This document shows, one piece after another, positions 1 to 47,694 of a DNA stretch of 47,694 bases. The number at the start of each line of letters is the position of its first letter. Position 1 is the stretch's first letter. A program made the translations under genes and the position numbers. The notes beneath the pieces were generated by a model. It searched no databases. It had not been told where the DNA came from and was given only the letters and a program-made list of their open reading frames with translations. Source of the stretch: a virus; the IMG/VR virus record IMGVR_UViG_3300030618_000030; one strand, written 5' to 3'.

Positions 1-127
1 CGCGCAAGATTGATCAGTTGATAGGCAACGGAGGTTGGGATGAAACTCGATGAATTGATCCGTTATGACGTAGCACCCGGCACGCTTAGCGAACCGACGC
101 CTAACGGTGCATTCGTCGCGTATGCGC
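1..127. repeat. Terminal direct repeat copy 1. Identical to 47568-47694, so the contig closes into a circle with a unit genome of 47,567 bp.
   Basis: Read directly: both copies spell cgcgcaagattgatcagttgatagg...cgtcgcgtatgcgc with no mismatch over 127 nt. Confidence 0.95.
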
Positions 128-300
128 AAGTTGTATGGTTGATGGCTAAACAGACCGAGACTATCGACGTTTTGCAGCGACGGCTTACGGAACAACAAGA
201 TGCGTCGCGCAAGATCATTGAGAACATGGGTCAACTATTGACTCGCAAAGATGACATGATCGAAGCAGCGGCGAAAGCGTTGGGTTATTTCGAAGATTGA
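40..300 (+). CDS. hypothetical early protein (86 aa)
   Basis: ATG ORF in a co-oriented, tightly packed array. It overlaps the wrap-around ORF 47279-47620 by 14 nt. Confidence 0.6.
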   Translation: MKLDELIRYDVAPGTLSEPTPNGAFVAYAQVVWLMAKQTETIDVLQRRLTEQQDASRKIIENMGQLLTRKDDMIEAAAKALGYFED

Positions 301-325
301 CAAACCGTCAATAGTGAACTATTCT
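297..325 (+). promoter_or_regulatory. sigma70-like promoter P1 (class I spacer motif)
   Basis: TTGACA(297-302), 17-nt spacer AACCGTCAATAGTGaac, TATTCT(320-325). The -35 contains the TGA stop of the upstream ORF. Confidence 0.6.
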
Positions 326-354
326 TGAATCACTAACCAAACGGAGCAAGCGAA

Positions 355-609
355 ATGCCGCGATTCAATAATACCGAGCTAACCCCTGAAACGATTCAGG
401 CTACACGCGAGTGGTTTGCAGCGAATGCTCAGGCATGTATTGATGAGGTAAAATCCGGTGCGGTACATGTGAACGACCGCACCGCTTATTTCGCGTGGCG
501 TGAGCAAATGGCTAAAGATTCGTTGGCCGGACGTAGCGACAATAACCTGACGTTCCTACAACGCGCCTACACGATTCAAACCGGTGACTGTGTAGCGCTG
601 CTACCTTAA
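355..609 (+). CDS. hypothetical early protein (84 aa)
   Basis: ATG ORF with GGAG 9 nt upstream. Followed by a hairpin terminator. Confidence 0.65.
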   Translation: MPRFNNTELTPETIQATREWFAANAQACIDEVKSGAVHVNDRTAYFAWREQMAKDSLAGRSDNNLTFLQRAYTIQTGDCVALLP

Positions 610-631
610 CCAACCGCCCCACTTCGTACCA

Positions 632-656
632 AGCCCGCAACGTTGCGGGCTTTTTA
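632..656 (+). terminator. intrinsic terminator
   Basis: agcccgc-aacgtt-gcgggct hairpin followed by TTTTT. Confidence 0.65.
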
Positions 657-661
657 TTTGC

Positions 662-690
662 TTTACAAACCGTCAATAGTGCCCTAGAAT
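662..690 (+). promoter_or_regulatory. sigma70-like promoter P2 (class I spacer motif)
   Basis: TTTACA(662-667), 17-nt spacer AACCGTCAATAGTGccc, TAGAAT(685-690). Confidence 0.6.
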
Positions 691-719
691 CCAAACCATC
701 AACTAACCGGGGCTATATC

Positions 720-797
720 ATGACAATGTTCGATACCATCAACAGCGTACTTGCCGGGCTTATGATTCTTGCGGTTATTTGGGAGGGGCTGAAATGA
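720..797 (+). CDS. possible 25-aa hydrophobic micropeptide (MTMFDTINSVLAGLMILAVIWEGLK)
   Basis: Hand-translated, below the ORF-track cutoff. It starts about 30 nt after P2, and its TGA overlaps the next ATG (ATGA). Confidence 0.3.
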   Translation: MTMFDTINSVLAGLMILAVIWEGLK

Positions 798-982
798 ATG
801 TAAATGCGCTCGTAGCGCTCTATTGTGATGCGCTCGATCCGACGCCGAATGTGTCAAATGTGAGCACGTTGGCTTGGACACTTATCAAAATGCGCAATAA
901 CGAATTGTTTGTGAGTTTGCCACGTGTGCAAGCGGACGTTTGCCGGCGCATTGCATCCCATTTGATCGCTGGTGACTATTGA
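794..982 (+). CDS. hypothetical protein (62 aa)
   Basis: In-frame ATG at 794 of ORF 779-982. ATGA coupling to the upstream micropeptide. Confidence 0.5.
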   Translation: MNVNALVALYCDALDPTPNVSNVSTLAWTLIKMRNNELFVSLPRVQADVCRRIASHLIAGDY

Positions 983-1218
983 TGGACGCGACCCATTACG
1001 AGTATTTGGACTATCCCAAACACACGCCCCCACTAATCGGACTGTATTTGTGTAAGGTTAGCGCCACGGGTGGTTATTGCTACATGTGGCGCGAATGGAC
1101 CGGCGAGTATTTCAATTTTGGACCGGAACATACGCTGTGCGTTTTGTCTTGGGCGCATTACCCGGATATCGCGGGCGACTGTGAGAATGCATTAGCTAGG
1201 GCAAGGTGCGCAAAATGA
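982..1218 (+). CDS. hypothetical protein (78 aa)
   Basis: ATG at 982 overlaps the upstream TGA (TGATG). The track start at 979 is TTG. Confidence 0.55.
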   Translation: MDATHYEYLDYPKHTPPLIGLYLCKVSATGGYCYMWREWTGEYFNFGPEHTLCVLSWAHYPDIAGDCENALARARCAK

Positions 1219-1385
1219 TATACATCCACAACTATTGGAATTTAGGGCGCTCGATAATGGTTCATGATTGGATCATTGACGACTTTGGTAATGTGATTCA
1301 CTTTTTGCAAGACGATGGTGCATCGTCTGAGGCTTGGATTGCGGCGTGTCGCTTTCTTGACGAAGCGGAACTAGGGGTACATTGA
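1215..1385 (+). CDS. hypothetical protein (56 aa, MIYIHNYWNLGRS...)
   Basis: Hand-translated. ATGA overlap with the upstream stop, and it ends 1 nt before the next ATG. Confidence 0.45.
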   Translation: MIYIHNYWNLGRSIMVHDWIIDDFGNVIHFLQDDGASSEAWIAACRFLDEAELGVH

Positions 1386-1386
1386 A

Positions 1387-1584
1387 ATGAGGGTCTACCT
1401 AGAGGTCAATTTTGCTGAGGACGTAACGCCTGTTGAAATGGCGTTTGGTTTGCAGGGTGCGACAAACAAAGCGTTCGACTACATTCGCGCAACACCGCAC
1501 GACGTGTTGCGCGTTGAAGACCCGGCCGATTTGAAATACAGTGTGCCGCCCGTAACTAGCGCATGGTTAAGGCGTATGTCATGA
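1387..1584 (+). CDS. hypothetical protein (65 aa)
   Basis: ATG ORF in the packed co-oriented array. Confidence 0.55.
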   Translation: MRVYLEVNFAEDVTPVEMAFGLQGATNKAFDYIRATPHDVLRVEDPADLKYSVPPVTSAWLRRMS

Positions 1585-1742
1585 ACGCCCGCCAACGTCG
1601 CAAGCATCGCCGGGCACAACCACGCATCAAGTGGCGCGACTACGTAGAGGTCAAATGCGGGCCGTTGACTATAGCGCCCGCACCCTGGAAACTTAACCCA
1701 ATGTTTCTCTTTCCAAAGGTGTTGCGCGATGTTGGACCATAA
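1581..1742 (+). CDS. hypothetical basic protein (53 aa, MNARQRRKHRRAQPRIKW...)
   Basis: Hand-translated. ATGA overlap with the upstream stop. Confidence 0.4.
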   Translation: MNARQRRKHRRAQPRIKWRDYVEVKCGPLTIAPAPWKLNPMFLFPKVLRDVGP

Positions 1743-1950
1743 CCACAGCGGTATGTCGTTAAATCGACTTATTGAGCATCACAGCAAAACGTCGGATGTA
1801 TGGTTAAAACTTGCGAAACGCATAGTCCCGGACACGGTACATCTTGTTGCGCGTAGGGAGCGATATTTCGAGAAAGCCGAATTTCATGCTAGTGCAGTAC
1901 ATCTGCTACAAATGCTTAGGGCCGAATTTAGTTTGCAAAACCGTCAATAG
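1729..1950 (+). CDS. hypothetical protein (73 aa)
   Basis: ATG ORF. Its TAG stop lies inside the conserved CAATAG of promoter P3. Confidence 0.5.
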   Translation: MLDHNHSGMSLNRLIEHHSKTSDVWLKLAKRIVPDTVHLVARRERYFEKAEFHASAVHLLQMLRAEFSLQNRQ

Positions 1951-1961
1951 TGATTTATAGT
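1933..1961 (+). promoter_or_regulatory. sigma70-like promoter P3 (class I spacer motif)
   Basis: TTGCAA(1933-1938), 17-nt spacer AACCGTCAATAGTGatt, TATAGT(1956-1961). Confidence 0.7.
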
Positions 1962-1993
1962 CTGATGCACAAACCCAAACTTTGGATGACAAA

Positions 1994-2701
1994 ATGAAAA
2001 CTTGGATCAGTGACGAAAACGGCAATCGTTGTTCCGTTGAATATTTTGGTAGCGAAGAGGCGGCGAAAGCAGCATTAGCAAGTTTAGTAAACTGCTCGTA
2101 CTGCTCGGACTGCTCGGACTGCTCGTACTGCTCGTACTGCTCGGACTGCTCGCGCTGCTCGTACTGCTCGAACTGCTCGCGCTGCTCGCGCTGCTCGTAC
2201 TGCTCGGACTGCTCGTACTGCTCGGACTGCTCGCGCTGCTCGTACTGCTCGTACTGCTCGGACTGCTCGTACTGCTCGCGCTGCTCGTACTGCTCGAACT
2301 GCTCGTACTGCTCGCGCTGCTCGTACTGCTCGCGCTGCTCGTACTGCTCGGACTGCTCGGACTGCTCGCGCTGCAAAAATAAGCACGTGCCTGTTGTCGA
2401 TTCGAAAGTACCAACCGTGCCGATAATTCCCGACATCCATAAGCGCATTTATGAACGTGTGTCGCAACCCAGTGCACTCGACATGGGCACTTGGCATACT
2501 TGCGAAACGACGCATTGTCGGGCCGGATGGGTTGTACATGAGGCAGGCGAAGCGGGCTATGCACTTGAGAAGTTTTTCAATACGGAACTGGCGGCAATGC
2601 TGATATATCGTGAAAGCGGCTATCAGATTAACCCGGCGCGGTTCTTTGATGGCGCCGACGAAGCAATGGCCGATATGAAAGCATTGGCCGACGTCCAGTA
2701 A
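1994..2701 (+). CDS. Cys-Ser-X tripeptide-repeat protein (235 aa): 33-aa N-terminal segment, (C-S-[YDRN])x31, about 110-aa C-terminal domain
   Basis: ATG at 1994 (track start 1982 is TTG). Bracketed by promoter P3 and terminator 2729-2756, and co-oriented with all neighbours. The C-terminal part is non-repetitive (…GTWHTCETTHCRAGWVVHEAG…). Confidence 0.75.
   Translation: MKTWISDENGNRCSVEYFGSEEAAKAALASLVNCSYCSDCSDCSYCSYCSDCSRCSYCSNCSRCSRCSYCSDCSYCSDCSRCSYCSYCSDCSYCSRCSYCSNCSYCSRCSYCSRCSYCSDCSDCSRCKNKHVPVVDSKVPTVPIIPDIHKRIYERVSQPSALDMGTWHTCETTHCRAGWVVHEAGEAGYALEKFFNTELAAMLIYRESGYQINPARFFDGADEAMADMKALADVQ
2093..2374 (+). repeat. 31 in-phase tandem copies of the 9-bp unit TGCTCGNNC, plus a final TGC
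   Basis: Counted by hand. The variable dinucleotide is TA x13, GA x8, CG x8, AA x2, and every other base is invariant. Confidence 0.95.
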
Positions 2702-2728
2702 GCCCACAACACCCCGCGTAGTACCATA

Positions 2729-2756
2729 AGGCCAGATTCCACATCTGGCCTTTTTC
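2729..2756 (+). terminator. intrinsic terminator abutting the TerL start codon
   Basis: aggccagat-tccac-atctggcct hairpin followed by TTTTT. The TerL ATG follows at 2757. Confidence 0.7.
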
Positions 2757-4376
2757 ATGCCCTACCCGTACGAACACGACTTTAAAAACCCCGATTACCC
2801 GCGTGTATTTCAGTGGCGCATCGATAAGTTGACCGCTATCCGCGCCGATCCGCAGTTAGCGGCGATGCTGCGCACGCACTACGCGGCGAACCCTATCGAC
2901 TTTATCGAAGACTGGGGAACTACGTTCGACCCACGTAACGTCGGTACGTCACAGCCAGCATTGCTACCGTTAATACTGTTCCCGCGGCAACGCGAGTTTC
3001 TTCAATGGGTGCTTGATCGGTGGAAAGCCGAAGAGTTCGCGCTATCGGACAAATCGCGAGATATGGGCCTATCTTGGATGATGGTGTCATTGTTTAGCGC
3101 ACTGGCGTTATTCAACGACGGTTTCACGGCCGGCTTCGGATCGCGTAAGGAAATCCTAGTTGATCGAGCGGGCGACCCGGATTGTCTGTTTTTCAAAATA
3201 CGCATGTTCTTATCGAATGTGCCCAAGGAATTCCGCGGCGATTGGAAAGTTGGCGGACGTGATTGCGATAAGCATATGTTGATCACCATTCCGCAAACAG
3301 GCGCAATTATCCGCGGCGAGGCGGGCGACAATATTGGTCGCGGTGGGCGCGCATCAATGTACTGTCGTGACGAAGCGGCATTTATCGAACGGCCGCATTT
3401 GAGCGACGCGGCACTATCGCAAAACACGCGCTGTTTGATCGATATCAGTTCGGTCAATGGTCTAGATAACCCATTTGCCGACAAGCGGCACTCGTGGCCC
3501 GCACATCGCGTATTTACGTTCTCGTGGCGCGACGACCCGCGCAAGGATGAAATTTGGTACGCGAAGCAAAAAGAGAATTTGAATCCAATCATCGTTGCAC
3601 AGGAAATTGACCTTGATTACAGCGCGTCTAAGTCTGGTGTGGTCATACCGTCCGCATGGGTCCAATCGGCCATTGGCGCCGCCCGTAAGCTCGGTATTAC
3701 CGTCACTGGTGCTAAAAAGTCCGCGCTCGATGTGGCCGACGAAGGTGTTGATTTGAATTCGTGGGGCGGTCGATACGGCATCGAGTTGCGTCACGTTGAT
3801 TCGTGGTCAGGCCAGGGTAAAACGATTTTTTGGACCACGGAGCAAACGTTTCTACGTTGCGACCAGTTCGGTTATGACAATTGCAAATACGATTCGGACG
3901 GTCTAGGCGTCGGCGTACGTGGTGACGCGGCCCAAATTAACAGCCGACCCGACCGTACCAATGCACAGCGTAAATTCGAGCCTTATAGGGGTTCCGGCGC
4001 CGTAGTGAACAAAGATAAACTCGTGATACGTGGTGATGACCGCGGCGTGGGGGCGCGCAAGAATGAGGATTTCTTTAAGAACCTCAAAGCGCAAGCGTGG
4101 TGGTCATTACGCGACCGATTCGAGCGTACGCATCGGGCCGTGGAAGACGGTGCCATATTCGACCCGGAAACGCTTATCAGCATTAGTGAAGACATACCGG
4201 GTGCGCAACGCAACAGGATTGCCGCGCAATTGTCGCAAGCGACGTACGACATTAACGATGCGGGCAAGATGATTATCGACAAGACCCCGGACGGTCAACG
4301 CTCACCAAACGACGCCGACATGATAGTGATCCTATACGCGCCGGAAGAAAAGAAATCATCGCTGTTTTCCCGTTGA
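2757..4376 (+). CDS. terL: terminase large subunit
   Basis: 539 aa. Has a KSRDMGLS-type ATPase loop typical of Terminase_6-like TerL, with acidic nuclease-half motifs. It lies upstream of the portal gene. Confidence 0.88.
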   Translation: MPYPYEHDFKNPDYPRVFQWRIDKLTAIRADPQLAAMLRTHYAANPIDFIEDWGTTFDPRNVGTSQPALLPLILFPRQREFLQWVLDRWKAEEFALSDKSRDMGLSWMMVSLFSALALFNDGFTAGFGSRKEILVDRAGDPDCLFFKIRMFLSNVPKEFRGDWKVGGRDCDKHMLITIPQTGAIIRGEAGDNIGRGGRASMYCRDEAAFIERPHLSDAALSQNTRCLIDISSVNGLDNPFADKRHSWPAHRVFTFSWRDDPRKDEIWYAKQKENLNPIIVAQEIDLDYSASKSGVVIPSAWVQSAIGAARKLGITVTGAKKSALDVADEGVDLNSWGGRYGIELRHVDSWSGQGKTIFWTTEQTFLRCDQFGYDNCKYDSDGLGVGVRGDAAQINSRPDRTNAQRKFEPYRGSGAVVNKDKLVIRGDDRGVGARKNEDFFKNLKAQAWWSLRDRFERTHRAVEDGAIFDPETLISISEDIPGAQRNRIAAQLSQATYDINDAGKMIIDKTPDGQRSPNDADMIVILYAPEEKKSSLFSR

Positions 4377-4401
4377 CAGACCGTTATTAACGGTTCAAAC
4401 T
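4373..4401 (+). promoter_or_regulatory. promoter P4 with a perfect 15-bp palindromic operator in the spacer (class II)
   Basis: TTGACA(4373-4378, contains the TerL TGA), spacer gACCGTTATTAACGGTt (palindrome 4380-4394), weak -10 CAAACT(4396-4401). Confidence 0.5.
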
Positions 4402-4432
4402 TTGGCCGTACTGTCAACTTGGAGATAGAACG

Positions 4433-4606
4433 ATGAACATGATAGTTGTTGCAATACTCGTAGTTGGTACGACGCTATCAGTACAAAAAGCGTTACAAGG
4501 AAAAGGTGCCGATTTGGGAACATGGATCGTTGGTTACATATGCGAAGGTGGTTTGATGCTTGCGCTAACGGTCGCAGTTAGTTGGGTGTTCAGGAGCATC
4601 CAATGA
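4433..4606 (+). CDS. small membrane protein (57 aa, two hydrophobic segments)
   Basis: Hand-translated MNMIVVAILVVGTTLSV...LMLALTVAVSWVF. GGAG RBS at 4421. ATGA overlap with the next gene. Confidence 0.5.
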   Translation: MNMIVVAILVVGTTLSVQKALQGKGADLGTWIVGYICEGGLMLALTVAVSWVFRSIQ

Positions 4607-4779
4607 CACATTGGCCCGTCTGGTTGGTGCTGGTTCTACCGGGCATAGATTACATATCGGCAATCATTATGCACAAGCGTCCACAACCGTTGTATTCAAT
4701 GCAACGTGCCACGATTCGCGCCGTGTTGTGGATAATCGTATTTATAAACTGTGGCATTTTTGACGGGGGTTTCAAATGA
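4603..4779 (+). CDS. small membrane protein (58 aa, two hydrophobic segments)
   Basis: In-frame ATG at 4603 with GGAG 6 nt upstream. ATGA overlaps on both sides. Confidence 0.55.
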   Translation: MTHWPVWLVLVLPGIDYISAIIMHKRPQPLYSMQRATIRAVLWIIVFINCGIFDGGFK

Positions 4780-5105
4780 CGCAGGCTGATATCGCTCGCA
4801 TGATAAAATTGTGCGGTGTGCCGCGTTCCCGCACGGTTGAAGTGCTTTACCCGAACCCATGCGTAACGATCTATACAGACGATTGTTATTGGTTGCTTGT
4901 GATCGCTGTTGCCCGCGAAATGTCACAACCTGGGCAACTAATACAAGTTGAAGCGTTGGGCCACGCTCGTGACGTCAAGCCCGGCGAGCATGTGTTTTAC
5001 AAAGTGTCAACAATTGGGCCACGGTTTGCGTATCAAAGTCTTGATGACAAACAGCGCCGCAACATGCGCAACCGTCAAACTACCATCGATATACATGTTG
5101 CGTAA
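4776..5105 (+). CDS. hypothetical protein (109 aa)
   Basis: ATG ORF, translationally coupled to the two membrane ORFs. Confidence 0.6.
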   Translation: MTQADIARMIKLCGVPRSRTVEVLYPNPCVTIYTDDCYWLLVIAVAREMSQPGQLIQVEALGHARDVKPGEHVFYKVSTIGPRFAYQSLDDKQRRNMRNRQTTIDIHVA

Positions 5106-5113
5106 TAGCTACA

Positions 5114-5149
5114 ACCGTCAATAGTAGTTGCTGACCCCTTATTGACGGT
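5114..5149. promoter_or_regulatory. inverted pair of operator half-sites (ACCGTCAATA ... TATTGACGGT)
   Basis: 5114-5123 and 5140-5149 are reverse complements. With flanking bases they form an 11-bp stem with a 16-nt loop. Confidence 0.6.
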
Positions 5150-5156
5150 TTAAAAT
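5128..5156 (+). promoter_or_regulatory. candidate promoter P5
   Basis: TTGCTG(5128-5133), 17-nt spacer ending in the inverted half-site TATTGACGGTT, TAAAAT(5151-5156). Confidence 0.45.
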
Positions 5157-5181
5157 ACCATAACTTTTGTCGGGGGATAAA

Positions 5182-5388
5182 GTGGAAAAATGGATGCCCG
5201 GTTTTATCATTGAGAATGACAACGTGGCACGTGAGCCGTTAGGACCGAACGAAAAACGAATTGCCGCTTGGATCGCTTTGAAGTTTCGCCTCATTTTGCA
5301 CCGTCGTTATGCGCCGCGGCCTGACACATGGCCGCGTGACGAAAACCCGAACTGTCGCTGTTTCGTAAGACCCATAATCCCGGATTAG
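5182..5388 (+). CDS. hypothetical protein (68 aa) ending in an N-C-R-C-x-V-R-P motif
   Basis: GTG at 5182 with GGGGGA 4 nt upstream (track start 5167 is TTG; an ATG at 5194 is also possible). Confidence 0.45.
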   Translation: MEKWMPGFIIENDNVAREPLGPNEKRIAAWIALKFRLILHRRYAPRPDTWPRDENPNCRCFVRPIIPD

Positions 5389-5396
5389 TTGGACCC

Positions 5397-5430
5397 AACG
5401 CCCCAAGCTGTAAAATGGGGCGTTTCTTAT
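5397..5430 (+). terminator. hairpin/attenuator just upstream of the portal gene
   Basis: aacgcccca-(10 nt)-tggggcgtt followed by TTCTTATT. Confidence 0.45.
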
Positions 5431-5443
5431 TATGGGGTCCATC

Positions 5444-7066
5444 ATGCTCACATGGCTACGCAAACGGCTTGGACAAGAGCCGACCGAAAGTATCGAAAAC
5501 GAAAAAGTATTAAAAGGTTCGATGTTCTCGACGCATCGGACGGATTCATTGAGCCGCGGCAAACTGTCAAAAATGACGGTTCAATTGCATGAGGTATGGA
5601 CCAACTACACCCGCGCTTGGGCGCCCCGTCCGCAGTTGCCCGATGGCACGATGGACGATAGCGGCGACGGTTGGAACAGCATCAAGTCGGCCTATACGTT
5701 CGGTCAACCCAATATGTCGGACGCACTATTTCAGTGGTTCGGTACGCAATCATTTATTGGACACCAAGCCTGTGCGATTTTGTCGCAACATTGGATGATT
5801 GACAAAATATGCACAACCCCCGCACGCGATGCAATCCGACAAGGATACGAAATCGTCAATGAAGTGGGCGAAGAAAAACTCACAGAAGACGTGCAAGCGG
5901 CGTACGCCAAGTACGACAAGCTATTTAAAATCGATGCACATTTGCTCGAATTCGTACGCATGGGCCGAATCTTTGGCATCCGTGTTGCAATCCCGCGCAT
6001 CGAATCGCCCGACAAAGACTATTACGAAAAGCCGTTCAACCCGGACGGCGTACGCCGCGGCTCGTTTAAAGGTTGGACCCAAGTTGACCCGTATTGGATG
6101 GCGCCGATTTTGTCGGCCGAAGCATCGGCACAACCTGACGCGCCCGACTTTTACGAACCTACGTGGTGGTTGATCAATGGTAAAAAATATCATCGCTCAC
6201 ATCTGTGCATTTTCCGCACCGCGCAACCGCCTGACTTGCTGAAGCCGTCGTACCTATACAGCGGCGTGCCGATTCCACAGAAGATTATGGAACGCGTGTA
6301 TGCCGCGGAACGCACGGGCAACGAAGCGCCGTTGTTGGCACTGACGAAGCGCCTCTACACGTTGAAGCTCGACAGCATCGAAGACGCAATGGCGAATAAG
6401 CAAGACTTCGATGATTCAATGGCGTTCACCATTGATACACGCGATAACTACGGCGTGCGCATCATGGGCAAAGACGACGAAATGAGTCAGTTCGACACGT
6501 CGCTTGCCGATCTCGCGAACGTGATCGATACGCAATATGCGTTGGCGTGCGCGGCCGGCGACACGCCAGTAAATAAGATCATGGGTACTGCTGCGGCTGG
6601 CCTGGGTGGTAGTGCTGGCGACTATGACGAATCGAGTTATCACGAAACGCTTGAGTCTATCCAGACGCACGAATTGACGCCGTTTCTCGAACGTAATCAT
6701 TTGCTAGTGAAAATGTCGTACATAGTTCCTGAATTCGGTGCGGTCGACGGGGGCGCTAATACGACAGTATCGTGGAACCCGTTAGACTCGCCCACGGCGA
6801 AGGAATATAGCGAAATCAATTTGAACAATGCAAACGCTGATTTGGCGCTTGTCCAAACTGGCGCGGTCGATGACGTTGCCGTGAACGCTCGGTTGCGCAA
6901 TGACAAAAATAGCGGCTACTCGACGCTCAAGCCGTTGATTGTGTCAAACGAGCCGACCGACGAAGTGACACCTAACAACGCAGCGCCGCAGGGTGCGGGT
7001 CAAGAATCGCCGGAAAATAAGGCGTCGGCTAATTCGGCCGGTGTGAGTGCTCGCAGTGGCGCATAA
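5444..7066 (+). CDS. portal protein
   Basis: About 540 aa, lying between TerL and the Mu-F-like gene. The ATG at 5444 has GGGG 6 nt upstream; ATG 5432 is an alternative. Confidence 0.8.
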   Translation: MLTWLRKRLGQEPTESIENEKVLKGSMFSTHRTDSLSRGKLSKMTVQLHEVWTNYTRAWAPRPQLPDGTMDDSGDGWNSIKSAYTFGQPNMSDALFQWFGTQSFIGHQACAILSQHWMIDKICTTPARDAIRQGYEIVNEVGEEKLTEDVQAAYAKYDKLFKIDAHLLEFVRMGRIFGIRVAIPRIESPDKDYYEKPFNPDGVRRGSFKGWTQVDPYWMAPILSAEASAQPDAPDFYEPTWWLINGKKYHRSHLCIFRTAQPPDLLKPSYLYSGVPIPQKIMERVYAAERTGNEAPLLALTKRLYTLKLDSIEDAMANKQDFDDSMAFTIDTRDNYGVRIMGKDDEMSQFDTSLADLANVIDTQYALACAAGDTPVNKIMGTAAAGLGGSAGDYDESSYHETLESIQTHELTPFLERNHLLVKMSYIVPEFGAVDGGANTTVSWNPLDSPTAKEYSEINLNNANADLALVQTGAVDDVAVNARLRNDKNSGYSTLKPLIVSNEPTDEVTPNNAAPQGAGQESPENKASANSAGVSARSGA

Positions 7067-7940
7067 GCAATTACGGATTGTCGGCAAAAAGGCGGCGTGG
7101 GCCGCGCAATTCAAACCTGACGCGTTACGCGGCAAACCGCTAATTGTGGCTGGTGCGATTGCCACGCGTTATTTCGGTACGCTCGAAACGTACATTGCCC
7201 GAATGGAACGTGAGGTGCGGCGCGAAGTGGAAGCGCTCTATTCGGCGTTTGCTGGCGACTCGGTGGCCTGGGCAATGGACGCCAGCATTGCAAGTCAAGC
7301 GCGCATTTTGTCCAACGGCATGCGCGATAAATTTGCCGCGCTGTTTGCCAAGATCGCATTGCCAACCGCGCAGGCGATGACACAACAGGTTGATAAAGAC
7401 AGTTCCAAAAAGCTAGGGATATCGCTTAAGGAAATGTCAGGTCAGTTGACACTCAAGACCGACGTATTGAACGACAGCTTGCGCGATGTACTCGTATCAA
7501 CGGTTGTTGAAAATGTGGGACTCATTAAGCGTATTCCTGAAAAGTATCTCGACAACGTAACGGGCGCTGTTATGCGCTCGATCCAAACCGGCAATGGTCT
7601 AGCCGATCTAACACCGCAGTTGGACCAGTACGGCGTTACGGTGCGCAACTGGGCAAAGAATGTTGCGTTGGACCAGACGCGCAAAGCGTACAACGGCATT
7701 AACCGCGGCCGGATGGAAGCGTTGGGTGTGACTGAGTTTGAATGGGTACACAGTGGGGGCAGCAATCACCCCCGTGCATATCACCGTGATGTGTTGAACG
7801 GTAAAATATTCTCTTTTGACGACTTGCCACATTTGGACGGTCCCGGACTTGGCGAGCGAGGCATACCCGGACAGGCGCCGTACTGTCGGTGTACCATGCG
7901 GCCGATATTCCGTTTCGATAACGATGAAAAGGTAATCTAA
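7047..7940 (+). CDS. head morphogenesis protein (SPP1 gp7 / Mu F-like)
   Basis: C-terminal PYCRCTMRPIF motif characteristic of the Mu-F family. It sits right after the portal gene, with a GTG start overlapping the portal end. Confidence 0.75.
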   Translation: MLAVAHKQLRIVGKKAAWAAQFKPDALRGKPLIVAGAIATRYFGTLETYIARMEREVRREVEALYSAFAGDSVAWAMDASIASQARILSNGMRDKFAALFAKIALPTAQAMTQQVDKDSSKKLGISLKEMSGQLTLKTDVLNDSLRDVLVSTVVENVGLIKRIPEKYLDNVTGAVMRSIQTGNGLADLTPQLDQYGVTVRNWAKNVALDQTRKAYNGINRGRMEALGVTEFEWVHSGGSNHPRAYHRDVLNGKIFSFDDLPHLDGPGLGERGIPGQAPYCRCTMRPIFRFDNDEKVI

Positions 7941-7942
7941 TC

Positions 7943-9595
7943 ATGATTGATTCCGCGGGCGTTATGTTTTTGTGTAATGGCAAGGTGTTGCTATTGCAAC
8001 GGCCAAACGGCGAATGGGGTTTTCCGGCCGGCAGCATTGAAGACGGCGAGACGCCCGAAGCATGCGCACGACGCGAAACGATGGAAGAAACTGGGTACGC
8101 GCATCAAGGCGACATGGCGCAACACGGTACGTACGACAATTTCTGTTTGTATTCGGCAAGCGTTGATCAATTTAACCCGGTGTTGAACGACGAGCATATC
8201 GGGCACGGTTGGTTCGGATTTATGGAATTGCCGCAAGCGCTATTTGCGGCAACCGGAACCGTGCTTAACGATGTGTTTGCGATGGATGCTCAAGAGTCAA
8301 TGCGTCAATACGACATTAACGGTTGGTTCGAAGTACCGGACAATCCATTGTCGAAAGTCGGCGTTTTTAATTATCTCGGTAAAAATATTCCGCAAGAAGT
8401 CGCTAAGGGCAATAGCGATGCAATGTTTGCTGTTTATCGACCTGCCGAAGAATTAGCGGACCCCGCGTGCGTTAAATCGTTCCGCCTCGTTCCCTGGGTA
8501 ATTCAGCACGCGATGTTAGGCGATGGAACGGCCGGGACGCTCACGGTTGATGAGAAGGTAGCCCGCGGCGTGACAGGCGAACAGATATGGTTTGATCCTG
8601 CTGACGACTTCGGAACGCTTAAAGGAAATATCAAATGTTTTAGCGAAATTCTCGCCGGTAATATTGCTGGCGGAAAAACGCCGCTGTCACTTGGGTATCG
8701 GTGCGTATATCAGTACGCACCAGGGACGTTTAACGGCATCCCTTATACTTATGTGCAGCGGCGCATACGTGGCAACCATCTTGCAAGCGTTGACGACGCA
8801 CGCATGGGGCCGGAAGTCGCCGTAATGGACGGCTTTTCATTTACTGTTGATGCAAAGGAGTTTGTCACTATGGCAACGAAGAAAATTGTAAAAAAGGCAG
8901 GCACCGCAGTTGCAGTGTTTCGCCAACGGTTGCAAGCATTCGCAACCGACGCCGCCGAAGCAATTAAGGACGGCGAAGACAAAGACGGCGAATTGAAACA
9001 AGCCGTTGAAGCAATCAGTAACGCCGTCCCGTTGCTTGAAGCAATCGAAGATTTGAAATCGGTTGGCGAAAGTGAAGACTTGGGCACGGTTGCGGGTGAC
9101 ACGATGCAGTCGCCGGGCGACGAACGTACGAAGGGTGCGAACGGGCTTGATGCCGAAGAAACGCCGGAAGAAAAGGAAAAGCGCGAGAAAGCAGAGAAGG
9201 AATCCAAAGCCGGTAAAGGCGAGGATGGTAAAGGTATGGACGCCGCCGAAGTGGGCAAGATGATCCAAAAAGCCGTTGCCGAAGCGCTCGCCGGCCGCGG
9301 CATGGACGCAAGCGAAGTCGTGCAAACGATTGCCAGCCGCGACAAACTCGCGTCGGACGTATCGGAATTTGTCGGCACGTTCGACCATTCCGAAATGACC
9401 GCGCAAGACGTAGCAGTCTATGCCGTCGACAAGCTCAAAATTCCGGCCGCAAAGGGTTCGGAAATCGGCGCCGTCAAAGCGTGGTTGCATGATCGCCCGT
9501 CGCCGCGTAAGCTGCCGACCGCATTTGCGGGCGATGCAAAAGACCGGTCCAACAAACCGTCGTTCGTATCGGCGCAAGTGGCCGAACGCTCGTAA
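7943..9595 (+). CDS. Nudix hydrolase domain fused to a DUF2213-like scaffold/prohead-protease-like protein (550 aa)
   Basis: Complete Nudix box G30-x5-E-x7-RE-T-M-EE-T-G-Y (nt 8030-8098). It is followed by ...YDINGWFEVPDNPLSKVGVFNYLG... and an acidic/Lys-rich, coiled, scaffold-like C-terminus. Confidence 0.75.
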   Translation: MIDSAGVMFLCNGKVLLLQRPNGEWGFPAGSIEDGETPEACARRETMEETGYAHQGDMAQHGTYDNFCLYSASVDQFNPVLNDEHIGHGWFGFMELPQALFAATGTVLNDVFAMDAQESMRQYDINGWFEVPDNPLSKVGVFNYLGKNIPQEVAKGNSDAMFAVYRPAEELADPACVKSFRLVPWVIQHAMLGDGTAGTLTVDEKVARGVTGEQIWFDPADDFGTLKGNIKCFSEILAGNIAGGKTPLSLGYRCVYQYAPGTFNGIPYTYVQRRIRGNHLASVDDARMGPEVAVMDGFSFTVDAKEFVTMATKKIVKKAGTAVAVFRQRLQAFATDAAEAIKDGEDKDGELKQAVEAISNAVPLLEAIEDLKSVGESEDLGTVAGDTMQSPGDERTKGANGLDAEETPEEKEKREKAEKESKAGKGEDGKGMDAAEVGKMIQKAVAEALAGRGMDASEVVQTIASRDKLASDVSEFVGTFDHSEMTAQDVAVYAVDKLKIPAAKGSEIGAVKAWLHDRPSPRKLPTAFAGDAKDRSNKPSFVSAQVAERS

Positions 9596-9631
9596 TCAAC
9601 AATCCGTAGTCACTGATAGGGAGTAGCAAAA

Positions 9632-10135
9632 ATGACGGGTACTTTTCAACAAGCCGTTAATTACGATTACGGGTTCGGTATTCCGGGCGAAATCGTACGC
9701 GATGGTCCGGTGCGGTCGCATCCGGGCTTGATCAATACGGGCACGCCCGCAAACAATGTGTTCGGTCGCGGATTCACGCAAGCCGCTGCGGGCGGCACTG
9801 TGGCGGCAGGCGGCACGGGTGTTTTCTTCGGGCTGTTGGCAAATCCGAAACAGCATGCGTCGTTCGGTGGCGCCGCGGGTCCGCTGTCGCCGTCGTTCGC
9901 GTTGCCGAATCAGGTTGTAGCGGACTTCGCTACGTTCGCAATTATCGTTGCTCAACTGTCGACCGCTGCAACGATTGGTCAGCAAGTGCAAATGTCGCAA
10001 GCGGACGGTTCGTTGTCGATTCCGGTTGTACCGGGCACGGCTGACGCTGCCTATACGCTTATCCCGGCATGGGTGGAAGACTTCCCGCAACCGACCGTCA
10101 ATGATTTGGTCTTGCTCCGTGTTTCGGCGCAGTAA
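9632..10135 (+). CDS. capsid-associated protein (possible decoration/cement protein)
   Basis: 167 aa, Gly/Ala-rich, lying between the scaffold-like gene and the major capsid gene. The function call is positional only. Confidence 0.45.
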   Translation: MTGTFQQAVNYDYGFGIPGEIVRDGPVRSHPGLINTGTPANNVFGRGFTQAAAGGTVAAGGTGVFFGLLANPKQHASFGGAAGPLSPSFALPNQVVADFATFAIIVAQLSTAATIGQQVQMSQADGSLSIPVVPGTADAAYTLIPAWVEDFPQPTVNDLVLLRVSAQ

Positions 10136-10164
10136 TTGACCAACTGAAAAAGGAGCATTAAAAC

Positions 10165-11328
10165 ATGTTGAAATTTACCGCCAAAGACGAAAGCAAGGTT
10201 CATTCGTCGCTTTCCGGCCGGAATTGGAAACCGTTCGAAGTCACGCCCGAACAGGTCGCCAACTACGGGGGTCTTGCCGAAATTGGTATTGGCTTTGACC
10301 AGTCATACATTGCCGAAGTCGTCAACGCTCTGCGTATGGCAAACACGTTCGACGGTAACGATGTTGGTATCACGCCCGCACCGAGTCAGATTGCCACGGC
10401 TGCAAGCGTGCCGACGTTGGTACAGTTTCTGCAAGCGTGGTTGCCGGGGTTCGTCAACTTCATTACCGCGGCGCGCAAGATCGATGAGTTGGTTGGTATG
10501 GCAACCATCGGTTCGTGGGAAGACGAGCAAATCGTACAAGGTATGCTCGAACCAACCGGTAACGCCGTGCCCTACGGCGATTACAACAATATCCCGCTTA
10601 CGTCGTGGAACGTCAATTTCGAGTTCCGCACCGTTGTGCGGTTCGAAATGGGCATTCTCGTCGGCCTGTTGGAAGAAGCACGCGCCGCACGTATCCGCGT
10701 CAGTTCGAGCGGCGAGAAGCGTTCACAGGCTGGCCGTGCATTGGACATTCAGCGCAACCGTATCGGTTTCTACGGTTTCAACGATGGCGCGGGCCGCACG
10801 TACGGGTTCCTTAACGATCCATCGTTGCCGGCGTATCTGACTGTTGCCAACGGTGCAACGTCCGGTTCGCCGCTTTGGAGCACCAAGACGTTCAACGACA
10901 TTACCGCCGATATTCGCATCGGGTTGGCAACGCTTCAAATTCAGTCGCAAGATACGATTGACGTTGAAACGACGCCAATCACGATGGCTATTCCGATGGG
11001 TCGCAACCAGTATTTGACGGTTACGCAATCGGTCGGCGGTATTTCGGTACGCGAATGGATTCGTGAAAACTACGCCAACTTGCGTATCGTCACCTCGCCG
11101 GAATTGGTTGACGGCAACGGTGGTTCGTCTGTGATGTACTTCTACGCTGAAAGCGTCGCGGACGGTTCGAGCGACGACGGCAAGACGTTTATCCAAGTCG
11201 TGCCGTCCAAGTTCCAAGCGCTGGGCGTGGAAAAGCGTGCAAAGGCATATGTTGAAGACTACGCGAACGCGTCGGCCGGCGTGATGTGTAAGCGTCCATA
11301 CGCAGTGGTTCGATATACCGGGCTGTAA
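10165..11328 (+). CDS. major capsid protein (DUF2184/encapsulin-like class, tentative)
   Basis: 387 aa with a strong AAGGAG RBS, followed by a strong terminator. Its position after the scaffold gene fits. Confidence 0.75.
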   Translation: MLKFTAKDESKVHSSLSGRNWKPFEVTPEQVANYGGLAEIGIGFDQSYIAEVVNALRMANTFDGNDVGITPAPSQIATAASVPTLVQFLQAWLPGFVNFITAARKIDELVGMATIGSWEDEQIVQGMLEPTGNAVPYGDYNNIPLTSWNVNFEFRTVVRFEMGILVGLLEEARAARIRVSSSGEKRSQAGRALDIQRNRIGFYGFNDGAGRTYGFLNDPSLPAYLTVANGATSGSPLWSTKTFNDITADIRIGLATLQIQSQDTIDVETTPITMAIPMGRNQYLTVTQSVGGISVREWIRENYANLRIVTSPELVDGNGGSSVMYFYAESVADGSSDDGKTFIQVVPSKFQALGVEKRAKAYVEDYANASAGVMCKRPYAVVRYTGL

Positions 11329-11357
11329 TCGCCGGTCGCATTAGTGCGGCGTTGTAG

Positions 11358-11394
11358 AATGGGGTGTCTTGGAAACGGGGCACCCCATTTTTAT
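11358..11394 (+). terminator. intrinsic terminator/attenuator after the capsid gene
   Basis: aatggggtg-(14 nt)-caccccatt followed by TTTTT. Confidence 0.65.
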
Positions 11395-11406
11395 TAAAGG
11401 AAAATC

Positions 11407-11853
11407 ATGGCACAAGCAATCACAGCACAAAAGAGTACCGGCACCGTATATATCTATTCGACGCTTGCCAATGCGCAAGCGTTCACGACGTACAAGCCGG
11501 GCGGCGCCGATTTGATGGTGGTTGACCGCACCGTCTTGGTCAAGGGTGGCGCGGGAATCGCATCAAAAAATCTGATTACGTCTTTGGGCGAGTACACACA
11601 GGTCAGCGTCGAAGACTACGAAGCAATCAAAGATTTGGCGCACTTCAAGGAATTTGTCGAACGCGGTCATATTCGCGTCGAAAAGAAAAAGGCGAGCGAG
11701 TTGGAACGCATCGTATCGGACATGAACCCGCGTGATCCGGGCGGCCCGATTACGCCGGCCGATTACGAGAAGACGCCGCAAGATGGAAGCGCGCCTATCC
11801 CAGTCGATCAAGCGCGGCTTGGTTCGGGATGGGTCTTGAGTAACGCACGGTAA
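11407..11853 (+). CDS. hypothetical structural-module protein (148 aa)
   Basis: ATG ORF with an AGGAA RBS. Confidence 0.6.
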   Translation: MAQAITAQKSTGTVYIYSTLANAQAFTTYKPGGADLMVVDRTVLVKGGAGIASKNLITSLGEYTQVSVEDYEAIKDLAHFKEFVERGHIRVEKKKASELERIVSDMNPRDPGGPITPADYEKTPQDGSAPIPVDQARLGSGWVLSNAR

Positions 11854-11863
11854 GGGGCGCAGC

Positions 11864-12304
11864 ATGGCGACGCATACGTTTAATTACACGTTGTTTCAAG
11901 AGCAGTTCCCGGCGTATGCGTCGGCGCCTGTTGAGTCAGTGCTCGCCGCATATTTCGCGCAAGCGACGAATTTTGTTAGTCCAAACGACAATTGGTGTCG
12001 CGGATTAAATAGTGACTCGCTCGATTACGCGTTGAATTGCTTGGTAGCGCACTTTGCATACATCAATGCACTGATTGCGGGCGGCACCGATACCGTGATC
12101 GTGACAGGCAGCACAATCGACAAGGTGAGCGTGTCATTGCTCGCGCCGCCAGTAAAGAACATGTTTCAATACTGGCTTGCAACGTCGCCATACGGCAAAC
12201 AGTTGCTCGCGTTGCTCAGTGTCAAATCGGCAGGCGGCTGGTACGTCGGTTCGGGGCTTGCAGAGCGCAGAGCGTTTCGCAAGGTGTACGGGACATTCCG
12301 ATAA
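11864..12304 (+). CDS. head-tail connector/adaptor (DUF4054-like, tentative)
   Basis: 146 aa. N-terminal ...FQEQFPAYAS... resembles DUF4054 openings, and the position fits. Confidence 0.45.
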   Translation: MATHTFNYTLFQEQFPAYASAPVESVLAAYFAQATNFVSPNDNWCRGLNSDSLDYALNCLVAHFAYINALIAGGTDTVIVTGSTIDKVSVSLLAPPVKNMFQYWLATSPYGKQLLALLSVKSAGGWYVGSGLAERRAFRKVYGTFR

Positions 12305-12885
12305 TGTCAACAATGCGTAGAGTGCCGGGCGGTGCGAGTGGGCCGCTCGACAAAATGTTGATCGATTTGAAAAAAGCTAACGTGCGTGTCGGCTGGTTCG
12401 AGTCATCGAAATATAACGACGAGAATCAAACGCCTGTTGCGTACGTTGCAGCAATTAACGAATTAGGTCCGCATGCGCGCCCGTTCATGCGGACCACTGC
12501 GGACCAACGCGATAAAGAATGGTCCGCGCTGATGTTCAATTTATCGAAGCTCGTTGTTAAGGGTCAACTCACAGTTGCACAAGCGCTCGATGGCGTCGGG
12601 TTGCAAGTCGGCGCCGACATTCAGAAAACCATTTCAACAATTACATCGCCGCCATTGTCGCTAATCACATTGATGGTTCGTAAGTACCGCATGGAACATC
12701 CAGGCGCGAAGGTGACGGGCAAGACGATAGGCGAATTTGCCGCGCATGCATACGATGTGGGCGAGGAAAATGTCGATGTATCGGGCGTCAGTACGAAGCC
12801 ATTGAATGACACAGGTTATATGCTCGCTACGGTGTCATCAAGCGTCAACGGCGGCGATGCTAAAGCAGTAGGAGGTTCACAGTGA
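12304..12885 (+). CDS. HK97 gp10-like head-tail joining protein (tentative)
   Basis: In-frame ATG at 12304 (TAATG overlap). Contains ...VGWFESSKY...VAYVAAINELGPHARPFMR..., resembling gp10-family motifs. Confidence 0.5.
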   Translation: MSTMRRVPGGASGPLDKMLIDLKKANVRVGWFESSKYNDENQTPVAYVAAINELGPHARPFMRTTADQRDKEWSALMFNLSKLVVKGQLTVAQALDGVGLQVGADIQKTISTITSPPLSLITLMVRKYRMEHPGAKVTGKTIGEFAAHAYDVGEENVDVSGVSTKPLNDTGYMLATVSSSVNGGDAKAVGGSQ

Positions 12886-13286
12886 TTATTCCGGGCTCAA
12901 ATTTGCTCGCGTTGGCGCTTACGGTCATAGCGTCGACGCCTGTTCAATACTTCCAATTTCAAAGTACCGCGACCGGGCCAACCGGGTTAGAAACTGCTAC
13001 ATATGCGGCGCCCCTGACTATTCCTAAAGGCAGCGTGCAGCCGGTTGATAGGTCGCGTTATTCAGCATACGGGCTTGACTGGGAAAAATCCTATGTCGCA
13101 TGGTTCGTTCCGAAACTTGCCGCGTCATCAATAACGCGTAACCCTGACAATAGCGGCGACGTGATCGAGTGCAACGGTCGCCGCTATCAGCTTATGAGCG
13201 GTACAAACTGGTACAACATTGACGGCTGGATGAGCTTGTTGGGTATCGATATCGGACCGGCAACCGGAAATACCACAAATGCTTGA
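12882..13286 (+). CDS. hypothetical neck/tail-completion protein (134 aa)
   Basis: GTG start with GGAGG 6 nt upstream. GTGA overlap with the upstream stop. Confidence 0.55.
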   Translation: MIIPGSNLLALALTVIASTPVQYFQFQSTATGPTGLETATYAAPLTIPKGSVQPVDRSRYSAYGLDWEKSYVAWFVPKLAASSITRNPDNSGDVIECNGRRYQLMSGTNWYNIDGWMSLLGIDIGPATGNTTNA

Positions 13287-13818
13287 CGCTCAATTACAGA
13301 CGATTATCCAATCGACGCTTATTGCTGGTTTGGCAGCGCGTGGGATTTCCGGTGTAAGCGCGAAGCAAAATAATCAGCCGCGCCAATTTGCTGCGCCGTC
13401 ATCGCCAACAATATTTTTCACGTATGGCGGTCGTAAAAAATGGGGCTGGCCGTCCTACGCCGATACTTTAAACGAAGACGGCGTGACGTTCACACGCACG
13501 GTTGCGCAAGTTGTGCATACGCGATTTCAAATTGCTGGATTTACGCCAGCAAGTCCGTCAACACCTGAGCAATACACATCGGGCGATTTATCCAGCATTG
13601 CCGCAGATATTTTAACGTTCGAAGACGCTATATCGGCGTATGTGGCGCAAGGGTGCAATGTGTTGCGAGTCCAAGATTTACCGGGGGTGTGGTTTCAAGA
13701 TAGTAGCGGGCAAAACGTTTTATGGTCATCGTTTGATATCATATTCACGCACAAAGATGTGTTCGTATCCTCTACGCCGACGATTGGTAATTTTGCGGGC
13801 AGCGTCAACCGCATATAA
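13279..13818 (+). CDS. hypothetical neck/tail-completion protein (179 aa)
   Basis: ATG ORF, 8-nt overlap with the upstream gene. Confidence 0.55.
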   Translation: MLDAQLQTIIQSTLIAGLAARGISGVSAKQNNQPRQFAAPSSPTIFFTYGGRKKWGWPSYADTLNEDGVTFTRTVAQVVHTRFQIAGFTPASPSTPEQYTSGDLSSIAADILTFEDAISAYVAQGCNVLRVQDLPGVWFQDSSGQNVLWSSFDIIFTHKDVFVSSTPTIGNFAGSVNRI

Positions 13819-13832
13819 TTTTGGAGAATTAA

Positions 13833-15419
13833 ATGAGCATAAGATTTACGAAGTATATCGACATTAACAGTGTCGTCGGCGGTGCGGCGCAAGTGCCACA
13901 GCGTCAGTGGTGCGCCCGCATTTTTACGACAAGCGTACTCGTTGGGCCGTCCGCGGTTCTACAGTTCGCATCGAGCGCAGACGTGGGTGAATTCTTCGGC
14001 ACTCAAAGCGAAGAGTACGCACGGTCTGTGATTTATTTCGATTACGAATCGCCGCTTGGATCGGCGCCAGTGGCAATTCAATTTGCCCGTTGGGTCGAAA
14101 CCGCGCAACCTGCAACGATCTTTGGTGAGTCCGGTATTGCGACGCTTGCAGCGTTGAACGCCATTACCGCGGGGGTGCTGTCGTTGAAGTTTGGCGCCAC
14201 GACGGTGAACCTTACCGGAATTGATCTTGCAGCGGCCGGCACGCTCGCCGCAGTTGCAACCGCAGTTCAAACGGCGTTGATTGCTGCAACTGCGCAATCT
14301 CCCAACGCTGAACTTACGGCCTGTAGCGTCGCGTTCAATCCGACCTCGCAAGCGTTCGACTTCACGGCTAACGCGACCGGCGTTGTTACCGAGTCGTTCG
14401 CAGTGGTGCAACCGACTGGCGCCACGCCTACAACGGACGTTGCCGCGGCGCTCGGCTGGTATGCATCGCAAGGTGCGCTAGTGAACAGCGCTGCGACGCT
14501 GGAAACCCGTGTTGCAGGCTTCAATCGCGTTACTTCGTTGAACAACAATTGTGGTGAATTCGGTTATACCGATGCGTCGGCACTCACGTTGTCCGACGCG
14601 ACCGCAGTTGCCCAAGCGAACGCCGCGCTAAATGTGGTCTTCGTTTTCCGTATCTACGTTACGCCGCTTACCTGGGCAACGTGGTCAGCGGCGCTGATTG
14701 GTATCGCTGGCACCGGGTTGGAATACGAAGACCCGGCCGTAACAGGCGTGCCGCGCCAATACATTGAAATGTTGCCCATGTCGATTCATGCGGCAATTAA
14801 TTTCAATGCGGTCAGCGGCACCGTCGGTTTCATGTACAAGCAAAACGGCGCGTTTTTCCCTAGTGTGACGACCGACACACTAAGCGATGCGCTCGATGCG
14901 GCACGTGTGAACTACTACGGTCAAACGCAAAGCGCTGGTGCGAACATCTCGTTTTATCAAGACGGCGTACTCTGCGGTGGTGCTACTGCGCCGGTCGATT
15001 CGACGGTGTTCGCAAACGAACAGTGGTTCAAAGATTTGATGGGCTCAAGCCTCATGAACCTACAATTGGCGGTCGGTCAGATTCCGGCAAACAAGCGTGG
15101 GCAGTCAATGTGTGAGCTTGTCATTCAAGGTCAGGAGGCGACCGCACAAGCGCCGGCTACCGGCATCATGGCAGCAGTTGCGAACGGTACGATTAGCGTC
15201 AATTCGACGTTGACGCTGACGCAGCAAATCTTTGTCACGCAGCAAACCAATGACCCGACCGCATGGCAGCAAGTGCAAACGACCGGGTACTGGTTCGCTA
15301 CCAATATCACGTCGGCTGTTGCACCGTCCGGTGTGACGGTCTACACGCTTAACTATACGATCATCTATCGCAAAGATGATGTGATTAAGGTCATCGTCGG
15401 TTCGCATCAACTTATCTAA
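13833..15419 (+). CDS. tail sheath protein (DUF3383-like, tentative)
   Basis: 528 aa, immediately upstream of the tube-like gene. N-terminus ...FASSADVGEFFGTQSEEYARSVIYFDY... resembles DUF3383 sheath proteins. Confidence 0.6.
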   Translation: MSIRFTKYIDINSVVGGAAQVPQRQWCARIFTTSVLVGPSAVLQFASSADVGEFFGTQSEEYARSVIYFDYESPLGSAPVAIQFARWVETAQPATIFGESGIATLAALNAITAGVLSLKFGATTVNLTGIDLAAAGTLAAVATAVQTALIAATAQSPNAELTACSVAFNPTSQAFDFTANATGVVTESFAVVQPTGATPTTDVAAALGWYASQGALVNSAATLETRVAGFNRVTSLNNNCGEFGYTDASALTLSDATAVAQANAALNVVFVFRIYVTPLTWATWSAALIGIAGTGLEYEDPAVTGVPRQYIEMLPMSIHAAINFNAVSGTVGFMYKQNGAFFPSVTTDTLSDALDAARVNYYGQTQSAGANISFYQDGVLCGGATAPVDSTVFANEQWFKDLMGSSLMNLQLAVGQIPANKRGQSMCELVIQGQEATAQAPATGIMAAVANGTISVNSTLTLTQQIFVTQQTNDPTAWQQVQTTGYWFATNITSAVAPSGVTVYTLNYTIIYRKDDVIKVIVGSHQLI

Positions 15420-15425
15420 ACGCGC

Positions 15426-15450
15426 CGGGCCGCAATTGCGGCCCGCTTTG
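15426..15450 (+). terminator. weak hairpin/attenuator after the sheath gene
   Basis: cgggccgca-att-tgcggcccg palindrome with only a short T tract. Confidence 0.3.
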
Positions 15451-15470
15451 AACATTAGGAGTCAGCAATT

Positions 15471-15929
15471 ATGAATGGTGAAATTGGCGGGTTTGGACTA
15501 GTTGTATCGCTTCTCGCAAGCGTTACGTTCCCGGCAGGCTTGGTACTTGAGCAGTTCGCTGATGACGCGGACCCGTTCGACTTCCCAGACCTGCAAATCG
15601 CGGATATTGCGATGGGCTTGAACGGCGACTTGCTCACGTGGTCCAAGGCGATGCCGCTTGTTACGCAAATTGCATTGGTCCCGGAATCGGACGACGACAA
15701 TAATTGCGCGGTGCTTCTGGCGGCAAACCGTGTTGGCAAAAATAAATCGTCGGCGCAAGACAAGATTACGATGATTGGTAAGTACCCGTCCGGCTACACA
15801 GTAACACTTTCCTCGGGCCGCATGACGAACGGCTCGATTAGCAACAGCATCGCATCGGCCGGCCGCATGAAGTCGAAAGTGTACAAGTTCGCATTTCAAA
15901 ATATCACTATCGCTCGCGTGCCGCTGTAA
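15471..15929 (+). CDS. tail tube protein (DUF3277-like, tentative)
   Basis: 152 aa with an AGGAG RBS, lying between the sheath and chaperone genes. Confidence 0.55.
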   Translation: MNGEIGGFGLVVSLLASVTFPAGLVLEQFADDADPFDFPDLQIADIAMGLNGDLLTWSKAMPLVTQIALVPESDDDNNCAVLLAANRVGKNKSSAQDKITMIGKYPSGYTVTLSSGRMTNGSISNSIASAGRMKSKVYKFAFQNITIARVPL

Positions 15930-15957
15930 GGTCCGCGCCAGCATAGGCGATAATAGC

Positions 15958-15988
15958 GGGGCGGCACATGTGCCGCCCCTTTCATTTT
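15958..15988 (+). terminator. intrinsic terminator/attenuator after the tube gene
   Basis: ggggcggca-catg-tgccgcccc followed by TTTCATTTT. Confidence 0.6.
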
Positions 15989-16001
15989 GGAGAAACCACA
16001 C

Positions 16002-16430
16002 ATGGCAATGTTAGAACCTAAAGACCTCGAACCGATGGGGGACGTGATATTCGTCATCTCAAAGTTTCCCGCGACAGTCGGGCGCGAGGTCATCATGCAG
16101 TACCCGACAAGTGCGCTACCGAAGGTTGGAGACTATGCGACCAATGAAGCGTTGATGTACAAGATCATGAAATACGTTGGCGTGCGCGTTGAAGGGCGTG
16201 ATGAGCCGTTGATGCTAACCACGCCGCAACTGATCGATAACCATGTTGTCGACGCTGAAACATTGATGCGTTTGGAATGGGCGATGATGTCGCATAATTT
16301 CGCTTTTTTCAAAAACGGCAAGCTGTCCGGTATCCTCGATCAAGTGGCGAATCGTACGGTAACATTGATACAAAAAATGTTGACGGACTTATCGCGTGCA
16401 TCGTCGGAGAAGGGCGCGCAACCCCTTTAG
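16002..16430 (+). CDS. tail assembly chaperone (short, frame-0 product)
   Basis: 142 aa, directly upstream of the tape measure gene. ATG at 16002 with GGAG upstream. Confidence 0.6.
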   Translation: MAMLEPKDLEPMGDVIFVISKFPATVGREVIMQYPTSALPKVGDYATNEALMYKIMKYVGVRVEGRDEPLMLTTPQLIDNHVVDAETLMRLEWAMMSHNFAFFKNGKLSGILDQVANRTVTLIQKMLTDLSRASSEKGAQPL

Positions 16431-16546
16431 AACTTCGCACCGTGTACACGCTTGAAGATGCGCTAAACATTTTCGAGATAATCATGGTGCGACGTTCTAA
16501 CGAATACCTTGCCAATAAAGCCGCTAACGCAAAGGCGCAGCGTTAG
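16002..16546 (+). CDS. putative frameshift-extended chaperone (about 103 aa frame 0 plus about 78 aa -1 frame)
   Basis: The -1 frame extension (…ELRTVYTLEDALNIFEIIMVRRSNEYLANKAANAKAQR*) ends 18 nt before the tape measure ATG, as in gpG/GT- and P2 E/E'-type systems. Confidence 0.4.
16304..16310 (+). other. candidate -1 programmed frameshift slippery heptamer T_TTT_TTC
   Basis: Frame-0 codons are GCT TTT TTC. The -1 frame is open from 16298 to the TAG at 16544-16546. Confidence 0.45.
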
Positions 16547-16563
16547 CAAACGGAAGACGAAGC

Positions 16564-18645
16564 ATGAACATACTCGACACGTTCTATTTTATGTTCGAAG
16601 CCGATGCGACGAAGGTTGCCAAAGGCGCCGCGGCTGGTGAAACAGCCAGCATAAAACTGAAAAAAGTTATTGACGATACTGACGCATCTGCCGATGCGCT
16701 CGGTAAAAACTTTGTCAAGCTGGCAAAGACCGCGGCCGAAGCATTGGCAGGCGTGCTCGCATTGAGTGCGTTAAAAACGCTCGTCAATGATACGTCCGCG
16801 CATACCGCAGCGGTGGCGATGCAAGCGCGTGCGATGCAAATGAACGTCGAACAGATGAGCGCGTACCGTAATGCCGTTGTTGGCATGGGTGGCGACGCTG
16901 ATCAAGCCGCGGGCACGTTGAGTAATCTTCGGGATAAGTTCGTTGAAATGTCTCGATTCGGCGCAATGGTCGGGCCGGACGCGTTCATGTTTCGTCAGCT
17001 TGGATTGTCCGCGCAGCAAATGCGCGACAGCATCAAAGACCCAACTATTGCGTTGGGTGCGCTCGCTGAAAAGTTTCAGTCACTTAACGGCGTGCAACAA
17101 CAATACATCGGTAAAAAACTTGGTCTTGATCAAGGCACGATCATGTTGTTATCGCAGGGTCGTCGCGCATTTGAGGAAATGATCGAGAAGCAAAAAGAGC
17201 TAGGCGTCGTTACGCAAGCGCAGGCGCAGGCAGCAATGAAGTACAAGATCGCGCAGGCCGAATTAGGGCTAACGTTCGAAACCGTGAAGCGCGAAATCGT
17301 TACGGGATTGCTACCCGCGTTCACATGGGTTGTGCAAGGGATTGACAAAGTGTTGCAATGGTTCCGCGAACACAAAGGGTTCGCGCTCGGTCTATTTGCT
17401 ACGTTGGGCGCAGTGATTGCTACGGTGCTTGTGCCCCCGCTTATCGTCGCCGCAGCGGCGATGTGGTTACTGATTGCGCCGATCATTGCCGCTGCGGCAC
17501 CGTTCATTGCGTTGGGCGTGGTTATCGGTCTGATCATTGACGACATTGAGAAATTTCGCAGTGGTCAGAAGTCACTCATTGGCGAGATTTTGGAAAAGTG
17601 GCCGATGATTGGCGAGATTGCGCGGGCAGTGGCGCAAATCGTCAAAATGTCATTTGACCTAATCGTCAATTCGTTCAAGTGGTTTGGCGGCTATCTCAAA
17701 GGCGAGGCGTCGCAAGTATGGGAAGACTATAAAAAAGCCGCCGTGTCGATGTTCGACACGTTCGTTAAACAATTTCCAATATTGGGCAAAATCGCAAAAG
17801 TCTTTACCGATGGGTTCAAGTTCGAAATGGACGGCCTAATCACCATTTGGAAAACCCTAATCGATTTGATCGAGCAGTTGTTCAACAAGATCAAAGGCGC
17901 CCCGGCCGCGGTGCTAAATTGGATTGGGCATAAGTTATCAGCCGTGACGGGTGAGCATTACGACGATGTTGGAAGCGGTTCGCCGGGCACGGCTGGTTCG
18001 CCCGCAACCCTAGCCAATAGCGCGGACGGTAAAGCAATTGCCGCGAAGTTGATCGCGTCAGGCAAATGGACGCCCGAACAAGCCGCAGGTATTGCCGGTT
18101 CGTTCATGCAGGAAAGCACCGGCAAAGCCAACGCAAAGAATCCGACGAGCGGCGCATATGGCTTGGGTCAATGGCTAGGTTCACGGCGTGACGATTTTGA
18201 GAAGTACACCGGCAAGCCGTTAGAAGGGTCAAGCCTCGATGATCAGTTGGCATTTTTCAATTACGAGACGACGCACAAGGAGAAACATGCGGGCGATATG
18301 ATTCGGCAGGCCAAAACAGCCGCAGAAGCGGCCGACGCGCATTCGAAGTACTACGAGCGCCCCGGCGCCGACGAAGCGAACCTAGCGCGTCGTGAGCAAT
18401 ATGCGAACATGATCGCATCGGGTCAAACGCAAGTCGCAGGAACGAATACCCCGCTGGCGTCGCAATCGTCACAAAGTATCGCGGCGAGCACGTCGAACAA
18501 TCGCAGTGTGAGCGTACAAACTGGCGACACGATTATTCATACCGCAGCTACCGACGCGGCCGGCATTGCCGCAGCGCACGCGGACCTGTTGAAGCAACAT
18601 ATTAACGATGCGCTCGATGCGCACGATGACGGGGTATTGATATGA
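16564..18645 (+). CDS. tape measure protein with an embedded lysozyme-like (phage tail lysozyme) domain
   Basis: 693 aa, helical and Ala-rich, with a central hydrophobic stretch. The C-terminal third carries ...AGIAGSFMQESTGKANAKNPTSGAYGLGQWLGSRRDDF.... Confidence 0.85.
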   Translation: MNILDTFYFMFEADATKVAKGAAAGETASIKLKKVIDDTDASADALGKNFVKLAKTAAEALAGVLALSALKTLVNDTSAHTAAVAMQARAMQMNVEQMSAYRNAVVGMGGDADQAAGTLSNLRDKFVEMSRFGAMVGPDAFMFRQLGLSAQQMRDSIKDPTIALGALAEKFQSLNGVQQQYIGKKLGLDQGTIMLLSQGRRAFEEMIEKQKELGVVTQAQAQAAMKYKIAQAELGLTFETVKREIVTGLLPAFTWVVQGIDKVLQWFREHKGFALGLFATLGAVIATVLVPPLIVAAAAMWLLIAPIIAAAAPFIALGVVIGLIIDDIEKFRSGQKSLIGEILEKWPMIGEIARAVAQIVKMSFDLIVNSFKWFGGYLKGEASQVWEDYKKAAVSMFDTFVKQFPILGKIAKVFTDGFKFEMDGLITIWKTLIDLIEQLFNKIKGAPAAVLNWIGHKLSAVTGEHYDDVGSGSPGTAGSPATLANSADGKAIAAKLIASGKWTPEQAAGIAGSFMQESTGKANAKNPTSGAYGLGQWLGSRRDDFEKYTGKPLEGSSLDDQLAFFNYETTHKEKHAGDMIRQAKTAAEAADAHSKYYERPGADEANLARREQYANMIASGQTQVAGTNTPLASQSSQSIAASTSNNRSVSVQTGDTIIHTAATDAAGIAAAHADLLKQHINDALDAHDDGVLI

Positions 18646-19232
18646 GCTTTATAAATGTTGTCGGCAACGTACAGGGTGCGGTCGGCGCCGTTAATAATTT
18701 TGCGGACTCGATCCTATCAATGTTCGGTGTGGATACCACTGGCGTTTTCGATAACGTCACATTCGAGCAACTGTTTGATACGGCCCGACCTATCAAAGCG
18801 AACATAAATCGGTCGTCTAAAATTATGGATCACCCGATTGAGAACGGGTCTATCGTTTCAGACTTCTCGATCATTATGCCCGTCGGTATCGAACTTTCCA
18901 TGATCTTGACCGGCGAGGAATATGCGTCTGTTTATCAGGAAATGAAAAATTATTTCCTATCGCGTACGTTGGTTTCGATTCAGACGCGGGCCGACGTGTT
19001 CGACGACATGATTATCGAAGCGATGCCTCACGAAGAGTCGCCGGATATGTTCGACGTGTTGCCCGTTGCGTTCAAGTTCCGCGAAGTGCAAATGATCACT
19101 GTTCAATATCAATCGCTCGCACCGCAAAATGTGCAAAGTCCAACCGACGAATCAACCGTATCGCGTGGCGCGCAACAGCCGCAAACGTCGGTACTGTACG
19201 ACGCATCCCAGTTTCTAAAGGGGATTTTCTGA
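18642..19232 (+). CDS. baseplate/tail-tip protein (196 aa)
   Basis: ATGA-coupled to the tape measure gene. The call is positional. Confidence 0.5.
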   Translation: MSFINVVGNVQGAVGAVNNFADSILSMFGVDTTGVFDNVTFEQLFDTARPIKANINRSSKIMDHPIENGSIVSDFSIIMPVGIELSMILTGEEYASVYQEMKNYFLSRTLVSIQTRADVFDDMIIEAMPHEESPDMFDVLPVAFKFREVQMITVQYQSLAPQNVQSPTDESTVSRGAQQPQTSVLYDASQFLKGIF

Positions 19233-19597
19233 TGCAAACGATTGACCTTGAAGTCACACCTAGTCAAGCCGTAACGTTCGTTGCAGACAATCAACAATAT
19301 AACGTGACGGTGCGCAGTAACGACGATATGACATTTATGGACGTATCGATCAACGGCGCAGTCGTCGCAACGCAACTGCCTTGTATCGTTGGGCAAATTG
19401 TCATGCCGTACGAATACCTAGAAGGTGACGGGGGCAATTTCATTTTTACCACGGCGAGCGGCGACAATCCGCAGTACGCGAATTTTGGATCGAGCGATGT
19501 TTTGCTTTACATCTCGAACGCGGAACTAGCCGCGGCACGCGCCGCGAACGCAGCGGCTGTCACAACGATTACGCTCGCTCCAAATCAGGCGCCTTGA
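19232..19597 (+). CDS. baseplate/tail-tip protein (121 aa)
   Basis: TGATG coupling to the upstream gene. The call is positional. Confidence 0.5.
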   Translation: MQTIDLEVTPSQAVTFVADNQQYNVTVRSNDDMTFMDVSINGAVVATQLPCIVGQIVMPYEYLEGDGGNFIFTTASGDNPQYANFGSSDVLLYISNAELAAARAANAAAVTTITLAPNQAP

Positions 19598-19598
19598 T

Positions 19599-20474
19599 AT
19601 GCAATTCGATGACCGAATCGTAAAAATTGTGTTTGGTTTCGGCACGCAAACCGAAACCGTGGATACGTCGCTTGACCCATCCAACCCGGCGTACATTACA
19701 GCGAGCGGAACAAAGTTTGTTGACGTGACGCAGAATGAATGTCAGTTGCAAGTCGGCAACCTGTCGCGTGACTTGCGCAACGCACTGGCAACGAATCTAA
19801 CGCCCTATGATTACAACAAGGCGCGCAAGTCGTTTCAGGTGTGGGCGGGTCGCGTGAGCACTGGCTTATTCCTTCGCTATGAGGGTGACATTATCAGCGG
19901 TGTGCCGTCACAACCGCCCGATATCATCATGTCGTTTCGCAGCAAGACGGCACAGTTTTTTAAGCAAGACATTCTCGCACAGTCATACGCTGTGGCTAAC
20001 ACGCCGATGTCGCAAATAGCGGGTGACGTGGCTAGTTCGATGGGGCTTAGTTTCAAGTTTCAGGCGACTGATAGGAACGTCGCAAATTATGCATACACTG
20101 GGAGCGCCGCGGGCCAAGTCGATAAGCTCAATAAACTAGGCGGTATGGATGCATACATTGACGATGGCATGCTCGTATGCAAAAACCGGGGTATGCCGCT
20201 TGCCGATGCTGTGCACACGCTTTCATCCGAATCGGGAATGATTGGACAAGTAGAAGTTACGGAGTGGGGCGTGCGCGTGCGTTGTCTGCTGTCGCCTAAT
20301 GTACAGTTGGGCGGAACACTTAATTTAACGTCAACACAAAACCCGTCATTGAACGGCAGTTATACGATTTACAAAACCGGGTTCCAAATTGCAACGCGTG
20401 ACGCGCCGTTTTACGACGTGATCGAAGCGACACGATACCCGGCAATTTTCTACACCGCGAGCATGCCAGTATGA
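19599..20474 (+). CDS. baseplate hub protein (Mu gp44 / P2 gpD-like, tentative)
   Basis: 291 aa, immediately upstream of the spike gene. The call rests on position and a weak C-terminal resemblance. Confidence 0.4.
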   Translation: MQFDDRIVKIVFGFGTQTETVDTSLDPSNPAYITASGTKFVDVTQNECQLQVGNLSRDLRNALATNLTPYDYNKARKSFQVWAGRVSTGLFLRYEGDIISGVPSQPPDIIMSFRSKTAQFFKQDILAQSYAVANTPMSQIAGDVASSMGLSFKFQATDRNVANYAYTGSAAGQVDKLNKLGGMDAYIDDGMLVCKNRGMPLADAVHTLSSESGMIGQVEVTEWGVRVRCLLSPNVQLGGTLNLTSTQNPSLNGSYTIYKTGFQIATRDAPFYDVIEATRYPAIFYTASMPV

Positions 20475-21205
20475 GCACCCCAAATCTACCCGCGACACCT
20501 TCGAAACCGCCAGCCGCAGACGGCAATATGGGGGCTATGCTCGCATGGTGCTTTAACAAATTGCTACAACGGACGGACGGGCAATTACCCGCGGAAATCG
20601 TCAGCTATAACAGGGCAACGAACCTTGCCCGCGTGCAACCGCTTATCAGCGTCATATCGACCAGTGGGCAACGCGTTGGGCGCGCTCCTATCGTTTCTGT
20701 GCCGGTCGTTGCGCATGGCGGGGGCGGGTTCTTTATTGGCTTTCCACTTGTTAAGGGCAATCTTGGTTGGATTGAAGCGAGCGACCGTGACATATCGTTA
20801 TTTCTGCAAACCGCGCAAATGTCGCCGCCGAATACCAAGATTTTGCATTCGTTCGATAACGGGCGATTTATGCCCGATGTGTTTGATGGATACACATTTA
20901 CGCTCGATGCGAATGCGATGGTCATATCCAGTTTAGACGGTACGACTCGTATTGTTCTAGGGCCGGGTAAAATATCACTCATCGCGCCGACCGTCGAAAT
21001 CGATACGACAACTTTTAATTTAAACGCATCAGGTGTTGCAACCCTTAACGCCGCGGCACTGAACATCAATACTACGGGCGGGGGCGGAACGACTGGCACA
21101 GGTACATTTAATTTGCCAGCATCAACGATTATTGATGGTAGACCGTTTCCGACGCATGAGCACACGAATGGGAACGGCGGCGCAAATACTGGGGGTGTCG
21201 TATGA
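20471..21205 (+). CDS. baseplate central spike (gpV / gp138-N-like)
   Basis: 244 aa. N-terminal OB-like region, repetitive beta-helix-like middle section, and a C-terminal ...PFPTHEHTNGNGG... tip motif. Confidence 0.6.
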   Translation: MSTPNLPATPSKPPAADGNMGAMLAWCFNKLLQRTDGQLPAEIVSYNRATNLARVQPLISVISTSGQRVGRAPIVSVPVVAHGGGGFFIGFPLVKGNLGWIEASDRDISLFLQTAQMSPPNTKILHSFDNGRFMPDVFDGYTFTLDANAMVISSLDGTTRIVLGPGKISLIAPTVEIDTTTFNLNASGVATLNAAALNINTTGGGGTTGTGTFNLPASTIIDGRPFPTHEHTNGNGGANTGGVV

Positions 21206-21561
21206 GTTTAACTATTGCTGAAAATGCAAACCGCGATATGTTCCTGGGCGACGATGGCAACATTGCGTTTCTAACGGACGTTCAAGGCGCCCCGATTGCA
21301 ACGGCGCAGTTGACCAAATCGCGTGTGGAATCGCAGCGCGGCGAAATGATGTATGCGAAAGATCAAGGCATGCCGACACGTGCAACAGCATGGGACAGAT
21401 TTAACCCTAAGCAGTTCGAAGCCGCGGCACGCTCGATTATCAACGGCACGCCTAACGTAACGGGTGTGCCGTCGTTCACCATACAGAAGCAAGGCAACGA
21501 CCTAGACTATGTTGCACAGGTCGATACGATTTATGGACCAACAACGGTAAATGCCCAATGA
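21202..21561 (+). CDS. small baseplate wedge protein (gpW/gp25-like, tentative)
   Basis: 119 aa, directly upstream of the baseplate-J-like gene, with an overlapping start. Confidence 0.4.
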   Translation: MSLTIAENANRDMFLGDDGNIAFLTDVQGAPIATAQLTKSRVESQRGEMMYAKDQGMPTRATAWDRFNPKQFEAAARSIINGTPNVTGVPSFTIQKQGNDLDYVAQVDTIYGPTTVNAQ

Positions 21562-22793
21562 GCACGCCATTTAATTACATAGCCGAAACCGGCGTCATTG
21601 TTGCTGACACGTCGGATGTTTTGACTGAGGTTCAAGGCGAGTGGCAAGCAGCGTTCGGCGCAAATCTGGATACCGACCCGAGCACGCCGCAAGGTGTGAT
21701 GATCAACGCTGAAACCGCAACACGTGTTGCGGTCGCACAGAATAATGCCAAACTTGCCAACCAAATCAATCCGAATCTGGCGGGCGGCGTTTTCTTAGAC
21801 GCACTATGCGCCTTGTTGGGATTGAAGCGGTCGCCGGCAACAGCAACCCAAGTCACGAATGTGATGTTAAACGGTGCAATCAATACACCTATCCCGGCCG
21901 GATCGCGTGCGACGCTTGGGCCGGGCGGTGCAATATTCGCGTTACAGACCGGTGTAGTGCTGGCCGACAATGGCAGTGGTGGGGGCGTGGGATATGGCAC
22001 GTTCGTTTGTCAAACTACCGGCCCGGTAGCGTGCCCAAGTGGTGCGTTAAATACGCCGTTCGATACTGTGTTGGGATGGGAAACCATAACCAACAATCAA
22101 TCGGGCACACCGGCAAGCGTAACGACGTTAGGCGCACTGCAACAGAACGATGCATCGTTGCGGGCGCTACGTAACAACACACTTGCGCTGCAAGGTATCA
22201 GCACAGTGCAAGCACAAGTATCCGGCTTGTACGCGATACCGGGCGTCACGAGTGTTGCGTATCTTGAGAACGTCACGAGCGCGACGGAAACGATAAACGG
22301 CGTCGTATTGACCGCGCATAGTGTTTGGGCTTGCGTCGATGGCACCGCGACACCGCTTCAAATCGCTACGTCACTACTCAAAAATAAAACGGATGGCGCG
22401 GGCTGGAACGGCGCGCAAAGTGTCGCGGTACTGGAGCCTGCAAGCGGTCAAACGTACACGGTTTTGTACGACGTACCAACATACGTTTTCATCTACGGGG
22501 CGTTGACGATTCGGCAAGGCTCGTATCCGGGCAACTTGCAAGCCGATGCGCCGGCCGCAGTTGTAAATTACTTCACCGGGCAACTCGACGGATTCCAAGC
22601 GTTAGGCATTGGTCAGAATGTTTCGCCGTTTGAAATCGCCGCGGCAATTGTTTCGGCGTGCCCCGGTGCGATTGTTATGGGTTGCAGCATCGGAACCGTG
22701 CCGGGGGTACTCACGCCGGCCGATATAACGATTGGTCAAAAGCAGCGCGCACAGACCAATTCGACCGCGTTCACTGTGACGGTGACACCATGA
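21558..22793 (+). CDS. baseplate J-like wedge protein
   Basis: 411 aa. Size, position and gene order (W-J-I-fibre) fit the P2/Mu baseplate layout. Confidence 0.65.
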   Translation: MSTPFNYIAETGVIVADTSDVLTEVQGEWQAAFGANLDTDPSTPQGVMINAETATRVAVAQNNAKLANQINPNLAGGVFLDALCALLGLKRSPATATQVTNVMLNGAINTPIPAGSRATLGPGGAIFALQTGVVLADNGSGGGVGYGTFVCQTTGPVACPSGALNTPFDTVLGWETITNNQSGTPASVTTLGALQQNDASLRALRNNTLALQGISTVQAQVSGLYAIPGVTSVAYLENVTSATETINGVVLTAHSVWACVDGTATPLQIATSLLKNKTDGAGWNGAQSVAVLEPASGQTYTVLYDVPTYVFIYGALTIRQGSYPGNLQADAPAAVVNYFTGQLDGFQALGIGQNVSPFEIAAAIVSACPGAIVMGCSIGTVPGVLTPADITIGQKQRAQTNSTAFTVTVTP

Positions 22794-23458
22794 GCGCAAG
22801 TATCGAAGAATTTGATTTTTCAGTAAATCTTTTGAACGCGTTGCTGTGGCGACACGATGACGCCGTAAATATCCAAAGTTTGCTTGAAAGCAAAAACGCT
22901 TGGTATGAGACGAATCAAACGGAATTTTGGAACGATTGGATAACTAACGTTTTCAATCTGGAAACTGCAAACGAATTTGGCCTATCTGTGTGGGCGCAAA
23001 TATTGGGCGCGCCGTTATCGTTGATCGTACCGCCCAACGCCGGGCCTCAATTTGGATTCGGGCCAGCGTCGAACACGCGCCAGAATTTCAACAATGGAAA
23101 CTTTGGTTCGTCACAGGCTGGTGTGGGCTTGACGCTCGCTCAAAAACGCATCCTGTTGCAGTTGCAATACTACAAGCTGATCAGCCGTTGCACTGTGCCA
23201 GAAATCAACGAACGAGTCGCCGCGATCCTGGGTGAGTTCGGCAGCGTGTATGTGCTCGATGGCAATGATATGGAATTCACGACGTACGTTTTTGGGTTTC
23301 AACCGAACAGCGCTTTACAATTCGTACTTGAGAATTTCAATGTATTGCCGCGACCGGCCGCTGTAGGAATCAAATTTATTATCTCGACGCGGCCCGCATT
23401 CGGTTTCGGTTCGTTTAACCAGAATTTTAACAACGGTACTTTTTGGGCGGAAAACTAA
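22790..23458 (+). CDS. baseplate/tail-fibre adaptor (gpI / DUF2612-like, tentative)
   Basis: In-frame ATG at 22790 (ATGA overlap with the J-like gene). 222 aa, immediately before the fibre gene. Confidence 0.5.
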   Translation: MSASIEEFDFSVNLLNALLWRHDDAVNIQSLLESKNAWYETNQTEFWNDWITNVFNLETANEFGLSVWAQILGAPLSLIVPPNAGPQFGFGPASNTRQNFNNGNFGSSQAGVGLTLAQKRILLQLQYYKLISRCTVPEINERVAAILGEFGSVYVLDGNDMEFTTYVFGFQPNSALQFVLENFNVLPRPAAVGIKFIISTRPAFGFGSFNQNFNNGTFWAEN

Positions 23459-23460
23459 AC

Positions 23461-24906
23461 ATGAGCAATCAAAAATATTTCGATGTACCGTTCGGATTTT
23501 CCGGCGACGTTACGGCAATTCCCGACCCGCTACAAGTTGGCGGGTCGGTATCGTTTACTGAGGGTTGGAACTTCAACTATCAACGCGACCTTGCGACCGA
23601 TCCTGCTGCATTGCCAATTGATCGATCAACAATGAATTGGTTGCTGTTGCAGATTACAACCGCGTTGCAGGCGTTGCAAAACGAAACCGTGCCGGAATGG
23701 ATTCTTGCATCGCAAAATGCAGGCGTGGCTATTTCATACGGCCTGGGTTCTGTGGTTCTGTACAGCACCAGCGGCAATGCACCGTTCACCAAATTCGTAT
23801 CGCTAGTTGCCGCGAACGTAGCGACTCCAAGCACGGCCGATCCGTTGGGCGCAACAACAGGTTGGCAAGTAGTTTGCGACCCGATAGCAACCGCAGCACA
23901 GGCGTCGGCCGGCACCAACAATGCATCGATCATGACGCCGTTACTCGTGGCGCAACAAACCGCGCTACGTGCGTTACTTGCCGGATCGGGTTCGCAAGTG
24001 TTCAATGTCGGGTCGGCCGTGGCAGCAACGCAGGCGCCGCAACTACAGCAAGTTGTACCGCTTGCAGGTGGTGTGACAATGACCGGCGCGTTAGGCGTAA
24101 TTCCGGCCGTATCATCGGGTCAAGCCGCACAGTTCGGGCAGGTGTCAGGCATAGCGGGACAAACATTAAATTTCTTTAGCAATGTTGCCGCTGCGTCGGC
24201 AACTAAAGTAGTTACCGCCGATGAAATTATTGTTGAAACGGCGTTAGGCGGCTTGAGATATTGTTTGTCTGGTTTTAACAAAACTGGAAATCTCGGTACT
24301 GTCGGCCCGAATGGTATGGACACGGGCGTTGCTGGCACAAATTTTGTTGCCGAATACGTAATTTATAATCCAAACGCCGCACTGTCATCTACAAATCCAG
24401 CACTGCTATACGCCACAACCACGGGTGCTGTTGCGCCGGCAATTTATGGTGGTGCGCATATGCCCGCGGGTTATACCGCATCGGGATTGGTCGGCGTACT
24501 TGCAACCGGCGGCGGAAACTTTACCGTGGGTTGCCAGCGTGGCCGAACACGCTGGTGTGTCAGTGGTTTAGCGTTAAACGTCGCAGCAAATCAGTTTGCC
24601 CCTACGGCGTTTAACATTGGTACAGATACGTCGGGTAATTTACTGACGCCAATGAACGCAAAAACTTGGCTAGGTACATACAATCTTGGGTCGTCGGTAA
24701 TAACGAATACAACCGCCACTATTGCCGCAAATGCAGTGCCTATAGGCGTCACGGGTATTAATGGCGTCATACCATCGCCCGGCGAATCCATCGCCGGCCC
24801 ACTTCTCGAAACACCGATAATCACGGCCCAAACAGCGTACTACACTGTGTCAGTCGGCGCCGGGACGCCGCAATTTAGCGTTAATATATCCGGTTATACA
24901 ATCTAA
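23461..24906 (+). CDS. tail fibre protein
   Basis: 481 aa. N-terminus MSNQKYFDVPFGFSGDVTAIPDP...VSFTEGWNFNY is fibre-like, and the rest is Gly/Ala/Thr-rich. Confidence 0.65.
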   Translation: MSNQKYFDVPFGFSGDVTAIPDPLQVGGSVSFTEGWNFNYQRDLATDPAALPIDRSTMNWLLLQITTALQALQNETVPEWILASQNAGVAISYGLGSVVLYSTSGNAPFTKFVSLVAANVATPSTADPLGATTGWQVVCDPIATAAQASAGTNNASIMTPLLVAQQTALRALLAGSGSQVFNVGSAVAATQAPQLQQVVPLAGGVTMTGALGVIPAVSSGQAAQFGQVSGIAGQTLNFFSNVAAASATKVVTADEIIVETALGGLRYCLSGFNKTGNLGTVGPNGMDTGVAGTNFVAEYVIYNPNAALSSTNPALLYATTTGAVAPAIYGGAHMPAGYTASGLVGVLATGGGNFTVGCQRGRTRWCVSGLALNVAANQFAPTAFNIGTDTSGNLLTPMNAKTWLGTYNLGSSVITNTTATIAANAVPIGVTGINGVIPSPGESIAGPLLETPIITAQTAYYTVSVGAGTPQFSVNISGYTI

Positions 24907-24915
24907 GGGTAAATC

Positions 24916-26028
24916 ATGGCATCAAATACCGATTACACAAAGTTCAAAAATGCCCCGCTGTACGCACAGAATTCGGGTGTTGTCGCCGCATGCAAAACCA
25001 CTAATTGGTGGTGGGCCGGTGAAATTGACGACGAGCCTGTTTTGCCCTTGACGCAGGGAGTAGAGCAGTGCTTCACGCTATGGCGGAAACCGCAGGCTAT
25101 TACCAAAGTCGTGCAATACGCGACTGGGAAAACTTTCGTAGAGGGCATTGACTACTCACTGCATGCAGACGGAAAGTTAATTATTCCAGCCGGCAGCGCT
25201 ATCGTATCGGCACCGGCTGGATTCCTCACCACGCCTGACCCGTCAAGTCCCTACTTGTCGCAAAGCCTGACAAAAGAAAACACGCCGCTCTACCTGGGCA
25301 GCAATTACACAAACTACCAAATTGCGGTTAGTTATACGACTGCCTCGGTTACGCCGCCTGAAGCAAATCCATTGCCCCGACTGTCGCAAGCGTTAGGCTT
25401 GAAAACGCCTTACGCAATTACGTTTTACGGCGATAGCATTACGCTCGGTGGTCAGTGTAGCTCTAACGACAACCAAGCGCCGCAACTTCCCGATTATGCG
25501 GATATGTTCGGCGCGTACCTGTCGAGCGTAGCAGCCGGTACGATCTATTGGCGCAATCTGTCGGTATTCGGCATTGCTACAAATACCGCATTAGCTGATG
25601 TGGGAAATATTCTTGATACGGCGTCCGATATGGTTGTACTGGCGTTCGGTATGAACGACTCAAGTAGTGCCGGCCGTCTGACCAAGCAGCAATTCAAGGC
25701 GAACTTGATCGGGATGATAGAGACGATACGTCAAACCAATGGTAACGTTGAAATCGTTCTCGTGTCGGGAGTTACCAGTAATCCCGATTGGATCGAAAAC
25801 AATCCGTTGTTTCATGGCTATCGTGACGTTATGCATGAAATCGTTGGGCAATATGTCGGCACCACGGCTATATGCGTGGTTGACGTTACGGCCGTGTGGG
25901 AAGACGTGCTAAAAAGCAAATCGTATTACGACGTGACTGCCAGCGGAGTGAATCACCCCGGCGACTTCGGGCACAAACTCTATGTTCAAACAATGATCCA
26001 AGCGCTTTGCGGTAGCGAGCCGACCTAA
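24916..26028 (+). CDS. tail-associated SGNH/GDSL hydrolase (putative polysaccharide esterase)
   Basis: All three blocks can be read: FYGDSITLGG (block I), LAFGMNDS (block III), VNHPGDFGH (block V, DxxH). The N-terminal ~150 aa are unrelated. Confidence 0.75.
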   Translation: MASNTDYTKFKNAPLYAQNSGVVAACKTTNWWWAGEIDDEPVLPLTQGVEQCFTLWRKPQAITKVVQYATGKTFVEGIDYSLHADGKLIIPAGSAIVSAPAGFLTTPDPSSPYLSQSLTKENTPLYLGSNYTNYQIAVSYTTASVTPPEANPLPRLSQALGLKTPYAITFYGDSITLGGQCSSNDNQAPQLPDYADMFGAYLSSVAAGTIYWRNLSVFGIATNTALADVGNILDTASDMVVLAFGMNDSSSAGRLTKQQFKANLIGMIETIRQTNGNVEIVLVSGVTSNPDWIENNPLFHGYRDVMHEIVGQYVGTTAICVVDVTAVWEDVLKSKSYYDVTASGVNHPGDFGHKLYVQTMIQALCGSEPT

Positions 26029-26030
26029 CC

Positions 26031-26336
26031 ATGGGAGCAACAATGAGCAATGCAAGCGAATCATTCGGCGCGTCGGCCGTCAAAGTTGTAGCAGTTACGG
26101 CCGGCGCAGCAATGTCGGGCATGCAATCGGTTACACAGTCGATAGGTGAGAACGCGCAGGTTTTGATTTGGTTTATCACTATCTCATACGGCATTTTGCA
26201 ACTCATAAAATGCGTCCCGTGGTTCACGGACCAAGCCTGTGCATTCTGGCGCGGTGTTAGATATGGTGACTGGGTGCGCTGGTGGCAAATTGCCCGGCGT
26301 GGTGAGAAATCAACCGATGGGGATAGTAATGTTTAG
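26031..26336 (+). CDS. putative holin (pinholin-type suspected)
   Basis: 101 aa with hydrophobic segments and a charged C-terminus, first gene of the lysis cassette. Two in-frame ATGs (26031, 26043); the second has a GGGAG RBS. Confidence 0.5.
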   Translation: MGATMSNASESFGASAVKVVAVTAGAAMSGMQSVTQSIGENAQVLIWFITISYGILQLIKCVPWFTDQACAFWRGVRYGDWVRWWQIARRGEKSTDGDSNV

Positions 26337-26724
26337 TTCAATACTTGAAGACGTATTAGCCGGCTTGCTTGCTGTCGCCGTATTGGGCGCGGCTGGCTCG
26401 TTGTGGTACGCGGATCACGAGCACGCGAAGTTGGCGCCGCTGCAACTTAAAATGCAGTCGGCGCAAAATGCAGCAAACCAAGCCGCGGCTGATCGTGATA
26501 CAGCGCTCAAAGCCGCGGCCGACGCACAGAGTCAGCTTGTGATTGCTGAAACTGCCCTAGGCACCGCACAAGCAACTGCAACAGCCGCAGCAAGCGACGC
26601 AACCGCAGCACATGCCAAACTAGCGCAGGTTGCAAAGTTGCCCGGCGTCGTGCAAACGCTCGATGTGCAACTGCCCAAAGAAGTTTGGGACGCGATTTAT
26701 AACGCTACTGGGGCGCAACAATGA
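26329..26724 (+). CDS. i-spanin (Rz-like)
   Basis: In-frame ATG at 26329. N-terminal TMD (ILEDVLAGLLAVAVLGAAGSLWY) followed by an Ala/Gln-rich coiled coil. Confidence 0.65.
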   Translation: MFSSILEDVLAGLLAVAVLGAAGSLWYADHEHAKLAPLQLKMQSAQNAANQAAADRDTALKAAADAQSQLVIAETALGTAQATATAAASDATAAHAKLAQVAKLPGVVQTLDVQLPKEVWDAIYNATGAQQ

Positions 26725-27011
26725 ACATCATAAAACTGATCAGTGTTGCACTGCTTGCTTGTACGCTTGCGGCATGCGCCAATACGCCGATGCAGCCAAA
26801 GACCGTGACGATTGTAAAAAGCGTGCCGGCGTATCCACCCGATACGCTCTTTGCCGCTGCGGGTGGTTGCAACCATGCCCCCGCGCATGCTGCGGGTAGC
26901 GTTCGCGATCTCGCCAATGCGCTCATTGACGAACGTTCGGCCGTATCGGTTTGCCTGGGCGACCGGGCCGCACTGCGTCAATGGGAACAACAAAACAAGG
27001 CAGCTAAATAA
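26721..27011 (+). CDS. o-spanin (Rz1-like outer-membrane lipoprotein)
   Basis: Signal peptide with lipobox ...LLACTLAA-C19. 96 aa, ATGA-coupled to the i-spanin gene. The two spanin genes are separate, not embedded. Confidence 0.75.
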   Translation: MNIIKLISVALLACTLAACANTPMQPKTVTIVKSVPAYPPDTLFAAAGGCNHAPAHAAGSVRDLANALIDERSAVSVCLGDRAALRQWEQQNKAAK

Positions 27012-27508
27012 TGGTTCAACGTCGAACACTTGTGACGGTACTTGGAAGCGCTACGGTCGCCGCTGCGGCGCTTGCATTCGTTCCGCACAACGAAGGTCGG
27101 AGCAACACGCCATATGCAGACACGGGCGGCACGTGGACGGTTTGCGACGGTCAAACGGGCGTGCCCATGCATTACTACACCAACGCCCAATGCGATGCGA
27201 TGCTGTCGGTTACGCTCACGAGTATTGCTGCGCAAATTGAAGCGAACACACCGGACTATGCAGCGCTACCCGATGGCGTCAAAGTTGCAACATTGGATTT
27301 TACGTATAACGTTGGCGTGAACGCGTACAAAGATTCGATGTACCACACGATGCTACTTGAAAAGAAGTTGCCCGCGGCGTGTGATCAGTTGTTGCGTTGG
27401 CGATTTGTCGCCGGCAAAGATTGCAGCGTGCGCGCAAACAACTGTTACGGCGTATGGCAACGCCGACAGGCTGAAAAGGAGATGTGCACAAGTGGCAAAC
27501 TATCCTGA
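27011..27508 (+). CDS. SAR endolysin, glycoside hydrolase family 24 (T4/P21-type lysozyme)
   Basis: N-terminal weakly hydrophobic Gly/Ala-rich segment TLVTVLGSATVAAAALAFV, followed by the catalytic triad E28-x8-D37-x5-T43. Confidence 0.85.
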   Translation: MVQRRTLVTVLGSATVAAAALAFVPHNEGRSNTPYADTGGTWTVCDGQTGVPMHYYTNAQCDAMLSVTLTSIAAQIEANTPDYAALPDGVKVATLDFTYNVGVNAYKDSMYHTMLLEKKLPAACDQLLRWRFVAGKDCSVRANNCYGVWQRRQAEKEMCTSGKLS

Positions 27509-27731
27509 CGTGCCGACCGCAACAGCGGCGATTCAGGCGCATCCCGTATGCGCAACGTTCAAGGCGATACCGGCCGCGTTCGTTGTCTACTATCCGCCTA
27601 CTTACACTGTGCCGGGCGGTGCGATGGTCAAGCGCGGCGCACCCGAAAACGATCTTGTCATGCTGAATCAGTTATACGATTTGATCGATCGATTCTGGTC
27701 AGCGCAACGCTTGCAAGTCCCGGCGCAATAG
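27492..27731 (+). CDS. hypothetical protein (79 aa) at the end of the lysis cassette
   Basis: GTG start 10 nt after AAGGAG. Overlaps the endolysin 3' end by 17 nt and ends 1 nt before the bidirectional terminator. Confidence 0.4.
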   Translation: MANYPDVPTATAAIQAHPVCATFKAIPAAFVVYYPPTYTVPGGAMVKRGAPENDLVMLNQLYDLIDRFWSAQRLQVPAQ

Positions 27732-27760
27732 AAAAAGCCCGCTCGATGCGGGCTTTTTTT
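27732..27760. terminator. bidirectional intrinsic terminator between convergent genes
   Basis: AAAAA-gcccgc-tcgat-gcgggc-TTTTTTT. Confidence 0.8.
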
Positions 27761-27995
27761 ACTTACTAAGTAGTTCCACGCAGATATCTTTTATCTTTTC
27801 AGCAATGCGCTTTTTATCGCGCTTTACGGTATAAGGCTTTCCAACCAAAGTCCACGTACTACCGTCTAGGTATTCTTTGCGGATCGTACCGTCCGTTGAT
27901 TCAACCGCACGCACCTTTGTATTGTCAGAGTAGGTAATTTGGTAAGCCACTTCGCCGTTTGTGCTGTATTTCGCTGCGTCGGTTACGGTGATCAT
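27759..27995 (-). CDS. hypothetical protein (78 aa) in an autonomous promoter-gene-terminator cassette
   Basis: ATG with GGAG 6 nt upstream. It has its own class I promoter (P6) and the bidirectional terminator. It looks AT-richer than its neighbours by eye. Confidence 0.7.
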   Translation of the reverse strand: MITVTDAAKYSTNGEVAYQITYSDNTKVRAVESTDGTIRKEYLDGSTWTLVGKPYTVKRDKKRIAEKIKDICVELLSK

Positions 27996-28024
27996 GGTTT
28001 GCTCCGCTTCGTTTCAGTGATTCC

Positions 28025-28053
28025 ACTATAGAACACTATTGACGGTTTTGCAA
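28025..28053 (-). promoter_or_regulatory. sigma70-like promoter P6 (class I spacer motif), minus strand
   Basis: Reverse complement reads TTGCAA, 17-nt spacer AACCGTCAATAGTGttc, TATAGT. Confidence 0.7.
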
Positions 28054-28179
28054 ACTATTTACGCTTTTCGGTTGTCGGTCGTGTGTTGGTATTTTGTGAT
28101 AACTCCAAGCGAAGCAACCGCACAAGTGGGCCGCGATGGACAGCGGCACGACTGAGGCACAGCAAAGAGCTATCAACAT
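28036..28179 (-). CDS. possible 47-aa Cys-rich hydrophobic micropeptide (MLIALCCASVVPLSIAAHLCGCFAW...)
   Basis: Hand-translated. GGAG 7 nt upstream, and the start is 2 nt after the upstream TGA. The 3' end overlaps promoter P6. Confidence 0.3.
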   Translation of the reverse strand: MLIALCCASVVPLSIAAHLCGCFAWSYHKIPTHDRQPKSVNSLQNRQ

Positions 28180-28181
28180 GG

Positions 28182-28397
28182 TCAACTCCTAAGTATGAAC
28201 GACTGTTTAACGTACTGGTTTGCGGCTTCAACTGCTCGATCCAAGTTCGAACCTTTGTACAACGCGCCTGGGGTCCGCGTAAATTCCCCATTCGGAATGC
28301 GTTTGTAAGCATGCGTGCTGTATGTCATCGTCGTTACGTCGCGCAACACGATGGACAGAAGGTTGTCGGTTTTGACAATTTCAACAATGTTTTGCAT
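28182..28397 (-). CDS. hypothetical protein (71 aa)
   Basis: ATG ORF 1 nt downstream of the preceding stop, in the leftward operon. Confidence 0.6.
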   Translation of the reverse strand: MQNIVEIVKTDNLLSIVLRDVTTMTYSTHAYKRIPNGEFTRTPGALYKGSNLDRAVEAANQYVKQSFILRS

Positions 28398-28398
28398 A

Positions 28399-28563
28399 TC
28401 AGTGTAAATAGCTCTTGTTGCAAATCATGGGCATTGGGCCTGTATCGCGAATCTGGCTAAATATCGACCCAACGGCTTCAACTTCGGTCCCGGCGACAGC
28501 GCGCACTAGCCACCATTCGCTAGAACCGTCTGGTGCATACGCGATCAAATGATAGTACGTCAT
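28399..28563 (-). CDS. hypothetical protein (54 aa, MTYYHLIAYAPDGSSEWWLVRAV...)
   Basis: Hand-translated. ATGA overlap with the polymerase stop, and no internal stops. Confidence 0.5.
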   Translation of the reverse strand: MTYYHLIAYAPDGSSEWWLVRAVAGTEVEAVGSIFSQIRDTGPMPMICNKSYLH

Positions 28564-30455
28564 ATCAGCCTCATTTCGCGCAGCAGTTCGTTAGCGTGCC
28601 GTACGTAGTATTCATAATCTACCCAGTCGGGCATACGGTCCGGCAATGTCATAACGGGCCAGCCCCCTTTACTATCCGCAACTTGATTACCGCTACCCTT
28701 CATATACAGCGCGCCATCGTAATCCCGACGATATACCCATCGAACCACTTTGCCCATGTATTCCGTTTGGCCGGGCGCGTCTTGGTCGAACTGTTCGCGC
28801 TCCGTACCTTCGTGTATGCGCCGCACGCAACCGCCTTTAGGCGCCCGAACAGTGACAAACTTGCGCACGTCGCGGCACCTGTAAATCGTTTGGTCAACCG
28901 GCGTATTGTCTTTAACGAATGCAATAACCGCATCGCTACAAATTTCGCGGTGCGGCGCCTTACTACCGCTTGGGCCGCTACCAACTTCGGGCGGCGTGAA
29001 CAGACCCTTACGCTTCACCTCACCATCAAGCGTAATAGCGAAATAATTATTCACATCGCGCATGTAGATACCGCGATAGTGGGTCGTCTCAAGTTCCATT
29101 TGGGTTTGCGCTTCCCACTCGTTCATAATGGCTATGCGGCGCGCTGTGAGTATCCTGGGCGTGCGTGTCACTATGCCGTCGGTATTGGCCGACACAACGC
29201 TTATGCCAGCGAGTTCCAAGCGCTCTATCAACATCAATAGCATTAGCTGACCTGTTATCGTTGTTTGAATCAATAATTCAGGCTCGTAAAAGAATGAGTA
29301 CGGTGAACCGAGCTTGCCAAATTTACCGTTCAAAACAATCTTTTTGGACCCTGCTTCTTTCTTACGTTTGGCCGCTTTTGCCGCCATTCGTTCAAGGTAC
29401 GTCGCGGTATAAATAGCGAGTTCCTGCGGCCCGCACGCTTGCGGGTACAGACCCAAGCTGATAAGAATTTTGGGATAGAACCCACCCACGTCATCATCGC
29501 AAATTTCGTGCGTATCTGTTGTTTCATAATAAACACCGTGTTCCTGCGAGTGCAATCCACCCGCACCAAATTTATAGACGCTCGAACCTATCGATACGCG
29601 AACCTTTGCAACGTCGCCATGCATGCGAATGCCGGACTTTTTCGGCTTGCCCGTCACTTCGTCAATCTCGCCGGTTGATTCTTCTTTACGCAATACTGTG
29701 AACGACGACGATGACACAATGCGCAACACATCTTGTAACTGAGGCGTTTGGAATTGGATACACGTGGGCACTTTATAGAGAAACTGAAACCCATGCTCGA
29801 CAACGCGGGGTGTTGGCCGGAATCCTAACTTTGCTCGTGTGATTGCTTCTGCAATCTGTGCATCTGATTTGCTGCGAACGTCGATACCAATTTCCGCGCT
29901 AATGTGTTCGCGCAGCGGCAACCACTCCTTTTCGATTGCGATCTTGTAAAGCGCTTGCGTCGTCAACAGGTCGTTGCCGCAGTACTTCGATAGCTGCATA
30001 CGTTGCAGCGGCGCAATATCCTCGCTCGGATCAATCGGCAAATCTTGGATGGTCGGACAATGCGCAATGCCCCCGTAAGTCTTGAGCGAAATGCGCACGC
30101 CTGGAAGAATTTCCATAATGTCGATGTGATCGGTGAAGGCCGGCATATTGACGTTATACGCCCGGTAGAAATCCCAAGGCTTTAGACCCTTGGTAATGAT
30201 CATATCGTTAGCGTCTTTCAACTGCTGATTCGTCGCACCGGATAGAGCGAGCGCCAAAATCGGACAGTCGTAATTGTTGCCGTTGAATGTCACTATAGTG
30301 TGGCGTGCCAACACTGACAGAATGCCGAGTGCGTTTAGCCGCGTGCCGGGTATGAGCACAAAGTCAAGAAACGAGCCATCATTTTCGAACAGGAACTTAC
30401 ACAGAAAATAGTTGCGGTAGGTTTCGAGGTCGCAGTACGCAATAGGGCGTGACAT
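28560..30455 (-). CDS. DNA polymerase with 3'-5' exonuclease domain (family-B-like motifs)
   Basis: Exo I CDLET, Exo II NGNNYDCPIL, Exo III YCGNDLL. Polymerase motif A DVGGFYPKIL, motif B KIVLNGKFGKLG, motif C SANTDGI. Confidence 0.8.
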   Translation of the reverse strand: MSRPIAYCDLETYRNYFLCKFLFENDGSFLDFVLIPGTRLNALGILSVLARHTIVTFNGNNYDCPILALALSGATNQQLKDANDMIITKGLKPWDFYRAYNVNMPAFTDHIDIMEILPGVRISLKTYGGIAHCPTIQDLPIDPSEDIAPLQRMQLSKYCGNDLLTTQALYKIAIEKEWLPLREHISAEIGIDVRSKSDAQIAEAITRAKLGFRPTPRVVEHGFQFLYKVPTCIQFQTPQLQDVLRIVSSSSFTVLRKEESTGEIDEVTGKPKKSGIRMHGDVAKVRVSIGSSVYKFGAGGLHSQEHGVYYETTDTHEICDDDVGGFYPKILISLGLYPQACGPQELAIYTATYLERMAAKAAKRKKEAGSKKIVLNGKFGKLGSPYSFFYEPELLIQTTITGQLMLLMLIERLELAGISVVSANTDGIVTRTPRILTARRIAIMNEWEAQTQMELETTHYRGIYMRDVNNYFAITLDGEVKRKGLFTPPEVGSGPSGSKAPHREICSDAVIAFVKDNTPVDQTIYRCRDVRKFVTVRAPKGGCVRRIHEGTEREQFDQDAPGQTEYMGKVVRWVYRRDYDGALYMKGSGNQVADSKGGWPVMTLPDRMPDWVDYEYYVRHANELLREMRLI

Positions 30456-30462
30456 AGTGATC

Positions 30463-30490
30463 CAAAAGAAACGCCCGCAACAAGCGGGCG
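30463..30490 (-). terminator. minus-strand intrinsic terminator/attenuator between the SSB-like and polymerase genes
   Basis: On the minus strand: cgcccgc-ttgtt-gcgggcg followed by TTTCTTTT. Confidence 0.55.
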
Positions 30491-30511
30491 CGTATTGACG
30501 ATCAGGCTATC

Positions 30512-31549
30512 TTAAACCAAGTAGCCATGTTGACGCATCATCGCATCATCCCATCCGTTCGCCTTGAACGAGTCGTATGTACCTAACGCTTGCCCGGCTT
30601 CGGTAAGCGTCGGACCAACCGCGGGAGCAGGCGGCACAACTGGCGGGGGTGGTGGAATGACCGGCGCGGGCGGCACGGGCACTGCTGCGGGCGCGGGGGC
30701 CGGATAGAGCGCCGCAACGTCGCCAGCGGCTTTAACATCCTGACCTTTGTAGTAATAGCCCGGTGAGGTCGGGTGCGGAATCCAGCCGTTAGCGACAGCG
30801 ACCGCTAACGCATCGTGTGGTGCTGCGGGTACTTGCGGAACGGCACCGGGTGCGAGCGGTACGGCCGGCGCATTGGCAGGCGTGGCACCAACGACACAAC
30901 CGGCAGGGAGTGTACCAGCGGCAACGCCAGCAAATGCCGTGCCCGCATCGGCGCCTTTTACAATTTCCGGGCCGCTACCGACAAGACAAACCAAGTTGCC
31001 ATTCATATAGACGCCCGGCGTTTCCGATCCGGTGTTGGGTTTGACCTCGCCCGATACGGCGACGAAGTACCCCGGCTTGATTCGCGTTTGATCGTGAATT
31101 TGCTGCTCAGGCGCGAACTTGCCGATATCGAAACAACGCGGCGCATACATCGAGGAAAACGAAACGACCCAATGCCCGGCGTAACCTTCTTTCGCATTGT
31201 TCGGTTTGCCGTTTTTATCGAATCCGTCGCCGTCTTTGATCTTGAACGTAAGACTTGGGTTTGTGCAACCCGGTTTGCCTGTGAACGGATCGATAGGCCC
31301 ATTGAAGAATTGCGGGTATCCGGTGCGAGCGATATCGATAACGGTACGGAAGAATACATTAAATTCTTCGTTGGGCATGCCGTTAGCGAGCATCTTCGGG
31401 TATGCCACACCGAAAGACCATTGCATTGCAGGCTTACCAGCATTCGGGCCACTTTTTATAAGGCGCGGCTGACCCGTCTTATAGTCCTTATCGGACCCGT
31501 TGAACACACTGCCGTAGACCATTCGCCCTACTGGGGTTGTGAATTCCAT
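30512..31549 (-). CDS. ssDNA-binding protein (DUF2815 / T7 gp2.5-like, tentative) with a Pro/Ala-rich tail
   Basis: The N-terminal ~200 aa (…VGRMVYGSVF…FKIKDGDGFDKNG…YAGHWVVSFSS…GVYMNGNLVCLV) resemble the DUF2815 layout. The gene lies in the DUF2800-DUF2815-polymerase arrangement. Confidence 0.6.
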   Translation of the reverse strand: MEFTTPVGRMVYGSVFNGSDKDYKTGQPRLIKSGPNAGKPAMQWSFGVAYPKMLANGMPNEEFNVFFRTVIDIARTGYPQFFNGPIDPFTGKPGCTNPSLTFKIKDGDGFDKNGKPNNAKEGYAGHWVVSFSSMYAPRCFDIGKFAPEQQIHDQTRIKPGYFVAVSGEVKPNTGSETPGVYMNGNLVCLVGSGPEIVKGADAGTAFAGVAAGTLPAGCVVGATPANAPAVPLAPGAVPQVPAAPHDALAVAVANGWIPHPTSPGYYYKGQDVKAAGDVAALYPAPAPAAVPVPPAPVIPPPPPVVPPAPAVGPTLTEAGQALGTYDSFKANGWDDAMMRQHGYLV

Positions 31550-31555
31550 CTTGTG

Positions 31556-32704
31556 TTACTCCAAAGTCAATTTAGAAAACGCTTTAGCGATGCTGTTAGC
31601 ATCAAAGCGAACTAGCTTTGCCTCGCCGCGCTTTCTCGCCGCATATGCGTCGATCAATTCCCGCGGTATTACGTTTGCTGCTTGCGTGGGCGTTATTGCC
31701 GCTTCGCGCTTGCGCAAATTCTTACCCATCAAATCCCCCATTGCGATAGCGCTTTGTTCCGCGTCGTCGTCAATCCAATCGAGCCGACCTTTGCCGGATT
31801 GGATCGCAAAATGGGGCAACGTCTCACCACGCCGAATCATATGCGCAGCATGCGCACGTAAGCCGGTTAGCCGCGCTTCTAACATTCGCTGTGCTTCTTC
31901 GATACGTAGCAACTCGTAATCGACAGCCGCAACGGTTATTTCGTTTAACGCCGCCTCACCCGCAACCTCTAGCGCACGCATGCCAGCCGCATGACACGTG
32001 ACACAAACCGCACGTGCGCCGCAGTCGTCACACTGAGAGCCAGCCGTACACATCGCGCCATCGCCCATCGCAACAGCCGCAGCACGCGCTAATTCCGCAA
32101 TGTATGGGTACACATCCATAAGCCGCGTTGTATGCGTGCGTACCGGTCCGTCACGATGGTACGCACGCGGCTGAACGATGACAAATTCAACGACGGCATT
32201 GGGCGTTTCCCAAGCCGGGTTTTCATCGAGAATCGCGGCTAAATATCCAATCAATTGCGGATTGGGGAAAACTTCAACTGGTCGATAACCTCCTTTTAGA
32301 TCGGGCAAAATAATTTTCGGTTTGAACAAATCATGCCCGAATGCGTCAGGCGTTCCACCACATTTTGGGTGGATGCGCCGGGCAGCAAGTTGTTCCTCTA
32401 TGCGCCACGGTATCAGTGCATACGAATTGAGCACTTCGCAATAAAATGCTGCGCTATCGATAATGTCGTCGGTCAATATGACACCATTCGGCGCAACATC
32501 TCCAACTTCTGGCAATACCTCAAATACGTCCATCAGTCGTTGCGCAACCCAATGCATCGCCGTACCTTCGTCGCGTATCGTATTATCCTGCTCATCTTCA
32601 ATAATACCGGTTTCGGGGCGCCGGTTCATTCGCACAAACGCGGCGCACTTCGCCCAATACGCGGCCTGTGAAAGCCGCAACTCAAACGGGCTTTCGTCGG
32701 CCAT
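31556..32704 (-). CDS. PD-(D/E)XK nuclease, DUF2800/Cas4-like with a C-terminal Cys cluster
   Basis: In-frame ATG at 32704, 1 nt after the upstream stop. Contains ...ILPDLKGGYRPVEVFPNPQLIGYLAAIL... and CTAGSQCDDCGARAVCVTC. Confidence 0.7.
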   Translation of the reverse strand: MADESPFELRLSQAAYWAKCAAFVRMNRRPETGIIEDEQDNTIRDEGTAMHWVAQRLMDVFEVLPEVGDVAPNGVILTDDIIDSAAFYCEVLNSYALIPWRIEEQLAARRIHPKCGGTPDAFGHDLFKPKIILPDLKGGYRPVEVFPNPQLIGYLAAILDENPAWETPNAVVEFVIVQPRAYHRDGPVRTHTTRLMDVYPYIAELARAAAVAMGDGAMCTAGSQCDDCGARAVCVTCHAAGMRALEVAGEAALNEITVAAVDYELLRIEEAQRMLEARLTGLRAHAAHMIRRGETLPHFAIQSGKGRLDWIDDDAEQSAIAMGDLMGKNLRKREAAITPTQAANVIPRELIDAYAARKRGEAKLVRFDANSIAKAFSKLTLE

Positions 32705-32705
32705 G

Positions 32706-34037
32706 TTAGACCGCGCCGTACGCTTGAAGGGTTTCGACAAAATGCGGGAAGAAATCCCCACGCGATGCGGCGAGTGCAATTTGTCCAACACCGGCAGCAT
32801 CAGCAAAGCCGAACGAACCCGCAACCTCGGACGGCGCCGTTGCAGTAATGCGCCCGGCTTTCTGGTTTTGCACAATCCAACGCATCAACAGCGGGAACGA
32901 CGTACCCGCATCCGTAGCGCTAACAGTCGGCAAACCTGGGGCGGCTGGCGTCACGGCCGGTGCAACGGGTACCGATAGAACAACAGGTGAAGACGAAGCC
33001 GCGCCAACTTGGGAAGTAGCAACCAGTGCCGCACCGTTTCCCCTCAGTTCCGCCATAACCGCTAACTTCGTTTCGGGTGATACGTCCATGCGCTGATCGA
33101 ACACACCTTCGGAATTGACCGACCACGGTGTGACGTGAATACGCGCATCGTGCGGCAAGCCGGTTGTATCGTGCGCAGGCGGCAACGGCGCCGGGGGCGT
33201 GAGTTGCACCTCGCCGGCCATAAACGCCTTATATGCAGCGTTACGCTTCGCGGAATAAGCGTTGAACCATGCGGCTTGCTCTTCGGAAACGGTCGTCGGA
33301 ATGTTGCTATTCAACGCTTTTAGCGTCGCTTCGTCTAACGGCGTCGGGCCGCATACTTTGCGTGCTTCTGCATCGGCGTAGGCGAGTGCGTTGGTTTTTT
33401 TGGTCAACGCGTCCGCATCGCTCGATGCATGATGTTGCGTCGCTGGCGGCGTGAGTGCGGCAAGTTGGCGTAATTGAGCCTCAACGTCCCGAATGGTGCT
33501 ATCCGTCACGCCGCGCTTTTTGCGCCAATAGCCCTTATCCGTCATCGTCGGCTCTTTGCTGTGGATACGTACATCGTGCGGGATACCGTCTTTATCAAGT
33601 ACGACGCCGGCATGGTTCGAAGGGGCCACATTGCCCGCGGGGGCAAGCGCCGCGTTCGCGATAGGGGGTACAGGTATTGACGATGCGGGCGGCGTAGTTT
33701 GAGAAGTAGCCGCGTTCCCCGTCGGGGCAGTCTGCAACGCTTCGGCAACCGCACCAGACTGGGCATTTACGGTTGCAGGTTGGTTTCCCGCGGCACCGTT
33801 CATTAGAGCGCCGAATGCGATGGCCGGATTCAACTCGACGCCTACGGCCGGGTTATTCGCGCCGATACTTTCGACGGCACGCTTGATATGCGACGGCACG
33901 GGCGGCGTACTGGTCTGCAAACACTCAACGACGTGCATAATTTCAGCCGTTTGCATTTCAAGCCACTGCGCCACTTGATACAGAATGACCTCGCTTGCCT
34001 CATTCGGGTCAAATGCGAAAACTAGTTGCGGTTGCAT
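32706..34037 (-). CDS. hypothetical protein (443 aa), first gene of the leftward replication operon
   Basis: ATG with an AGGA RBS downstream of promoter P7. Ala/Pro-rich linkers and two copies of G-[IL]-P-H-D-[VA]-R-I-H. Confidence 0.7.
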   Translation of the reverse strand: MQPQLVFAFDPNEASEVILYQVAQWLEMQTAEIMHVVECLQTSTPPVPSHIKRAVESIGANNPAVGVELNPAIAFGALMNGAAGNQPATVNAQSGAVAEALQTAPTGNAATSQTTPPASSIPVPPIANAALAPAGNVAPSNHAGVVLDKDGIPHDVRIHSKEPTMTDKGYWRKKRGVTDSTIRDVEAQLRQLAALTPPATQHHASSDADALTKKTNALAYADAEARKVCGPTPLDEATLKALNSNIPTTVSEEQAAWFNAYSAKRNAAYKAFMAGEVQLTPPAPLPPAHDTTGLPHDARIHVTPWSVNSEGVFDQRMDVSPETKLAVMAELRGNGAALVATSQVGAASSSPVVLSVPVAPAVTPAAPGLPTVSATDAGTSFPLLMRWIVQNQKAGRITATAPSEVAGSFGFADAAGVGQIALAASRGDFFPHFVETLQAYGAV

Positions 34038-34079
34038 GTTTTAGTCCTATTGATGGGTTATGATTGCACAACGGATTTG

Positions 34080-34108
34080 AGGATATAACGTTAATAACGG
34101 TTTTGCAA
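34080..34108 (-). promoter_or_regulatory. promoter P7 (class II, near-palindromic operator in the spacer), minus strand
   Basis: Reverse complement reads TTGCAA, spacer AACCGTTATTAACGTTA, TATCCT. The operator at 34088-34101 has one mismatch. Confidence 0.6.
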
Positions 34109-34116
34109 GGGGCAAC

Positions 34117-35871
34117 ATGAGTAATTTGCGCGGCTTTCAGTTCAAACTAAAACAAGATGCGCTCAACGAGTTCGCGGCTGGCGCCCGCGCCGTAATGGTT
34201 CAACTGGCGACCGGGGGCGGCAAAACCGTTGTAATGGGTAGCTTCGCAAAGGATCATGCCGCAACACCCTGGAACCCGGCGTTGCCCGGTGGTTGCGCAA
34301 TGGCGCACCGTTCCGAACTGGTCGGACAGTTATCGATGCAGCTTGCTCGTGAAGATGTACCGCACGATATCATCGCGCAACCTGGGACCATACGAAGCAT
34401 TGTTGAAGCGCATATTGATGAGCTTGGACGCACATATTACAACGCCCGCACACCGTGGCGTGTGGCAAGCGTCGACACCATCAACAAACGTAAAGATTTG
34501 GGTCGGTGGGCAAGTACGGTTGGATTGCTATTTGTTGACGAAGCGCACCATGTGCTAGAGAACAACAAATGGGGCAAAGCCGTATCGATATTTCCCCAAC
34601 AATCCCGCGTGTTATTGCCGACAGCTACGCCGATACGTGCGGACGGGCACGGTTTGGGACGCGACGAAGGGGGCATAGCCGATGCGTTGGTTGAAGGGCC
34701 GCCGATGCGTTGGTTGATCGATAACGGCTATTTGACGGATTACAAAGTCTATGCAATTCCCCCGTCCGACCTAGATTTAAATGGCGTGGCAGTCGGCGCA
34801 AACGGTGAGTTCAACCCGGCACAACTACGTGAAGCGGTTCATAAATCCAATAAGATCGTTGGCGATGTTGTCGCAACCTATTGCAAATACGCACGCGGCA
34901 AACTGGGCGTAACGTTCGCGGTCGACATTGCACACGCTCAAGAAATTACCGATGCGTTCAACGCCGCAGGCGTGCCGGCTGTACTGATTACATCGGATAG
35001 CACCCCCGATGAGCGCCGCATCGCACTACGAAAATTTAAGAATCGAGAATTGCTGCAACTGGTCAATGTTGATCTTTTTGGCGAGGGTTTCGACTTACCT
35101 GCAATCGAGTGCGTATCGTTCGCTCGGCCTACAGCGTCTTTTGCGCTCTACAGTCAACAATGGGGGCGTGCGCTGCGTTTGATGATATCGGCAATACTCG
35201 CCGGGACGTGGGATATGTACCCGCCCCAACGACGGTTAGAGTTGATCGCATCGAGCGAGAAGCCGTTCGCGTATATCTTTGACCATGCGGCTAACTTCTA
35301 TCGACATGAGGGACCGCCTGATAAACCGCGGGTATGGTCGCTCGATGGTCGCAAGCGCAATCGTGGCTCTGACGACGCAATACCGATGCGTGTGTGCCTT
35401 AATGTCACGTGTGCGCAACCGTACGAGCGTATTTATGCAGCGTGCCCCCATTGTGGAACCGCGGCGCCCGCACCATCTGACCGAAGCGGGGCATTGACCG
35501 TTGACGGCGACATAACCGAAATCGATCCGCTTTTGCTCGCACAGTATCGCGGCGAAATTGCGCGCATTGATGACGCGCCAATTGTGCCGTACGGCGTGCC
35601 GCGATTGCCGGTAGTAGCTAACCATATGCGACGACAGGCCGCACAGTTCCGATTGCGTGAAGCGATTACCGTCTGGTGTCTGTCGCGCCACGAAAACGCC
35701 AATGTAGCCATGCGTCGATTTTGGTTCACGTTCAAGATTGACGTAATGCAGGCGAAGACGCTAAACGCCAAAGACGCCGACGCGTTACGCGCTAAAATTT
35801 GCGCCGATCTTGAATTGCGTGGTATCGTTCCACCTGAAACCATTATTAACACTGCGGAGCAAGCGGCATGA
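34117..35871 (+). CDS. superfamily-2 DNA helicase (DEAH box) with a C-terminal zinc ribbon
   Basis: Motif I ATGGGKT, motif II VDEAHH, motif III TATP, motif VI QQWGRALR, and CLNVTC...CPHC. Confidence 0.85.
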   Translation: MSNLRGFQFKLKQDALNEFAAGARAVMVQLATGGGKTVVMGSFAKDHAATPWNPALPGGCAMAHRSELVGQLSMQLAREDVPHDIIAQPGTIRSIVEAHIDELGRTYYNARTPWRVASVDTINKRKDLGRWASTVGLLFVDEAHHVLENNKWGKAVSIFPQQSRVLLPTATPIRADGHGLGRDEGGIADALVEGPPMRWLIDNGYLTDYKVYAIPPSDLDLNGVAVGANGEFNPAQLREAVHKSNKIVGDVVATYCKYARGKLGVTFAVDIAHAQEITDAFNAAGVPAVLITSDSTPDERRIALRKFKNRELLQLVNVDLFGEGFDLPAIECVSFARPTASFALYSQQWGRALRLMISAILAGTWDMYPPQRRLELIASSEKPFAYIFDHAANFYRHEGPPDKPRVWSLDGRKRNRGSDDAIPMRVCLNVTCAQPYERIYAACPHCGTAAPAPSDRSGALTVDGDITEIDPLLLAQYRGEIARIDDAPIVPYGVPRLPVVANHMRRQAAQFRLREAITVWCLSRHENANVAMRRFWFTFKIDVMQAKTLNAKDADALRAKICADLELRGIVPPETIINTAEQAA

Positions 35872-36143
35872 CAGCACCAACCCCACAAGACGTAATTCGG
35901 CACTTGCAATCATTGCGCAGAGTGCTACAACATGCGCTAAAAGCCGAAGGTTTGCCGGTCGAACGGTTCAACGACGCAACCGCGCAACTTAAGGCGCTCG
36001 ATGCACAATTGAAGACGTTGGAGCTACCGGAAGAAATGCCCCAAGTGACGTGGCCGACGATGCATCGAATGACCCGCGCACATCGTCGCGCAGCAAAACG
36101 CAGTCAGGGAAACACCCTCACACAACGGATGGCACGGAAATGA
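35868..36143 (+). CDS. hypothetical protein (91 aa)
   Basis: ATGA overlap with the helicase stop. Confidence 0.55.
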   Translation: MTAPTPQDVIRHLQSLRRVLQHALKAEGLPVERFNDATAQLKALDAQLKTLELPEEMPQVTWPTMHRMTRAHRRAAKRSQGNTLTQRMARK

Positions 36144-36313
36144 AACTAGAAATTTTAATTGAAAGTCCTGCGCAGTATGAAGCAATACGCGATGCCGCGA
36201 TTAAGTCCACAGCAATACAACTGTTTGGCCGTGACTATGTTTGCGTCGACTTATATTTCCACCCCGCCATAGGGCGGACATACGCACATATGACGCTTAA
36301 GGCGGTTGAATGA
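36140..36313 (+). CDS. hypothetical protein (57 aa)
   Basis: In-frame ATG at 36140 (ATGA overlap with the upstream stop). Confidence 0.45.
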   Translation: MKLEILIESPAQYEAIRDAAIKSTAIQLFGRDYVCVDLYFHPAIGRTYAHMTLKAVE

Positions 36314-36798
36314 GCATTATCCGAACCTGGGCCGCGGAATACGGCGTATCACTCGATGCGGTCGTTGCGCTTGAGCGACGTATGGGGTTAAGCGGCATTC
36401 ACCCTCACGAAATATCTCTTGATGCGCCACGTGGTAGCGAAGCCCGGCAACAGAGTTTGGTACGCCTGGAAGCGGCCGATAAGGGTGTGCGTCTGTATCG
36501 TAACAACGTCGGCGCCTACCGTGACGATAGCGGGCAAATGGTGCGGTATGGGTTGGCGAATGACAGCGCTGCGCTTAATAAGGTGCTCAAATCGTCGGAC
36601 TTGGTAGGCTGGCGCAAGCGGCACATTACGGCAAATATGGTCGGGAGTGTCATTGCTCAGGTCGTGCTACGCGAAATGAAACCCGAAGATTGGACGTTTA
36701 GCGGTAGCGCACACGAGCGGGCGCAATCGGCGTTTCTCGAACTGTGTATTGCAGACGGTGGAGATGCAAGGTTTGCCACTGGTCCCGGAACGTTGTAA
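36310..36798 (+). CDS. VRR-NUC domain nuclease
   Basis: ...LYRNNVGAY...VRYGL...SSDLVGW...LREMKP...ERAQSAFL...GGDARF matches the VRR-NUC PD-(D/E)XK layout. Confidence 0.7.
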   Translation: MSIIRTWAAEYGVSLDAVVALERRMGLSGIHPHEISLDAPRGSEARQQSLVRLEAADKGVRLYRNNVGAYRDDSGQMVRYGLANDSAALNKVLKSSDLVGWRKRHITANMVGSVIAQVVLREMKPEDWTFSGSAHERAQSAFLELCIADGGDARFATGPGTL

Positions 36799-36831
36799 TA
36801 TCCCCATAACTAAACCATTACTAACGATACT

Positions 36832-37134
36832 ATGACTCGAATTCGAATGATCGCGGACGACCGCAAGAAACAACTATTGGAAGCGGGCTACAAGATCGCT
36901 CGAACCAAGGGTATCCGTAAGGTGACGCGGGCTAGTGTGGCGCGTGAGTGCAAGGTGTCGCATGGCCTGCTCAATCACTACTTTGACGGGCGCGAAGGGT
37001 TGCGGTCGGAAGTAATGGCGTTTGCAATCGAGCAGAAAGACGCTAAAACCCTCGCCGCGTGCGCAGTGCATTACGAGCTTGACGACTTTGGTATGGGTCG
37101 GGAATTGAAGCGTGAAGTGTCGGCGCTTATGTAA
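36832..37134 (+). CDS. HTH-only TetR-family-like DNA-binding protein (100 aa)
   Basis: ...RKKQLLEAGYKIARTKGIRKVTRASVARECKVSHGLLNHYFDGREGLRSEV... is a typical TetR_N helix-turn-helix. No ligand-binding domain follows. I saw no clear RBS. Confidence 0.6.
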   Translation: MTRIRMIADDRKKQLLEAGYKIARTKGIRKVTRASVARECKVSHGLLNHYFDGREGLRSEVMAFAIEQKDAKTLAACAVHYELDDFGMGRELKREVSALM

Positions 37135-37153
37135 TGTGCCGCCCGACCCATGC

Positions 37154-37185
37154 AAGCCACACTTCACGGTGTGGCTTTTTTTTTG
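37154..37185 (+). terminator. intrinsic terminator
   Basis: aagccacac-ttcacg-gtgtggctt followed by T9. Confidence 0.8.
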
Positions 37186-37194
37186 TCCGCACAC

Positions 37195-37223
37195 TTGCAA
37201 ATCCGTTATTAACGGTTTATGCT
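37195..37223 (+). promoter_or_regulatory. promoter P8 (class II operator in the spacer)
   Basis: TTGCAA(37195-37200), spacer aTCCGTTATTAACGGTt, TATGCT(37218-37223). Confidence 0.65.
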
Positions 37224-37257
37224 CCGTTTCAGTTGTCAACCATTTTAGGAACGAATC

Positions 37258-37608
37258 ATGAAACGGCTCATTGAGTTACTGGCATTCCTGGGCATCGTGT
37301 CGTTGTGGCTGTTCGCCGCACGTGCCGAGGCGTACCCAACGCTGCAAGACCCGGCCGAATATGTCGCGGTGGCGTATAACGCGTTTGGCGATCGCATTCT
37401 GTTGCTGTCCAATTGGTGCGTTGGTGACAATGCGCGGCAAGACGACATGCATGCGTACCGGATTGCTGACGCGCACGGTAACACGGTTGGTGGTGGTTGC
37501 TGGCAAATGACGAATCGCCATGACGGAATGATTCACTATTTCTCCCTAGACGGTGGGGGCTGGTCGACATGGCCCAAAACCGCATTTCATAAACCCATCT
37601 GGAAATAA
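37258..37608 (+). CDS. secreted/periplasmic protein (116 aa) with a signal peptide
   Basis: MKRLIELLAFLGIVSLWLFAARAEA-YP... has a cleavable-looking signal sequence. AGGA RBS. Confidence 0.65.
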   Translation: MKRLIELLAFLGIVSLWLFAARAEAYPTLQDPAEYVAVAYNAFGDRILLLSNWCVGDNARQDDMHAYRIADAHGNTVGGGCWQMTNRHDGMIHYFSLDGGGWSTWPKTAFHKPIWK

Positions 37609-37610
37609 TC

Positions 37611-38618
37611 ATGACACCAGCACAAGAAGCGAAAGAGTACGCCGACGCGCACGGTTTTGAGATTGAAAAGATTGCCGGCAAGTATCACGTGACGCATGCT
37701 TTGAGCGGGCATTCGTTTGTACGTAGTGGCTACCCCGCGGTATTGAATGAAATGCGCGCCTGTGCGTCGATGCTCGAAATGAAAGAGCTAACACCTGCAC
37801 AGGCGGACAATATCGATGAGTTCTTCGACTTGGCGCTATCGCCGGAAGATACCGCGCTCGAAACGGCAATGTTGGATGCACGCGCTGCGGCGTTTGTTAT
37901 GACTGTATCTGACGGCGATAAAGTACTTATGAAAATACCGTTGACGGACGCACTAGAACCAGACCCGCTATACAGCGATGAGCAAAAGCCCATTGCACTC
38001 AGTGCAAACGATTTGGGTCTGTTCCCGTTGAAATCAAATGCTGAAATTGCGGCCGATATTATGAGCACCTTGTCAGGCGTACTCACGGTAGAAACTTGGG
38101 AAGCGTTGACCGCTGCGAACAAGCTGAAATGCGTTCGTCTGGCAAGCGGCGCGACGCTCGATCTAATCGGCCAATTTATAAAACTTGGACCGCGCCTGAA
38201 TAATGAGCCTGATCAACATTATCGCAAATATCTGCTGTACGGGACGCGTGCAAAAACGGGCGTGAATGTCTCGTTACAAGACGTTATTGATCGGATTGTG
38301 CAGCAGAATCCGATTTTACGGCGCAGTGCTGTCTATGGCGATCTAAACGCAATGCCTGCGAATGCTAGTAAGTTGCCGGGTGAGACCGACGAAGAGTACT
38401 TGAACCATCGGGCCGCGGCGTTTGGTATCAGTCGTCAGCCAGCGGCGAAAGCACAATTTCAATGCGGTTGGTGTGCATGGGTTGGCGCTCGGCAATACCC
38501 GCGGCGCGATTCCCGTAGTGAAGCATTGACGGACGTACGCCGCGCATTTCAAGGCATGGGTCGTAACAAACCGACTGCGGTAATCGTTCACACATCACAA
38601 TTTATGGGGTTCGTATGA
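37611..38618 (+). CDS. hypothetical protein (335 aa)
   Basis: Long ATG ORF, 2 nt after the upstream stop. Confidence 0.7.
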   Translation: MTPAQEAKEYADAHGFEIEKIAGKYHVTHALSGHSFVRSGYPAVLNEMRACASMLEMKELTPAQADNIDEFFDLALSPEDTALETAMLDARAAAFVMTVSDGDKVLMKIPLTDALEPDPLYSDEQKPIALSANDLGLFPLKSNAEIAADIMSTLSGVLTVETWEALTAANKLKCVRLASGATLDLIGQFIKLGPRLNNEPDQHYRKYLLYGTRAKTGVNVSLQDVIDRIVQQNPILRRSAVYGDLNAMPANASKLPGETDEEYLNHRAAAFGISRQPAAKAQFQCGWCAWVGARQYPRRDSRSEALTDVRRAFQGMGRNKPTAVIVHTSQFMGFV

Positions 38619-38788
38619 AATATTTCGTCAAGGCCAAATGGCCGCTTGAATCATCCGGCGTAGGTCAAGAATTGATACAACGCGTACCAACCAAGCGTCG
38701 CTTTGATGACCGTGACGCGGCGTTTGAATGGATGGCACAAGCGCTTACCGATGGCGCAACGTCCGTCACGATCCGACCGAACGCCTAA
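38615..38788 (+). CDS. hypothetical protein (57 aa, MKYFVKAKWPLESSGVGQ...)
   Basis: Hand-translated. ATGA overlap with the upstream stop. Confidence 0.45.
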   Translation: MKYFVKAKWPLESSGVGQELIQRVPTKRRFDDRDAAFEWMAQALTDGATSVTIRPNA

Positions 38789-38791
38789 CCC

Positions 38792-39001
38792 ATGTGCCCC
38801 ATCTTTACTACAGGTGACGGGCGGCAACGTCAGTATGCTAGGCGCGAAGATGGGCTGTTGTTCTATCGTATCAAGCGCGTAGAGGCGCCGGGCTGGTCGG
38901 CATGGCATATTGCGACTGATCAACACCCGACCGGCTTGTGGCTTAACCGCAGCGCTGGCAATGCGCGCTTACCGAGTGAGGTACTAAATGCAAAAGATTA
39001 A
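38792..39001 (+). CDS. hypothetical protein (69 aa)
   Basis: ATG ORF in the packed array. Confidence 0.45.
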   Translation: MCPIFTTGDGRQRQYARREDGLLFYRIKRVEAPGWSAWHIATDQHPTGLWLNRSAGNARLPSEVLNAKD

Positions 39002-39377
39002 CAACAGTAAAGGTTTGCCGATTGAACTGCGGCGCGCATATTTGGCCGCGTGTGCCGTTGGGTTGGAATGTGAATTGCATGGGGGTCTTACATTGGGCGT
39101 TTCCGGCGTCAATTTCAGCCCCGAAGATGATACGGTCGACGCTATGGCGTTGGTATCAGCCGCGCAACGGCATGGGTTTGTGTCGCATATTGGTTTTACA
39201 CGCACCCGTCTTAGATTGGTTGTACGTATCGTTGTGGCGTACGCTGATACTCGCGTTCAAATTGGCGCAAGTCGCTGGTATGTACGCCCGTTGGAGAATG
39301 ACCCGACCCGTGCAATGCGGTTAGCAATTGTTGACGCGTTTGCAGATTATTATGCGCTCGAATTTCCCGAAGCGTGA
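38988..39377 (+). CDS. hypothetical protein (129 aa)
   Basis: ATG ORF with a GAGG RBS. Confidence 0.6.
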   Translation: MQKINNSKGLPIELRRAYLAACAVGLECELHGGLTLGVSGVNFSPEDDTVDAMALVSAAQRHGFVSHIGFTRTRLRLVVRIVVAYADTRVQIGASRWYVRPLENDPTRAMRLAIVDAFADYYALEFPEA

Positions 39378-39546
39378 CTTACTGCCGTCGCAAGCATCGG
39401 ACCATGTTACCCGTGCGCTTGACGATGCCTATGAACGCGGCGCACGGCTCGGTTGGCGTATGGGGCTAGCGCGTGCCATCGCTGAATTTAAAGATCAACC
39501 GCGCTTAGTCGCTCACTTGGAACGCCTGAAAAATGAGAAATTATAA
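39352..39546 (+). CDS. hypothetical protein (64 aa)
   Basis: First in-frame ATG of ORF 39328-39546. 26-nt overlap with the upstream gene and no clear RBS. Confidence 0.3.
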   Translation: MRSNFPKRDLLPSQASDHVTRALDDAYERGARLGWRMGLARAIAEFKDQPRLVAHLERLKNEKL

Positions 39547-39952
39547 TTGCCACACTTGCCAAGAGCCGATGAAAGTGTCGGTACAGTTTCACTGGTACAT
39601 CGTCGGAAACGGCATGCAGCATCAGAAGTGTCAGAACTGCGGCGCGGTACATGATGTGACACCCGACAAAATCACACTGAGTACGCCCGGCGTGCCGTTT
39701 GCCAAACTGTCGGCGTTCTACGACTACCCGGAATACAAACCGTACCGCGTGGGGCCGTACCGCGTGATGTTCCAAACCGGCAATATTGCCAAGTCCTATT
39801 ATGAGTGGGATGGTGAAACGTTTCGCAATGGGCCGATGATCCTATCCCCCGGCACTATCATTGCGTGGCAAGGTTTGGCCGGCGATAACGAGCACACCAA
39901 ACGCATGCCGTACGAACACGACGCGCCGTTGGAGTTGCCGCCATGCGACTGA
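39533..39952 (+). CDS. zinc-ribbon-containing protein (139 aa)
   Basis: C-H-T-C ... C-Q-N-C pairs near the N-terminus. Confidence 0.55.
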   Translation: MRNYNCHTCQEPMKVSVQFHWYIVGNGMQHQKCQNCGAVHDVTPDKITLSTPGVPFAKLSAFYDYPEYKPYRVGPYRVMFQTGNIAKSYYEWDGETFRNGPMILSPGTIIAWQGLAGDNEHTKRMPYEHDAPLELPPCD

Positions 39953-40149
39953 TTTATAAATGTGGTCTGTGTGGCGGCATGAAAGCATTTCAGGCGCCCT
40001 TAAGTTTGGCCCAACGTGCCAGTGTGGAAGCAATACTTGCCGCTATCAATGACCACAACGGACCATTCGATATTCATTTGGCAATTCGTCATCCATGCAA
40101 GCCGGGCACTGATGGTATTGCGCATCTGGTCGGGGTTGAAGCAGAATGA
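39943..40149 (+). CDS. hypothetical protein (68 aa)
   Basis: ATG ORF overlapping the upstream gene by 10 nt. Confidence 0.5.
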   Translation: MRLIYKCGLCGGMKAFQAPLSLAQRASVEAILAAINDHNGPFDIHLAIRHPCKPGTDGIAHLVGVEAE

Positions 40150-40244
40150 TACTTCTAGTTTTGGCTATTATTGCTGCTTTGATGACACACCCAATATGGT
40201 GTGTCGGGTTCATTGTCTTGCACATGATATTCGACACACCATGA
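40146..40244 (+). CDS. possible 32-aa hydrophobic micropeptide (MILLVLAIIAALMTHPIWCVGFIVLHMIFDTP)
   Basis: Hand-translated. ATGA overlap with the upstream stop, and a terminator follows. Confidence 0.3.
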   Translation: MILLVLAIIAALMTHPIWCVGFIVLHMIFDTP

Positions 40245-40251
40245 CCCCTCC

Positions 40252-40280
40252 CGGCCCGCACCATGCGGGCCGTTTTGTTT
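40252..40280 (+). terminator. intrinsic terminator
   Basis: cggcccgca-cca-tgcgggccg followed by TTTTGTTT. Confidence 0.75.
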
Positions 40281-40291
40281 GTGCTATGCTT

Positions 40292-40318
40292 TCACACACT
40301 GTCACACACTGTCACACA
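40292..40318 (+). repeat. 10-bp tandem direct repeat TCACACACTG x2.7, directly upstream of the RHH-like ORF
   Basis: 40292-40301 equals 40302-40311, and 40312-40318 is a partial copy. Related GACACAC motifs occur at 40184, 40199 (inverted) and 40233. Confidence 0.85.
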
Positions 40319-40325
40319 TCCCAAA

Positions 40326-40499
40326 ATGATCACTCCAAACTTTATCAGCGTGCGTTTGCTCGATGATGACAAAGACAACTTTGCGTTGATCTTGGCGCAT
40401 GAGGAAAAGCGCACAGGTATCACCCTGAGCGTGTCTGATCTATACCGCCTTGCGATCAAAGCATTGGCGGAAAAGCACAATATTAAAGGCGTTCGCTAG
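40326..40499 (+). CDS. ribbon-helix-helix (CopG/Arc-like) DNA-binding protein, tentative (57 aa)
   Basis: The pattern is strand (FISVRL), helix (KDNFALILAHEEKRTG), helix (SVSDLYRLAIKALAEKH). In-frame ATG at 40326 with no obvious RBS. The track start at 40263 lies inside the terminator. Confidence 0.4.
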   Translation: MITPNFISVRLLDDDKDNFALILAHEEKRTGITLSVSDLYRLAIKALAEKHNIKGVR

Positions 40500-40508
40500 G
40501 ACTATCCC

Positions 40509-43133
40509 ATGCAAGATATCAATACGCTGCGTGCTGCGCTGGCGGGGCCGCTTGCCCCATTGACCCAGTATCGGCAGTTTATGCTGTGGCGGCTTGAGCC
40601 GGATGTATCGGGCGGCAAGCCGCGTAAGATTCCCTATCGCATTGACGGCAGTATGGGTTCGAGCACGGACCCGACCAGTTGGGTAGACGCCGCAACCGCG
40701 CTTGATGTGGCGCAGCGTTCCAATATGGGCGTGGCGTTCGTATTGTCAGACGCGGACCCGTTCATCTTTATTGACGTTGACGGTTGTGTGGTCGACGGCA
40801 AGTGGGATACCGATGCGCTTGATACGTTCGGTCGCTTTCCAGGTACAGCATTCGAAGTGTCACAGTCTCACACCGGGTTTCATTTGTTCGTCGCGGGTAA
40901 TACACCGCCGGGATACACCGGCCGCAAGCGCGGTAAGTTCGAGTGTTACCGTACGTCGCGCTTTGTCGCATTGACCGGCATTGGCGCAACGGGACAACTT
41001 TTGAATTTCGGCGCAGGATTGGACGCCTGGATAGCTGACAAATTCCCCCTTGCTGTTAGTGACGGCGAGCTAGGCCCGCTTAAGTGGCACACCGCACCGA
41101 TACCCGAATGGGCCGGGCCGCACGATGACGCCGAACTGTTGCGCCAGTTCTTAGCCGAACCTGTGCGCGCCAATGCTGCGATGGCGTTCGCTAATCTTGT
41201 GCCGGGTCAAGTGCCTGACATGCCGGTGAGTAACGCAGACCTGTTCAATGCAACAGCCTCAGTGCTTGCAAGTGCATACCCATCCGATAAAGGTGATGCA
41301 TTCGATAAGAGCAACGCGGCGTTTGCGCTCGCGTGTCGGCTGGCGTATTGGACCGGTAAAGACTGCCCACGCATCGAGCGACTGATGGGGCTTGCAGCGT
41401 TTCGTCGTACCAAGGCCGATCAATATCACAGCAACGGCATTACATACATGCATTGGGACATTATGCGTGCGTGTGCGTTCACAACGAAGGTGCGCTACCA
41501 ACGCGCCGAAGCTGCCAACGCGGAAGTGGTTGCCAATGCGGCGCAAGCATACGACGCTTACTATGATCGAATAGCCGCGGCACCGGATATACATGCAGTG
41601 CGCGTAATTACCGGTGAGGTCGCAGTTGATTTACGTATTGATCCGACGTTGCGCGAGTTGCTCGCCGGGCACGTACAGGCCAGCTTGCTCACCAGTGGCA
41701 GCAAGCTCAAGATAGACGAGTGCCGCAAGTTGGTCGCGCAGCGCAGCGCACACCCCGCACCCGACCGACAAGCGATGCAGCGTCAAACGAATATCGCGTT
41801 AAATCTTGATGAGGACTTACCAACGCTGGCACCCGTGCTCACTACGGCGCAAATGCTAGATGAATATGTGTTCATTGCGGACGGCTCGAACGTTGCTAGT
41901 ATTTACGATGGCAAGTCTGCGTTCACCTTGCCCGACTGGCGCAACATGATGGCCGCAAGTCGTACCGTAATGCCCGACGGCGCCACTGTCGAACATACGG
42001 AAGCATGGCGCACGCATGCGGGTCGCAAGTCTGTAGCAACTCGAACATTCCATGCCGGTGAGAGCGTCATCACCCGTGATCCTAACGGACGCGTGGCGCT
42101 CAATCTGTGGCGCCCGGTCGCTCGTGGCACTGCGGCGACTGTAGATATCGGGCCATTCTTAGAACACGTTAATTATCTGTTCGGGTCTGACGCCGGGGCG
42201 TTCCTAGACTGGCTTGCTCACATCGAGCAATTTCCCGGCGTGTTGCCGCACTACGGGTTCCTTCACATAGCGGACCACTTTGGATGTGGGCGCAACTGGC
42301 TTGAATCCGTCATTGCTCGCTTGTGGCGTGGTTATGTCGCGCCCAGTGTGGATATGGATCAGCTAATTGGTGGCGGGTTCAATGGTGCGCTTGCTGGCCG
42401 CATTATTGCCGTGGTTGATGAGATACGGGCGGGCGCTCGCGAAGACGCGTACATGTTAGAGGGAAAGATACGCAATATGCTCACCGAAGAAACACGGTCG
42501 ATCAATCCGAAATATGGCCGGGCCTACATGGAACATAACGCGTGTCGCTGGCTGTTGTTCTCGAACCATAAGAACGCTATCCCGATGAATGCGAATGACC
42601 GCAGATGGTACGTGATCCATTTGGGGCTTAAGCCGCGTGAGGCGCATGTCTATAGCTATCTGTACGGGCTGCTCGAACAACCGGCGTTCATTGATTCGGT
42701 CGGTATATGGTTGCGCCAACGTGATCTAAGCCAGTACAACCCCGGCGCCCGGCCGCCTGAGACAACCGCGAAGCTACGGGCCATTGACGCAAGCAAGTCG
42801 GACTATCAACGGCTGGCGGCTAACGTCGTTAAATACTGGCCCGCGGACCTGATCACTACAAACGATCTCACAAGCATCATGTTTGAAGGTGACATGAGCG
42901 CGATGGGTAAGAAAATTAACGCAGCAATGAAACATGCGTTACAGGATTGCGGCATGCACTACGTGGACAAGCCATTATTCGATGCGAGCGGCGCTAGACA
43001 CCGAACATGGATCGTTCGGAACGTTGATTACTGGCTTGCCGATCTTAAATTACTGAGGACGGCGCCCGAATTTAACAAGTTGGTGGCGTTTAACAAAGGC
43101 ACCGGCAACCAAACTTTGACGGCCCTACTGTGA
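40509..43133 (+). CDS. bifunctional primase-polymerase (prim-pol) with PriCT-like region and SF3-type helicase/NTPase domain
   Basis: Prim-pol motifs FIFIDVDGC and SQSHTGFHLF. PriCT-like AFDKSNAAFALACRLAYWTGKD. C-terminal Walker B IIAVVDE and LFSNH. The Walker A position is atypical (HFGCGRNW). Confidence 0.8.
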   Translation: MQDINTLRAALAGPLAPLTQYRQFMLWRLEPDVSGGKPRKIPYRIDGSMGSSTDPTSWVDAATALDVAQRSNMGVAFVLSDADPFIFIDVDGCVVDGKWDTDALDTFGRFPGTAFEVSQSHTGFHLFVAGNTPPGYTGRKRGKFECYRTSRFVALTGIGATGQLLNFGAGLDAWIADKFPLAVSDGELGPLKWHTAPIPEWAGPHDDAELLRQFLAEPVRANAAMAFANLVPGQVPDMPVSNADLFNATASVLASAYPSDKGDAFDKSNAAFALACRLAYWTGKDCPRIERLMGLAAFRRTKADQYHSNGITYMHWDIMRACAFTTKVRYQRAEAANAEVVANAAQAYDAYYDRIAAAPDIHAVRVITGEVAVDLRIDPTLRELLAGHVQASLLTSGSKLKIDECRKLVAQRSAHPAPDRQAMQRQTNIALNLDEDLPTLAPVLTTAQMLDEYVFIADGSNVASIYDGKSAFTLPDWRNMMAASRTVMPDGATVEHTEAWRTHAGRKSVATRTFHAGESVITRDPNGRVALNLWRPVARGTAATVDIGPFLEHVNYLFGSDAGAFLDWLAHIEQFPGVLPHYGFLHIADHFGCGRNWLESVIARLWRGYVAPSVDMDQLIGGGFNGALAGRIIAVVDEIRAGAREDAYMLEGKIRNMLTEETRSINPKYGRAYMEHNACRWLLFSNHKNAIPMNANDRRWYVIHLGLKPREAHVYSYLYGLLEQPAFIDSVGIWLRQRDLSQYNPGARPPETTAKLRAIDASKSDYQRLAANVVKYWPADLITTNDLTSIMFEGDMSAMGKKINAAMKHALQDCGMHYVDKPLFDASGARHRTWIVRNVDYWLADLKLLRTAPEFNKLVAFNKGTGNQTLTALL

Positions 43134-43141
43134 ATTATGGA

Positions 43142-43270
43142 GAACAGAGAACAGTCGGGAACAGTCTACAGAAAAAGAGCTGTTCAAAAGTAATAAGTAT
43201 TAACCCTAATAGGTATATAGGTGGTGGCTATGGAGTTTTTGCCTAGACTGTTCCCGACTGTTCTCTGTTC
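43142..43270. repeat. Perfect 27-bp inverted repeat (43142-43168 / 43244-43270) built of GAACAG iterons, flanking an AT-rich 75-bp core. Candidate ori or pac region.
   Basis: The left arm gaacagagaacagtcgggaacagtcta is the reverse complement of the right arm. GAACAG occurs at 43142, 43149 and 43159; CTGTTC occurs at 43180, 43248, 43258 and 43265. Confidence 0.9.
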
Positions 43271-43290
43271 CCGGCAATTAAAGGCGTGAT

Positions 43291-44100
43291 ATGAGTACGG
43301 ATAATTTAACGCCAAAGCAACAAGCGTTTATTTTGGCTCGTGTAGAACTTGGGAACGATACGGAAGCATATAAGCGTGCGTATGACTGCGCACGTATGAA
43401 AGAAACAACGATATCTAGGAATGCGCATGCGTTAGTGCGGTTGCCAAAAGTGGCAGCTAAATTGCAGCAAATCGAAGAACGATCCGAACGCGCCGCCATC
43501 CTAGACCGTGCCGGCGTGATCAATTTAATTACCGAAATTGCAACGGCCGACGCGACCGCATTTAGCGAATTGCAGATACGGAACTGCCGGCACTGTTGGG
43601 GCGTGGGACATCGGTTCCAATGGGCCAATGAAACGGAGTTCGCCTTTCGGTGCGCCGAAGTGATGGACCGCAACGCAAAGGCGGTCCGTAAGTGGCAGGC
43701 GGGCAAATGCAAGCCCCGCGACGAACCCGTTCCGGAAGAGTTGCCGACTGATGAGGGTGGCTATGGGTTCGTCGTCACACACGAGCCGAACGCCGAATGC
43801 CCCTCATGTCTAGGTGAAGGGTTAGAGGTCGTACGGTTCAAAGACACACGCAAACTCAAAGGCGCGTCGAAACGTTTGTTTGCCGGTATCAAGACCGGCC
43901 CGCGTGGCATCGAGATAAAGACGCGTAGTCAGGAACATGCGCTAGGCTTGCTTGCCAAGATTCACGGTATTGACAATGATCCGCCACCGGCCGCACCAGG
44001 GGGCACCACGTTTAACAACTACGGGCAGGCTGTTGTTATGATTCCAACTGATCCGCTCGAAGCAGCGCGGGCCTATCAAGAATTAATGAAGGGGGGTTAG
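43291..44100 (+). CDS. terS: terminase small subunit (Terminase_2-like N-terminus) with CxxC...CxxC insert
   Basis: The N-terminus LTPKQQAFILARVELGNDTEAYKRAY...AHALVRLPKVAAKLQQIEERSE is typical of TerS. It is followed by CRHCWG...CPSCLG. Confidence 0.75.
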   Translation: MSTDNLTPKQQAFILARVELGNDTEAYKRAYDCARMKETTISRNAHALVRLPKVAAKLQQIEERSERAAILDRAGVINLITEIATADATAFSELQIRNCRHCWGVGHRFQWANETEFAFRCAEVMDRNAKAVRKWQAGKCKPRDEPVPEELPTDEGGYGFVVTHEPNAECPSCLGEGLEVVRFKDTRKLKGASKRLFAGIKTGPRGIEIKTRSQEHALGLLAKIHGIDNDPPPAAPGGTTFNNYGQAVVMIPTDPLEAARAYQELMKGG

Positions 44101-44102
44101 AC

Positions 44103-44393
44103 ATGCAGAAGTGGGAACGAGGCGCACGCGCAGCTATTGTCATTAGTGAACATTACGAAAATCATAACCGAGTCGTGACGTTGACCGACACCTATACGTA
44201 CAGTAGTGGCAAAGTCGGGTGGTTAGTTGAAGACGGCAAGTTGTTCAAAGGTTACGACCATAGCAAGTTGCCCGCACGGGCGTTTGTTTGGAAAATGAGA
44301 CTTGGCATTGAACAGTGGAAATTGCGCTTGCTTGACGACAACGAGCCGGTCGTAATACGCGATGAAATTGAATATGTCGAACAGACCGTCTGA
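44103..44393 (+). CDS. hypothetical protein (96 aa)
   Basis: ATG ORF with a GGGGGG RBS, 2 nt after the TerS stop. Confidence 0.6.
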   Translation: MQKWERGARAAIVISEHYENHNRVVTLTDTYTYSSGKVGWLVEDGKLFKGYDHSKLPARAFVWKMRLGIEQWKLRLLDDNEPVVIRDEIEYVEQTV

Positions 44394-44565
44394 GCGCAGG
44401 CACTGGGTGCGGTTTTCTGTAGTGTTAGACGGCGACCGTGTGTATCGATTGGGTGAACACGATTCGCCACGCACTATTAACGCCGTATCAAACACTACGC
44501 TTGTGCTTGATCGTATGATCCGTAAAGGCAAAGACGCTTGGACGGGTAGAATAGACCCGCCATGA
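44362..44565 (+). CDS. hypothetical protein (67 aa; alternative start 44374)
   Basis: ATG ORF overlapping the upstream gene by 20-32 nt, ending just before the terminator. Confidence 0.4.
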   Translation: MKLNMSNRPSERRHWVRFSVVLDGDRVYRLGEHDSPRTINAVSNTTLVLDRMIRKGKDAWTGRIDPP

Positions 44566-44578
44566 TGGGTTGTCTCTT

Positions 44579-44612
44579 TGCCCCGGTGCAATTACTGACC
44601 GGGGCATTTTTT
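44579..44612. terminator. intrinsic terminator between convergent genes
   Basis: tgccccggt-(10 nt)-accggggca followed by TTTTTT. Confidence 0.8.
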
Positions 44613-45195
44613 ATGCAACAACCGTTTCGCCTTGTTCGGCTGTGACGTCTTCCGGTTGTGCCGCGGGCGGTCGCTCGAACAACTCGTGAGCCATTGTCAT
44701 CAACTGTGTTGCAAGCTCGATCAGTTCCTCACGCGTCGCACTTGGCGGAATGACCAAGTGCAAATGCTGCGTACCGATCTTGCGGCCGGGCGTCACTTTG
44801 CGAGGAGGTCGAATCTTGTCGCATGCTAGCAATACCTCATTGACCGAATTGAGCTTTAGCGCCTTGATATGCGGCCGGAACGCGTCGACCAACTCACGTT
44901 TGGTCAATCCCTGCGCCCATTCATTTATGTCATCCGTACCAACGAAGTCAAACAGCGCACTGGCGGCACTAATGCGCCGATTTATGGACTTCCAATCCAT
45001 ATCGCCCGGCTTGGCGCACTTACTGCCGGCCGCACCGTAAATCGTCAATAGCGTTTCGCGGGCCAAACGCTTCATGTTGTCGCATTCGAGAATGACGGCA
45101 AAACCAACGGCCAGTTCGATTTCAAGCGCGGTTGATCGTGACAACGCTGCTTCAACGATTGCGTTGCTGTATGCCTTAAGGTGCGTCTTATTCAT
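44611..45195 (-). CDS. hypothetical protein (194 aa), the sole leftward gene of this region and a candidate regulator by position only
   Basis: The in-frame ATG at 45195 (MNKTHLKAY...) has GGAG 8 nt upstream and lies downstream of promoter P9. The track start at 45288 lies upstream of that promoter. Confidence 0.65.
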   Translation of the reverse strand: MNKTHLKAYSNAIVEAALSRSTALEIELAVGFAVILECDNMKRLARETLLTIYGAAGSKCAKPGDMDWKSINRRISAASALFDFVGTDDINEWAQGLTKRELVDAFRPHIKALKLNSVNEVLLACDKIRPPRKVTPGRKIGTQHLHLVIPPSATREELIELATQLMTMAHELFERPPAAQPEDVTAEQGETVVA

Positions 45196-45213
45196 GGTGT
45201 AGACTCCTAGTTG

Positions 45214-45243
45214 TTGACAGACCGGACAAGTTGCCGGTAAATT
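45214..45243 (+). promoter_or_regulatory. candidate rightward promoter P10
   Basis: TTGACA(45214-45219), 18-nt spacer, TAAATT(45238-45243). The predicted start lies just before the palindrome at 45253-45267. Confidence 0.45.
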
Positions 45244-45244
45244 C

Positions 45245-45273
45245 AATGTAGAACCGTTATTAACGGTTTGCAA
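45245..45273 (-). promoter_or_regulatory. promoter P9 (class II, perfect palindromic operator in the spacer), minus strand
   Basis: Reverse complement reads TTGCAA, spacer ACCGTTAATAACGGTTC, TACATT. The palindrome at 45253-45267 is perfect. Confidence 0.6.
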
Positions 45274-45311
45274 GTTATTTATTAACATCTTATGTAAGGA
45301 AACGTACAGAC

Positions 45312-45608
45312 ATGGGCAAACCTACCAATCTCACGACGGCACACGCGCAACAGGCCGAACTAGCAGCAATTTTCGCTCCTAAGAGCGCCGCAGCAGGCAA
45401 CAGCGTAACGGCCGGGCAGTTGATCGAAGCCAATGCACAAATCGAAACATTGACCGCAGAGAACGAAGCGTTTCGAGCGGCTAACGACGAAGGTGCGTCA
45501 ATCGTGACAGGCTTGAATCAACAGATTGAAACGTTGACGGCCGAACTTGCGGCCGAAAAAGAAGCACACGCGAAAACTCAGGCGGCATTGACCGCTGCAA
45601 CCGCATAA
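45312..45608 (+). CDS. coiled-coil protein (98 aa)
   Basis: ATG ORF. Repeated ...QIETLTAEN / QIETLTAEL... heptad-like segments. Confidence 0.6.
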   Translation: MGKPTNLTTAHAQQAELAAIFAPKSAAAGNSVTAGQLIEANAQIETLTAENEAFRAANDEGASIVTGLNQQIETLTAELAAEKEAHAKTQAALTAATA

Positions 45609-45625
45609 CAACAAGGCGACCCGTC

Positions 45626-46093
45626 ATGGAAAATCTAAAGTTAGTGCTTGAGCACAGCCCGTATAAACCGCGTACGGCCAAAGTGTTGACCCCGGCTGTG
45701 TACGAAGCGGCCCAAGTCGAATTAGACAACTTGGAAAAAGACGCAACCGCGTACCGGCGACTGATCGATACCGGCGAAATAACGCGGGGCGATTGGTTTC
45801 CTAAGTACGTATTGGACCTTGAAGCCGACGCCCAACGATTCCAGGGGTTGCGGTTGATCATGCTCGAACATAACGAAGCGTTACAAGAAAAGTTCTTTGA
45901 TGTTTTGGAACAAGTTGTGCCGCTTGACCCCGACGCACTGCCGACGCCGGAACAACTGAATGTAGGAATTGATGTTGCGTTGTTCGAATGTGCAAAACTT
46001 CGTCGGCAATGTAAAGGTGTCAATTGCACGTCGGACGGCAAGACGCAGCATTCAACCGAGTGCGATCAAGCATGCCGCGATGCAGACCGTTAA
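45626..46093 (+). CDS. hypothetical protein (155 aa)
   Basis: ATG ORF. Confidence 0.65.
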   Translation: MENLKLVLEHSPYKPRTAKVLTPAVYEAAQVELDNLEKDATAYRRLIDTGEITRGDWFPKYVLDLEADAQRFQGLRLIMLEHNEALQEKFFDVLEQVVPLDPDALPTPEQLNVGIDVALFECAKLRRQCKGVNCTSDGKTQHSTECDQACRDADR

Positions 46094-46232
46094 GCCGCGG
46101 GCGCGACAGCTTGGGTCGCAATGGTTCGTTTTTGGAAACGGTATAACCGGTTATGACGAAGCGTCACTAGACGCAGCATATGAAAATTGGTGTCAGCTCG
46201 TCATGAAACAGTTGTGCAACCCGAAGCCGTGA
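46080..46232 (+). CDS. hypothetical protein (50 aa)
   Basis: In-frame ATG at 46080 of ORF 45969-46232, with a 14-nt overlap. Confidence 0.35.
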   Translation: MQTVKPRARQLGSQWFVFGNGITGYDEASLDAAYENWCQLVMKQLCNPKP

Positions 46233-46260
46233 TATAGTGGCGACTCTTTACCGTTAATAA
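46212..46260 (+). promoter_or_regulatory. candidate extended -10 promoter P12 plus a downstream operator half-site
   Basis: TGaTATAGT at 46230-46238, with a weak -35 TTGTGC. The half-site ACCGTTAATAA lies at 46250-46260. Confidence 0.45.
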
Positions 46261-46278
46261 CACTTTGGAGAAATCCCC

Positions 46279-46575
46279 ATGATGAAAAGTATTCGACTGA
46301 CGATGATCGCGATGGGCGTAATGGGTTTGGCAATGTCCGACGTTTCCGGTGCGACCGATCCGGCGCCCGCAACCACTGTCGTAACGCCGGCAACTCCCGT
46401 TGCGGTCGACCTGACCGACGTAAAAACGGAGCACGTCAGCTTGCTTGAACGTTTCGTCGCATTGCTCAAGCGCGACGAACAATGGATTGTCGACAACATC
46501 GAAGCCGGCGTTACGGCGCTTGAAGGGATGTTCGAACCGAAGCCCGAAGTACCCGCGCAAGGCACCAGTAGCTAA
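46279..46575 (+). CDS. secreted protein (98 aa) with a signal peptide
   Basis: MMKSIRLTMIAMGVMGLAMSDVSGA-TDP.... GGAG RBS, with a terminator downstream. Confidence 0.65.
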   Translation: MMKSIRLTMIAMGVMGLAMSDVSGATDPAPATTVVTPATPVAVDLTDVKTEHVSLLERFVALLKRDEQWIVDNIEAGVTALEGMFEPKPEVPAQGTSS

Positions 46576-46599
46576 ACACCAGCGTCGACGATTGAAGGA

Positions 46600-46632
46600 A
46601 ACGGCCCGTATGTTGCATACGGGCCGTTTTTA
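46600..46632 (+). terminator. intrinsic terminator
   Basis: acggcccgtatg-ttg-catacgggccgt followed by TTTTT. Confidence 0.8.
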
Positions 46633-46633
46633 T

Positions 46634-46663
46634 TTGTACGGAACGTTATTAACGGTTTATACT
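46634..46663 (+). promoter_or_regulatory. promoter P11 (class II operator in the spacer)
   Basis: TTGTAC(46634-46639), 18-nt spacer ggAACGTTATTAACGGTt, TATACT(46658-46663). Confidence 0.6.
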
Positions 46664-46692
46664 TAGCGGACCAATCTAACCGGGAATGACAA

Positions 46693-47013
46693 ATGCAAGA
46701 CGATGTAGCGCGGGACAGAAATATGCCGGAGTGTCCACCGCCGGCCGCACCGGATCATAGGGACCGTCACATTGAGTTTCTTAGCCGCAACGTTGAATAC
46801 TGGCAAAACAACTACAACCAACTCAATGCGGCGTTCGCTGAATACGTCGAACATGCGCAAGCCATGCGACCGGTGGTGTTACGGCGCGATTCGTTGCCAT
46901 TGGTCTATGAGATCTACCGCGATCAGACCGGGCAATATAGCACCGTCGACAAGGCCGGATATGACGCCTGGGACGGCCCGAAACGGATCAGTATTACCTT
47001 GGAGTCACAATGA
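46693..47013 (+). CDS. hypothetical early protein (106 aa)
   Basis: ATG ORF downstream of P11. Confidence 0.6.
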   Translation: MQDDVARDRNMPECPPPAAPDHRDRHIEFLSRNVEYWQNNYNQLNAAFAEYVEHAQAMRPVVLRRDSLPLVYEIYRDQTGQYSTVDKAGYDAWDGPKRISITLESQ

Positions 47014-47282
47014 TGAGCATTAAATTTCTAGCGCGCTATCGCATCCAAATAACCATTGCCGAAGTGCGAGAACCCGCACGCGTAGGTAAGCCCGTCGAGC
47101 ACATATATGTGGCTGGCATGGAATGCGATATTACATTTCGTCTTCTCGAAATTTTGCGATGCCACCGTGAGGGAATTGACCAAGATTCGCACGTCCATCG
47201 AGTGTTGACGTCCGGCACTATGACAATAATCAGCCAATTATCGCGAATACTTACAACGCACGTGCGGGAGACGTTCAAATGA
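47010..47282 (+). CDS. hypothetical early protein (90 aa)
   Basis: ATGA overlap with the upstream stop. Confidence 0.55.
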   Translation: MMSIKFLARYRIQITIAEVREPARVGKPVEHIYVAGMECDITFRLLEILRCHREGIDQDSHVHRVLTSGTMTIISQLSRILTTHVRETFK

Positions 47283-47620
47283 TCGATTACGAAGAGTTCA
47301 AAGAGCAACGCGACGACTTGCGCCGACAGTTGCGCGAATGGATCGCGGCGAAGTCCCTGGATAGGTCGGATCGTGGTGCGGCTGTACGGGCAGCACATCG
47401 TAAATATTTATTGGCACGTCAGGCAATTAACGGACGTGCCGGACAAGCACGGGATACTTGGCAAAGTTGTTACTCTGTGGAACGTTATGGGCAAGCGTCA
47501 GAGCAACGCCGGATTCGATATTTAACAAAAGCTCAGTTACCTGGATTAATTACAGCATTGACAAGCCCGCGCAAGATTGATCAGTTGATAGGCAACGGAG
47601 GTTGGGATGAAACTCGATGA
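47279..47620 (+). CDS. hypothetical early protein (113 aa); its 3' end lies in the terminal repeat
   Basis: ATGA overlap with the upstream stop. The last 53 nt are duplicated at 1-53. Confidence 0.6.
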   Translation: MIDYEEFKEQRDDLRRQLREWIAAKSLDRSDRGAAVRAAHRKYLLARQAINGRAGQARDTWQSCYSVERYGQASEQRRIRYLTKAQLPGLITALTSPRKIDQLIGNGGWDETR

Positions 47621-47694
47621 ATTGATCCGTTATGACGTAGCACCCGGCACGCTTAGCGAACCGACGCCTAACGGTGCATTCGTCGCGTATGCGC
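47568..47694. repeat. Terminal direct repeat copy 2 (identical to 1-127)
   Basis: Read directly, 127/127 identity. Confidence 0.95.

Follow-up and report, generated by a model that had tools for sequence, protein, structure and literature searches.

A phage gene with a length-variable Cys-Ser-X tandem array, a probable new type of repeat scaffold

The window analysed here is a DNA stretch of 47,694 nucleotides (IMG/VR record IMGVR_UViG_3300030618_000030), a short-read-style assembly whose termini overlap by 127 bp and which represents a complete 47.6-kb phage genome. On its plus strand, it carries a gene for a 235-aa protein in which a tandem array of Cys-Ser-X tripeptides stands between a small N-terminal cap and a conserved, helical C-terminal domain. 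The number of repeat units changes between contigs of the same phage, and the C-terminal domain is found in other proteins behind repeats of an entirely different kind. The array is, therefore, likely to be a repeat scaffold of a new type. Taken as a whole, the chances are about even that the gene encodes a host-interaction or anti-defence accessory protein built on a length-variable, probably metal-braced repeat scaffold.

The array, (Cys-Ser-[Y/D/R/N])31-Cys, lies at 2093-2374 on the plus strand and consists of 31 x TGC-TCG-NNC with a terminal TGC. By sequence count, 2093-2371 is 279 bp long and holds 31.0 in-phase units of TGCTCGNNC; the variable triplet of these 31 units is TAC in 13, GAC in 8, CGC in 8 and AAC in 2. 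A reading of the letters alone (hereafter the sequence-only reading) had reported 31 head-to-tail copies of TGC TCG NNC, Cys and Ser codons that never vary, and 32 cysteines at a strict three-residue spacing. The copies and the counts of the variable positions proved exact on recount, TGCTCG opens 31/31 units, and the extra TGC at 2372-2374, which closes the array, confirms the 32 Cys and their spacing. TRF recorded a single array at 2091-2368 (period 9, 30.9 copies, score 388) and no other large tandem array anywhere in the window. In the protein, the array covers aa 34-127, where 32 of the 94 residues are Cys (33% Cys, along with ~33% Ser). It is devoid of aliphatic residues, carries Tyr in 13 of its 31 units and is charge-neutral, with 8 D against 8 R.

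The coding sequence (1994-2701, plus strand, stop included) opens with an ATG and gives a protein of 26.2 kDa with matches to PHROG 15341 and PHROG 31265. An alternative TTG at 1982 would extend it to 239 aa; the ATG at 1994 is taken as the start because homologues begin M-x-x-T-W-I-x-D, which is consistent with it. A Shine-Dalgarno-like GGATGA, read from the sequence, is located 4 nt upstream of this ATG (1984-1989, plus strand). The N-terminal cap (aa 1-33; 1994-2092, plus strand) was delimited through alignment A1 and AF2 as a beta-hairpin plus helix, with the consensus TW[IL]xDxNGN[RK]CSVEYFGSxEAAxxALxSL. In alignment A1, D7, N11 and L28 are invariant, and W4, S14 and G19 nearly so. AF2 models aa 1-30 at pLDDT 92-96, with strands at 4-6 and 12-14 and helices at 15-18 and 21-29. 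Beyond the array, a linker (aa 128-140, KNKHVPVVDSKVP; 2375-2413, plus strand; AF2 pLDDT 55-66) differs in both length and sequence between homologues. It leads into the conserved, helical C-domain A (aa 141-235; 2414-2698, plus strand), supported by PHROG 31265 and by AF2, which builds six helices at pLDDT ~89-98 except for aa 161-180. The signature motif W-H-T-C-E-T-T-H-C-R-A-G-W is situated here (aa 167-179; 2492-2530, plus strand); alignments A1, A2 and A3 all show H168, C170, H174 and C175 without variation, and the AF2 confidence of the motif loop is lower (57-74). The 33-aa N-terminal segment and the C-terminal domain with this motif, both noticed earlier, are thus present. Judging from the alignments, the H/C motif is a candidate metal or active site.

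The public annotation of the locus consists of a minus-strand (Glu-Gln-X)n ORF and a 72-aa stub. This choice, the openness of all six frames in the window array itself, and the location of the array 386 bp upstream of TerL could all be taken to mean that the repeat is a DNA element (a terminase or pac-like site, or a recombination hotspot) with an incidental ORF, or that the minus-strand ORF is the real gene. Such an explanation is highly improbable. Of the six frames, only Cys-Ser-X (+1) is free of stops throughout the six arrays examined. On the minus strand, the (EQx)n frame is interrupted by 7 stops in the homologous array L010, by 2 in L002 and by 16 in L017, and these stop codons rule the minus-strand ORF out. 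Furthermore, the array is flanked, in the same frame, by the conserved N-cap and C-domain, both confidently folded by AF2. From these flanking domains together with the frame test, the plus frame is the coding frame as far as sequence comparison can tell. As regards a DNA element, homologous arrays in other phages are far from terminase genes, and the DNA units differ between lineages while Cys-Ser-X is kept.

The codons are uniform within a lineage and different between lineages, i.e., TGC-TCG-NNC in the window, TGC/TGT-TCC in L010, TGC-TCC in L011 and TGC-TCC-NNT in phage FL-1. Over 135 arrays, Ser makes up 81% of the second positions, and D, G, R, Y and N together make up 91% of the third. 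Such patterns suggest protein-level selection with concerted evolution. The variable residues show a weak excess of periodicity at lags of 3-4 units, which could reflect DNA block duplications. A DGR variable region was also considered, as the NNC codon is DGR-like, but it was rejected: there is no RT among the scanned window ORFs, no second copy of the repeat and no substitution between contigs.

In public contigs of the same phage, all of them short-read metagenome assemblies of which one (L009) breaks inside the array, 14, 31, 31, 31 and 43 units were counted. The flanks of the 14-, 31- and 43-unit contigs are 100% identical over 3.6-5.8 kb, and the contigs differ by whole-unit indels only, without substitutions. 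A DNA-level, copy-number-variable locus had been predicted from the window alone; this comparison of related contigs through their flanks, along with the lineage-uniform codons, bears the prediction out. It may be argued that the array or its length was made by short-read mis-assembly, since the window is a short-read-style assembly, L009 ends within the array and the lengths vary between assemblies. An artefact of this kind is, nevertheless, hardly credible, as the identical 31-unit array was obtained independently in three assemblies (the window, L006 and L008), the order of its units is aperiodic and hence assemblable, and hundreds of homologous arrays exist, including those in isolate genomes and in a cultured phage.

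The sequence-only reading had further given the gene a near-consensus promoter and a strong terminator of its own, just before the packaging genes. The sigma-70-like promoter candidate TTGCAA-17-TATAGT (1933-1961, plus strand) agrees with the consensus at 9/12 positions, and the scan counted 9 promoter-type sites in a 6-kb stretch, where shuffled sequence would give 6.8 by chance. Sites of this quality thus occur at chance frequency, and the near-consensus promoter is reduced to a plausible candidate. An intrinsic-terminator-like hairpin with a T-run (2728-2756, plus strand; 10-bp stem, 5-nt loop) was evaluated by folding against shuffles and abuts the TerL ATG at 2757. The hairpin proper (2728-2752, followed by TTTTT) has an MFE of -17 and a centroid energy of -15.1 kcal/mol, with a z of -3.8 relative to shuffles. 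The claim of a strong terminator finds support in this fold and its T-run, but the hairpin is not listed by the terminator scan of the same tool. The location before the packaging genes is correct for TerL (2757-4376), which follows directly downstream, but not for TerS, a Terminase_2 protein (E 4.9e-16) encoded at 43291-44100, 6 kb upstream on the circular map. The presence of that gene, and the lack of any TerS match for the array protein, also led to the rejection of a TerS identity for the latter. The array gene closes a block of ~25 small orphan genes lying in the TerS-TerL interval and is not part of a packaging unit. When 13 of the small ORFs in this interval were scanned with PHROGs, only one matched, to a family of unknown function; three further ones gave no match in Pfam/PHROG scans. 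In the window phage, the gene adjoins TerL and is not in a recognisable early operon.

Profile searches place the protein in a large family. PHROG 15341 matches aa 7-129, i.e., the N-cap and array (E 1.7e-17), and PHROG 31265 matches aa 141-233 in the C-domain (E 6.4e-22); both are annotated as of unknown function. Two homologue searches yielded 912 and 524 homologous clusters, and an exhaustive HMM search with C-domain A yielded ~1,760 representatives at 50% identity. The arrays of the family range from 5 to 65 Cys, and with relatives reaching 56-65, the 32 Cys of the window protein are mid-range. The architecture, which the sequence-only reading did not recognise, is indeed matched by no characterised family, but it is not unique, being that of a very large, uncharacterised phage/prophage family. 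No family match was found for the window protein in Pfam or NCBIfam, and the Pfam pentapeptide models gave none at E <= 1. A PDB profile search returned only weak Cys-rich noise from Zn-finger and Fe-S proteins (best E 0.016). Foldseek of the models of the window protein and of the relative P0006, in which the array part is of low confidence, found no match in the PDB, and in BFVD nothing except a fragment from Flavobacterium phage FL-1. Megablast of the locus against phage genomes gave no DNA match. The PADLOC models, whether for defence or anti-defence, did not match the window protein, three Cys-Ser-X relatives or three pentapeptide relatives. Nothing specific was found in the literature on phage Cys tripeptide repeats or on the function of pentapeptide proteins with these C-domains. 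Thus, homologue, profile and structure searches alike give no characterised repeat family.

Among 80 bacterial loci with C-domain A, the domain is behind Cys-Ser-X arrays in 32/80 and behind pentapeptide arrays in 35/80. Among the best 150 of ~1,760 representatives, it follows Cys-Ser-X arrays in 34 and pentapeptide arrays in at least 39, and within the same 150 it is also seen behind LRR-like and DUF4116-like repeats. It follows pentapeptide arrays in Ralstonia phages as well, where the C-termini of the so-called 'pentapeptide repeat proteins' are 42-48% identical to C-domain A, and these homologues match Pfam pentapeptide models at E 3.8e-27 and 2.3e-55. The exchange is not confined to this one domain. 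C-domain B is common to the Cys-Ser-X protein P0132 and the pentapeptide protein gp51 of Listeria phage B025, and C-domain C is common to the Cys-Ser-X protein P0137 and the pentapeptide protein ORF19 of Salmonella phage ST104.

The regions in which the relatives are found are early or accessory ones, with recombination genes as neighbours. ORF19 of ST104 belongs to the early-left operon, between ral and orf78/17/c3/kil/erf/abc1, the gene order being ral-ORF19-17-c3-kil-erf. The gp51 gene of B025 is upstream of Gam-like and Sak4 genes. Cys-Ser-X genes are 1-3 genes away from YqaJ, RecT or ERF in the loci L011, L012, L016 and L017, and that of L010 is near a weak Acb2/Tad1-hairpin match.

The nearest known counterparts are the phage proteins annotated as 'pentapeptide repeat proteins', none of which is characterised: RpY1_018, RSK1 and PQ43W_58 of Ralstonia phages, together with B025 gp51 and ST104 ORF19. 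They share with the window protein the plan of a cap, a tandem-repeat array and a small C-domain. Their arrays, too, consist of DNA units that are nearly identical, the variable residues being S/R/Y/D, and their genes are small accessory ones at early or moron positions. The unit itself is different, as theirs is the five-residue A(D/N)LXX (Pfam PF00805), whereas that of the window protein is the three-residue Cys-Ser-X with no Pfam match, and the window array has nothing equivalent to the hydrophobic core that Leu/Phe form in the pentapeptide helix. Well-known pentapeptide proteins such as Qnr, MfpA, AlbG and McbG are rod-like DNA mimics that dimerise via C-terminal helices (PMC10886550). These bind DNA-handling enzymes, and only by analogy, by way of the module swap, can they be likened to the window protein; no similarity is seen in sequence or can be detected in fold, and the window array is neutral rather than acidic. 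Classic acidic DNA mimicry, thus, fits poorly with an array whose charges cancel.

Since pentapeptide and LRR-like solenoids fill the same position before the same C-domains, the Cys-Ser-X array is most likely an elongated repeat scaffold, whose architectural role would be the same as that of pentapeptide-repeat beta-helices and LRR-like solenoids. Structure prediction is of limited help in this matter. In the AF2 models of the window protein and of the shorter relative P0006 (75-sequence alignment), the cap and the C-domain are resolved and the array is not, its pLDDT being 38-55 over most of its length. The array could, therefore, be disordered, as AF2 gives a confident fold for the first few units only. 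On these two models, and on the wide range of lengths (5 to 65 Cys in the family, 14 to 43 units within one phage), the array may be regarded as a flexible low-complexity linker, whose tunable length sets the distance from the N-cap to the C-domain. That proposal seems unlikely. A spacer has no need for Cys at every third residue or for 81% Ser, which are conserved across phyla with different codons, and the alternatives at the same site (pentapeptide, LRR) are rigid folded solenoids. Besides, in the first eight array units AF2 builds regular single-residue bridges at every Ser, at pLDDT 82-92.

For an elongated scaffold of this composition, metal offers a means of folding. As the array has no hydrophobic core and the cytoplasm is reducing, its fold would probably be built on metal-thiolate sites (Zn or Fe-S). 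The CxxCxxC spacing is a classic one for clusters, and low AF2 confidence of the apo array is what one would expect of a metal-dependent fold. The same features have led to consideration of a metallothionein-like sponge, in which the array sequesters Zn, Cu, Cd or Fe or buffers thiol redox and the flanks serve stability or targeting. Metallothioneins are close in composition to the 33% Cys and ~33% Ser of the array; they and the CXXC zinc/Fe-S motifs resemble it in being about one-third Cys, in the continuous CxxC/CxxCxxC spacing and in the expected core-less apo form. The low AF2 confidence would also be in line with a fold that needs metal to become ordered, and the weak PDB matches are of Zn-finger and Fe-S composition. 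In contrast to a metallothionein, the window protein is much longer, strictly periodic and furnished with conserved flanking domains, and its 13 Tyr-bearing units are out of character for that group. That Ser is so strictly kept at position 2, and that the cap is conserved, points to a defined structure. The pentapeptide and LRR-like repeats that fill the same position in sister proteins are free of Cys and cannot be thiol sponges. A sponge is, thus, an improbable account, and it is this interchangeability that favours the scaffold or solenoid over it.

A precedent for such a thin, braced rod is available in insects. The narrow beta-solenoids of insect antifreeze proteins (TCTxSxxCxxAx in Tenebrio, xxCxGxYCxG in midges) are very tight, core-less and braced by Cys. 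They are like the window array in their short repeats and regularly spaced Cys and Ser/Thr; they differ in being secreted and disulfide-bonded, with units of 10-12 residues.

Another possibility raised by an array of Cys and Ser is chemical modification. The array could be that of a RiPP-type precursor, heterocyclised to thiazoles or oxazoles as in microcin B17 and the heterocycloanthracins, or cross-linked by radical-SAM enzymes as in the proposal for His-Xaa-Ser proteins. Heterocycloanthracin precursors (TIGR03601; Haft 2009) are defined by Cys-Xaa-Xaa repeats of strain-variable number (PMC2674419). The likeness of these and other TOMM precursors covers the tandem Cys-X-X tripeptides and the whole-unit indels, and their genes are also often missed or miscalled. 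TOMM precursors, however, are leader-core peptides of 50-90 aa with a C-terminal array, and they need cyclodehydratase, dehydrogenase and docking genes. In the 235-aa window protein, the array is internal, has folded domains on both sides and is followed by 108 aa of linker and folded domain, so that there is no C-terminal core behind a leader. YcaO/cyclodehydratase, dehydrogenase, docking and radical-SAM genes were absent from the ~43 window ORFs scanned with Pfam or PHROGs, all large ones included, and the genes tabulated for six homologous loci include no RiPP maturation enzymes, though host-encoded ones are possible. The HxsA family (NCBIfam NF038313) has tandem repeats of Ser-containing tripeptides like those of the window protein, and HxsA4 is the only curated model with any signal. 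Its 28.3 bits, far under the cut-off of 55, amount to a match of composition and periodicity; HxsA repeats have His in place of Cys, and no Hxs radical-SAM partner was found in the window. Together with the interchange with pentapeptide repeats, this makes a modified precursor very unlikely, and RiPP/TOMM was dropped as the main reading for want of maturation enzymes and for its wrong topology.

The scaffold reading can be set out as follows. The product would be a cytoplasmic phage accessory protein composed of an N-cap, a Cys-Ser-X tandem array and a helical C-domain with an invariant H/C motif. The array is a true protein repeat module in which selection holds Cys and Ser, while the third residue is a variable polar one (D, G, R, Y, N) and presumably surface-exposed. 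By gaining and losing 9-bp units in frame, it may offer a rapidly changeable surface through its length and X residues, with the C-domain providing the constant function. From the genomic position of the relatives, it is most likely that, early in infection, the protein has a host or defence factor as its binding partner, as part of host takeover or anti-defence. What the analysis demonstrates is the gene with its frame and family, the variation in copy number, the exchange of modules and the genomic contexts, whereas the fold, the need for metal, the time of expression and the target are inferred. A more far-reaching proposal can be advanced only tentatively, namely that Cys-Ser-X arrays are an undescribed class of tandem repeat, a cysteine ladder on a metal-thiolate chain forming a narrow solenoid or rod. 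It would serve phages as a fast-evolving binding scaffold, altered by unit gain and loss and by the choice of X from D, G, R, Y and N. Pentapeptide and LRR solenoids could take its place, and it theirs, across a family of over 1,700 members, which would be early accessory effectors targeting proteins of the host or of defence systems.

The family is directly testable, since its members are present in cultured systems. Cys-Ser-X members occur in Flavobacterium phage FL-1 and in the isolates Rhizorhapis suberifaciens DSM 7465, Kaistia dalseonensis B6-8, Phyllobacterium phragmitis 1N-3 and Dyadobacter sp. CY261 (in all isolates probably as prophages), and their pentapeptide counterparts are known from Listeria phage B025, from Ralstonia phages and from Salmonella phages of the P22-like type. 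Gene callers consistently get these loci wrong, predicting an antisense ORF and a C-terminal stub. Should the reading be right, a large and phylogenetically wide set of genes from phages and prophages, at present split, miscalled or labelled 'hypothetical', would gain a common description, that of a constant small domain on an exchangeable repeat scaffold. The Cys-Ser-X array would then add a type of scaffold, possibly metal-braced, that is of interest for structural biology and protein design. Found beside ral, kil, gam-like and recombination genes, the family is a candidate source of new host-takeover or anti-defence functions.

Comparison with public sequences indicates that the Cys-Ser-X array of the repeat protein is an exchangeable module, and that the ORF carrying it is a real, translated gene of a large family. 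The array occupies positions 2093-2371, where exactly 31 in-phase TGCTCGNNC units are followed by one extra TGC, as the sequence-only reading had counted; the variable codon is TAC in 13 units, GAC in 8, CGC in 8 and AAC in 2. Tandem Repeats Finder reports the same region as one array (period 9, 30.9 copies, score 388) and found none of comparable kind in the rest of the window. Short tandem repeats are present at 26564-26612 (period 21, 2.3 copies) and 40292-40318 (period 10, 2.7 copies). The array lies in a plus-strand ORF of 235 aa, from an ATG at 1994 to a stop at 2701, and this start agrees with the M-x-x-T-W-I-x-D beginning of the homologues.

The plus-strand coding frame proposed earlier is upheld by a six-frame test, in which solely the +1 (Cys-Ser-X) frame was stop-free throughout, in all six arrays. 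The minus-strand (Glu-Gln-X) ORF was rejected as a gene because its frame contains 7, 2 and 16 stops in three homologous arrays. The public calls for the window phage, which place a minus-strand ORF over the array and then a C-terminal stub of 72 aa (P0014), are thus wrong. In L005-L009, the contigs of this phage in public data, and in locus L016, the antisense ORF with a 72-aa (or 105-aa) stub is called instead of the 235-aa gene; stubs of this sort, or fragments at contig ends, probably account for many of the ~100-aa ‘homologues’ in the protein collection. In Flavobacterium phage FL-1 (KY421186.2, 2515-3331 of locus L002), a frameshift a short way into the C-domain motif interrupts a 36-Cys homologue and is either a sequencing error or the mark of a pseudogene; the annotation divides this homologue into separate hypothetical proteins, of which one reads the array in a different frame.

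In PHROGs, the cap and array match phrog_15341 and the C-terminal 95 residues match phrog_31265, both of unknown function. No family for the repeat protein was found in Pfam, PADLOC or the PDB sequences, and NCBIfam gave nothing above threshold, an HxsA4 match being sub-threshold. In a collection of 5.8 billion proteins, the C-domain search returned 912 clusters and the cap-plus-array search 524, while an exhaustive C-domain HMM search gave 1,760 representatives (50% identity) at E <= 1e-3 and 1,179 at E <= 1e-10. The alignments show three conserved parts: the cap (TW[IL]xDxNGN[RK]CSVEYFGSxEAAxxALxSL), the Cys ladder and the C-domain (IPxIxxIH...W-H-x-C-x-T-T-H-C-R-x-G-W...). H168, C170, H174 and C175 of the last are invariant and could serve in catalysis or binding, or make up a small metal site. 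The architecture, unrecognised at first, is therefore not unique but belongs to a large unannotated family; the repeat itself has no described counterpart and is in this respect a new variant among the phage accessory proteins that join a repeat scaffold to a C-domain.

The exchange of modules is seen in Ralstonia phages, in whose ‘putative pentapeptide repeat proteins’ a C-terminus with 42-48% identity to that of the window protein follows a cap and (A[D/Y]L[S/R]G)n repeats. When the in-frame sequence 5' of this C-domain (domain A) was tallied at 80 bacterial genome loci, a Cys-Ser-X array (up to 56-65 Cys) was present at 32 and a pentapeptide array at 35; eight were cut by a contig end, and the other five had different sequence, including a distinct VLGIASxxTVxR repeat. 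At one locus in an Aquabacterium MAG (L095, upstream of 1501), the latter repeat is very regular (VLGIAS-xx-TV-x-R) and exceeds 300 residues. Among the best 150 family representatives, 34 are Cys-Ser-X proteins and at least 39 are pentapeptide proteins, with LRR-like (P0356, P0364, P0365, P0385) and DUF4116-like (P0371) repeats in others. Conversely, Cys-Ser-X arrays are joined to at least three other C-domains, two of which also follow a pentapeptide array in some cultured phages, namely domain B (Cys-Ser-X protein P0132) in Listeria phage B025 gp51, and domain C (Cys-Ser-X protein P0137) in Salmonella phage ST104 ORF19 and the Rheinheimera Barba phages. PHROG cross-matches (20532/7964 for domain B, 31567/37032 for domain C) confirm the swap. 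Pentapeptide and LRR repeats are solenoid-type scaffolds, DUF4116 repeats probably likewise; given the interchange, it would be simplest to infer the same of the Cys-Ser-X array. Xanthomonas sp. NCPPB 1128 (NZ_LFME01000002.1) carries two pentapeptide-type members ~37 kb apart on one contig, with identical upstream array regions (L052 and L053).

The Cys and Ser codons are near-uniform inside each array and differ from lineage to lineage, being TGC-TCG-NNC in the window, TGC/TGT-TCC and TGC-TCC in the arrays of loci L010 and L011, and TGC-TCC-NNT in phage FL-1. Thus, it is the amino-acid pattern that is conserved, and at the level of DNA each array has been homogenised or has expanded recently. 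In a set of 135 arrays, Ser takes up position 2 in 81% of units, and the commonest residues at position 3 are D (31%), G (19%), R (19%), Y (12%) and N (10%), with ~97% of the residues there falling within the set encoded by N-purine-pyrimidine codons. Unit numbers in the five public contigs of the window phage are 43, 31, 14 and 31, with at least 13 in the fifth, which stops inside the array. Over 3.6-5.8 kb of flanking sequence, the 43-, 14- and 31-unit versions show 100% identity to the window, and the shared units keep the same order, so the contigs differ by whole-unit insertions or deletions and not by substitutions. These counts, all from short-read assemblies, support the suggestion of a slippage-prone, copy-number-variable locus. 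In Rheinheimera phage Barba22A (gp043; 2068-2700 of L014), the pentapeptide-array gene appears to lose frame near the array end, before the C-domain, which suggests that pentapeptide arrays are also length-unstable, or else sequencing errors.

AlphaFold2 models the cap as a beta-hairpin plus a helix and the C-domain as six helices, with pLDDT mostly near or above 90 in these blocks and 57-74 in the motif loop (aa 161-180). In the eight units closest to the cap, the model places regular single-residue bridges at each Ser (pLDDT falling from 92 to 82), and beyond them pLDDT is 38-55; confidence also collapses in a relative with 10 Cys, for which alignment coverage was full. Foldseek found no analogue in the PDB. 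The spacing CxxCxxC is classic for Fe-S and Zn sites. As the array is one-third Cys with zero aliphatic residues, and no signal peptide is apparent by eye, a fold braced by metal-thiolate sites would be chemically the most plausible. Like residues are weakly over-represented at lags of 3-4 units, a possible sign of a structural period of 9-12 residues; duplication of DNA blocks could also produce this excess.

The closest homologues, the phage pentapeptide-repeat accessory proteins, share the C-domain and architecture and are themselves uncharacterised. The nearest Cys-X-X repeat on record is that of the heterocycloanthracin TOMM precursors (PMC2674419). Membership of that class was ruled out by topology and by the lack of maturation enzymes among the window ORFs scanned; Pfam and PHROG scans of ~43 ORFs, all large ones included, gave no match to a reverse transcriptase, YcaO or a radical-SAM enzyme. 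HxsA, metallothionein, a DGR variable region and TerS each fail at least one defining feature.

The first 127 bases of the window are identical to 47568-47694, an assembler k-mer overlap, so the phage genome is complete and circular (or circularly permuted) at ~47,567 bp. The phage is myovirus-like, with portal, Mu-F-like, major capsid, DUF3383 (presumably tail sheath), tail lysozyme and baseplate hub genes, and with a DNA polymerase, a helicase, a primase-polymerase-like protein and a DUF2800/PD-(D/E)XK protein. A 550-aa head-module protein (7943-9595) unusually fuses an N-terminal NUDIX hydrolase domain to DUF2213, and a 370-aa tail-fibre-region protein with a GDSL lipase/acylhydrolase domain (24916-26028) could be a receptor-modifying esterase. 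The repeat gene was placed just before the packaging genes; TerL (2757-4376, plus strand, 54% identity to that of Burkholderia phage BcepB1A) does follow directly, but TerS (Terminase_2) sits at 43291-44100, beyond a gap of ~6.2 kb, and the repeat protein is thereby ruled out as TerS. The gap holds small plus-strand ORFs and a single minus-strand one (225 aa, 44611-45288); 15 of the 16 scanned had no Pfam or PHROG match, and the repeat gene closes the block. Such a split of the packaging genes is unusual, and the stretch between them resembles an accessory-gene island.

On the plus strand, a hairpin at 2728-2752 followed by TTTTT folds well (centroid -15.1 kcal/mol, z -3.8) but is missing from the terminator scan's list. 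The hairpin and T-run (2728-2757 region) stop one base short of the ATG of TerL. No Shine-Dalgarno sequence is visible for this start codon, and TerL must then be expressed by read-through or by a restart there. The supposed near-consensus promoter upstream of 1994 (TTGCAA-17-TATAGT, plus strand) matches 9 of 12 positions, and similar sites occur equally often in shuffled sequence, which makes it weak evidence. Thus, the sequence-only reading keeps its coding frame and copy-number instability but not its promoter evidence or the uniqueness of its architecture. Between two better promoter-like sites (10/12) at 297-325 and 662-690 lies a strong hairpin of terminator type (631-652, with a stem of 9 bp and a T-run), an arrangement which suggests that several small upstream genes are separate moron-like units.

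No experimental work on any member was found in the literature on phage Cys tripeptide repeats or on pentapeptide proteins with these C-domains. The neighbourhoods, though, follow a pattern. In Salmonella phage ST104 (P22-like), the pentapeptide counterpart lies in the early-left operon between ral, an anti-restriction gene, and orf78/17/c3/kil/erf/abc1; it is upstream of Gam-like and Sak4 genes in Listeria phage B025, diverges from a cI-like repressor in Ralstonia phage RpY1 and is the first gene of phage Bakoly. Cys-Ser-X genes lie 1-3 genes away from YqaJ, RecT or ERF at four metagenomic or prophage loci, and at a fifth near a weak Acb2/Tad1-hairpin match. The pentapeptide proteins Qnr and MfpA are DNA mimics acting on gyrase (PMC10886550); the window array is charge-neutral, which makes simple DNA mimicry a poor fit. 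The residues that vary in arrays of the family (D, G, R, Y and N) are typical of protein-binding surfaces. Together with the gene context, these features favour a variable binding scaffold that would bear a constant C-domain. For the family, the contexts are consistent with an early, dispensable role in host interaction or anti-defence, in which a metal-braced scaffold may bind a host or defence factor, an overall reading in which we place middling confidence.

Follow-up and report, generated by a model that had tools for sequence, protein, structure and literature searches.

A candidate phage-wide operator regulon for a 100-residue TetR_N-only protein in a BcepB1A-like myophage

We propose, with a probability of about 0.6, that a 15-bp palindrome recurring in the genome of a BcepB1A-like myophage is the operator of a phage-encoded, 100-residue TetR_N-only repressor (mini-TetR), acting on the early and middle operons and on its own gene. 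The palindrome is found within or just past most early and middle promoters of the virus, and related phages keep this layout with their own matched variants of repressor and site. The window (the whole stretch of DNA analysed, 47,694 nucleotides) is a circularly assembled genome of ~47.6 kb from a metagenome. The virus resembles Burkholderia phages, and BcepB1A (NC_005886), a cultured relative described as virulent, is syntenic with it over 36 genes at 30–55% amino acid identity. The first-pass annotation had found no recognisable CI/Cro or integrase, and indeed no integrase, CI/Cro or Par was seen among the 46 non-structural ORFs scanned, nor did the Pfam calls precomputed for this locus show any; the 185,579 species genomes searched yielded no prophage or other close relative. 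Within that scope, the marks of a CI/Cro-type temperate-phage immunity system (an integrase or plasmid-maintenance genes, a CI-type repressor that has a cleavage or oligomerisation domain, prophage copies) were not seen.

The palindrome and its promoters

The 15-mer ACCGTTAnTAACGGT occurs exactly at two places (4380, 45253), with one mismatch at three (34087, 37202, 46642) and with two mismatches at two (36814, 46250), that is, at seven sites where 0.12 would be expected. The two perfect copies (ACCGTTATTAACGGT; 4380–4394 and 45253–45267) had been pointed out by the first-pass annotation and are confirmed, shuffled sequences giving no match at all. All five sites on its list are real, although the one-mismatch copy placed at 34088 begins at 34087 (34087–34101), those at 37202–37216 and 46642–46656 being correct as given, and two sites with two mismatches each had been missed (36814–36828 and 46250–46264). 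A weight matrix trained on related-phage sites only, with the window excluded, scores the seven sites at 17.7–26.9 bits and finds 14 matches of at least 10 bits in the window, against 1.2 expected; information per position is maximal at positions 3–7 and 9–13 and nil at the centre. By our own reading of the ORF map, the seven best sites are intergenic or within ~6 bp of a gene end, so that the motif has the character expected of a regulon, an over-represented short repeat confined to promoter regions. An iteron-like element, distinct from the 15-mer, is present at 43134–43275.

Direct reading agrees with the earlier claim that at P4, P7, P8, P9 and P11 the 15-mer is flanked by the −35 and −10 hexamers (Table 1). 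A generic sigma-70 scan called none of these five, and its match count was not above chance; we take them as promoters because of their conserved composite layout, the terminators just upstream and the relatives. To the spacer sites can be added that the 34087 and 45253 operators each serve a bidirectional control region, occupying the leftward promoter's spacer as well as ~+1 to +16 of the rightward one. The 34087 operator is also directly 5′ of the rightward helicase-to-TetR operon (ATG 34117), and in L125, L129, L130 and L136 a rightward −10 (TATAAT, TATAGT, TATGAT or TATCAT) abuts the syntenic operator. A third arrangement, in which the −10 is followed by the operator and then the RBS, is seen at 36814, 46250 and 35839, and the first of these is proposed as a putative autoregulatory site of the TetR-like gene.

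A further set of promoters (class I) carries the 13-mer ACCGTCAATAGTG, found exactly at 304, 669, 1940 and 28034 (minus strand) and with one mismatch at 5114. It had been read as the palindrome with one half degraded, and this fits: the 13-mer is specific to the window genome, and the equivalent positions in the related contig L007 carry full palindromes, including a perfect one at 3069 upstream of TerL. Full palindromes also lie upstream of the portal block in L007 (6039), L227 (2168) and L228 (2411). Because of this perfect TerL operator and these portal palindromes, an association of late genes with weak sites is not general.

Table 1. Features of the regulon in the window, with corresponding sites in relatives (contig and position); [13] and [15] stand for the class I 13-mer and the 15-mer
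Feature	Position	Strand	Description	Relatives
Class I core, left half-site only	304..316	+	TTGACA-a-[13]-aac-TATTCT	
Class I core	669..681	+	TTTACA-a-[13]-ccc-TAGAAT	
Class I core	1940..1952	+	TTGCAA-a-[13]-att-TATAGT; heads 239-aa repeat protein and TerL	
P4	−35 TTGACA 4373–4378, −10 CAAACT 4396–4401	rightward	TTGACA-g-[15]-t-CAAACT; heads small cassette 4433–5105, between TerL and portal	
Operator, perfect palindrome	4380..4394	.	26.9 bits; spacer of rightward P4	After TerL: L007 5350, L227 4853, L228 4802; BcepB1A 23196 (own motif)
Inverted class-I-like half-sites	5114..5149	.	ACCGTCAATA-N16-TATTGACGGT; upstream of gene 5167 and portal/structural block	
Class I core	28034..28046	−	TTGCAA-a-[13]-ttc-TATAGT; heads 78-aa gene 27995–27759	
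P7	−35 TTGCAA 34103–34108, −10 TATCCT = reverse complement of 34080–34085	−	TTGCAA-a-[15]-a-TATCCT; heads replication operon (443-aa product, DUF2800 exonuclease, annealing protein, family-B DNA polymerase)	
Operator, 1 mismatch	34087..34101	.	22.5 bits; spacer of leftward P7, in 79-bp divergent control region	L125 7345, L129 7227, L130 7170, L131 7401, L132 7343, L136 7361, L219 1584
Weak operator-like site, 3 mismatches	35839..35853	+	ACCATTATTAACACT; 14.3 bits; between −10-like TATCGT and RBS of gene 35868–36143	At helicase gene 3′ end: L129 8974, L130 8943
P_tetR	36773..36801	+	TTGCCA-N17-TAATAT; 9/12 matches; within end of 162-aa nuclease-like gene	TTGCAA/TTGCCA-N17-TAATAT/TAACAT in L129, L130, L132, L136
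Degenerate operator, 2 mismatches	36814..36828	+	ACCATTACTAACGAT; 17.7 bits; between P_tetR −10 and TetR-like start codon	Degenerate (2–4 mismatches) in L129, L130, L131, L132, L136; L067 left half-site only (5 mismatches), beside −10-like TATTAT; BcepB1A 37238 (own motif), upstream of gp59
mini-TetR gene, candidate repressor	36832..37134	+	100-aa TetR_N-only protein; Pfam, PDB profile, fold	
Intrinsic terminator of helicase-to-TetR operon	37154..37177	+	10-bp stem, then T7	
P8	−35 TTGCAA 37195–37200, −10 TATGCT 37218–37223	rightward	TTGCAA-a-[15]-t-TATGCT; heads operon 37258–44565 (small genes, primase/helicase, TerS-like)	
Operator, 1 mismatch	37202..37216	.	24 bits; spacer of P8	Full: L088/L131 10354, L129 10366, L067 767, L219 7113; right half-site only: L130, L132, L136
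Lone leftward 194-aa gene, BcepB1A gp37 homolog	44611..45195	−	48% identity to gp37; transcribed from P9	
P_R, rightward early promoter	45214..45243	+	TTGACA-N18-TAAATT; 10/12 matches; +1 region under 45253 operator	Back-to-back P_R/P9: L007 88, L227 9921, L228 9918
Operator, perfect palindrome	45253..45267	.	26.9 bits; spacer of leftward P9, ~+1 to +16 of P_R	L125 18379, L136 19193, L227 9921, L228 9918, L007 88
P9	−35 TTGCAA 45268–45273, −10 TACATT = reverse complement of 45245–45250	−	TTGCAA-[15]-tc-TACATT	
Weak operator, 2 mismatches	46250..46264	+	18.4 bits; between extended −10 promoter (TGaTATAGT, 46230–46238) and RBS of gene 46279–46575	L125 19491, L227 8558, L228 8646
Operator, 1 mismatch	46642..46656	.	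22.6 bits; spacer of P11, directly after terminator	L125 19942, L007 1613, L227 8114
P11	−35 TTGTAC 46634–46639, −10 TATACT 46658–46663	rightward	TTGTAC-gg-[15]-t-TATACT; heads 46693–47620 plus, over assembly junction, 40–300	

Conservation and co-variation in related phages

At syntenic loci of at least ten related phage contigs the palindrome, with its free central base, occupies either a 17-bp sigma-70-type spacer or the region +1 to +20. Across the window plus 11 related phage contigs (13 related loci), 28 of 55 palindromes with up to two mismatches stood in a strict TTG.../17-bp/nAnnnT frame, against 1% under the null. This shared layout lends support to the earlier suggestion of a phage-wide repressor/operator regulon, in which the operators would exclude RNA polymerase if bound. 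Every operator-bearing relative covering the region encodes a TetR_N-only protein of ~100 aa in the corresponding place; in a distant operator-bearing phage, which shares the helicase–nuclease–TetR–primase module, the protein is only 33% identical and its position is kept. In every lineage the TetR-like gene is preceded by its own promoter and then a degenerate palindrome, reduced in L067 to the left half-site.

Site and protein also diverge together. The helix α3 sequence SDGLLN[RH]YF pairs with ACCGTTAnTAACGGT, TAGLVGVYF with AGATAnTATCT (BcepB1A and L229), TDGLV[SN]RYF with AATCrTwAnTwAyGATT (L220, L230 and L231) and VAMGSVNHHY with TGACGn4CGTCA (vB_KsaM-C1), so that four operator classes broadly correspond to four helix classes; the exception is L067, with the standard 15-mer operator but the divergent helix TGPLVIRYI, and the S/N variation of the helix within the TDGLV[SN]RYF group (group C) has no counterpart in the operator. 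The 15-mer of the window is absent from BcepB1A, in which AGATAnTATCT has eight sites (0.33 expected) at syntenic places. The dyads of three lineages are of odd length (7+1+7, 5+1+5 and 9+1+9), a geometry that matches tetO.

The candidate repressor

Among the possible binders named beforehand, the TetR-like product of ORF 36832–37134 emerges as the best candidate by domain, fold, conservation and co-variation. By its DNA-binding domain it belongs to the TetR family: it matches Pfam TetR_N (PF00440; E 3.9e-8; 33.4 bits, cut-off 24) and, in PDB profile searches, TetR-family DNA-binding domains (E 5e-9), and the top Foldseek matches listed are all TetR family, with a LuxR–DNA complex superposing at 1.2 Å rmsd over 63 columns. 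It is the sole HTH protein recognised among the 46 non-structural ORFs. The PDB relatives are 186–406 aa long and align only over residues ~3–90, and ~55 family members have 89–124 aa. The AF2 model (pLDDT 84.6) has six helices, only three short ones following the DNA-binding domain; as modelled, the protein has neither the all-helical C-terminal core (α5 to α10) that normally takes up the effector and makes the TetR dimer nor the family's length of ~180–250 aa.

We infer that mini-TetR binds the palindrome as a dimer, represses by binding and imposes a temporal order. Our working hypothesis is that two of its HTH domains would contact the two 7-bp arms (core CGTTA/TAACG), leaving the central base pair free. 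The 15-mer would fill the 17-bp −35/−10 spacer at P4, P7, P8, P9 and P11 and would cover +1 to +20 at P_R, at the helicase promoter and at 46250, 36814 and 35839, and protein bound in either position would exclude or block host sigma-70 RNA polymerase. Because both proposed promoters of the repressor gene (the helicase-operon promoter and P_tetR) carry an operator, the circuit would be one of negative feedback. As mini-TetR accumulated, the replication, primase/TerS, early and cassette operons would be turned down, and the half-site promoters (class I, in front of the small early genes and TerL and probably also of the structural block) would escape repression or be repressed last.

Alternative explanations

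A non-transcriptional role for the motif, as a terminator or RNA-processing hairpin, as a target of restriction/modification or as a repeat for replication or packaging, might be read from a simple scan that flags CCGTTATTAACGG and a T-run at 37203 as terminator-like. Yet the imperfect copies break the symmetry one-sidedly (54 changes) far oftener than they compensate (2), which is why we regard the motif as a protein site and not a hairpin. Moreover, its best-conserved bases adjoin the centre, most copies are upstream of the predicted transcription start, it keeps a fixed position relative to the −35 and −10 hexamers and the iteron-like element is a separate one, making such a role very improbable. 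Nor does it seem likely that the palindrome is a positive element, either the site of a MerR-style spacer-bound activator or a promoter part for a phage-modified RNA polymerase. The weak −10 hexamers (CAAACT at P4, TATCCT and TACATT), the failure of generic scans to call the five spacer promoters, and the palindromes of L227 and L228 upstream of the portal block without a good −35 would suit such an element, but the spacers are 16–18 bp, mostly 17, where MerR-type activation requires 19–20 bp, and the −35 hexamers come close to the consensus. Copies of the site are also seen 3′ of the −10, over +1 or the RBS, a position in which activation would make no sense; the sole candidate factor is from a repressor family, and no MerR-family protein was found among the 46 non-structural ORFs.

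If the site is an operator, its ligand could be a host transcription factor, in the manner of GIL01 and LexA, the phage TetR-like protein having a different job. Phages with hardly any relationship in their structural modules (23% identity for the portal) have the exact 15-mer in common, which could reflect a shared host factor; against this, the distant phage retains the helicase–nuclease–TetR–primase module, a degenerate copy precedes the TetR-like gene across lineages (left half-site only in L067), and at corresponding promoters the sister lineages have switched to other palindromes, the recognition helices of their TetR-like proteins having changed as well. Such switching in step would be expected of a phage-encoded pair, and we think a host factor improbable, if slightly less so than a positive element.

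Somewhat more credible, though still unlikely, is a repressive operator bound by another phage protein, namely the 194-aa product, that of ORF 40326–40499 or an unrecognised small protein. Many small ORFs lack annotation, the L067 exception weakens the TetR co-variation, and the 194-aa gene has a perfect operator at its promoter and belongs to a divergent region resembling a switch, a layout kept in BcepB1A (gp37) and many relatives. The 194-aa protein has 45 homologs (the longest contigs ~47–48.5 kb, the others shorter fragments) and a confident AF2 model (pLDDT 86), but it gave no PDB fold match and no HTH or other DNA-binding signature, and its BFVD matches are BcepB1A and BCSR52 proteins only. 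Neither L067 nor ~29 kb of contig 3300020036_004067, which both bear perfect operators, yielded its gene; the gene would be regulated cargo. The small, ribbon-helix-helix-like product of ORF 40326–40499 has a likelier target of its own in CACACTGTCACAC, present twice in tandem immediately upstream. Both had been named as possible binders; both are less likely than mini-TetR.

Comparison with known systems

The proposed regulon of mini-TetR resembles TetR/tetO of Tn10 in the N-terminal three-helix DNA-binding domain of the protein (by Pfam, PDB profile and fold), in the odd-length dyad, whose central base pair is free, and in operators placed inside overlapping divergent promoters. The repressor gene of tetR/tetA is autoregulated, and operator placement suggests the same for mini-TetR. 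In contrast, mini-TetR has ~100 rather than ~200 aa and is without the α5 to α10 inducer/dimer core, so that no small-molecule induction is expected and dimerization must work differently; the predicted phage regulon has at least eight sites genome-wide, where TetR controls one efflux gene. The small repressors lambda Cro and Mu Ner lower early promoters in lytic growth. Like them, mini-TetR is small and HTH-based, lacks an effector domain, comes from an early operon and is predicted to bind dyads over early promoters, lowering early transcription including that of its own gene. Unlike them, it has the TetR fold, no CI partner, integrase or bistable switch was seen in the virus, and the sites are dispersed genome-wide, where theirs gather in one or two operator regions.

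In having one repressor with many short dispersed sites of graded quality at or near promoters, the predicted system is similar to those of P1 C1 (many operators), the φC31 c repressor (conserved inverted repeats) and gp71 of mycobacteriophage L5 (stoperators). These are immunity repressors of temperate phages, whereas here the cultured relative is described as virulent and the search of 185,579 genomes gave no prophage relatives; their folds differ from that of mini-TetR, and the P1 and L5 sites are asymmetric, unlike the palindrome of the virus. A further parallel is BcepB1A itself, which has homologs of the TetR-like gene (gp59, annotated as 'TetR-family transcriptional regulator') and of the 194-aa gene (gp37) and the same layout, with eight palindromes at syntenic promoters, yet differs in its operator, AGATAnTATCT in place of the 15-mer, and in its recognition helix, TAGLVGVYF.

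A putative operator within promoter spacers

The 15-bp palindrome ACCGTTANTAACGGT occurs twice in exact form in the window, and no match arose in 100 shuffles that preserved dinucleotide composition. Seven sites are found when up to two mismatches are allowed (0.12 expected) and 14 when three are allowed (2.1 expected). The first-pass annotation had named five of these sites, in promoters P4, P7, P8, P9 and P11; its operator coordinates agree to within one base with those of a pattern scan, and direct reading of the sequence agreed that each of the five occupies a promoter spacer. A matrix built from relatives only scored the window's seven sites at 17.7–26.9 bits and added a weaker one (14.3 bits) just ahead of gene 35868. 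A generic sigma-70 scan of the window did not call the promoters with a full palindrome (class II), because each hexamer agrees at only about 4/6 positions, and its overall count was not above chance; the promoter status of the sites is therefore not established from the hexamers alone.

Positions of the proposed operators, promoters and other elements (coordinates are those of the window unless a relative is named; [15] marks the palindrome)
Feature	Position	Strand	Sequence or arrangement
P4, exact operator	4380-4394		TTGACA-g-[15]-t-CAAACT
P7, one mismatch	34087	minus	TTGCAA-a-[15]-a-TATCCT
P8, one mismatch	37202		TTGCAA-a-[15]-t-TATGCT
P9, exact operator	45253-45267	minus	TTGCAA-[15]-tc-TACATT
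P11, one mismatch	46642		TTGTAC-gg-[15]-t-TATACT
Two-mismatch operators	36814, 46250		-10, ~10 nt, operator, RBS
Weaker operator, matrix only	35839		-10, ~10 nt, operator, RBS
Strong rightward promoter	45214-45243		TTGACA-N18-TAAATT
Promoter of TetR-like gene	36773-36801		TTGCCA-N17-TAATAT, degenerate palindrome, start codon
TetR-like gene (100 aa)	36832-37134	plus
194-aa gene	44611-45195	minus
Class I 13-mer, exact	304, 669, 1940		ACCGTCAATAGTG
Class I 13-mer, exact	28034	minus	ACCGTCAATAGTG
Class I 13-mer, nearly exact	5114
Facing half-sites	5114-5149		ACCGTCAATA-N16-TATTGACGGT, inverted
Terminator	40252-40272
Tandem repeat	40295-40317		CACACTGTCACAC x2
57-aa ORF	40326-40499
Leader motif	4412, 37234		(T)GTCAAC / ATCAACAA
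Leader motif	45213	minus	(T)GTCAAC / ATCAACAA
Repeat-core-repeat element	43134-43275		GAACAG x3, AT-rich core, inverted CTGTTC x3
Same architecture, L230	17170-17395		units GTTACC x3, TGTGACC x3 (L230 and L231)
Same architecture, L231	17290-17645
Tripeptide-repeat ORF (239 aa)	1982-2701		~40 tandem 9-bp units, 2038-2419
Direct repeat of window ends	1-127, 47568-47694		exact
Promoter-like block, L067	4540-4580, 4975-5015		TTATTTATGrTyTACTgGnnGCGCC
Promoter-like block, L230	about 14570-14610		TTATTTATGrTyTACTgGnnGCGCC
Promoter-like block, L231	about 14690-14730		TTATTTATGrTyTACTgGnnGCGCC
TetR-like gene, vB_KsaM-C1	5995-6273		92 aa
Full palindromes equivalent to 5114	L227 2168, L228 2411		unusual -35 (GTGTT)
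Promoter-operator-leader modules, L031	2621, 9521

Two of the operators serve bidirectional regions. That of P9 lies within the leftward spacer and also at about +1 to +16 of the strong rightward promoter; that of P7, again within a leftward spacer, stands immediately ahead of the helicase gene, and at the equivalent place in relatives a rightward -10 (TATAAT, TATAGT, TATGAT or TATCAT) adjoins the operator. A third layout, in which the operator falls between the -10 and the RBS, is seen at both two-mismatch sites and the weaker site, and in relatives. At all three operator positions a bound protein is predicted to block RNA polymerase.

A further motif, (T)GTCAAC / ATCAACAA, stands about 20 nt past the -10 and shortly ahead of the RBS in many leaders, including those of L007, L130–L136, L031 (loci of related contigs) and BcepB1A; TGTCAAC is not over-represented in the window (7 occurrences versus 6.9 expected genome-wide).

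Genome and relatives

The window ends share an exact 127-bp direct repeat and the genome was therefore taken as circularly assembled, of ~47.6 kb; the repeat is most simply an assembler overlap, the genome (~47,567 bp) being circular or terminally redundant. The nearest cultured relative is the Burkholderia phage BcepB1A (TerL 54% identical), with which 36 genes are syntenic at about 28–60% amino-acid identity. Structural and lysis genes form one long block read rightward, and the replication operon (family-B DNA polymerase, annealing protein and DUF2800 exonuclease) runs leftward. The helicase, nuclease and TetR-like genes make up a rightward operon; there are also a primase/TerS operon, the lone leftward 194-aa gene, and small early genes whose block crosses the assembly junction and extends up to TerL. 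The 46 non-structural ORFs scanned and the precomputed Pfam calls include no integrase, CI/Cro or partition gene, in keeping with the first-pass description of a genome in which neither CI/Cro nor integrase is recognisable.

Relatives were found by an exact 15-mer scan of IMG/VR, which returned mostly chance singletons plus several window-related contigs, and by alignment-based and identity-based look-ups. A TetR-like protein identical to that of the window is encoded on metagenome contigs, the largest of 47–48.6 kb. An alignment-based scan of 185,579 bacterial and archaeal species genomes gave no close relative and no prophage, only ordinary, distant TetR genes; megablast of 6.8 kb of the window against 50,697 phage records gave no match, nor did IMG/VR single-protein scans with the TetR-like and 194-aa proteins. 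Burkholderia is among the hosts known for cultured members, and Kosakonia is probably the host of phage vB_KsaM-C1.

The palindrome recurs in the same frame (-35-like hexamer, 0–1 nt, 15-mer, 1–2 nt, -10-like hexamer) at the related loci L007, L067, L131, L125, L129, L130, L132, L136/L228 and L227, and on the distant contig 3300020036_004067 (L031, L089, L139, L219), often with a terminator directly upstream of the unit. A strict promoter test (17-bp spacer; -35 with TTG or at most two mismatches; -10 nAnnnT) was passed by 28 of 55 distinct sites, as against 1% of random positions. The arms carry 1.0–1.9 bits per position, highest at positions 3–7 and 9–13, and any of the four bases may stand at the centre, with none preferred. 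The places are syntenic as well: the replication/helicase divergent region, right after the TetR-like gene, the 194-aa divergent region, after TerL, and ahead of the small early genes.

Several other elements were noted in these genomes. The repeat-core-repeat element, which may be an origin of replication or a pac site, lies between the primase/helicase and TerS-like genes of the window; in L230 and L231, where no TerS-like gene was called, the same architecture lies downstream of primase/helicase. Past a terminator, upstream of the primase gene region, L067, L230 and L231 carry a promoter-like block that is absent from the window. Just upstream of TerL in the window, an ORF containing tandem 9-bp units encodes a tripeptide-repeat protein with a weak NCBIfam match to the His-Xaa-Ser repeat protein HxsA4. 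In L031 (IMGVR_UViG_3300020036_004067) two near-identical promoter-operator-leader modules drive small genes opposite in strand to the structural genes, one set with a 277-aa lipoprotein-like ORF; with the same operator in front, the two modules resemble moron-type cassettes.

A minimal TetR-like protein and its proposed matched operators

The 100-aa product of the TetR-like gene (mini-TetR) matches Pfam TetR_N at residues 15–61 (E 3.9e-8), and its family profile matches PDB TetR-family chains over the first 65–90 residues only. In the AF2 model (pLDDT 84.6) three short helices accompany the three-helix DNA-binding domain; the model matches TetR-family chains such as that of the LuxR-DNA complex (rmsd 1.2 A over 63 columns). 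The protein is without the alpha-5 to alpha-10 core, which in TetR serves effector binding and dimer formation. It is the sole HTH protein recognised among the 46 non-structural ORFs, and a homolog follows the helicase and nuclease-like genes in every operator-bearing relative that covers the region; on the distant contig the homolog, in the same gene position, is 33% identical. About 55 such short TetR-like proteins (89–124 aa) were found, the longest contigs being 42–48.5 kb.

The gene has its own promoter, and this promoter with its degenerate palindrome is kept in L129, L130, L131, L132 and L136; L067 has the left half-site only, adjoining a -10-like TATTAT, and BcepB1A keeps the layout before gp59, its TetR-family homolog, with a motif of its own. 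The window's 15-mer is absent from the BcepB1A genome, which instead carries AGATAnTATCT at 8 places (0.33 expected). These are syntenic: they follow TerL and the polymerase, flank gp59 on both sides, and occur in the divergent regions of gp37 and of the helicase.

Recognition helices of the TetR-like proteins and promoter palindromes of the same phages
Phages	Recognition helix	Palindrome
Window group	SDGLLN[RH]YF	ACCGTTAnTAACGGT
BcepB1A (gp59), L229	TAGLVGVYF	AGATAnTATCT
L220, L230, L231	TDGLV[SN]RYF	AATCrTwAnTwAyGATT
vB_KsaM-C1	VAMGSVNHHY	TGACGn4CGTCA

The distant L219 protein keeps ...GLMNRYF along with the window's operator. One locus, L067, is a misfit in that its operator is that of the window while its helix (TGPLVIRYI) diverges, and the S versus N difference within the TDGLV[SN]RYF lineage has no matching operator difference. 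In three lineages the dyad is of odd length with a free central base, which is the geometry of tetO. In vB_KsaM-C1 (L232, ON807605.1) the TetR-like gene, labelled 'Anti-defence mechanism protein' in the record, sits within the same helicase-nuclease-TetR-primase module, and the palindrome is that of the phage's own promoters.

Alternative readings

The palindrome might act as a hairpin, a host factor might bind it, or a bound protein might activate transcription. Among 39 imperfect copies there are 54 one-sided arm changes versus 2 compensatory ones, and the bases flanking the centre, which would form the loop, are the best conserved of the palindrome; this speaks against a hairpin because half-site recognition by a protein predicts both features and a selected stem-loop the opposite. 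A host factor is argued against by operator switches that are specific to lineages. Activation suits none of the three operator positions, and the spacers are of 16–18 bp, not the 19–20 bp used by MerR-type activators.

Two other phage proteins were considered as binders. The 194-aa protein has 45 homologs (longest contigs ~47–48.5 kb), its viral matches being BcepB1A gp37 and a BCSR52 protein only; its model (pLDDT 86) has no PDB fold match, and no family match was found in Pfam, PHROGs, PADLOC or NCBIfam. It was not found in L067 or in ~29 kb of 3300020036_004067, both with perfect operators, and we read it as regulated cargo. The 57-aa ORF product looks ribbon-helix-helix-like by eye (ISVRL...SVSDLYRLAIKALAEKH) and has no Pfam match. 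The CACACTGTCACAC tandem repeat, directly preceded by a strong terminator, lies directly upstream of this ORF and is a likelier target for its product than the 15-mer; the product may be a second regulator, acting locally through an operator of its own.

Class I promoters carry a 13-mer always one base past the -35 hexamer and three bases ahead of the -10. Its earlier description as a half-degraded palindrome agrees with the sequence comparison, the left half-site being kept and the right lost. The 13-mer was not found in relatives; class I was therefore rejected as a second conserved operator and treated as lineage-specific decay or duplication. At the equivalent promoters of L007, including one before TerL, the palindromes are full. 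In L130, L132 and L136, conversely, only the right half-site remains in the promoter that follows the TetR-like gene. Taken together, the half-sites thus look like decayed or tuned operators, and the lower repressor affinity suggested for class I in the first-pass annotation is a reasonable conjecture. The inverted repeat beginning at 5114 consists of two facing class-I-type half-sites that precede gene 5167 and the portal gene, and may be a late promoter or terminator; L227 and L228 have a full palindrome there.

Regulatory model and comparison with known systems

The best-supported reading of these sequence patterns is that the phage-encoded mini-TetR represses the early and middle promoters and its own synthesis. 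Two subunits would bind the dyad and block sigma-70 polymerase at these promoters, with feedback on mini-TetR synthesis and an order of shut-off set by graded site strength. L007-type genomes have good sites even at the promoters that precede TerL and the portal block; the temporal logic may therefore differ between lineages, and silencing of the entire genome is a possibility there. A broader proposal, which we rate as rather improbable, is that mini-TetRs are widespread, unstudied master regulators in BcepB1A-like phages and in others sharing the helicase-nuclease-TetR-primase module, with lineage-matched operators comparable to heteroimmune groups and with dimers forming on DNA although the canonical TetR core is missing, and that, beyond lytic timing, such integrase-less phages might be held in a repressed, non-integrated carrier state.

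The model would give soil and peat phages, including the cultured BcepB1A, a concrete transcription map, in which a virulent-type phage relying on host sigma-70 polymerase may derive its expression order from graded operator strength. A minimal TetR scaffold of ~100 aa that seemingly recognizes a 15-bp dyad without the dimerization and ligand core bears on TetR-DNA recognition, and the natural repressor/operator pairs (ACCGTTAnTAACGGT, AGATAnTATCT, AATCrTwAnTwAyGATT and TGACGn4CGTCA) could be of use in synthetic biology as compact orthogonal parts.

The searchable literature, the BcepB1A genome paper lying outside its scope, held no account of such a regulon or of phage DNA-binding-domain-only TetR regulators, and we found no published regulation data for this soil and peat phage group. 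Dispersed repressor/operator regulons are familiar in phages (P1 C1, phiC31, L5 and lambda Cro), and TetR repressors are textbook examples. In function the proposed mini-TetR would resemble Cro and Ner; what is new is a DNA-binding-domain-only TetR that apparently acts as master regulator in a virulent-type phage group without integrase, and the predicted regulon layout, conserved with matched operators in each lineage, is new as well.

Follow-up and report, generated by a model that had tools for sequence, protein, structure and literature searches.

Replication origins of the Staphylococcus aureus pathogenicity islands (SaPIs) consist of 6 to 12 penta- or hexanucleotide iterons located just past the rep gene, half of them on each side of an AT-rich center and in opposite orientation (PMC9371898, PMC7581432). 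Iteron sequence is element-specific (PMC9371898). The reader is a winged helix at the C-terminus of the initiator, a self-loading SF3 helicase, and loading probably involves 2 hexamers (PMC9371898, PMC7581432). For its origin, plasmid pRN1 has a stem-loop of about 100 nt immediately 3' of a gene encoding AEP, SF3, and winged-helix domains; a model combining 2 hexamers, melting, and self-priming has been put forward, and similar stem-loops have been noted in Bordetella phages (PMC4234260). The prim-pol of phage NrS-1 starts at 5'-TTTGGTTA-3' and more efficiently at 5'-GTG(G/A)-3' (PMC8718748), and 8-nt primase recognition sites have been proposed as the origin of this phage in a report that does not describe an iteron field (PMC7102993). 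In the annotated record of phage P4, the crr site lies directly after the alpha gene and contains the octamers GGTGAACA and TGTTCACC in both orientations around A/T-rich DNA. Short repeats also occur in packaging sites: in P1 pac (hexamers) and in SPP1 (pacL, pacC, and pacR), they flank a central region that lies beside terS or inside it.

We analyzed an iteron-bearing inverted repeat in an uncultured phage (IMG/VR record IMGVR_UViG_3300030618_000030) within the whole available stretch of 47,694 nucleotides (hereafter, the window). The first 127 nt of the window recur at its end, so that the assembly closes into a circle of 47,567 bp, and the ends of the window are therefore uninformative on the physical termini of the genome. 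No match was obtained by blastn against GenBank phages. The genome shares its gene order with Burkholderia phage BcepB1A, the TerS and primase-helicase of which are 35% and 26% identical to those of the window, respectively.

The element is 129 bp long (positions 43142–43270) and lies, as had been predicted, in the 157-bp gap between the gene of an 874-amino acid primase-helicase (40509–43133, plus strand) and terS (43291–44100, plus strand), which encodes a 269-amino acid protein of the Terminase_2 type with a 4-Cys insertion. It consists of a left arm (43142–43168) that begins 8 nt past the primase-helicase stop codon, a 75-bp core (43169–43243), and a right arm (43244–43270) that ends 20 nt ahead of the terS ATG. 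The perfect 27-bp inverted repeat described in the original prediction is exact: the left arm (GAACAGAGAACAGTCGGGAACAGTCTA) is the reverse complement of the right arm, and the pairing does not extend by a single base on either side. No other perfect inverted repeat of the window comes close in length, the runners-up being 16-nt palindromes. Each arm holds 3 units, GAACAG at 43142, 43149, and 43159 (spacings of 7 and 10 nt, as predicted) and CTGTTC starting at 43248, 43258, and 43265. Neither hexamer is enriched across the genome, with 15 copies of GAACAG and 12 of CTGTTC versus 13 and 10 expected. The cluster found here is the only GAACAG cluster of the genome and, setting aside an unrelated 9-bp tandem array, its top 6-mer cluster. 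A layout detector searching for at least 2 tandem 6-mer units, a spacer of 30 to 130 bp, and at least 2 inverted units produced a single match in the window, which was the element between primase-helicase and terS.

The center of the element is very AT-rich, again in agreement with the prediction, and it includes the least stable duplex of the 47.6-kb genome (43160–43220, rank 1 at 30-, 40-, and 60-bp windows). Several features were recognized within the core: a motif kept across relatives with differing arms (AAAAAGAGCTGTTCAAAAGT, 43172–43191), an AT-rich putative unwinding element (about 43180–43220), a conserved AGGTATATA (43211–43219), and 2 top-strand GTGG motifs (43221–43227). The CTGTTC at 43180, which had been counted as a seventh, inverted unit, is present but sits in the conserved core motif GCT[AG]T..CAAAAGT. 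Because this motif stays constant in relatives whose arm units vary, the seventh copy is probably not an iteron. The claim that no ORF explains the element needs a similar qualification. Two small ORFs do overlap it, one of 19 codons (43230–43289) and one of 43 amino acids on the minus strand, but their peptides are not conserved: inspection by eye of the relatives ruled out the first as a leader peptide, since neither the peptides nor the Shine-Dalgarno sequences are conserved, and revealed no conservation of the minus-strand peptide. A reading of TTAACCCTAATAGG as a T3/T7-like phage promoter was also ruled out, the sequence being present in a single copy.

The 874-amino acid protein, the proposed initiator, matches the PHROG DNA primase family (8e-65) and the Pfam families DUF5906 and NrS1-1_pol-like_HBD. 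It is composed of an AEP prim-pol domain, an NrS-1-type helix bundle (residues 268–328), an SF3 helicase (DUF5906, residues about 560–790), and a C-terminal domain. Its sequence matches in the PDB are the N300 and CTR fragments of NrS-1, corresponding to the primase and helicase parts, and the NrS-1 CTR helicase (6k9c) matches at 5e-13. The AEP domain matches both SaPI5 PriRep5 (7OLA, 2e-32 with a profile) and NrS-1 N300. The C-terminal domain (residues 744–874, positions 42738–43130, plus strand), which we propose as the reader of the iterons, is winged-helix-like and ends in a conserved GTGxQTLxALL tail. The AF2 model of these last 131 residues has a mean pLDDT of 85 and the topology H-b-H-H-b-b, which is that of a winged helix. 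When this model was used in Foldseek, the matches were nearly all winged-helix DNA binders (PadR, TubR, NadQ-DNA, RTP-DNA, and Fox domains), none of them significant (best E 0.12).

The original prediction proposed to check whether the iterons are conserved in relatives. We compared nine distinct close relatives from IMG/VR and metagenome contigs of 45 to 48 kb, with primase identities of 58% to 69% and TerS identities of 48% to 57%; a scan of metagenomes added just 3 further close full-length loci, among them the L002 contig. An inverted repeat is located at the same position in all 9 relatives, and the sequence of its units is specific for the lineage, with 6 unit types (GAACAG, AGAACA(C), GGAACG, AGGACA, ACTCAG, and TCTCA(G)) that match within one phage. 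In one phage, the third unit is GTACACCC in both arms. Every phage has 3 units per arm, with units 1 and 3 about 17 nt apart. The two arms were compared, in the window and the nine relatives, by reverse-complementing the right one and aligning it to the left one. The arms are perfect in only 2 of these 10 sequences, the window and L002. In the other 8, the units agree, and the mismatches lie past unit 3 and in the 3- to 4-nt spacer that separates it from unit 2. Among the 10 phages, the number of matches between the arms ranges from 21 to 28 over 32 aligned positions, with mismatches clustering in the spacers. Because the mismatches fall in the spacers, these alignments point to the conservation of putative protein recognition units more than of an uninterrupted stem in RNA or DNA. 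The conservation of the core does not depend on the arms; it retains AAAAAGAGCT..CAAAAGT, AGGTATATA, TATGG, and a pair of direct repeats spaced about 11 bp from each other.

A scan of bacterial genomes for proteins homologous to the helicase and C-terminal domain (residues about 420–842, 37% to 51% identity) yielded 51 loci. The layout begins between −40 and +300 bp of the helicase-homologue stop codon in 23 of the 45 bacterial loci that could be analyzed, versus 3 matches in the other 302 kb. These genomic elements mostly have 3+3 units and spacers of 53 to 80 bp, and several have perfectly symmetric arms; two of them (L224 and L218) carry GGAACA- and AGAACA-type units. A TerS of the type encoded in the window was not found within about 2.9 kb downstream of any of the 23 elements (0/23), and the genes downstream of 10 sampled elements included no terminase. 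At one of the sampled loci (L247), the order is helicase, element, and integrase. Since these loci show no TerS of the window's type and the sampled downstream genes no terminase, the C-terminal domain of the helicase itself is an economical candidate for the reader of the units.

The same layout was found among distant phage homologues of about 25% to 40% identity, where it starts within about 260 bp past the stop codon in 6 contigs (L105, L118, L123, L130, L147, and L151). The gene that follows the element is nucleoside deoxyribosyltransferase-like in L118 and L130 and encodes a TerS of another family, Sf6-type, in L151; the product of the gene after the L105 element has no match to a PHROG family. 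An HTH gene sits between the element and terS in L147, and another ORF does so in L089, where the upstream gene encodes a different AEP/PriCT/D5_N/SF3 fusion. The element adjoins 3 different TerS families.

Across about 37 loci, the putative recognition helix of the C-terminal domain broadly co-varies with the type of unit, a pattern that is confounded by phylogeny. Helix HRRTLEQ pairs with G[GT][TA][AT]ACGC units, helix xRHA[LM]D pairs with [AG]GAAC[AG] units, and divergent helices pair with unrelated units. Two exceptions count against the element being an origin read by this domain: helix AAMKHAL is identical in the window, L002, and L003 despite their differing units, and L227 has the units of L015 but another helix. 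Within the close clade, co-variation of the units with helix 3 of TerS or with the C-terminal helix of the primase is not clean and is likewise confounded by phylogeny.

At the level of sequence, the element fits the class of origins represented by SaPI, pRN1, and P4 crr. Like a SaPI origin, it lies directly downstream of the initiator ORF, and its 6 hexanucleotide units, a number within the SaPI range, are arranged 3+3 in inverted orientation about an AT-rich center. The initiator, putative in the window, is an SF3 helicase in both cases, the fusion to an AEP domain is as in SaPI5, and both proteins have a C-terminal domain, which in SaPI binds DNA. As in SaPIs, the unit sequence varies from element to element (6 types among the 9 distinct relatives), and the layout accompanies the initiator gene. 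There are also differences. The window is an uncultured phage genome of about 47.6 kb and not a Gram-positive satellite, its arms form an exact 27-bp inverted repeat, its core bears extra conserved motifs, and the helicase and C-terminal parts of its protein have no sequence-level match to SaPI5 PriRep5. With pRN1, the locus shares the domain order of ORF904 (AEP prim-pol, helix bundle, SF3 helicase, and C-terminal winged helix, the last being the least certain in the window) and a stem-loop-forming inverted repeat directly 3' of the gene, which in the window measures 129 nt with a 27-bp stem. However, the pRN1 origin is described as lacking iterons and requires the integrity of the stem, whereas the arms of the window are iterated hexamers and its relatives keep the units better than continuous pairing.

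The original prediction likened the locus to the ori and crr sites of P4, and this resemblance holds for the architecture but not for the protein. As described above, crr directly follows alpha and has octamers in both orientations; moreover, its units share the GAACA core with those of the window phage, and the order found at L247 matches that of alpha, crr, att, and int in P4. When P4 alpha was compared with the 874-amino acid protein by BLASTP, no significant similarity was obtained (best E 0.055, in a short helicase motif only). In addition, alpha has a Toprim-type primase, and P4 needs 2 separated sites, ori and crr, whereas the window has one iteron cluster. Because alpha is not detectably homologous to the 874-amino acid protein, P4 is, by sequence comparison, an analogue and not a relative of this system, and SaPI5 PriRep5, the NrS-1 polymerase, and pRN1 ORF904 are closer. 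SaPI islands, phage P4, and plasmid pRN1 provide precedents for the design of such an origin, and the locus is no new kind of system.

Altogether, these results argue that the 129-bp element is most likely the replication origin of the phage, of the SaPI/P4-crr/pRN1 type and used by a self-loading SF3 initiator helicase, a reading to which we assign a probability of roughly 75%. It is favored because the same layout follows homologous helicase genes at many loci without a nearby terS, which supports the iteron-origin interpretation originally proposed. In the mechanism that we infer, the winged-helix-like C-terminal domains of the primase-helicase would bind the 3 hexamer units of each arm, and the inverted orientation of the arms would lead to the assembly of 2 hexamers face to face across the 75-bp core. 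The core, which is the most easily melted DNA of the genome, would then open, and extrusion of the arms as a hairpin or cruciform may assist this step, as at the pRN1 origin. On the strands exposed in this way, the prim-pol domain would begin DNA synthesis, with the GTGG motifs of the core as candidate start signals. Besides the helix exceptions, other observations count against such an origin. GC skew over the window shows no origin signature and only tracks gene orientation, in the close clade the element always heads the packaging operon, and the Foldseek matches behind the winged-helix assignment fall short of significance.

The position of the element immediately upstream of terS had led to the alternative proposal of a pac site, which is the strongest competitor of the origin reading. 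In this case, TerS would be the reader of the arms, its oligomers binding the hexamer triplets on both sides, and the initial TerL cut would fall in the core, right before terS. The adjacency to terS stands, with only 20 nt between the right arm and the ATG. In BcepB1A and L108, the element abuts terS but is separated from the primase-helicase by one or two genes, and this counts at the same time against an origin. Iterons in both orientations are located just upstream of terS in L046 and L059, the related contig L020 ends inside the core, and the circular closure of the contig is compatible with headful packaging. As in P1 and SPP1 pac, the repeats of the window flank a central region and adjoin terS. 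Furthermore, the third helix of the N-terminal HTH of TerS differs among phages, and for prophage-type TerS homologues, 7-mer arrays specific for the lineage are found within terS, in its 5' part. These arrays are probably pac sites, and because they occur within terS of such homologues, TerS proteins of the window's family may read short repeats too. Nevertheless, we consider it unlikely that the element is a pac site, because an identical layout occurs after homologous helicase genes in the 23 genomic loci and in several phage contigs without an adjacent terS, and because the element is found beside 3 different TerS families. Unlike P1 and SPP1 pac, the layout tracks the helicase gene and not the TerS family: it is missing in 26 of 30 distinct loci that have a homologous TerS but in which no primase homologue was detected upstream. 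Among the 4 exceptions, L089 has a primase-helicase directly upstream, L046 and L059 begin at the end of a contig, and the fourth is a family (L034, L036, and L037) with a compact array inside terS and a spacer of about 30 bp. The 7-mer arrays of the prophage-type terS genes also differ from the element in that they are coding and have no long AT-rich spacer. In addition, phages sharing AGAACA units differ in the residues of TerS helix 3.

In a combined function, a single nucleoprotein site would unite the origin with an entry point for late transcription or packaging, and firing of the origin would license the recognition of pac or the expression of terS. The recurrence of primase-helicase, iteron element, and terS in this order from NrS-1, a Campylobacterota phage, to Burkholderia-type phages, beside 3 TerS families, may not be accidental. 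We regard this combination as improbable.

A transcriptional or RNA element at the early-late boundary, that is, an operator with a late promoter to which a symmetric regulator would bind or a long RNA hairpin acting as terminator, RNase III site, or translational control of terS, appears very unlikely. The element is placed between the replication and packaging modules, the conserved non-iteron motifs of its core (AGGTATATA and TATGG) could be parts of a promoter, and its RNA formally folds into the predicted 27-bp stem (−66.5 kcal/mol, z = −6.7; the z value of the DNA fold is −9.5). However, 8 of the 10 phages have arm mismatches in the spacers, which speaks against the conservation of continuous pairing, and the terS Shine-Dalgarno sequence is outside the stem. 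A scan found no sigma-70-like promoter or intrinsic terminator in the element, which has no Rfam match either. The elements of L118 and L130 lie between 2 early-type genes, those of the genomic loci lie beside unrelated genes, and both L147 and P4 carry a separate terminator ahead of the iterons. As for a miniature inverted-repeat mobile element or another selfish insertion in the intergenic gap, suggested by perfect 27-bp terminal inverted repeats around a short noncoding segment, it is excluded for practical purposes by the conservation of the element at the orthologous position, where all relatives carry it, its arms diverged and its core conserved, and by the single genome copy, the absence of a target-site duplication, and the absence of the exact arm sequence from the viral contigs searched.

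The proposed origin function would provide a clade of uncultured soil phages akin to BcepB1A, about which little is known, with a concrete and testable candidate origin. The main added value of the comparison is a family-wide layout rule, together with an iteron field in NrS-1. The rule consists of 2 to 4 tandem units of 6 to 9 bp, an AT-rich spacer of 50 to 80 bp, and inverted units, all within about 300 bp past the stop codon, and it locates putative origins of prim-pol/SF3 or SF3-only initiators, a wide family that occurs in proteobacterial phages and integrated elements. The natural variants of the units and the diverged C-terminal domains also form a usable set for studies of initiator-origin specificity.

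The biochemical model of self-priming prim-pols, NrS-1, resembles the window in having a homologous prim-pol and SF3 protein and the order primase, iteron field, and terS. Both phages also encode a separate helicase and an SSB, which in the replication module of the window is Gp2.5-like (for NrS-1, see PMC7102993). In NrS-1, the stretch between primase and terS, annotated as the gene ORF29, is a previously unrecognized field of GGTTACACTTT iterons in both orientations that occur nowhere else in the 9.7-kb locus. Unlike the hexamers of the window, these iterons are 11-mers, of which about 11 copies are spread over roughly 320 bp. This field includes the known primase recognition sequence TTTGGTTA, on the minus strand. 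In the close clade of the window, 8 of 10 cores contain at least 2 GTGG motifs on the top strand and none on the bottom strand, two of them sitting 11 nt apart in AGTGGT(T)AT repeats; L002 has none, and the window has GGTGGTGG. By chance, about 0.6 GTG[GA] motifs would be expected on the top strand of an 80-nt core. This suggests that the core may also supply priming signals.

In NrS-1, the stretch between the primase and terS genes is annotated as a gene, NRS1_29 (6128-6529 of locus L013, corresponding to approximately 17055-17456 of AB746912). We found this stretch to be a dense iteron field, in which GGTTACACTTT/AAAGTGTAACC units occur in approximately 11 copies and in both orientations, together with an AT-rich stretch. 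The published primase recognition sequence TTTGGTTA is located within the field on the minus strand (L013 6271). The iteron field is likely the NrS-1 origin, and the NRS1_29 ORF may be spurious. BcepB1A (AY616033) also carries an annotated ORF, the 46-amino-acid 'gp46', within a 300-bp stretch upstream of terS that is rich in repeats (4700-5003 of locus L011). The GTACCA units of this stretch are spaced 7 and 10 nt apart, the same spacing as that of the units in the window, and 'gp46' is probably not a gene.

Among the 51 bacterial-genome loci encoding homologues of the helicase and C-terminal domain, one from a Hyphomicrobiaceae genome (L247 4332-5981) contains the helicase homologue followed by an inverted-iteron element and a tyrosine integrase. 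This gene order parallels the alpha, crr, att, int order of P4, and P4-like integrative elements may account for many of the 51 genomic loci. Other layouts were observed downstream of distant primase-helicases. At L103 (5600-6250), a perfect DnaA box (TTATCCACA), a 49-bp inverted repeat flanking an AT-rich stretch, and four copies of the direct repeat AATGTTCT are followed by an HNH/TerS-like gene. At L154 (6325-6470), a 21-bp unit beginning with ACACCCGACAGGT is present in seven tandem copies approximately 450 bp downstream of the primase-helicase gene, and this array may be a plasmid-like direct-iteron variant of the origin.

The last approximately 12 residues of the primase-helicase (window 43095-43130) form a tail, GTGxQTLxALL, that is conserved in subclade A; subclade B has G(F/Y)xTL(M/Q)xLL in its place. 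This extreme C-terminal tail may serve as a short motif for binding a partner such as the sliding clamp. TerS contains an insertion (residues ~99-173, window 43585-43812) with four invariant cysteines, CxxC ... CPxC. These cysteines are conserved from the clade of the window through to BcepB1A, and the insertion is suggested to be a zinc-binding module within the Terminase_2 small subunit. Prophage-type homologues of this TerS have an N-terminal HTH extension of roughly 100 amino acids, and the 5' part of their genes contains 4 to 8 lineage-specific 7-mers (TGCGCAA, TACGCAA, GGTTCGC, CCGACC), in some cases inverted (2+2 or 3+3). These arrays (L039 4347-4500, L042 4250-4375, L026 4338-4398, and L034 4315-4386) are candidate pac sites.

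Positions 1-127 of the window are repeated exactly at 47568-47694. This terminal repeat is an overlap from the assembly (k = 127). The contig represents a genome that closes as a circle of 47,567 bp, and the window ends are not physical termini. Position 1 of the related metagenomic contig L020 falls in the middle of the core of the iteron element (...GAGGT/ATATTAGGTATGG..., the slash marking the break), a single case compatible both with an assembly break at the repeat and with a physical DNA end. Elsewhere in the window, a tandem array of approximately 31 copies of the 9-bp unit ACTGCTCGN (2091-2368, 86% matches) encodes, in the plus-strand frame of ORF 1982-2701, repeats of a cysteine-rich tripeptide, (CS[YDRN])n, and a weakly supported large terminase candidate (2757-4376) is found approximately 390 bp downstream of this array.
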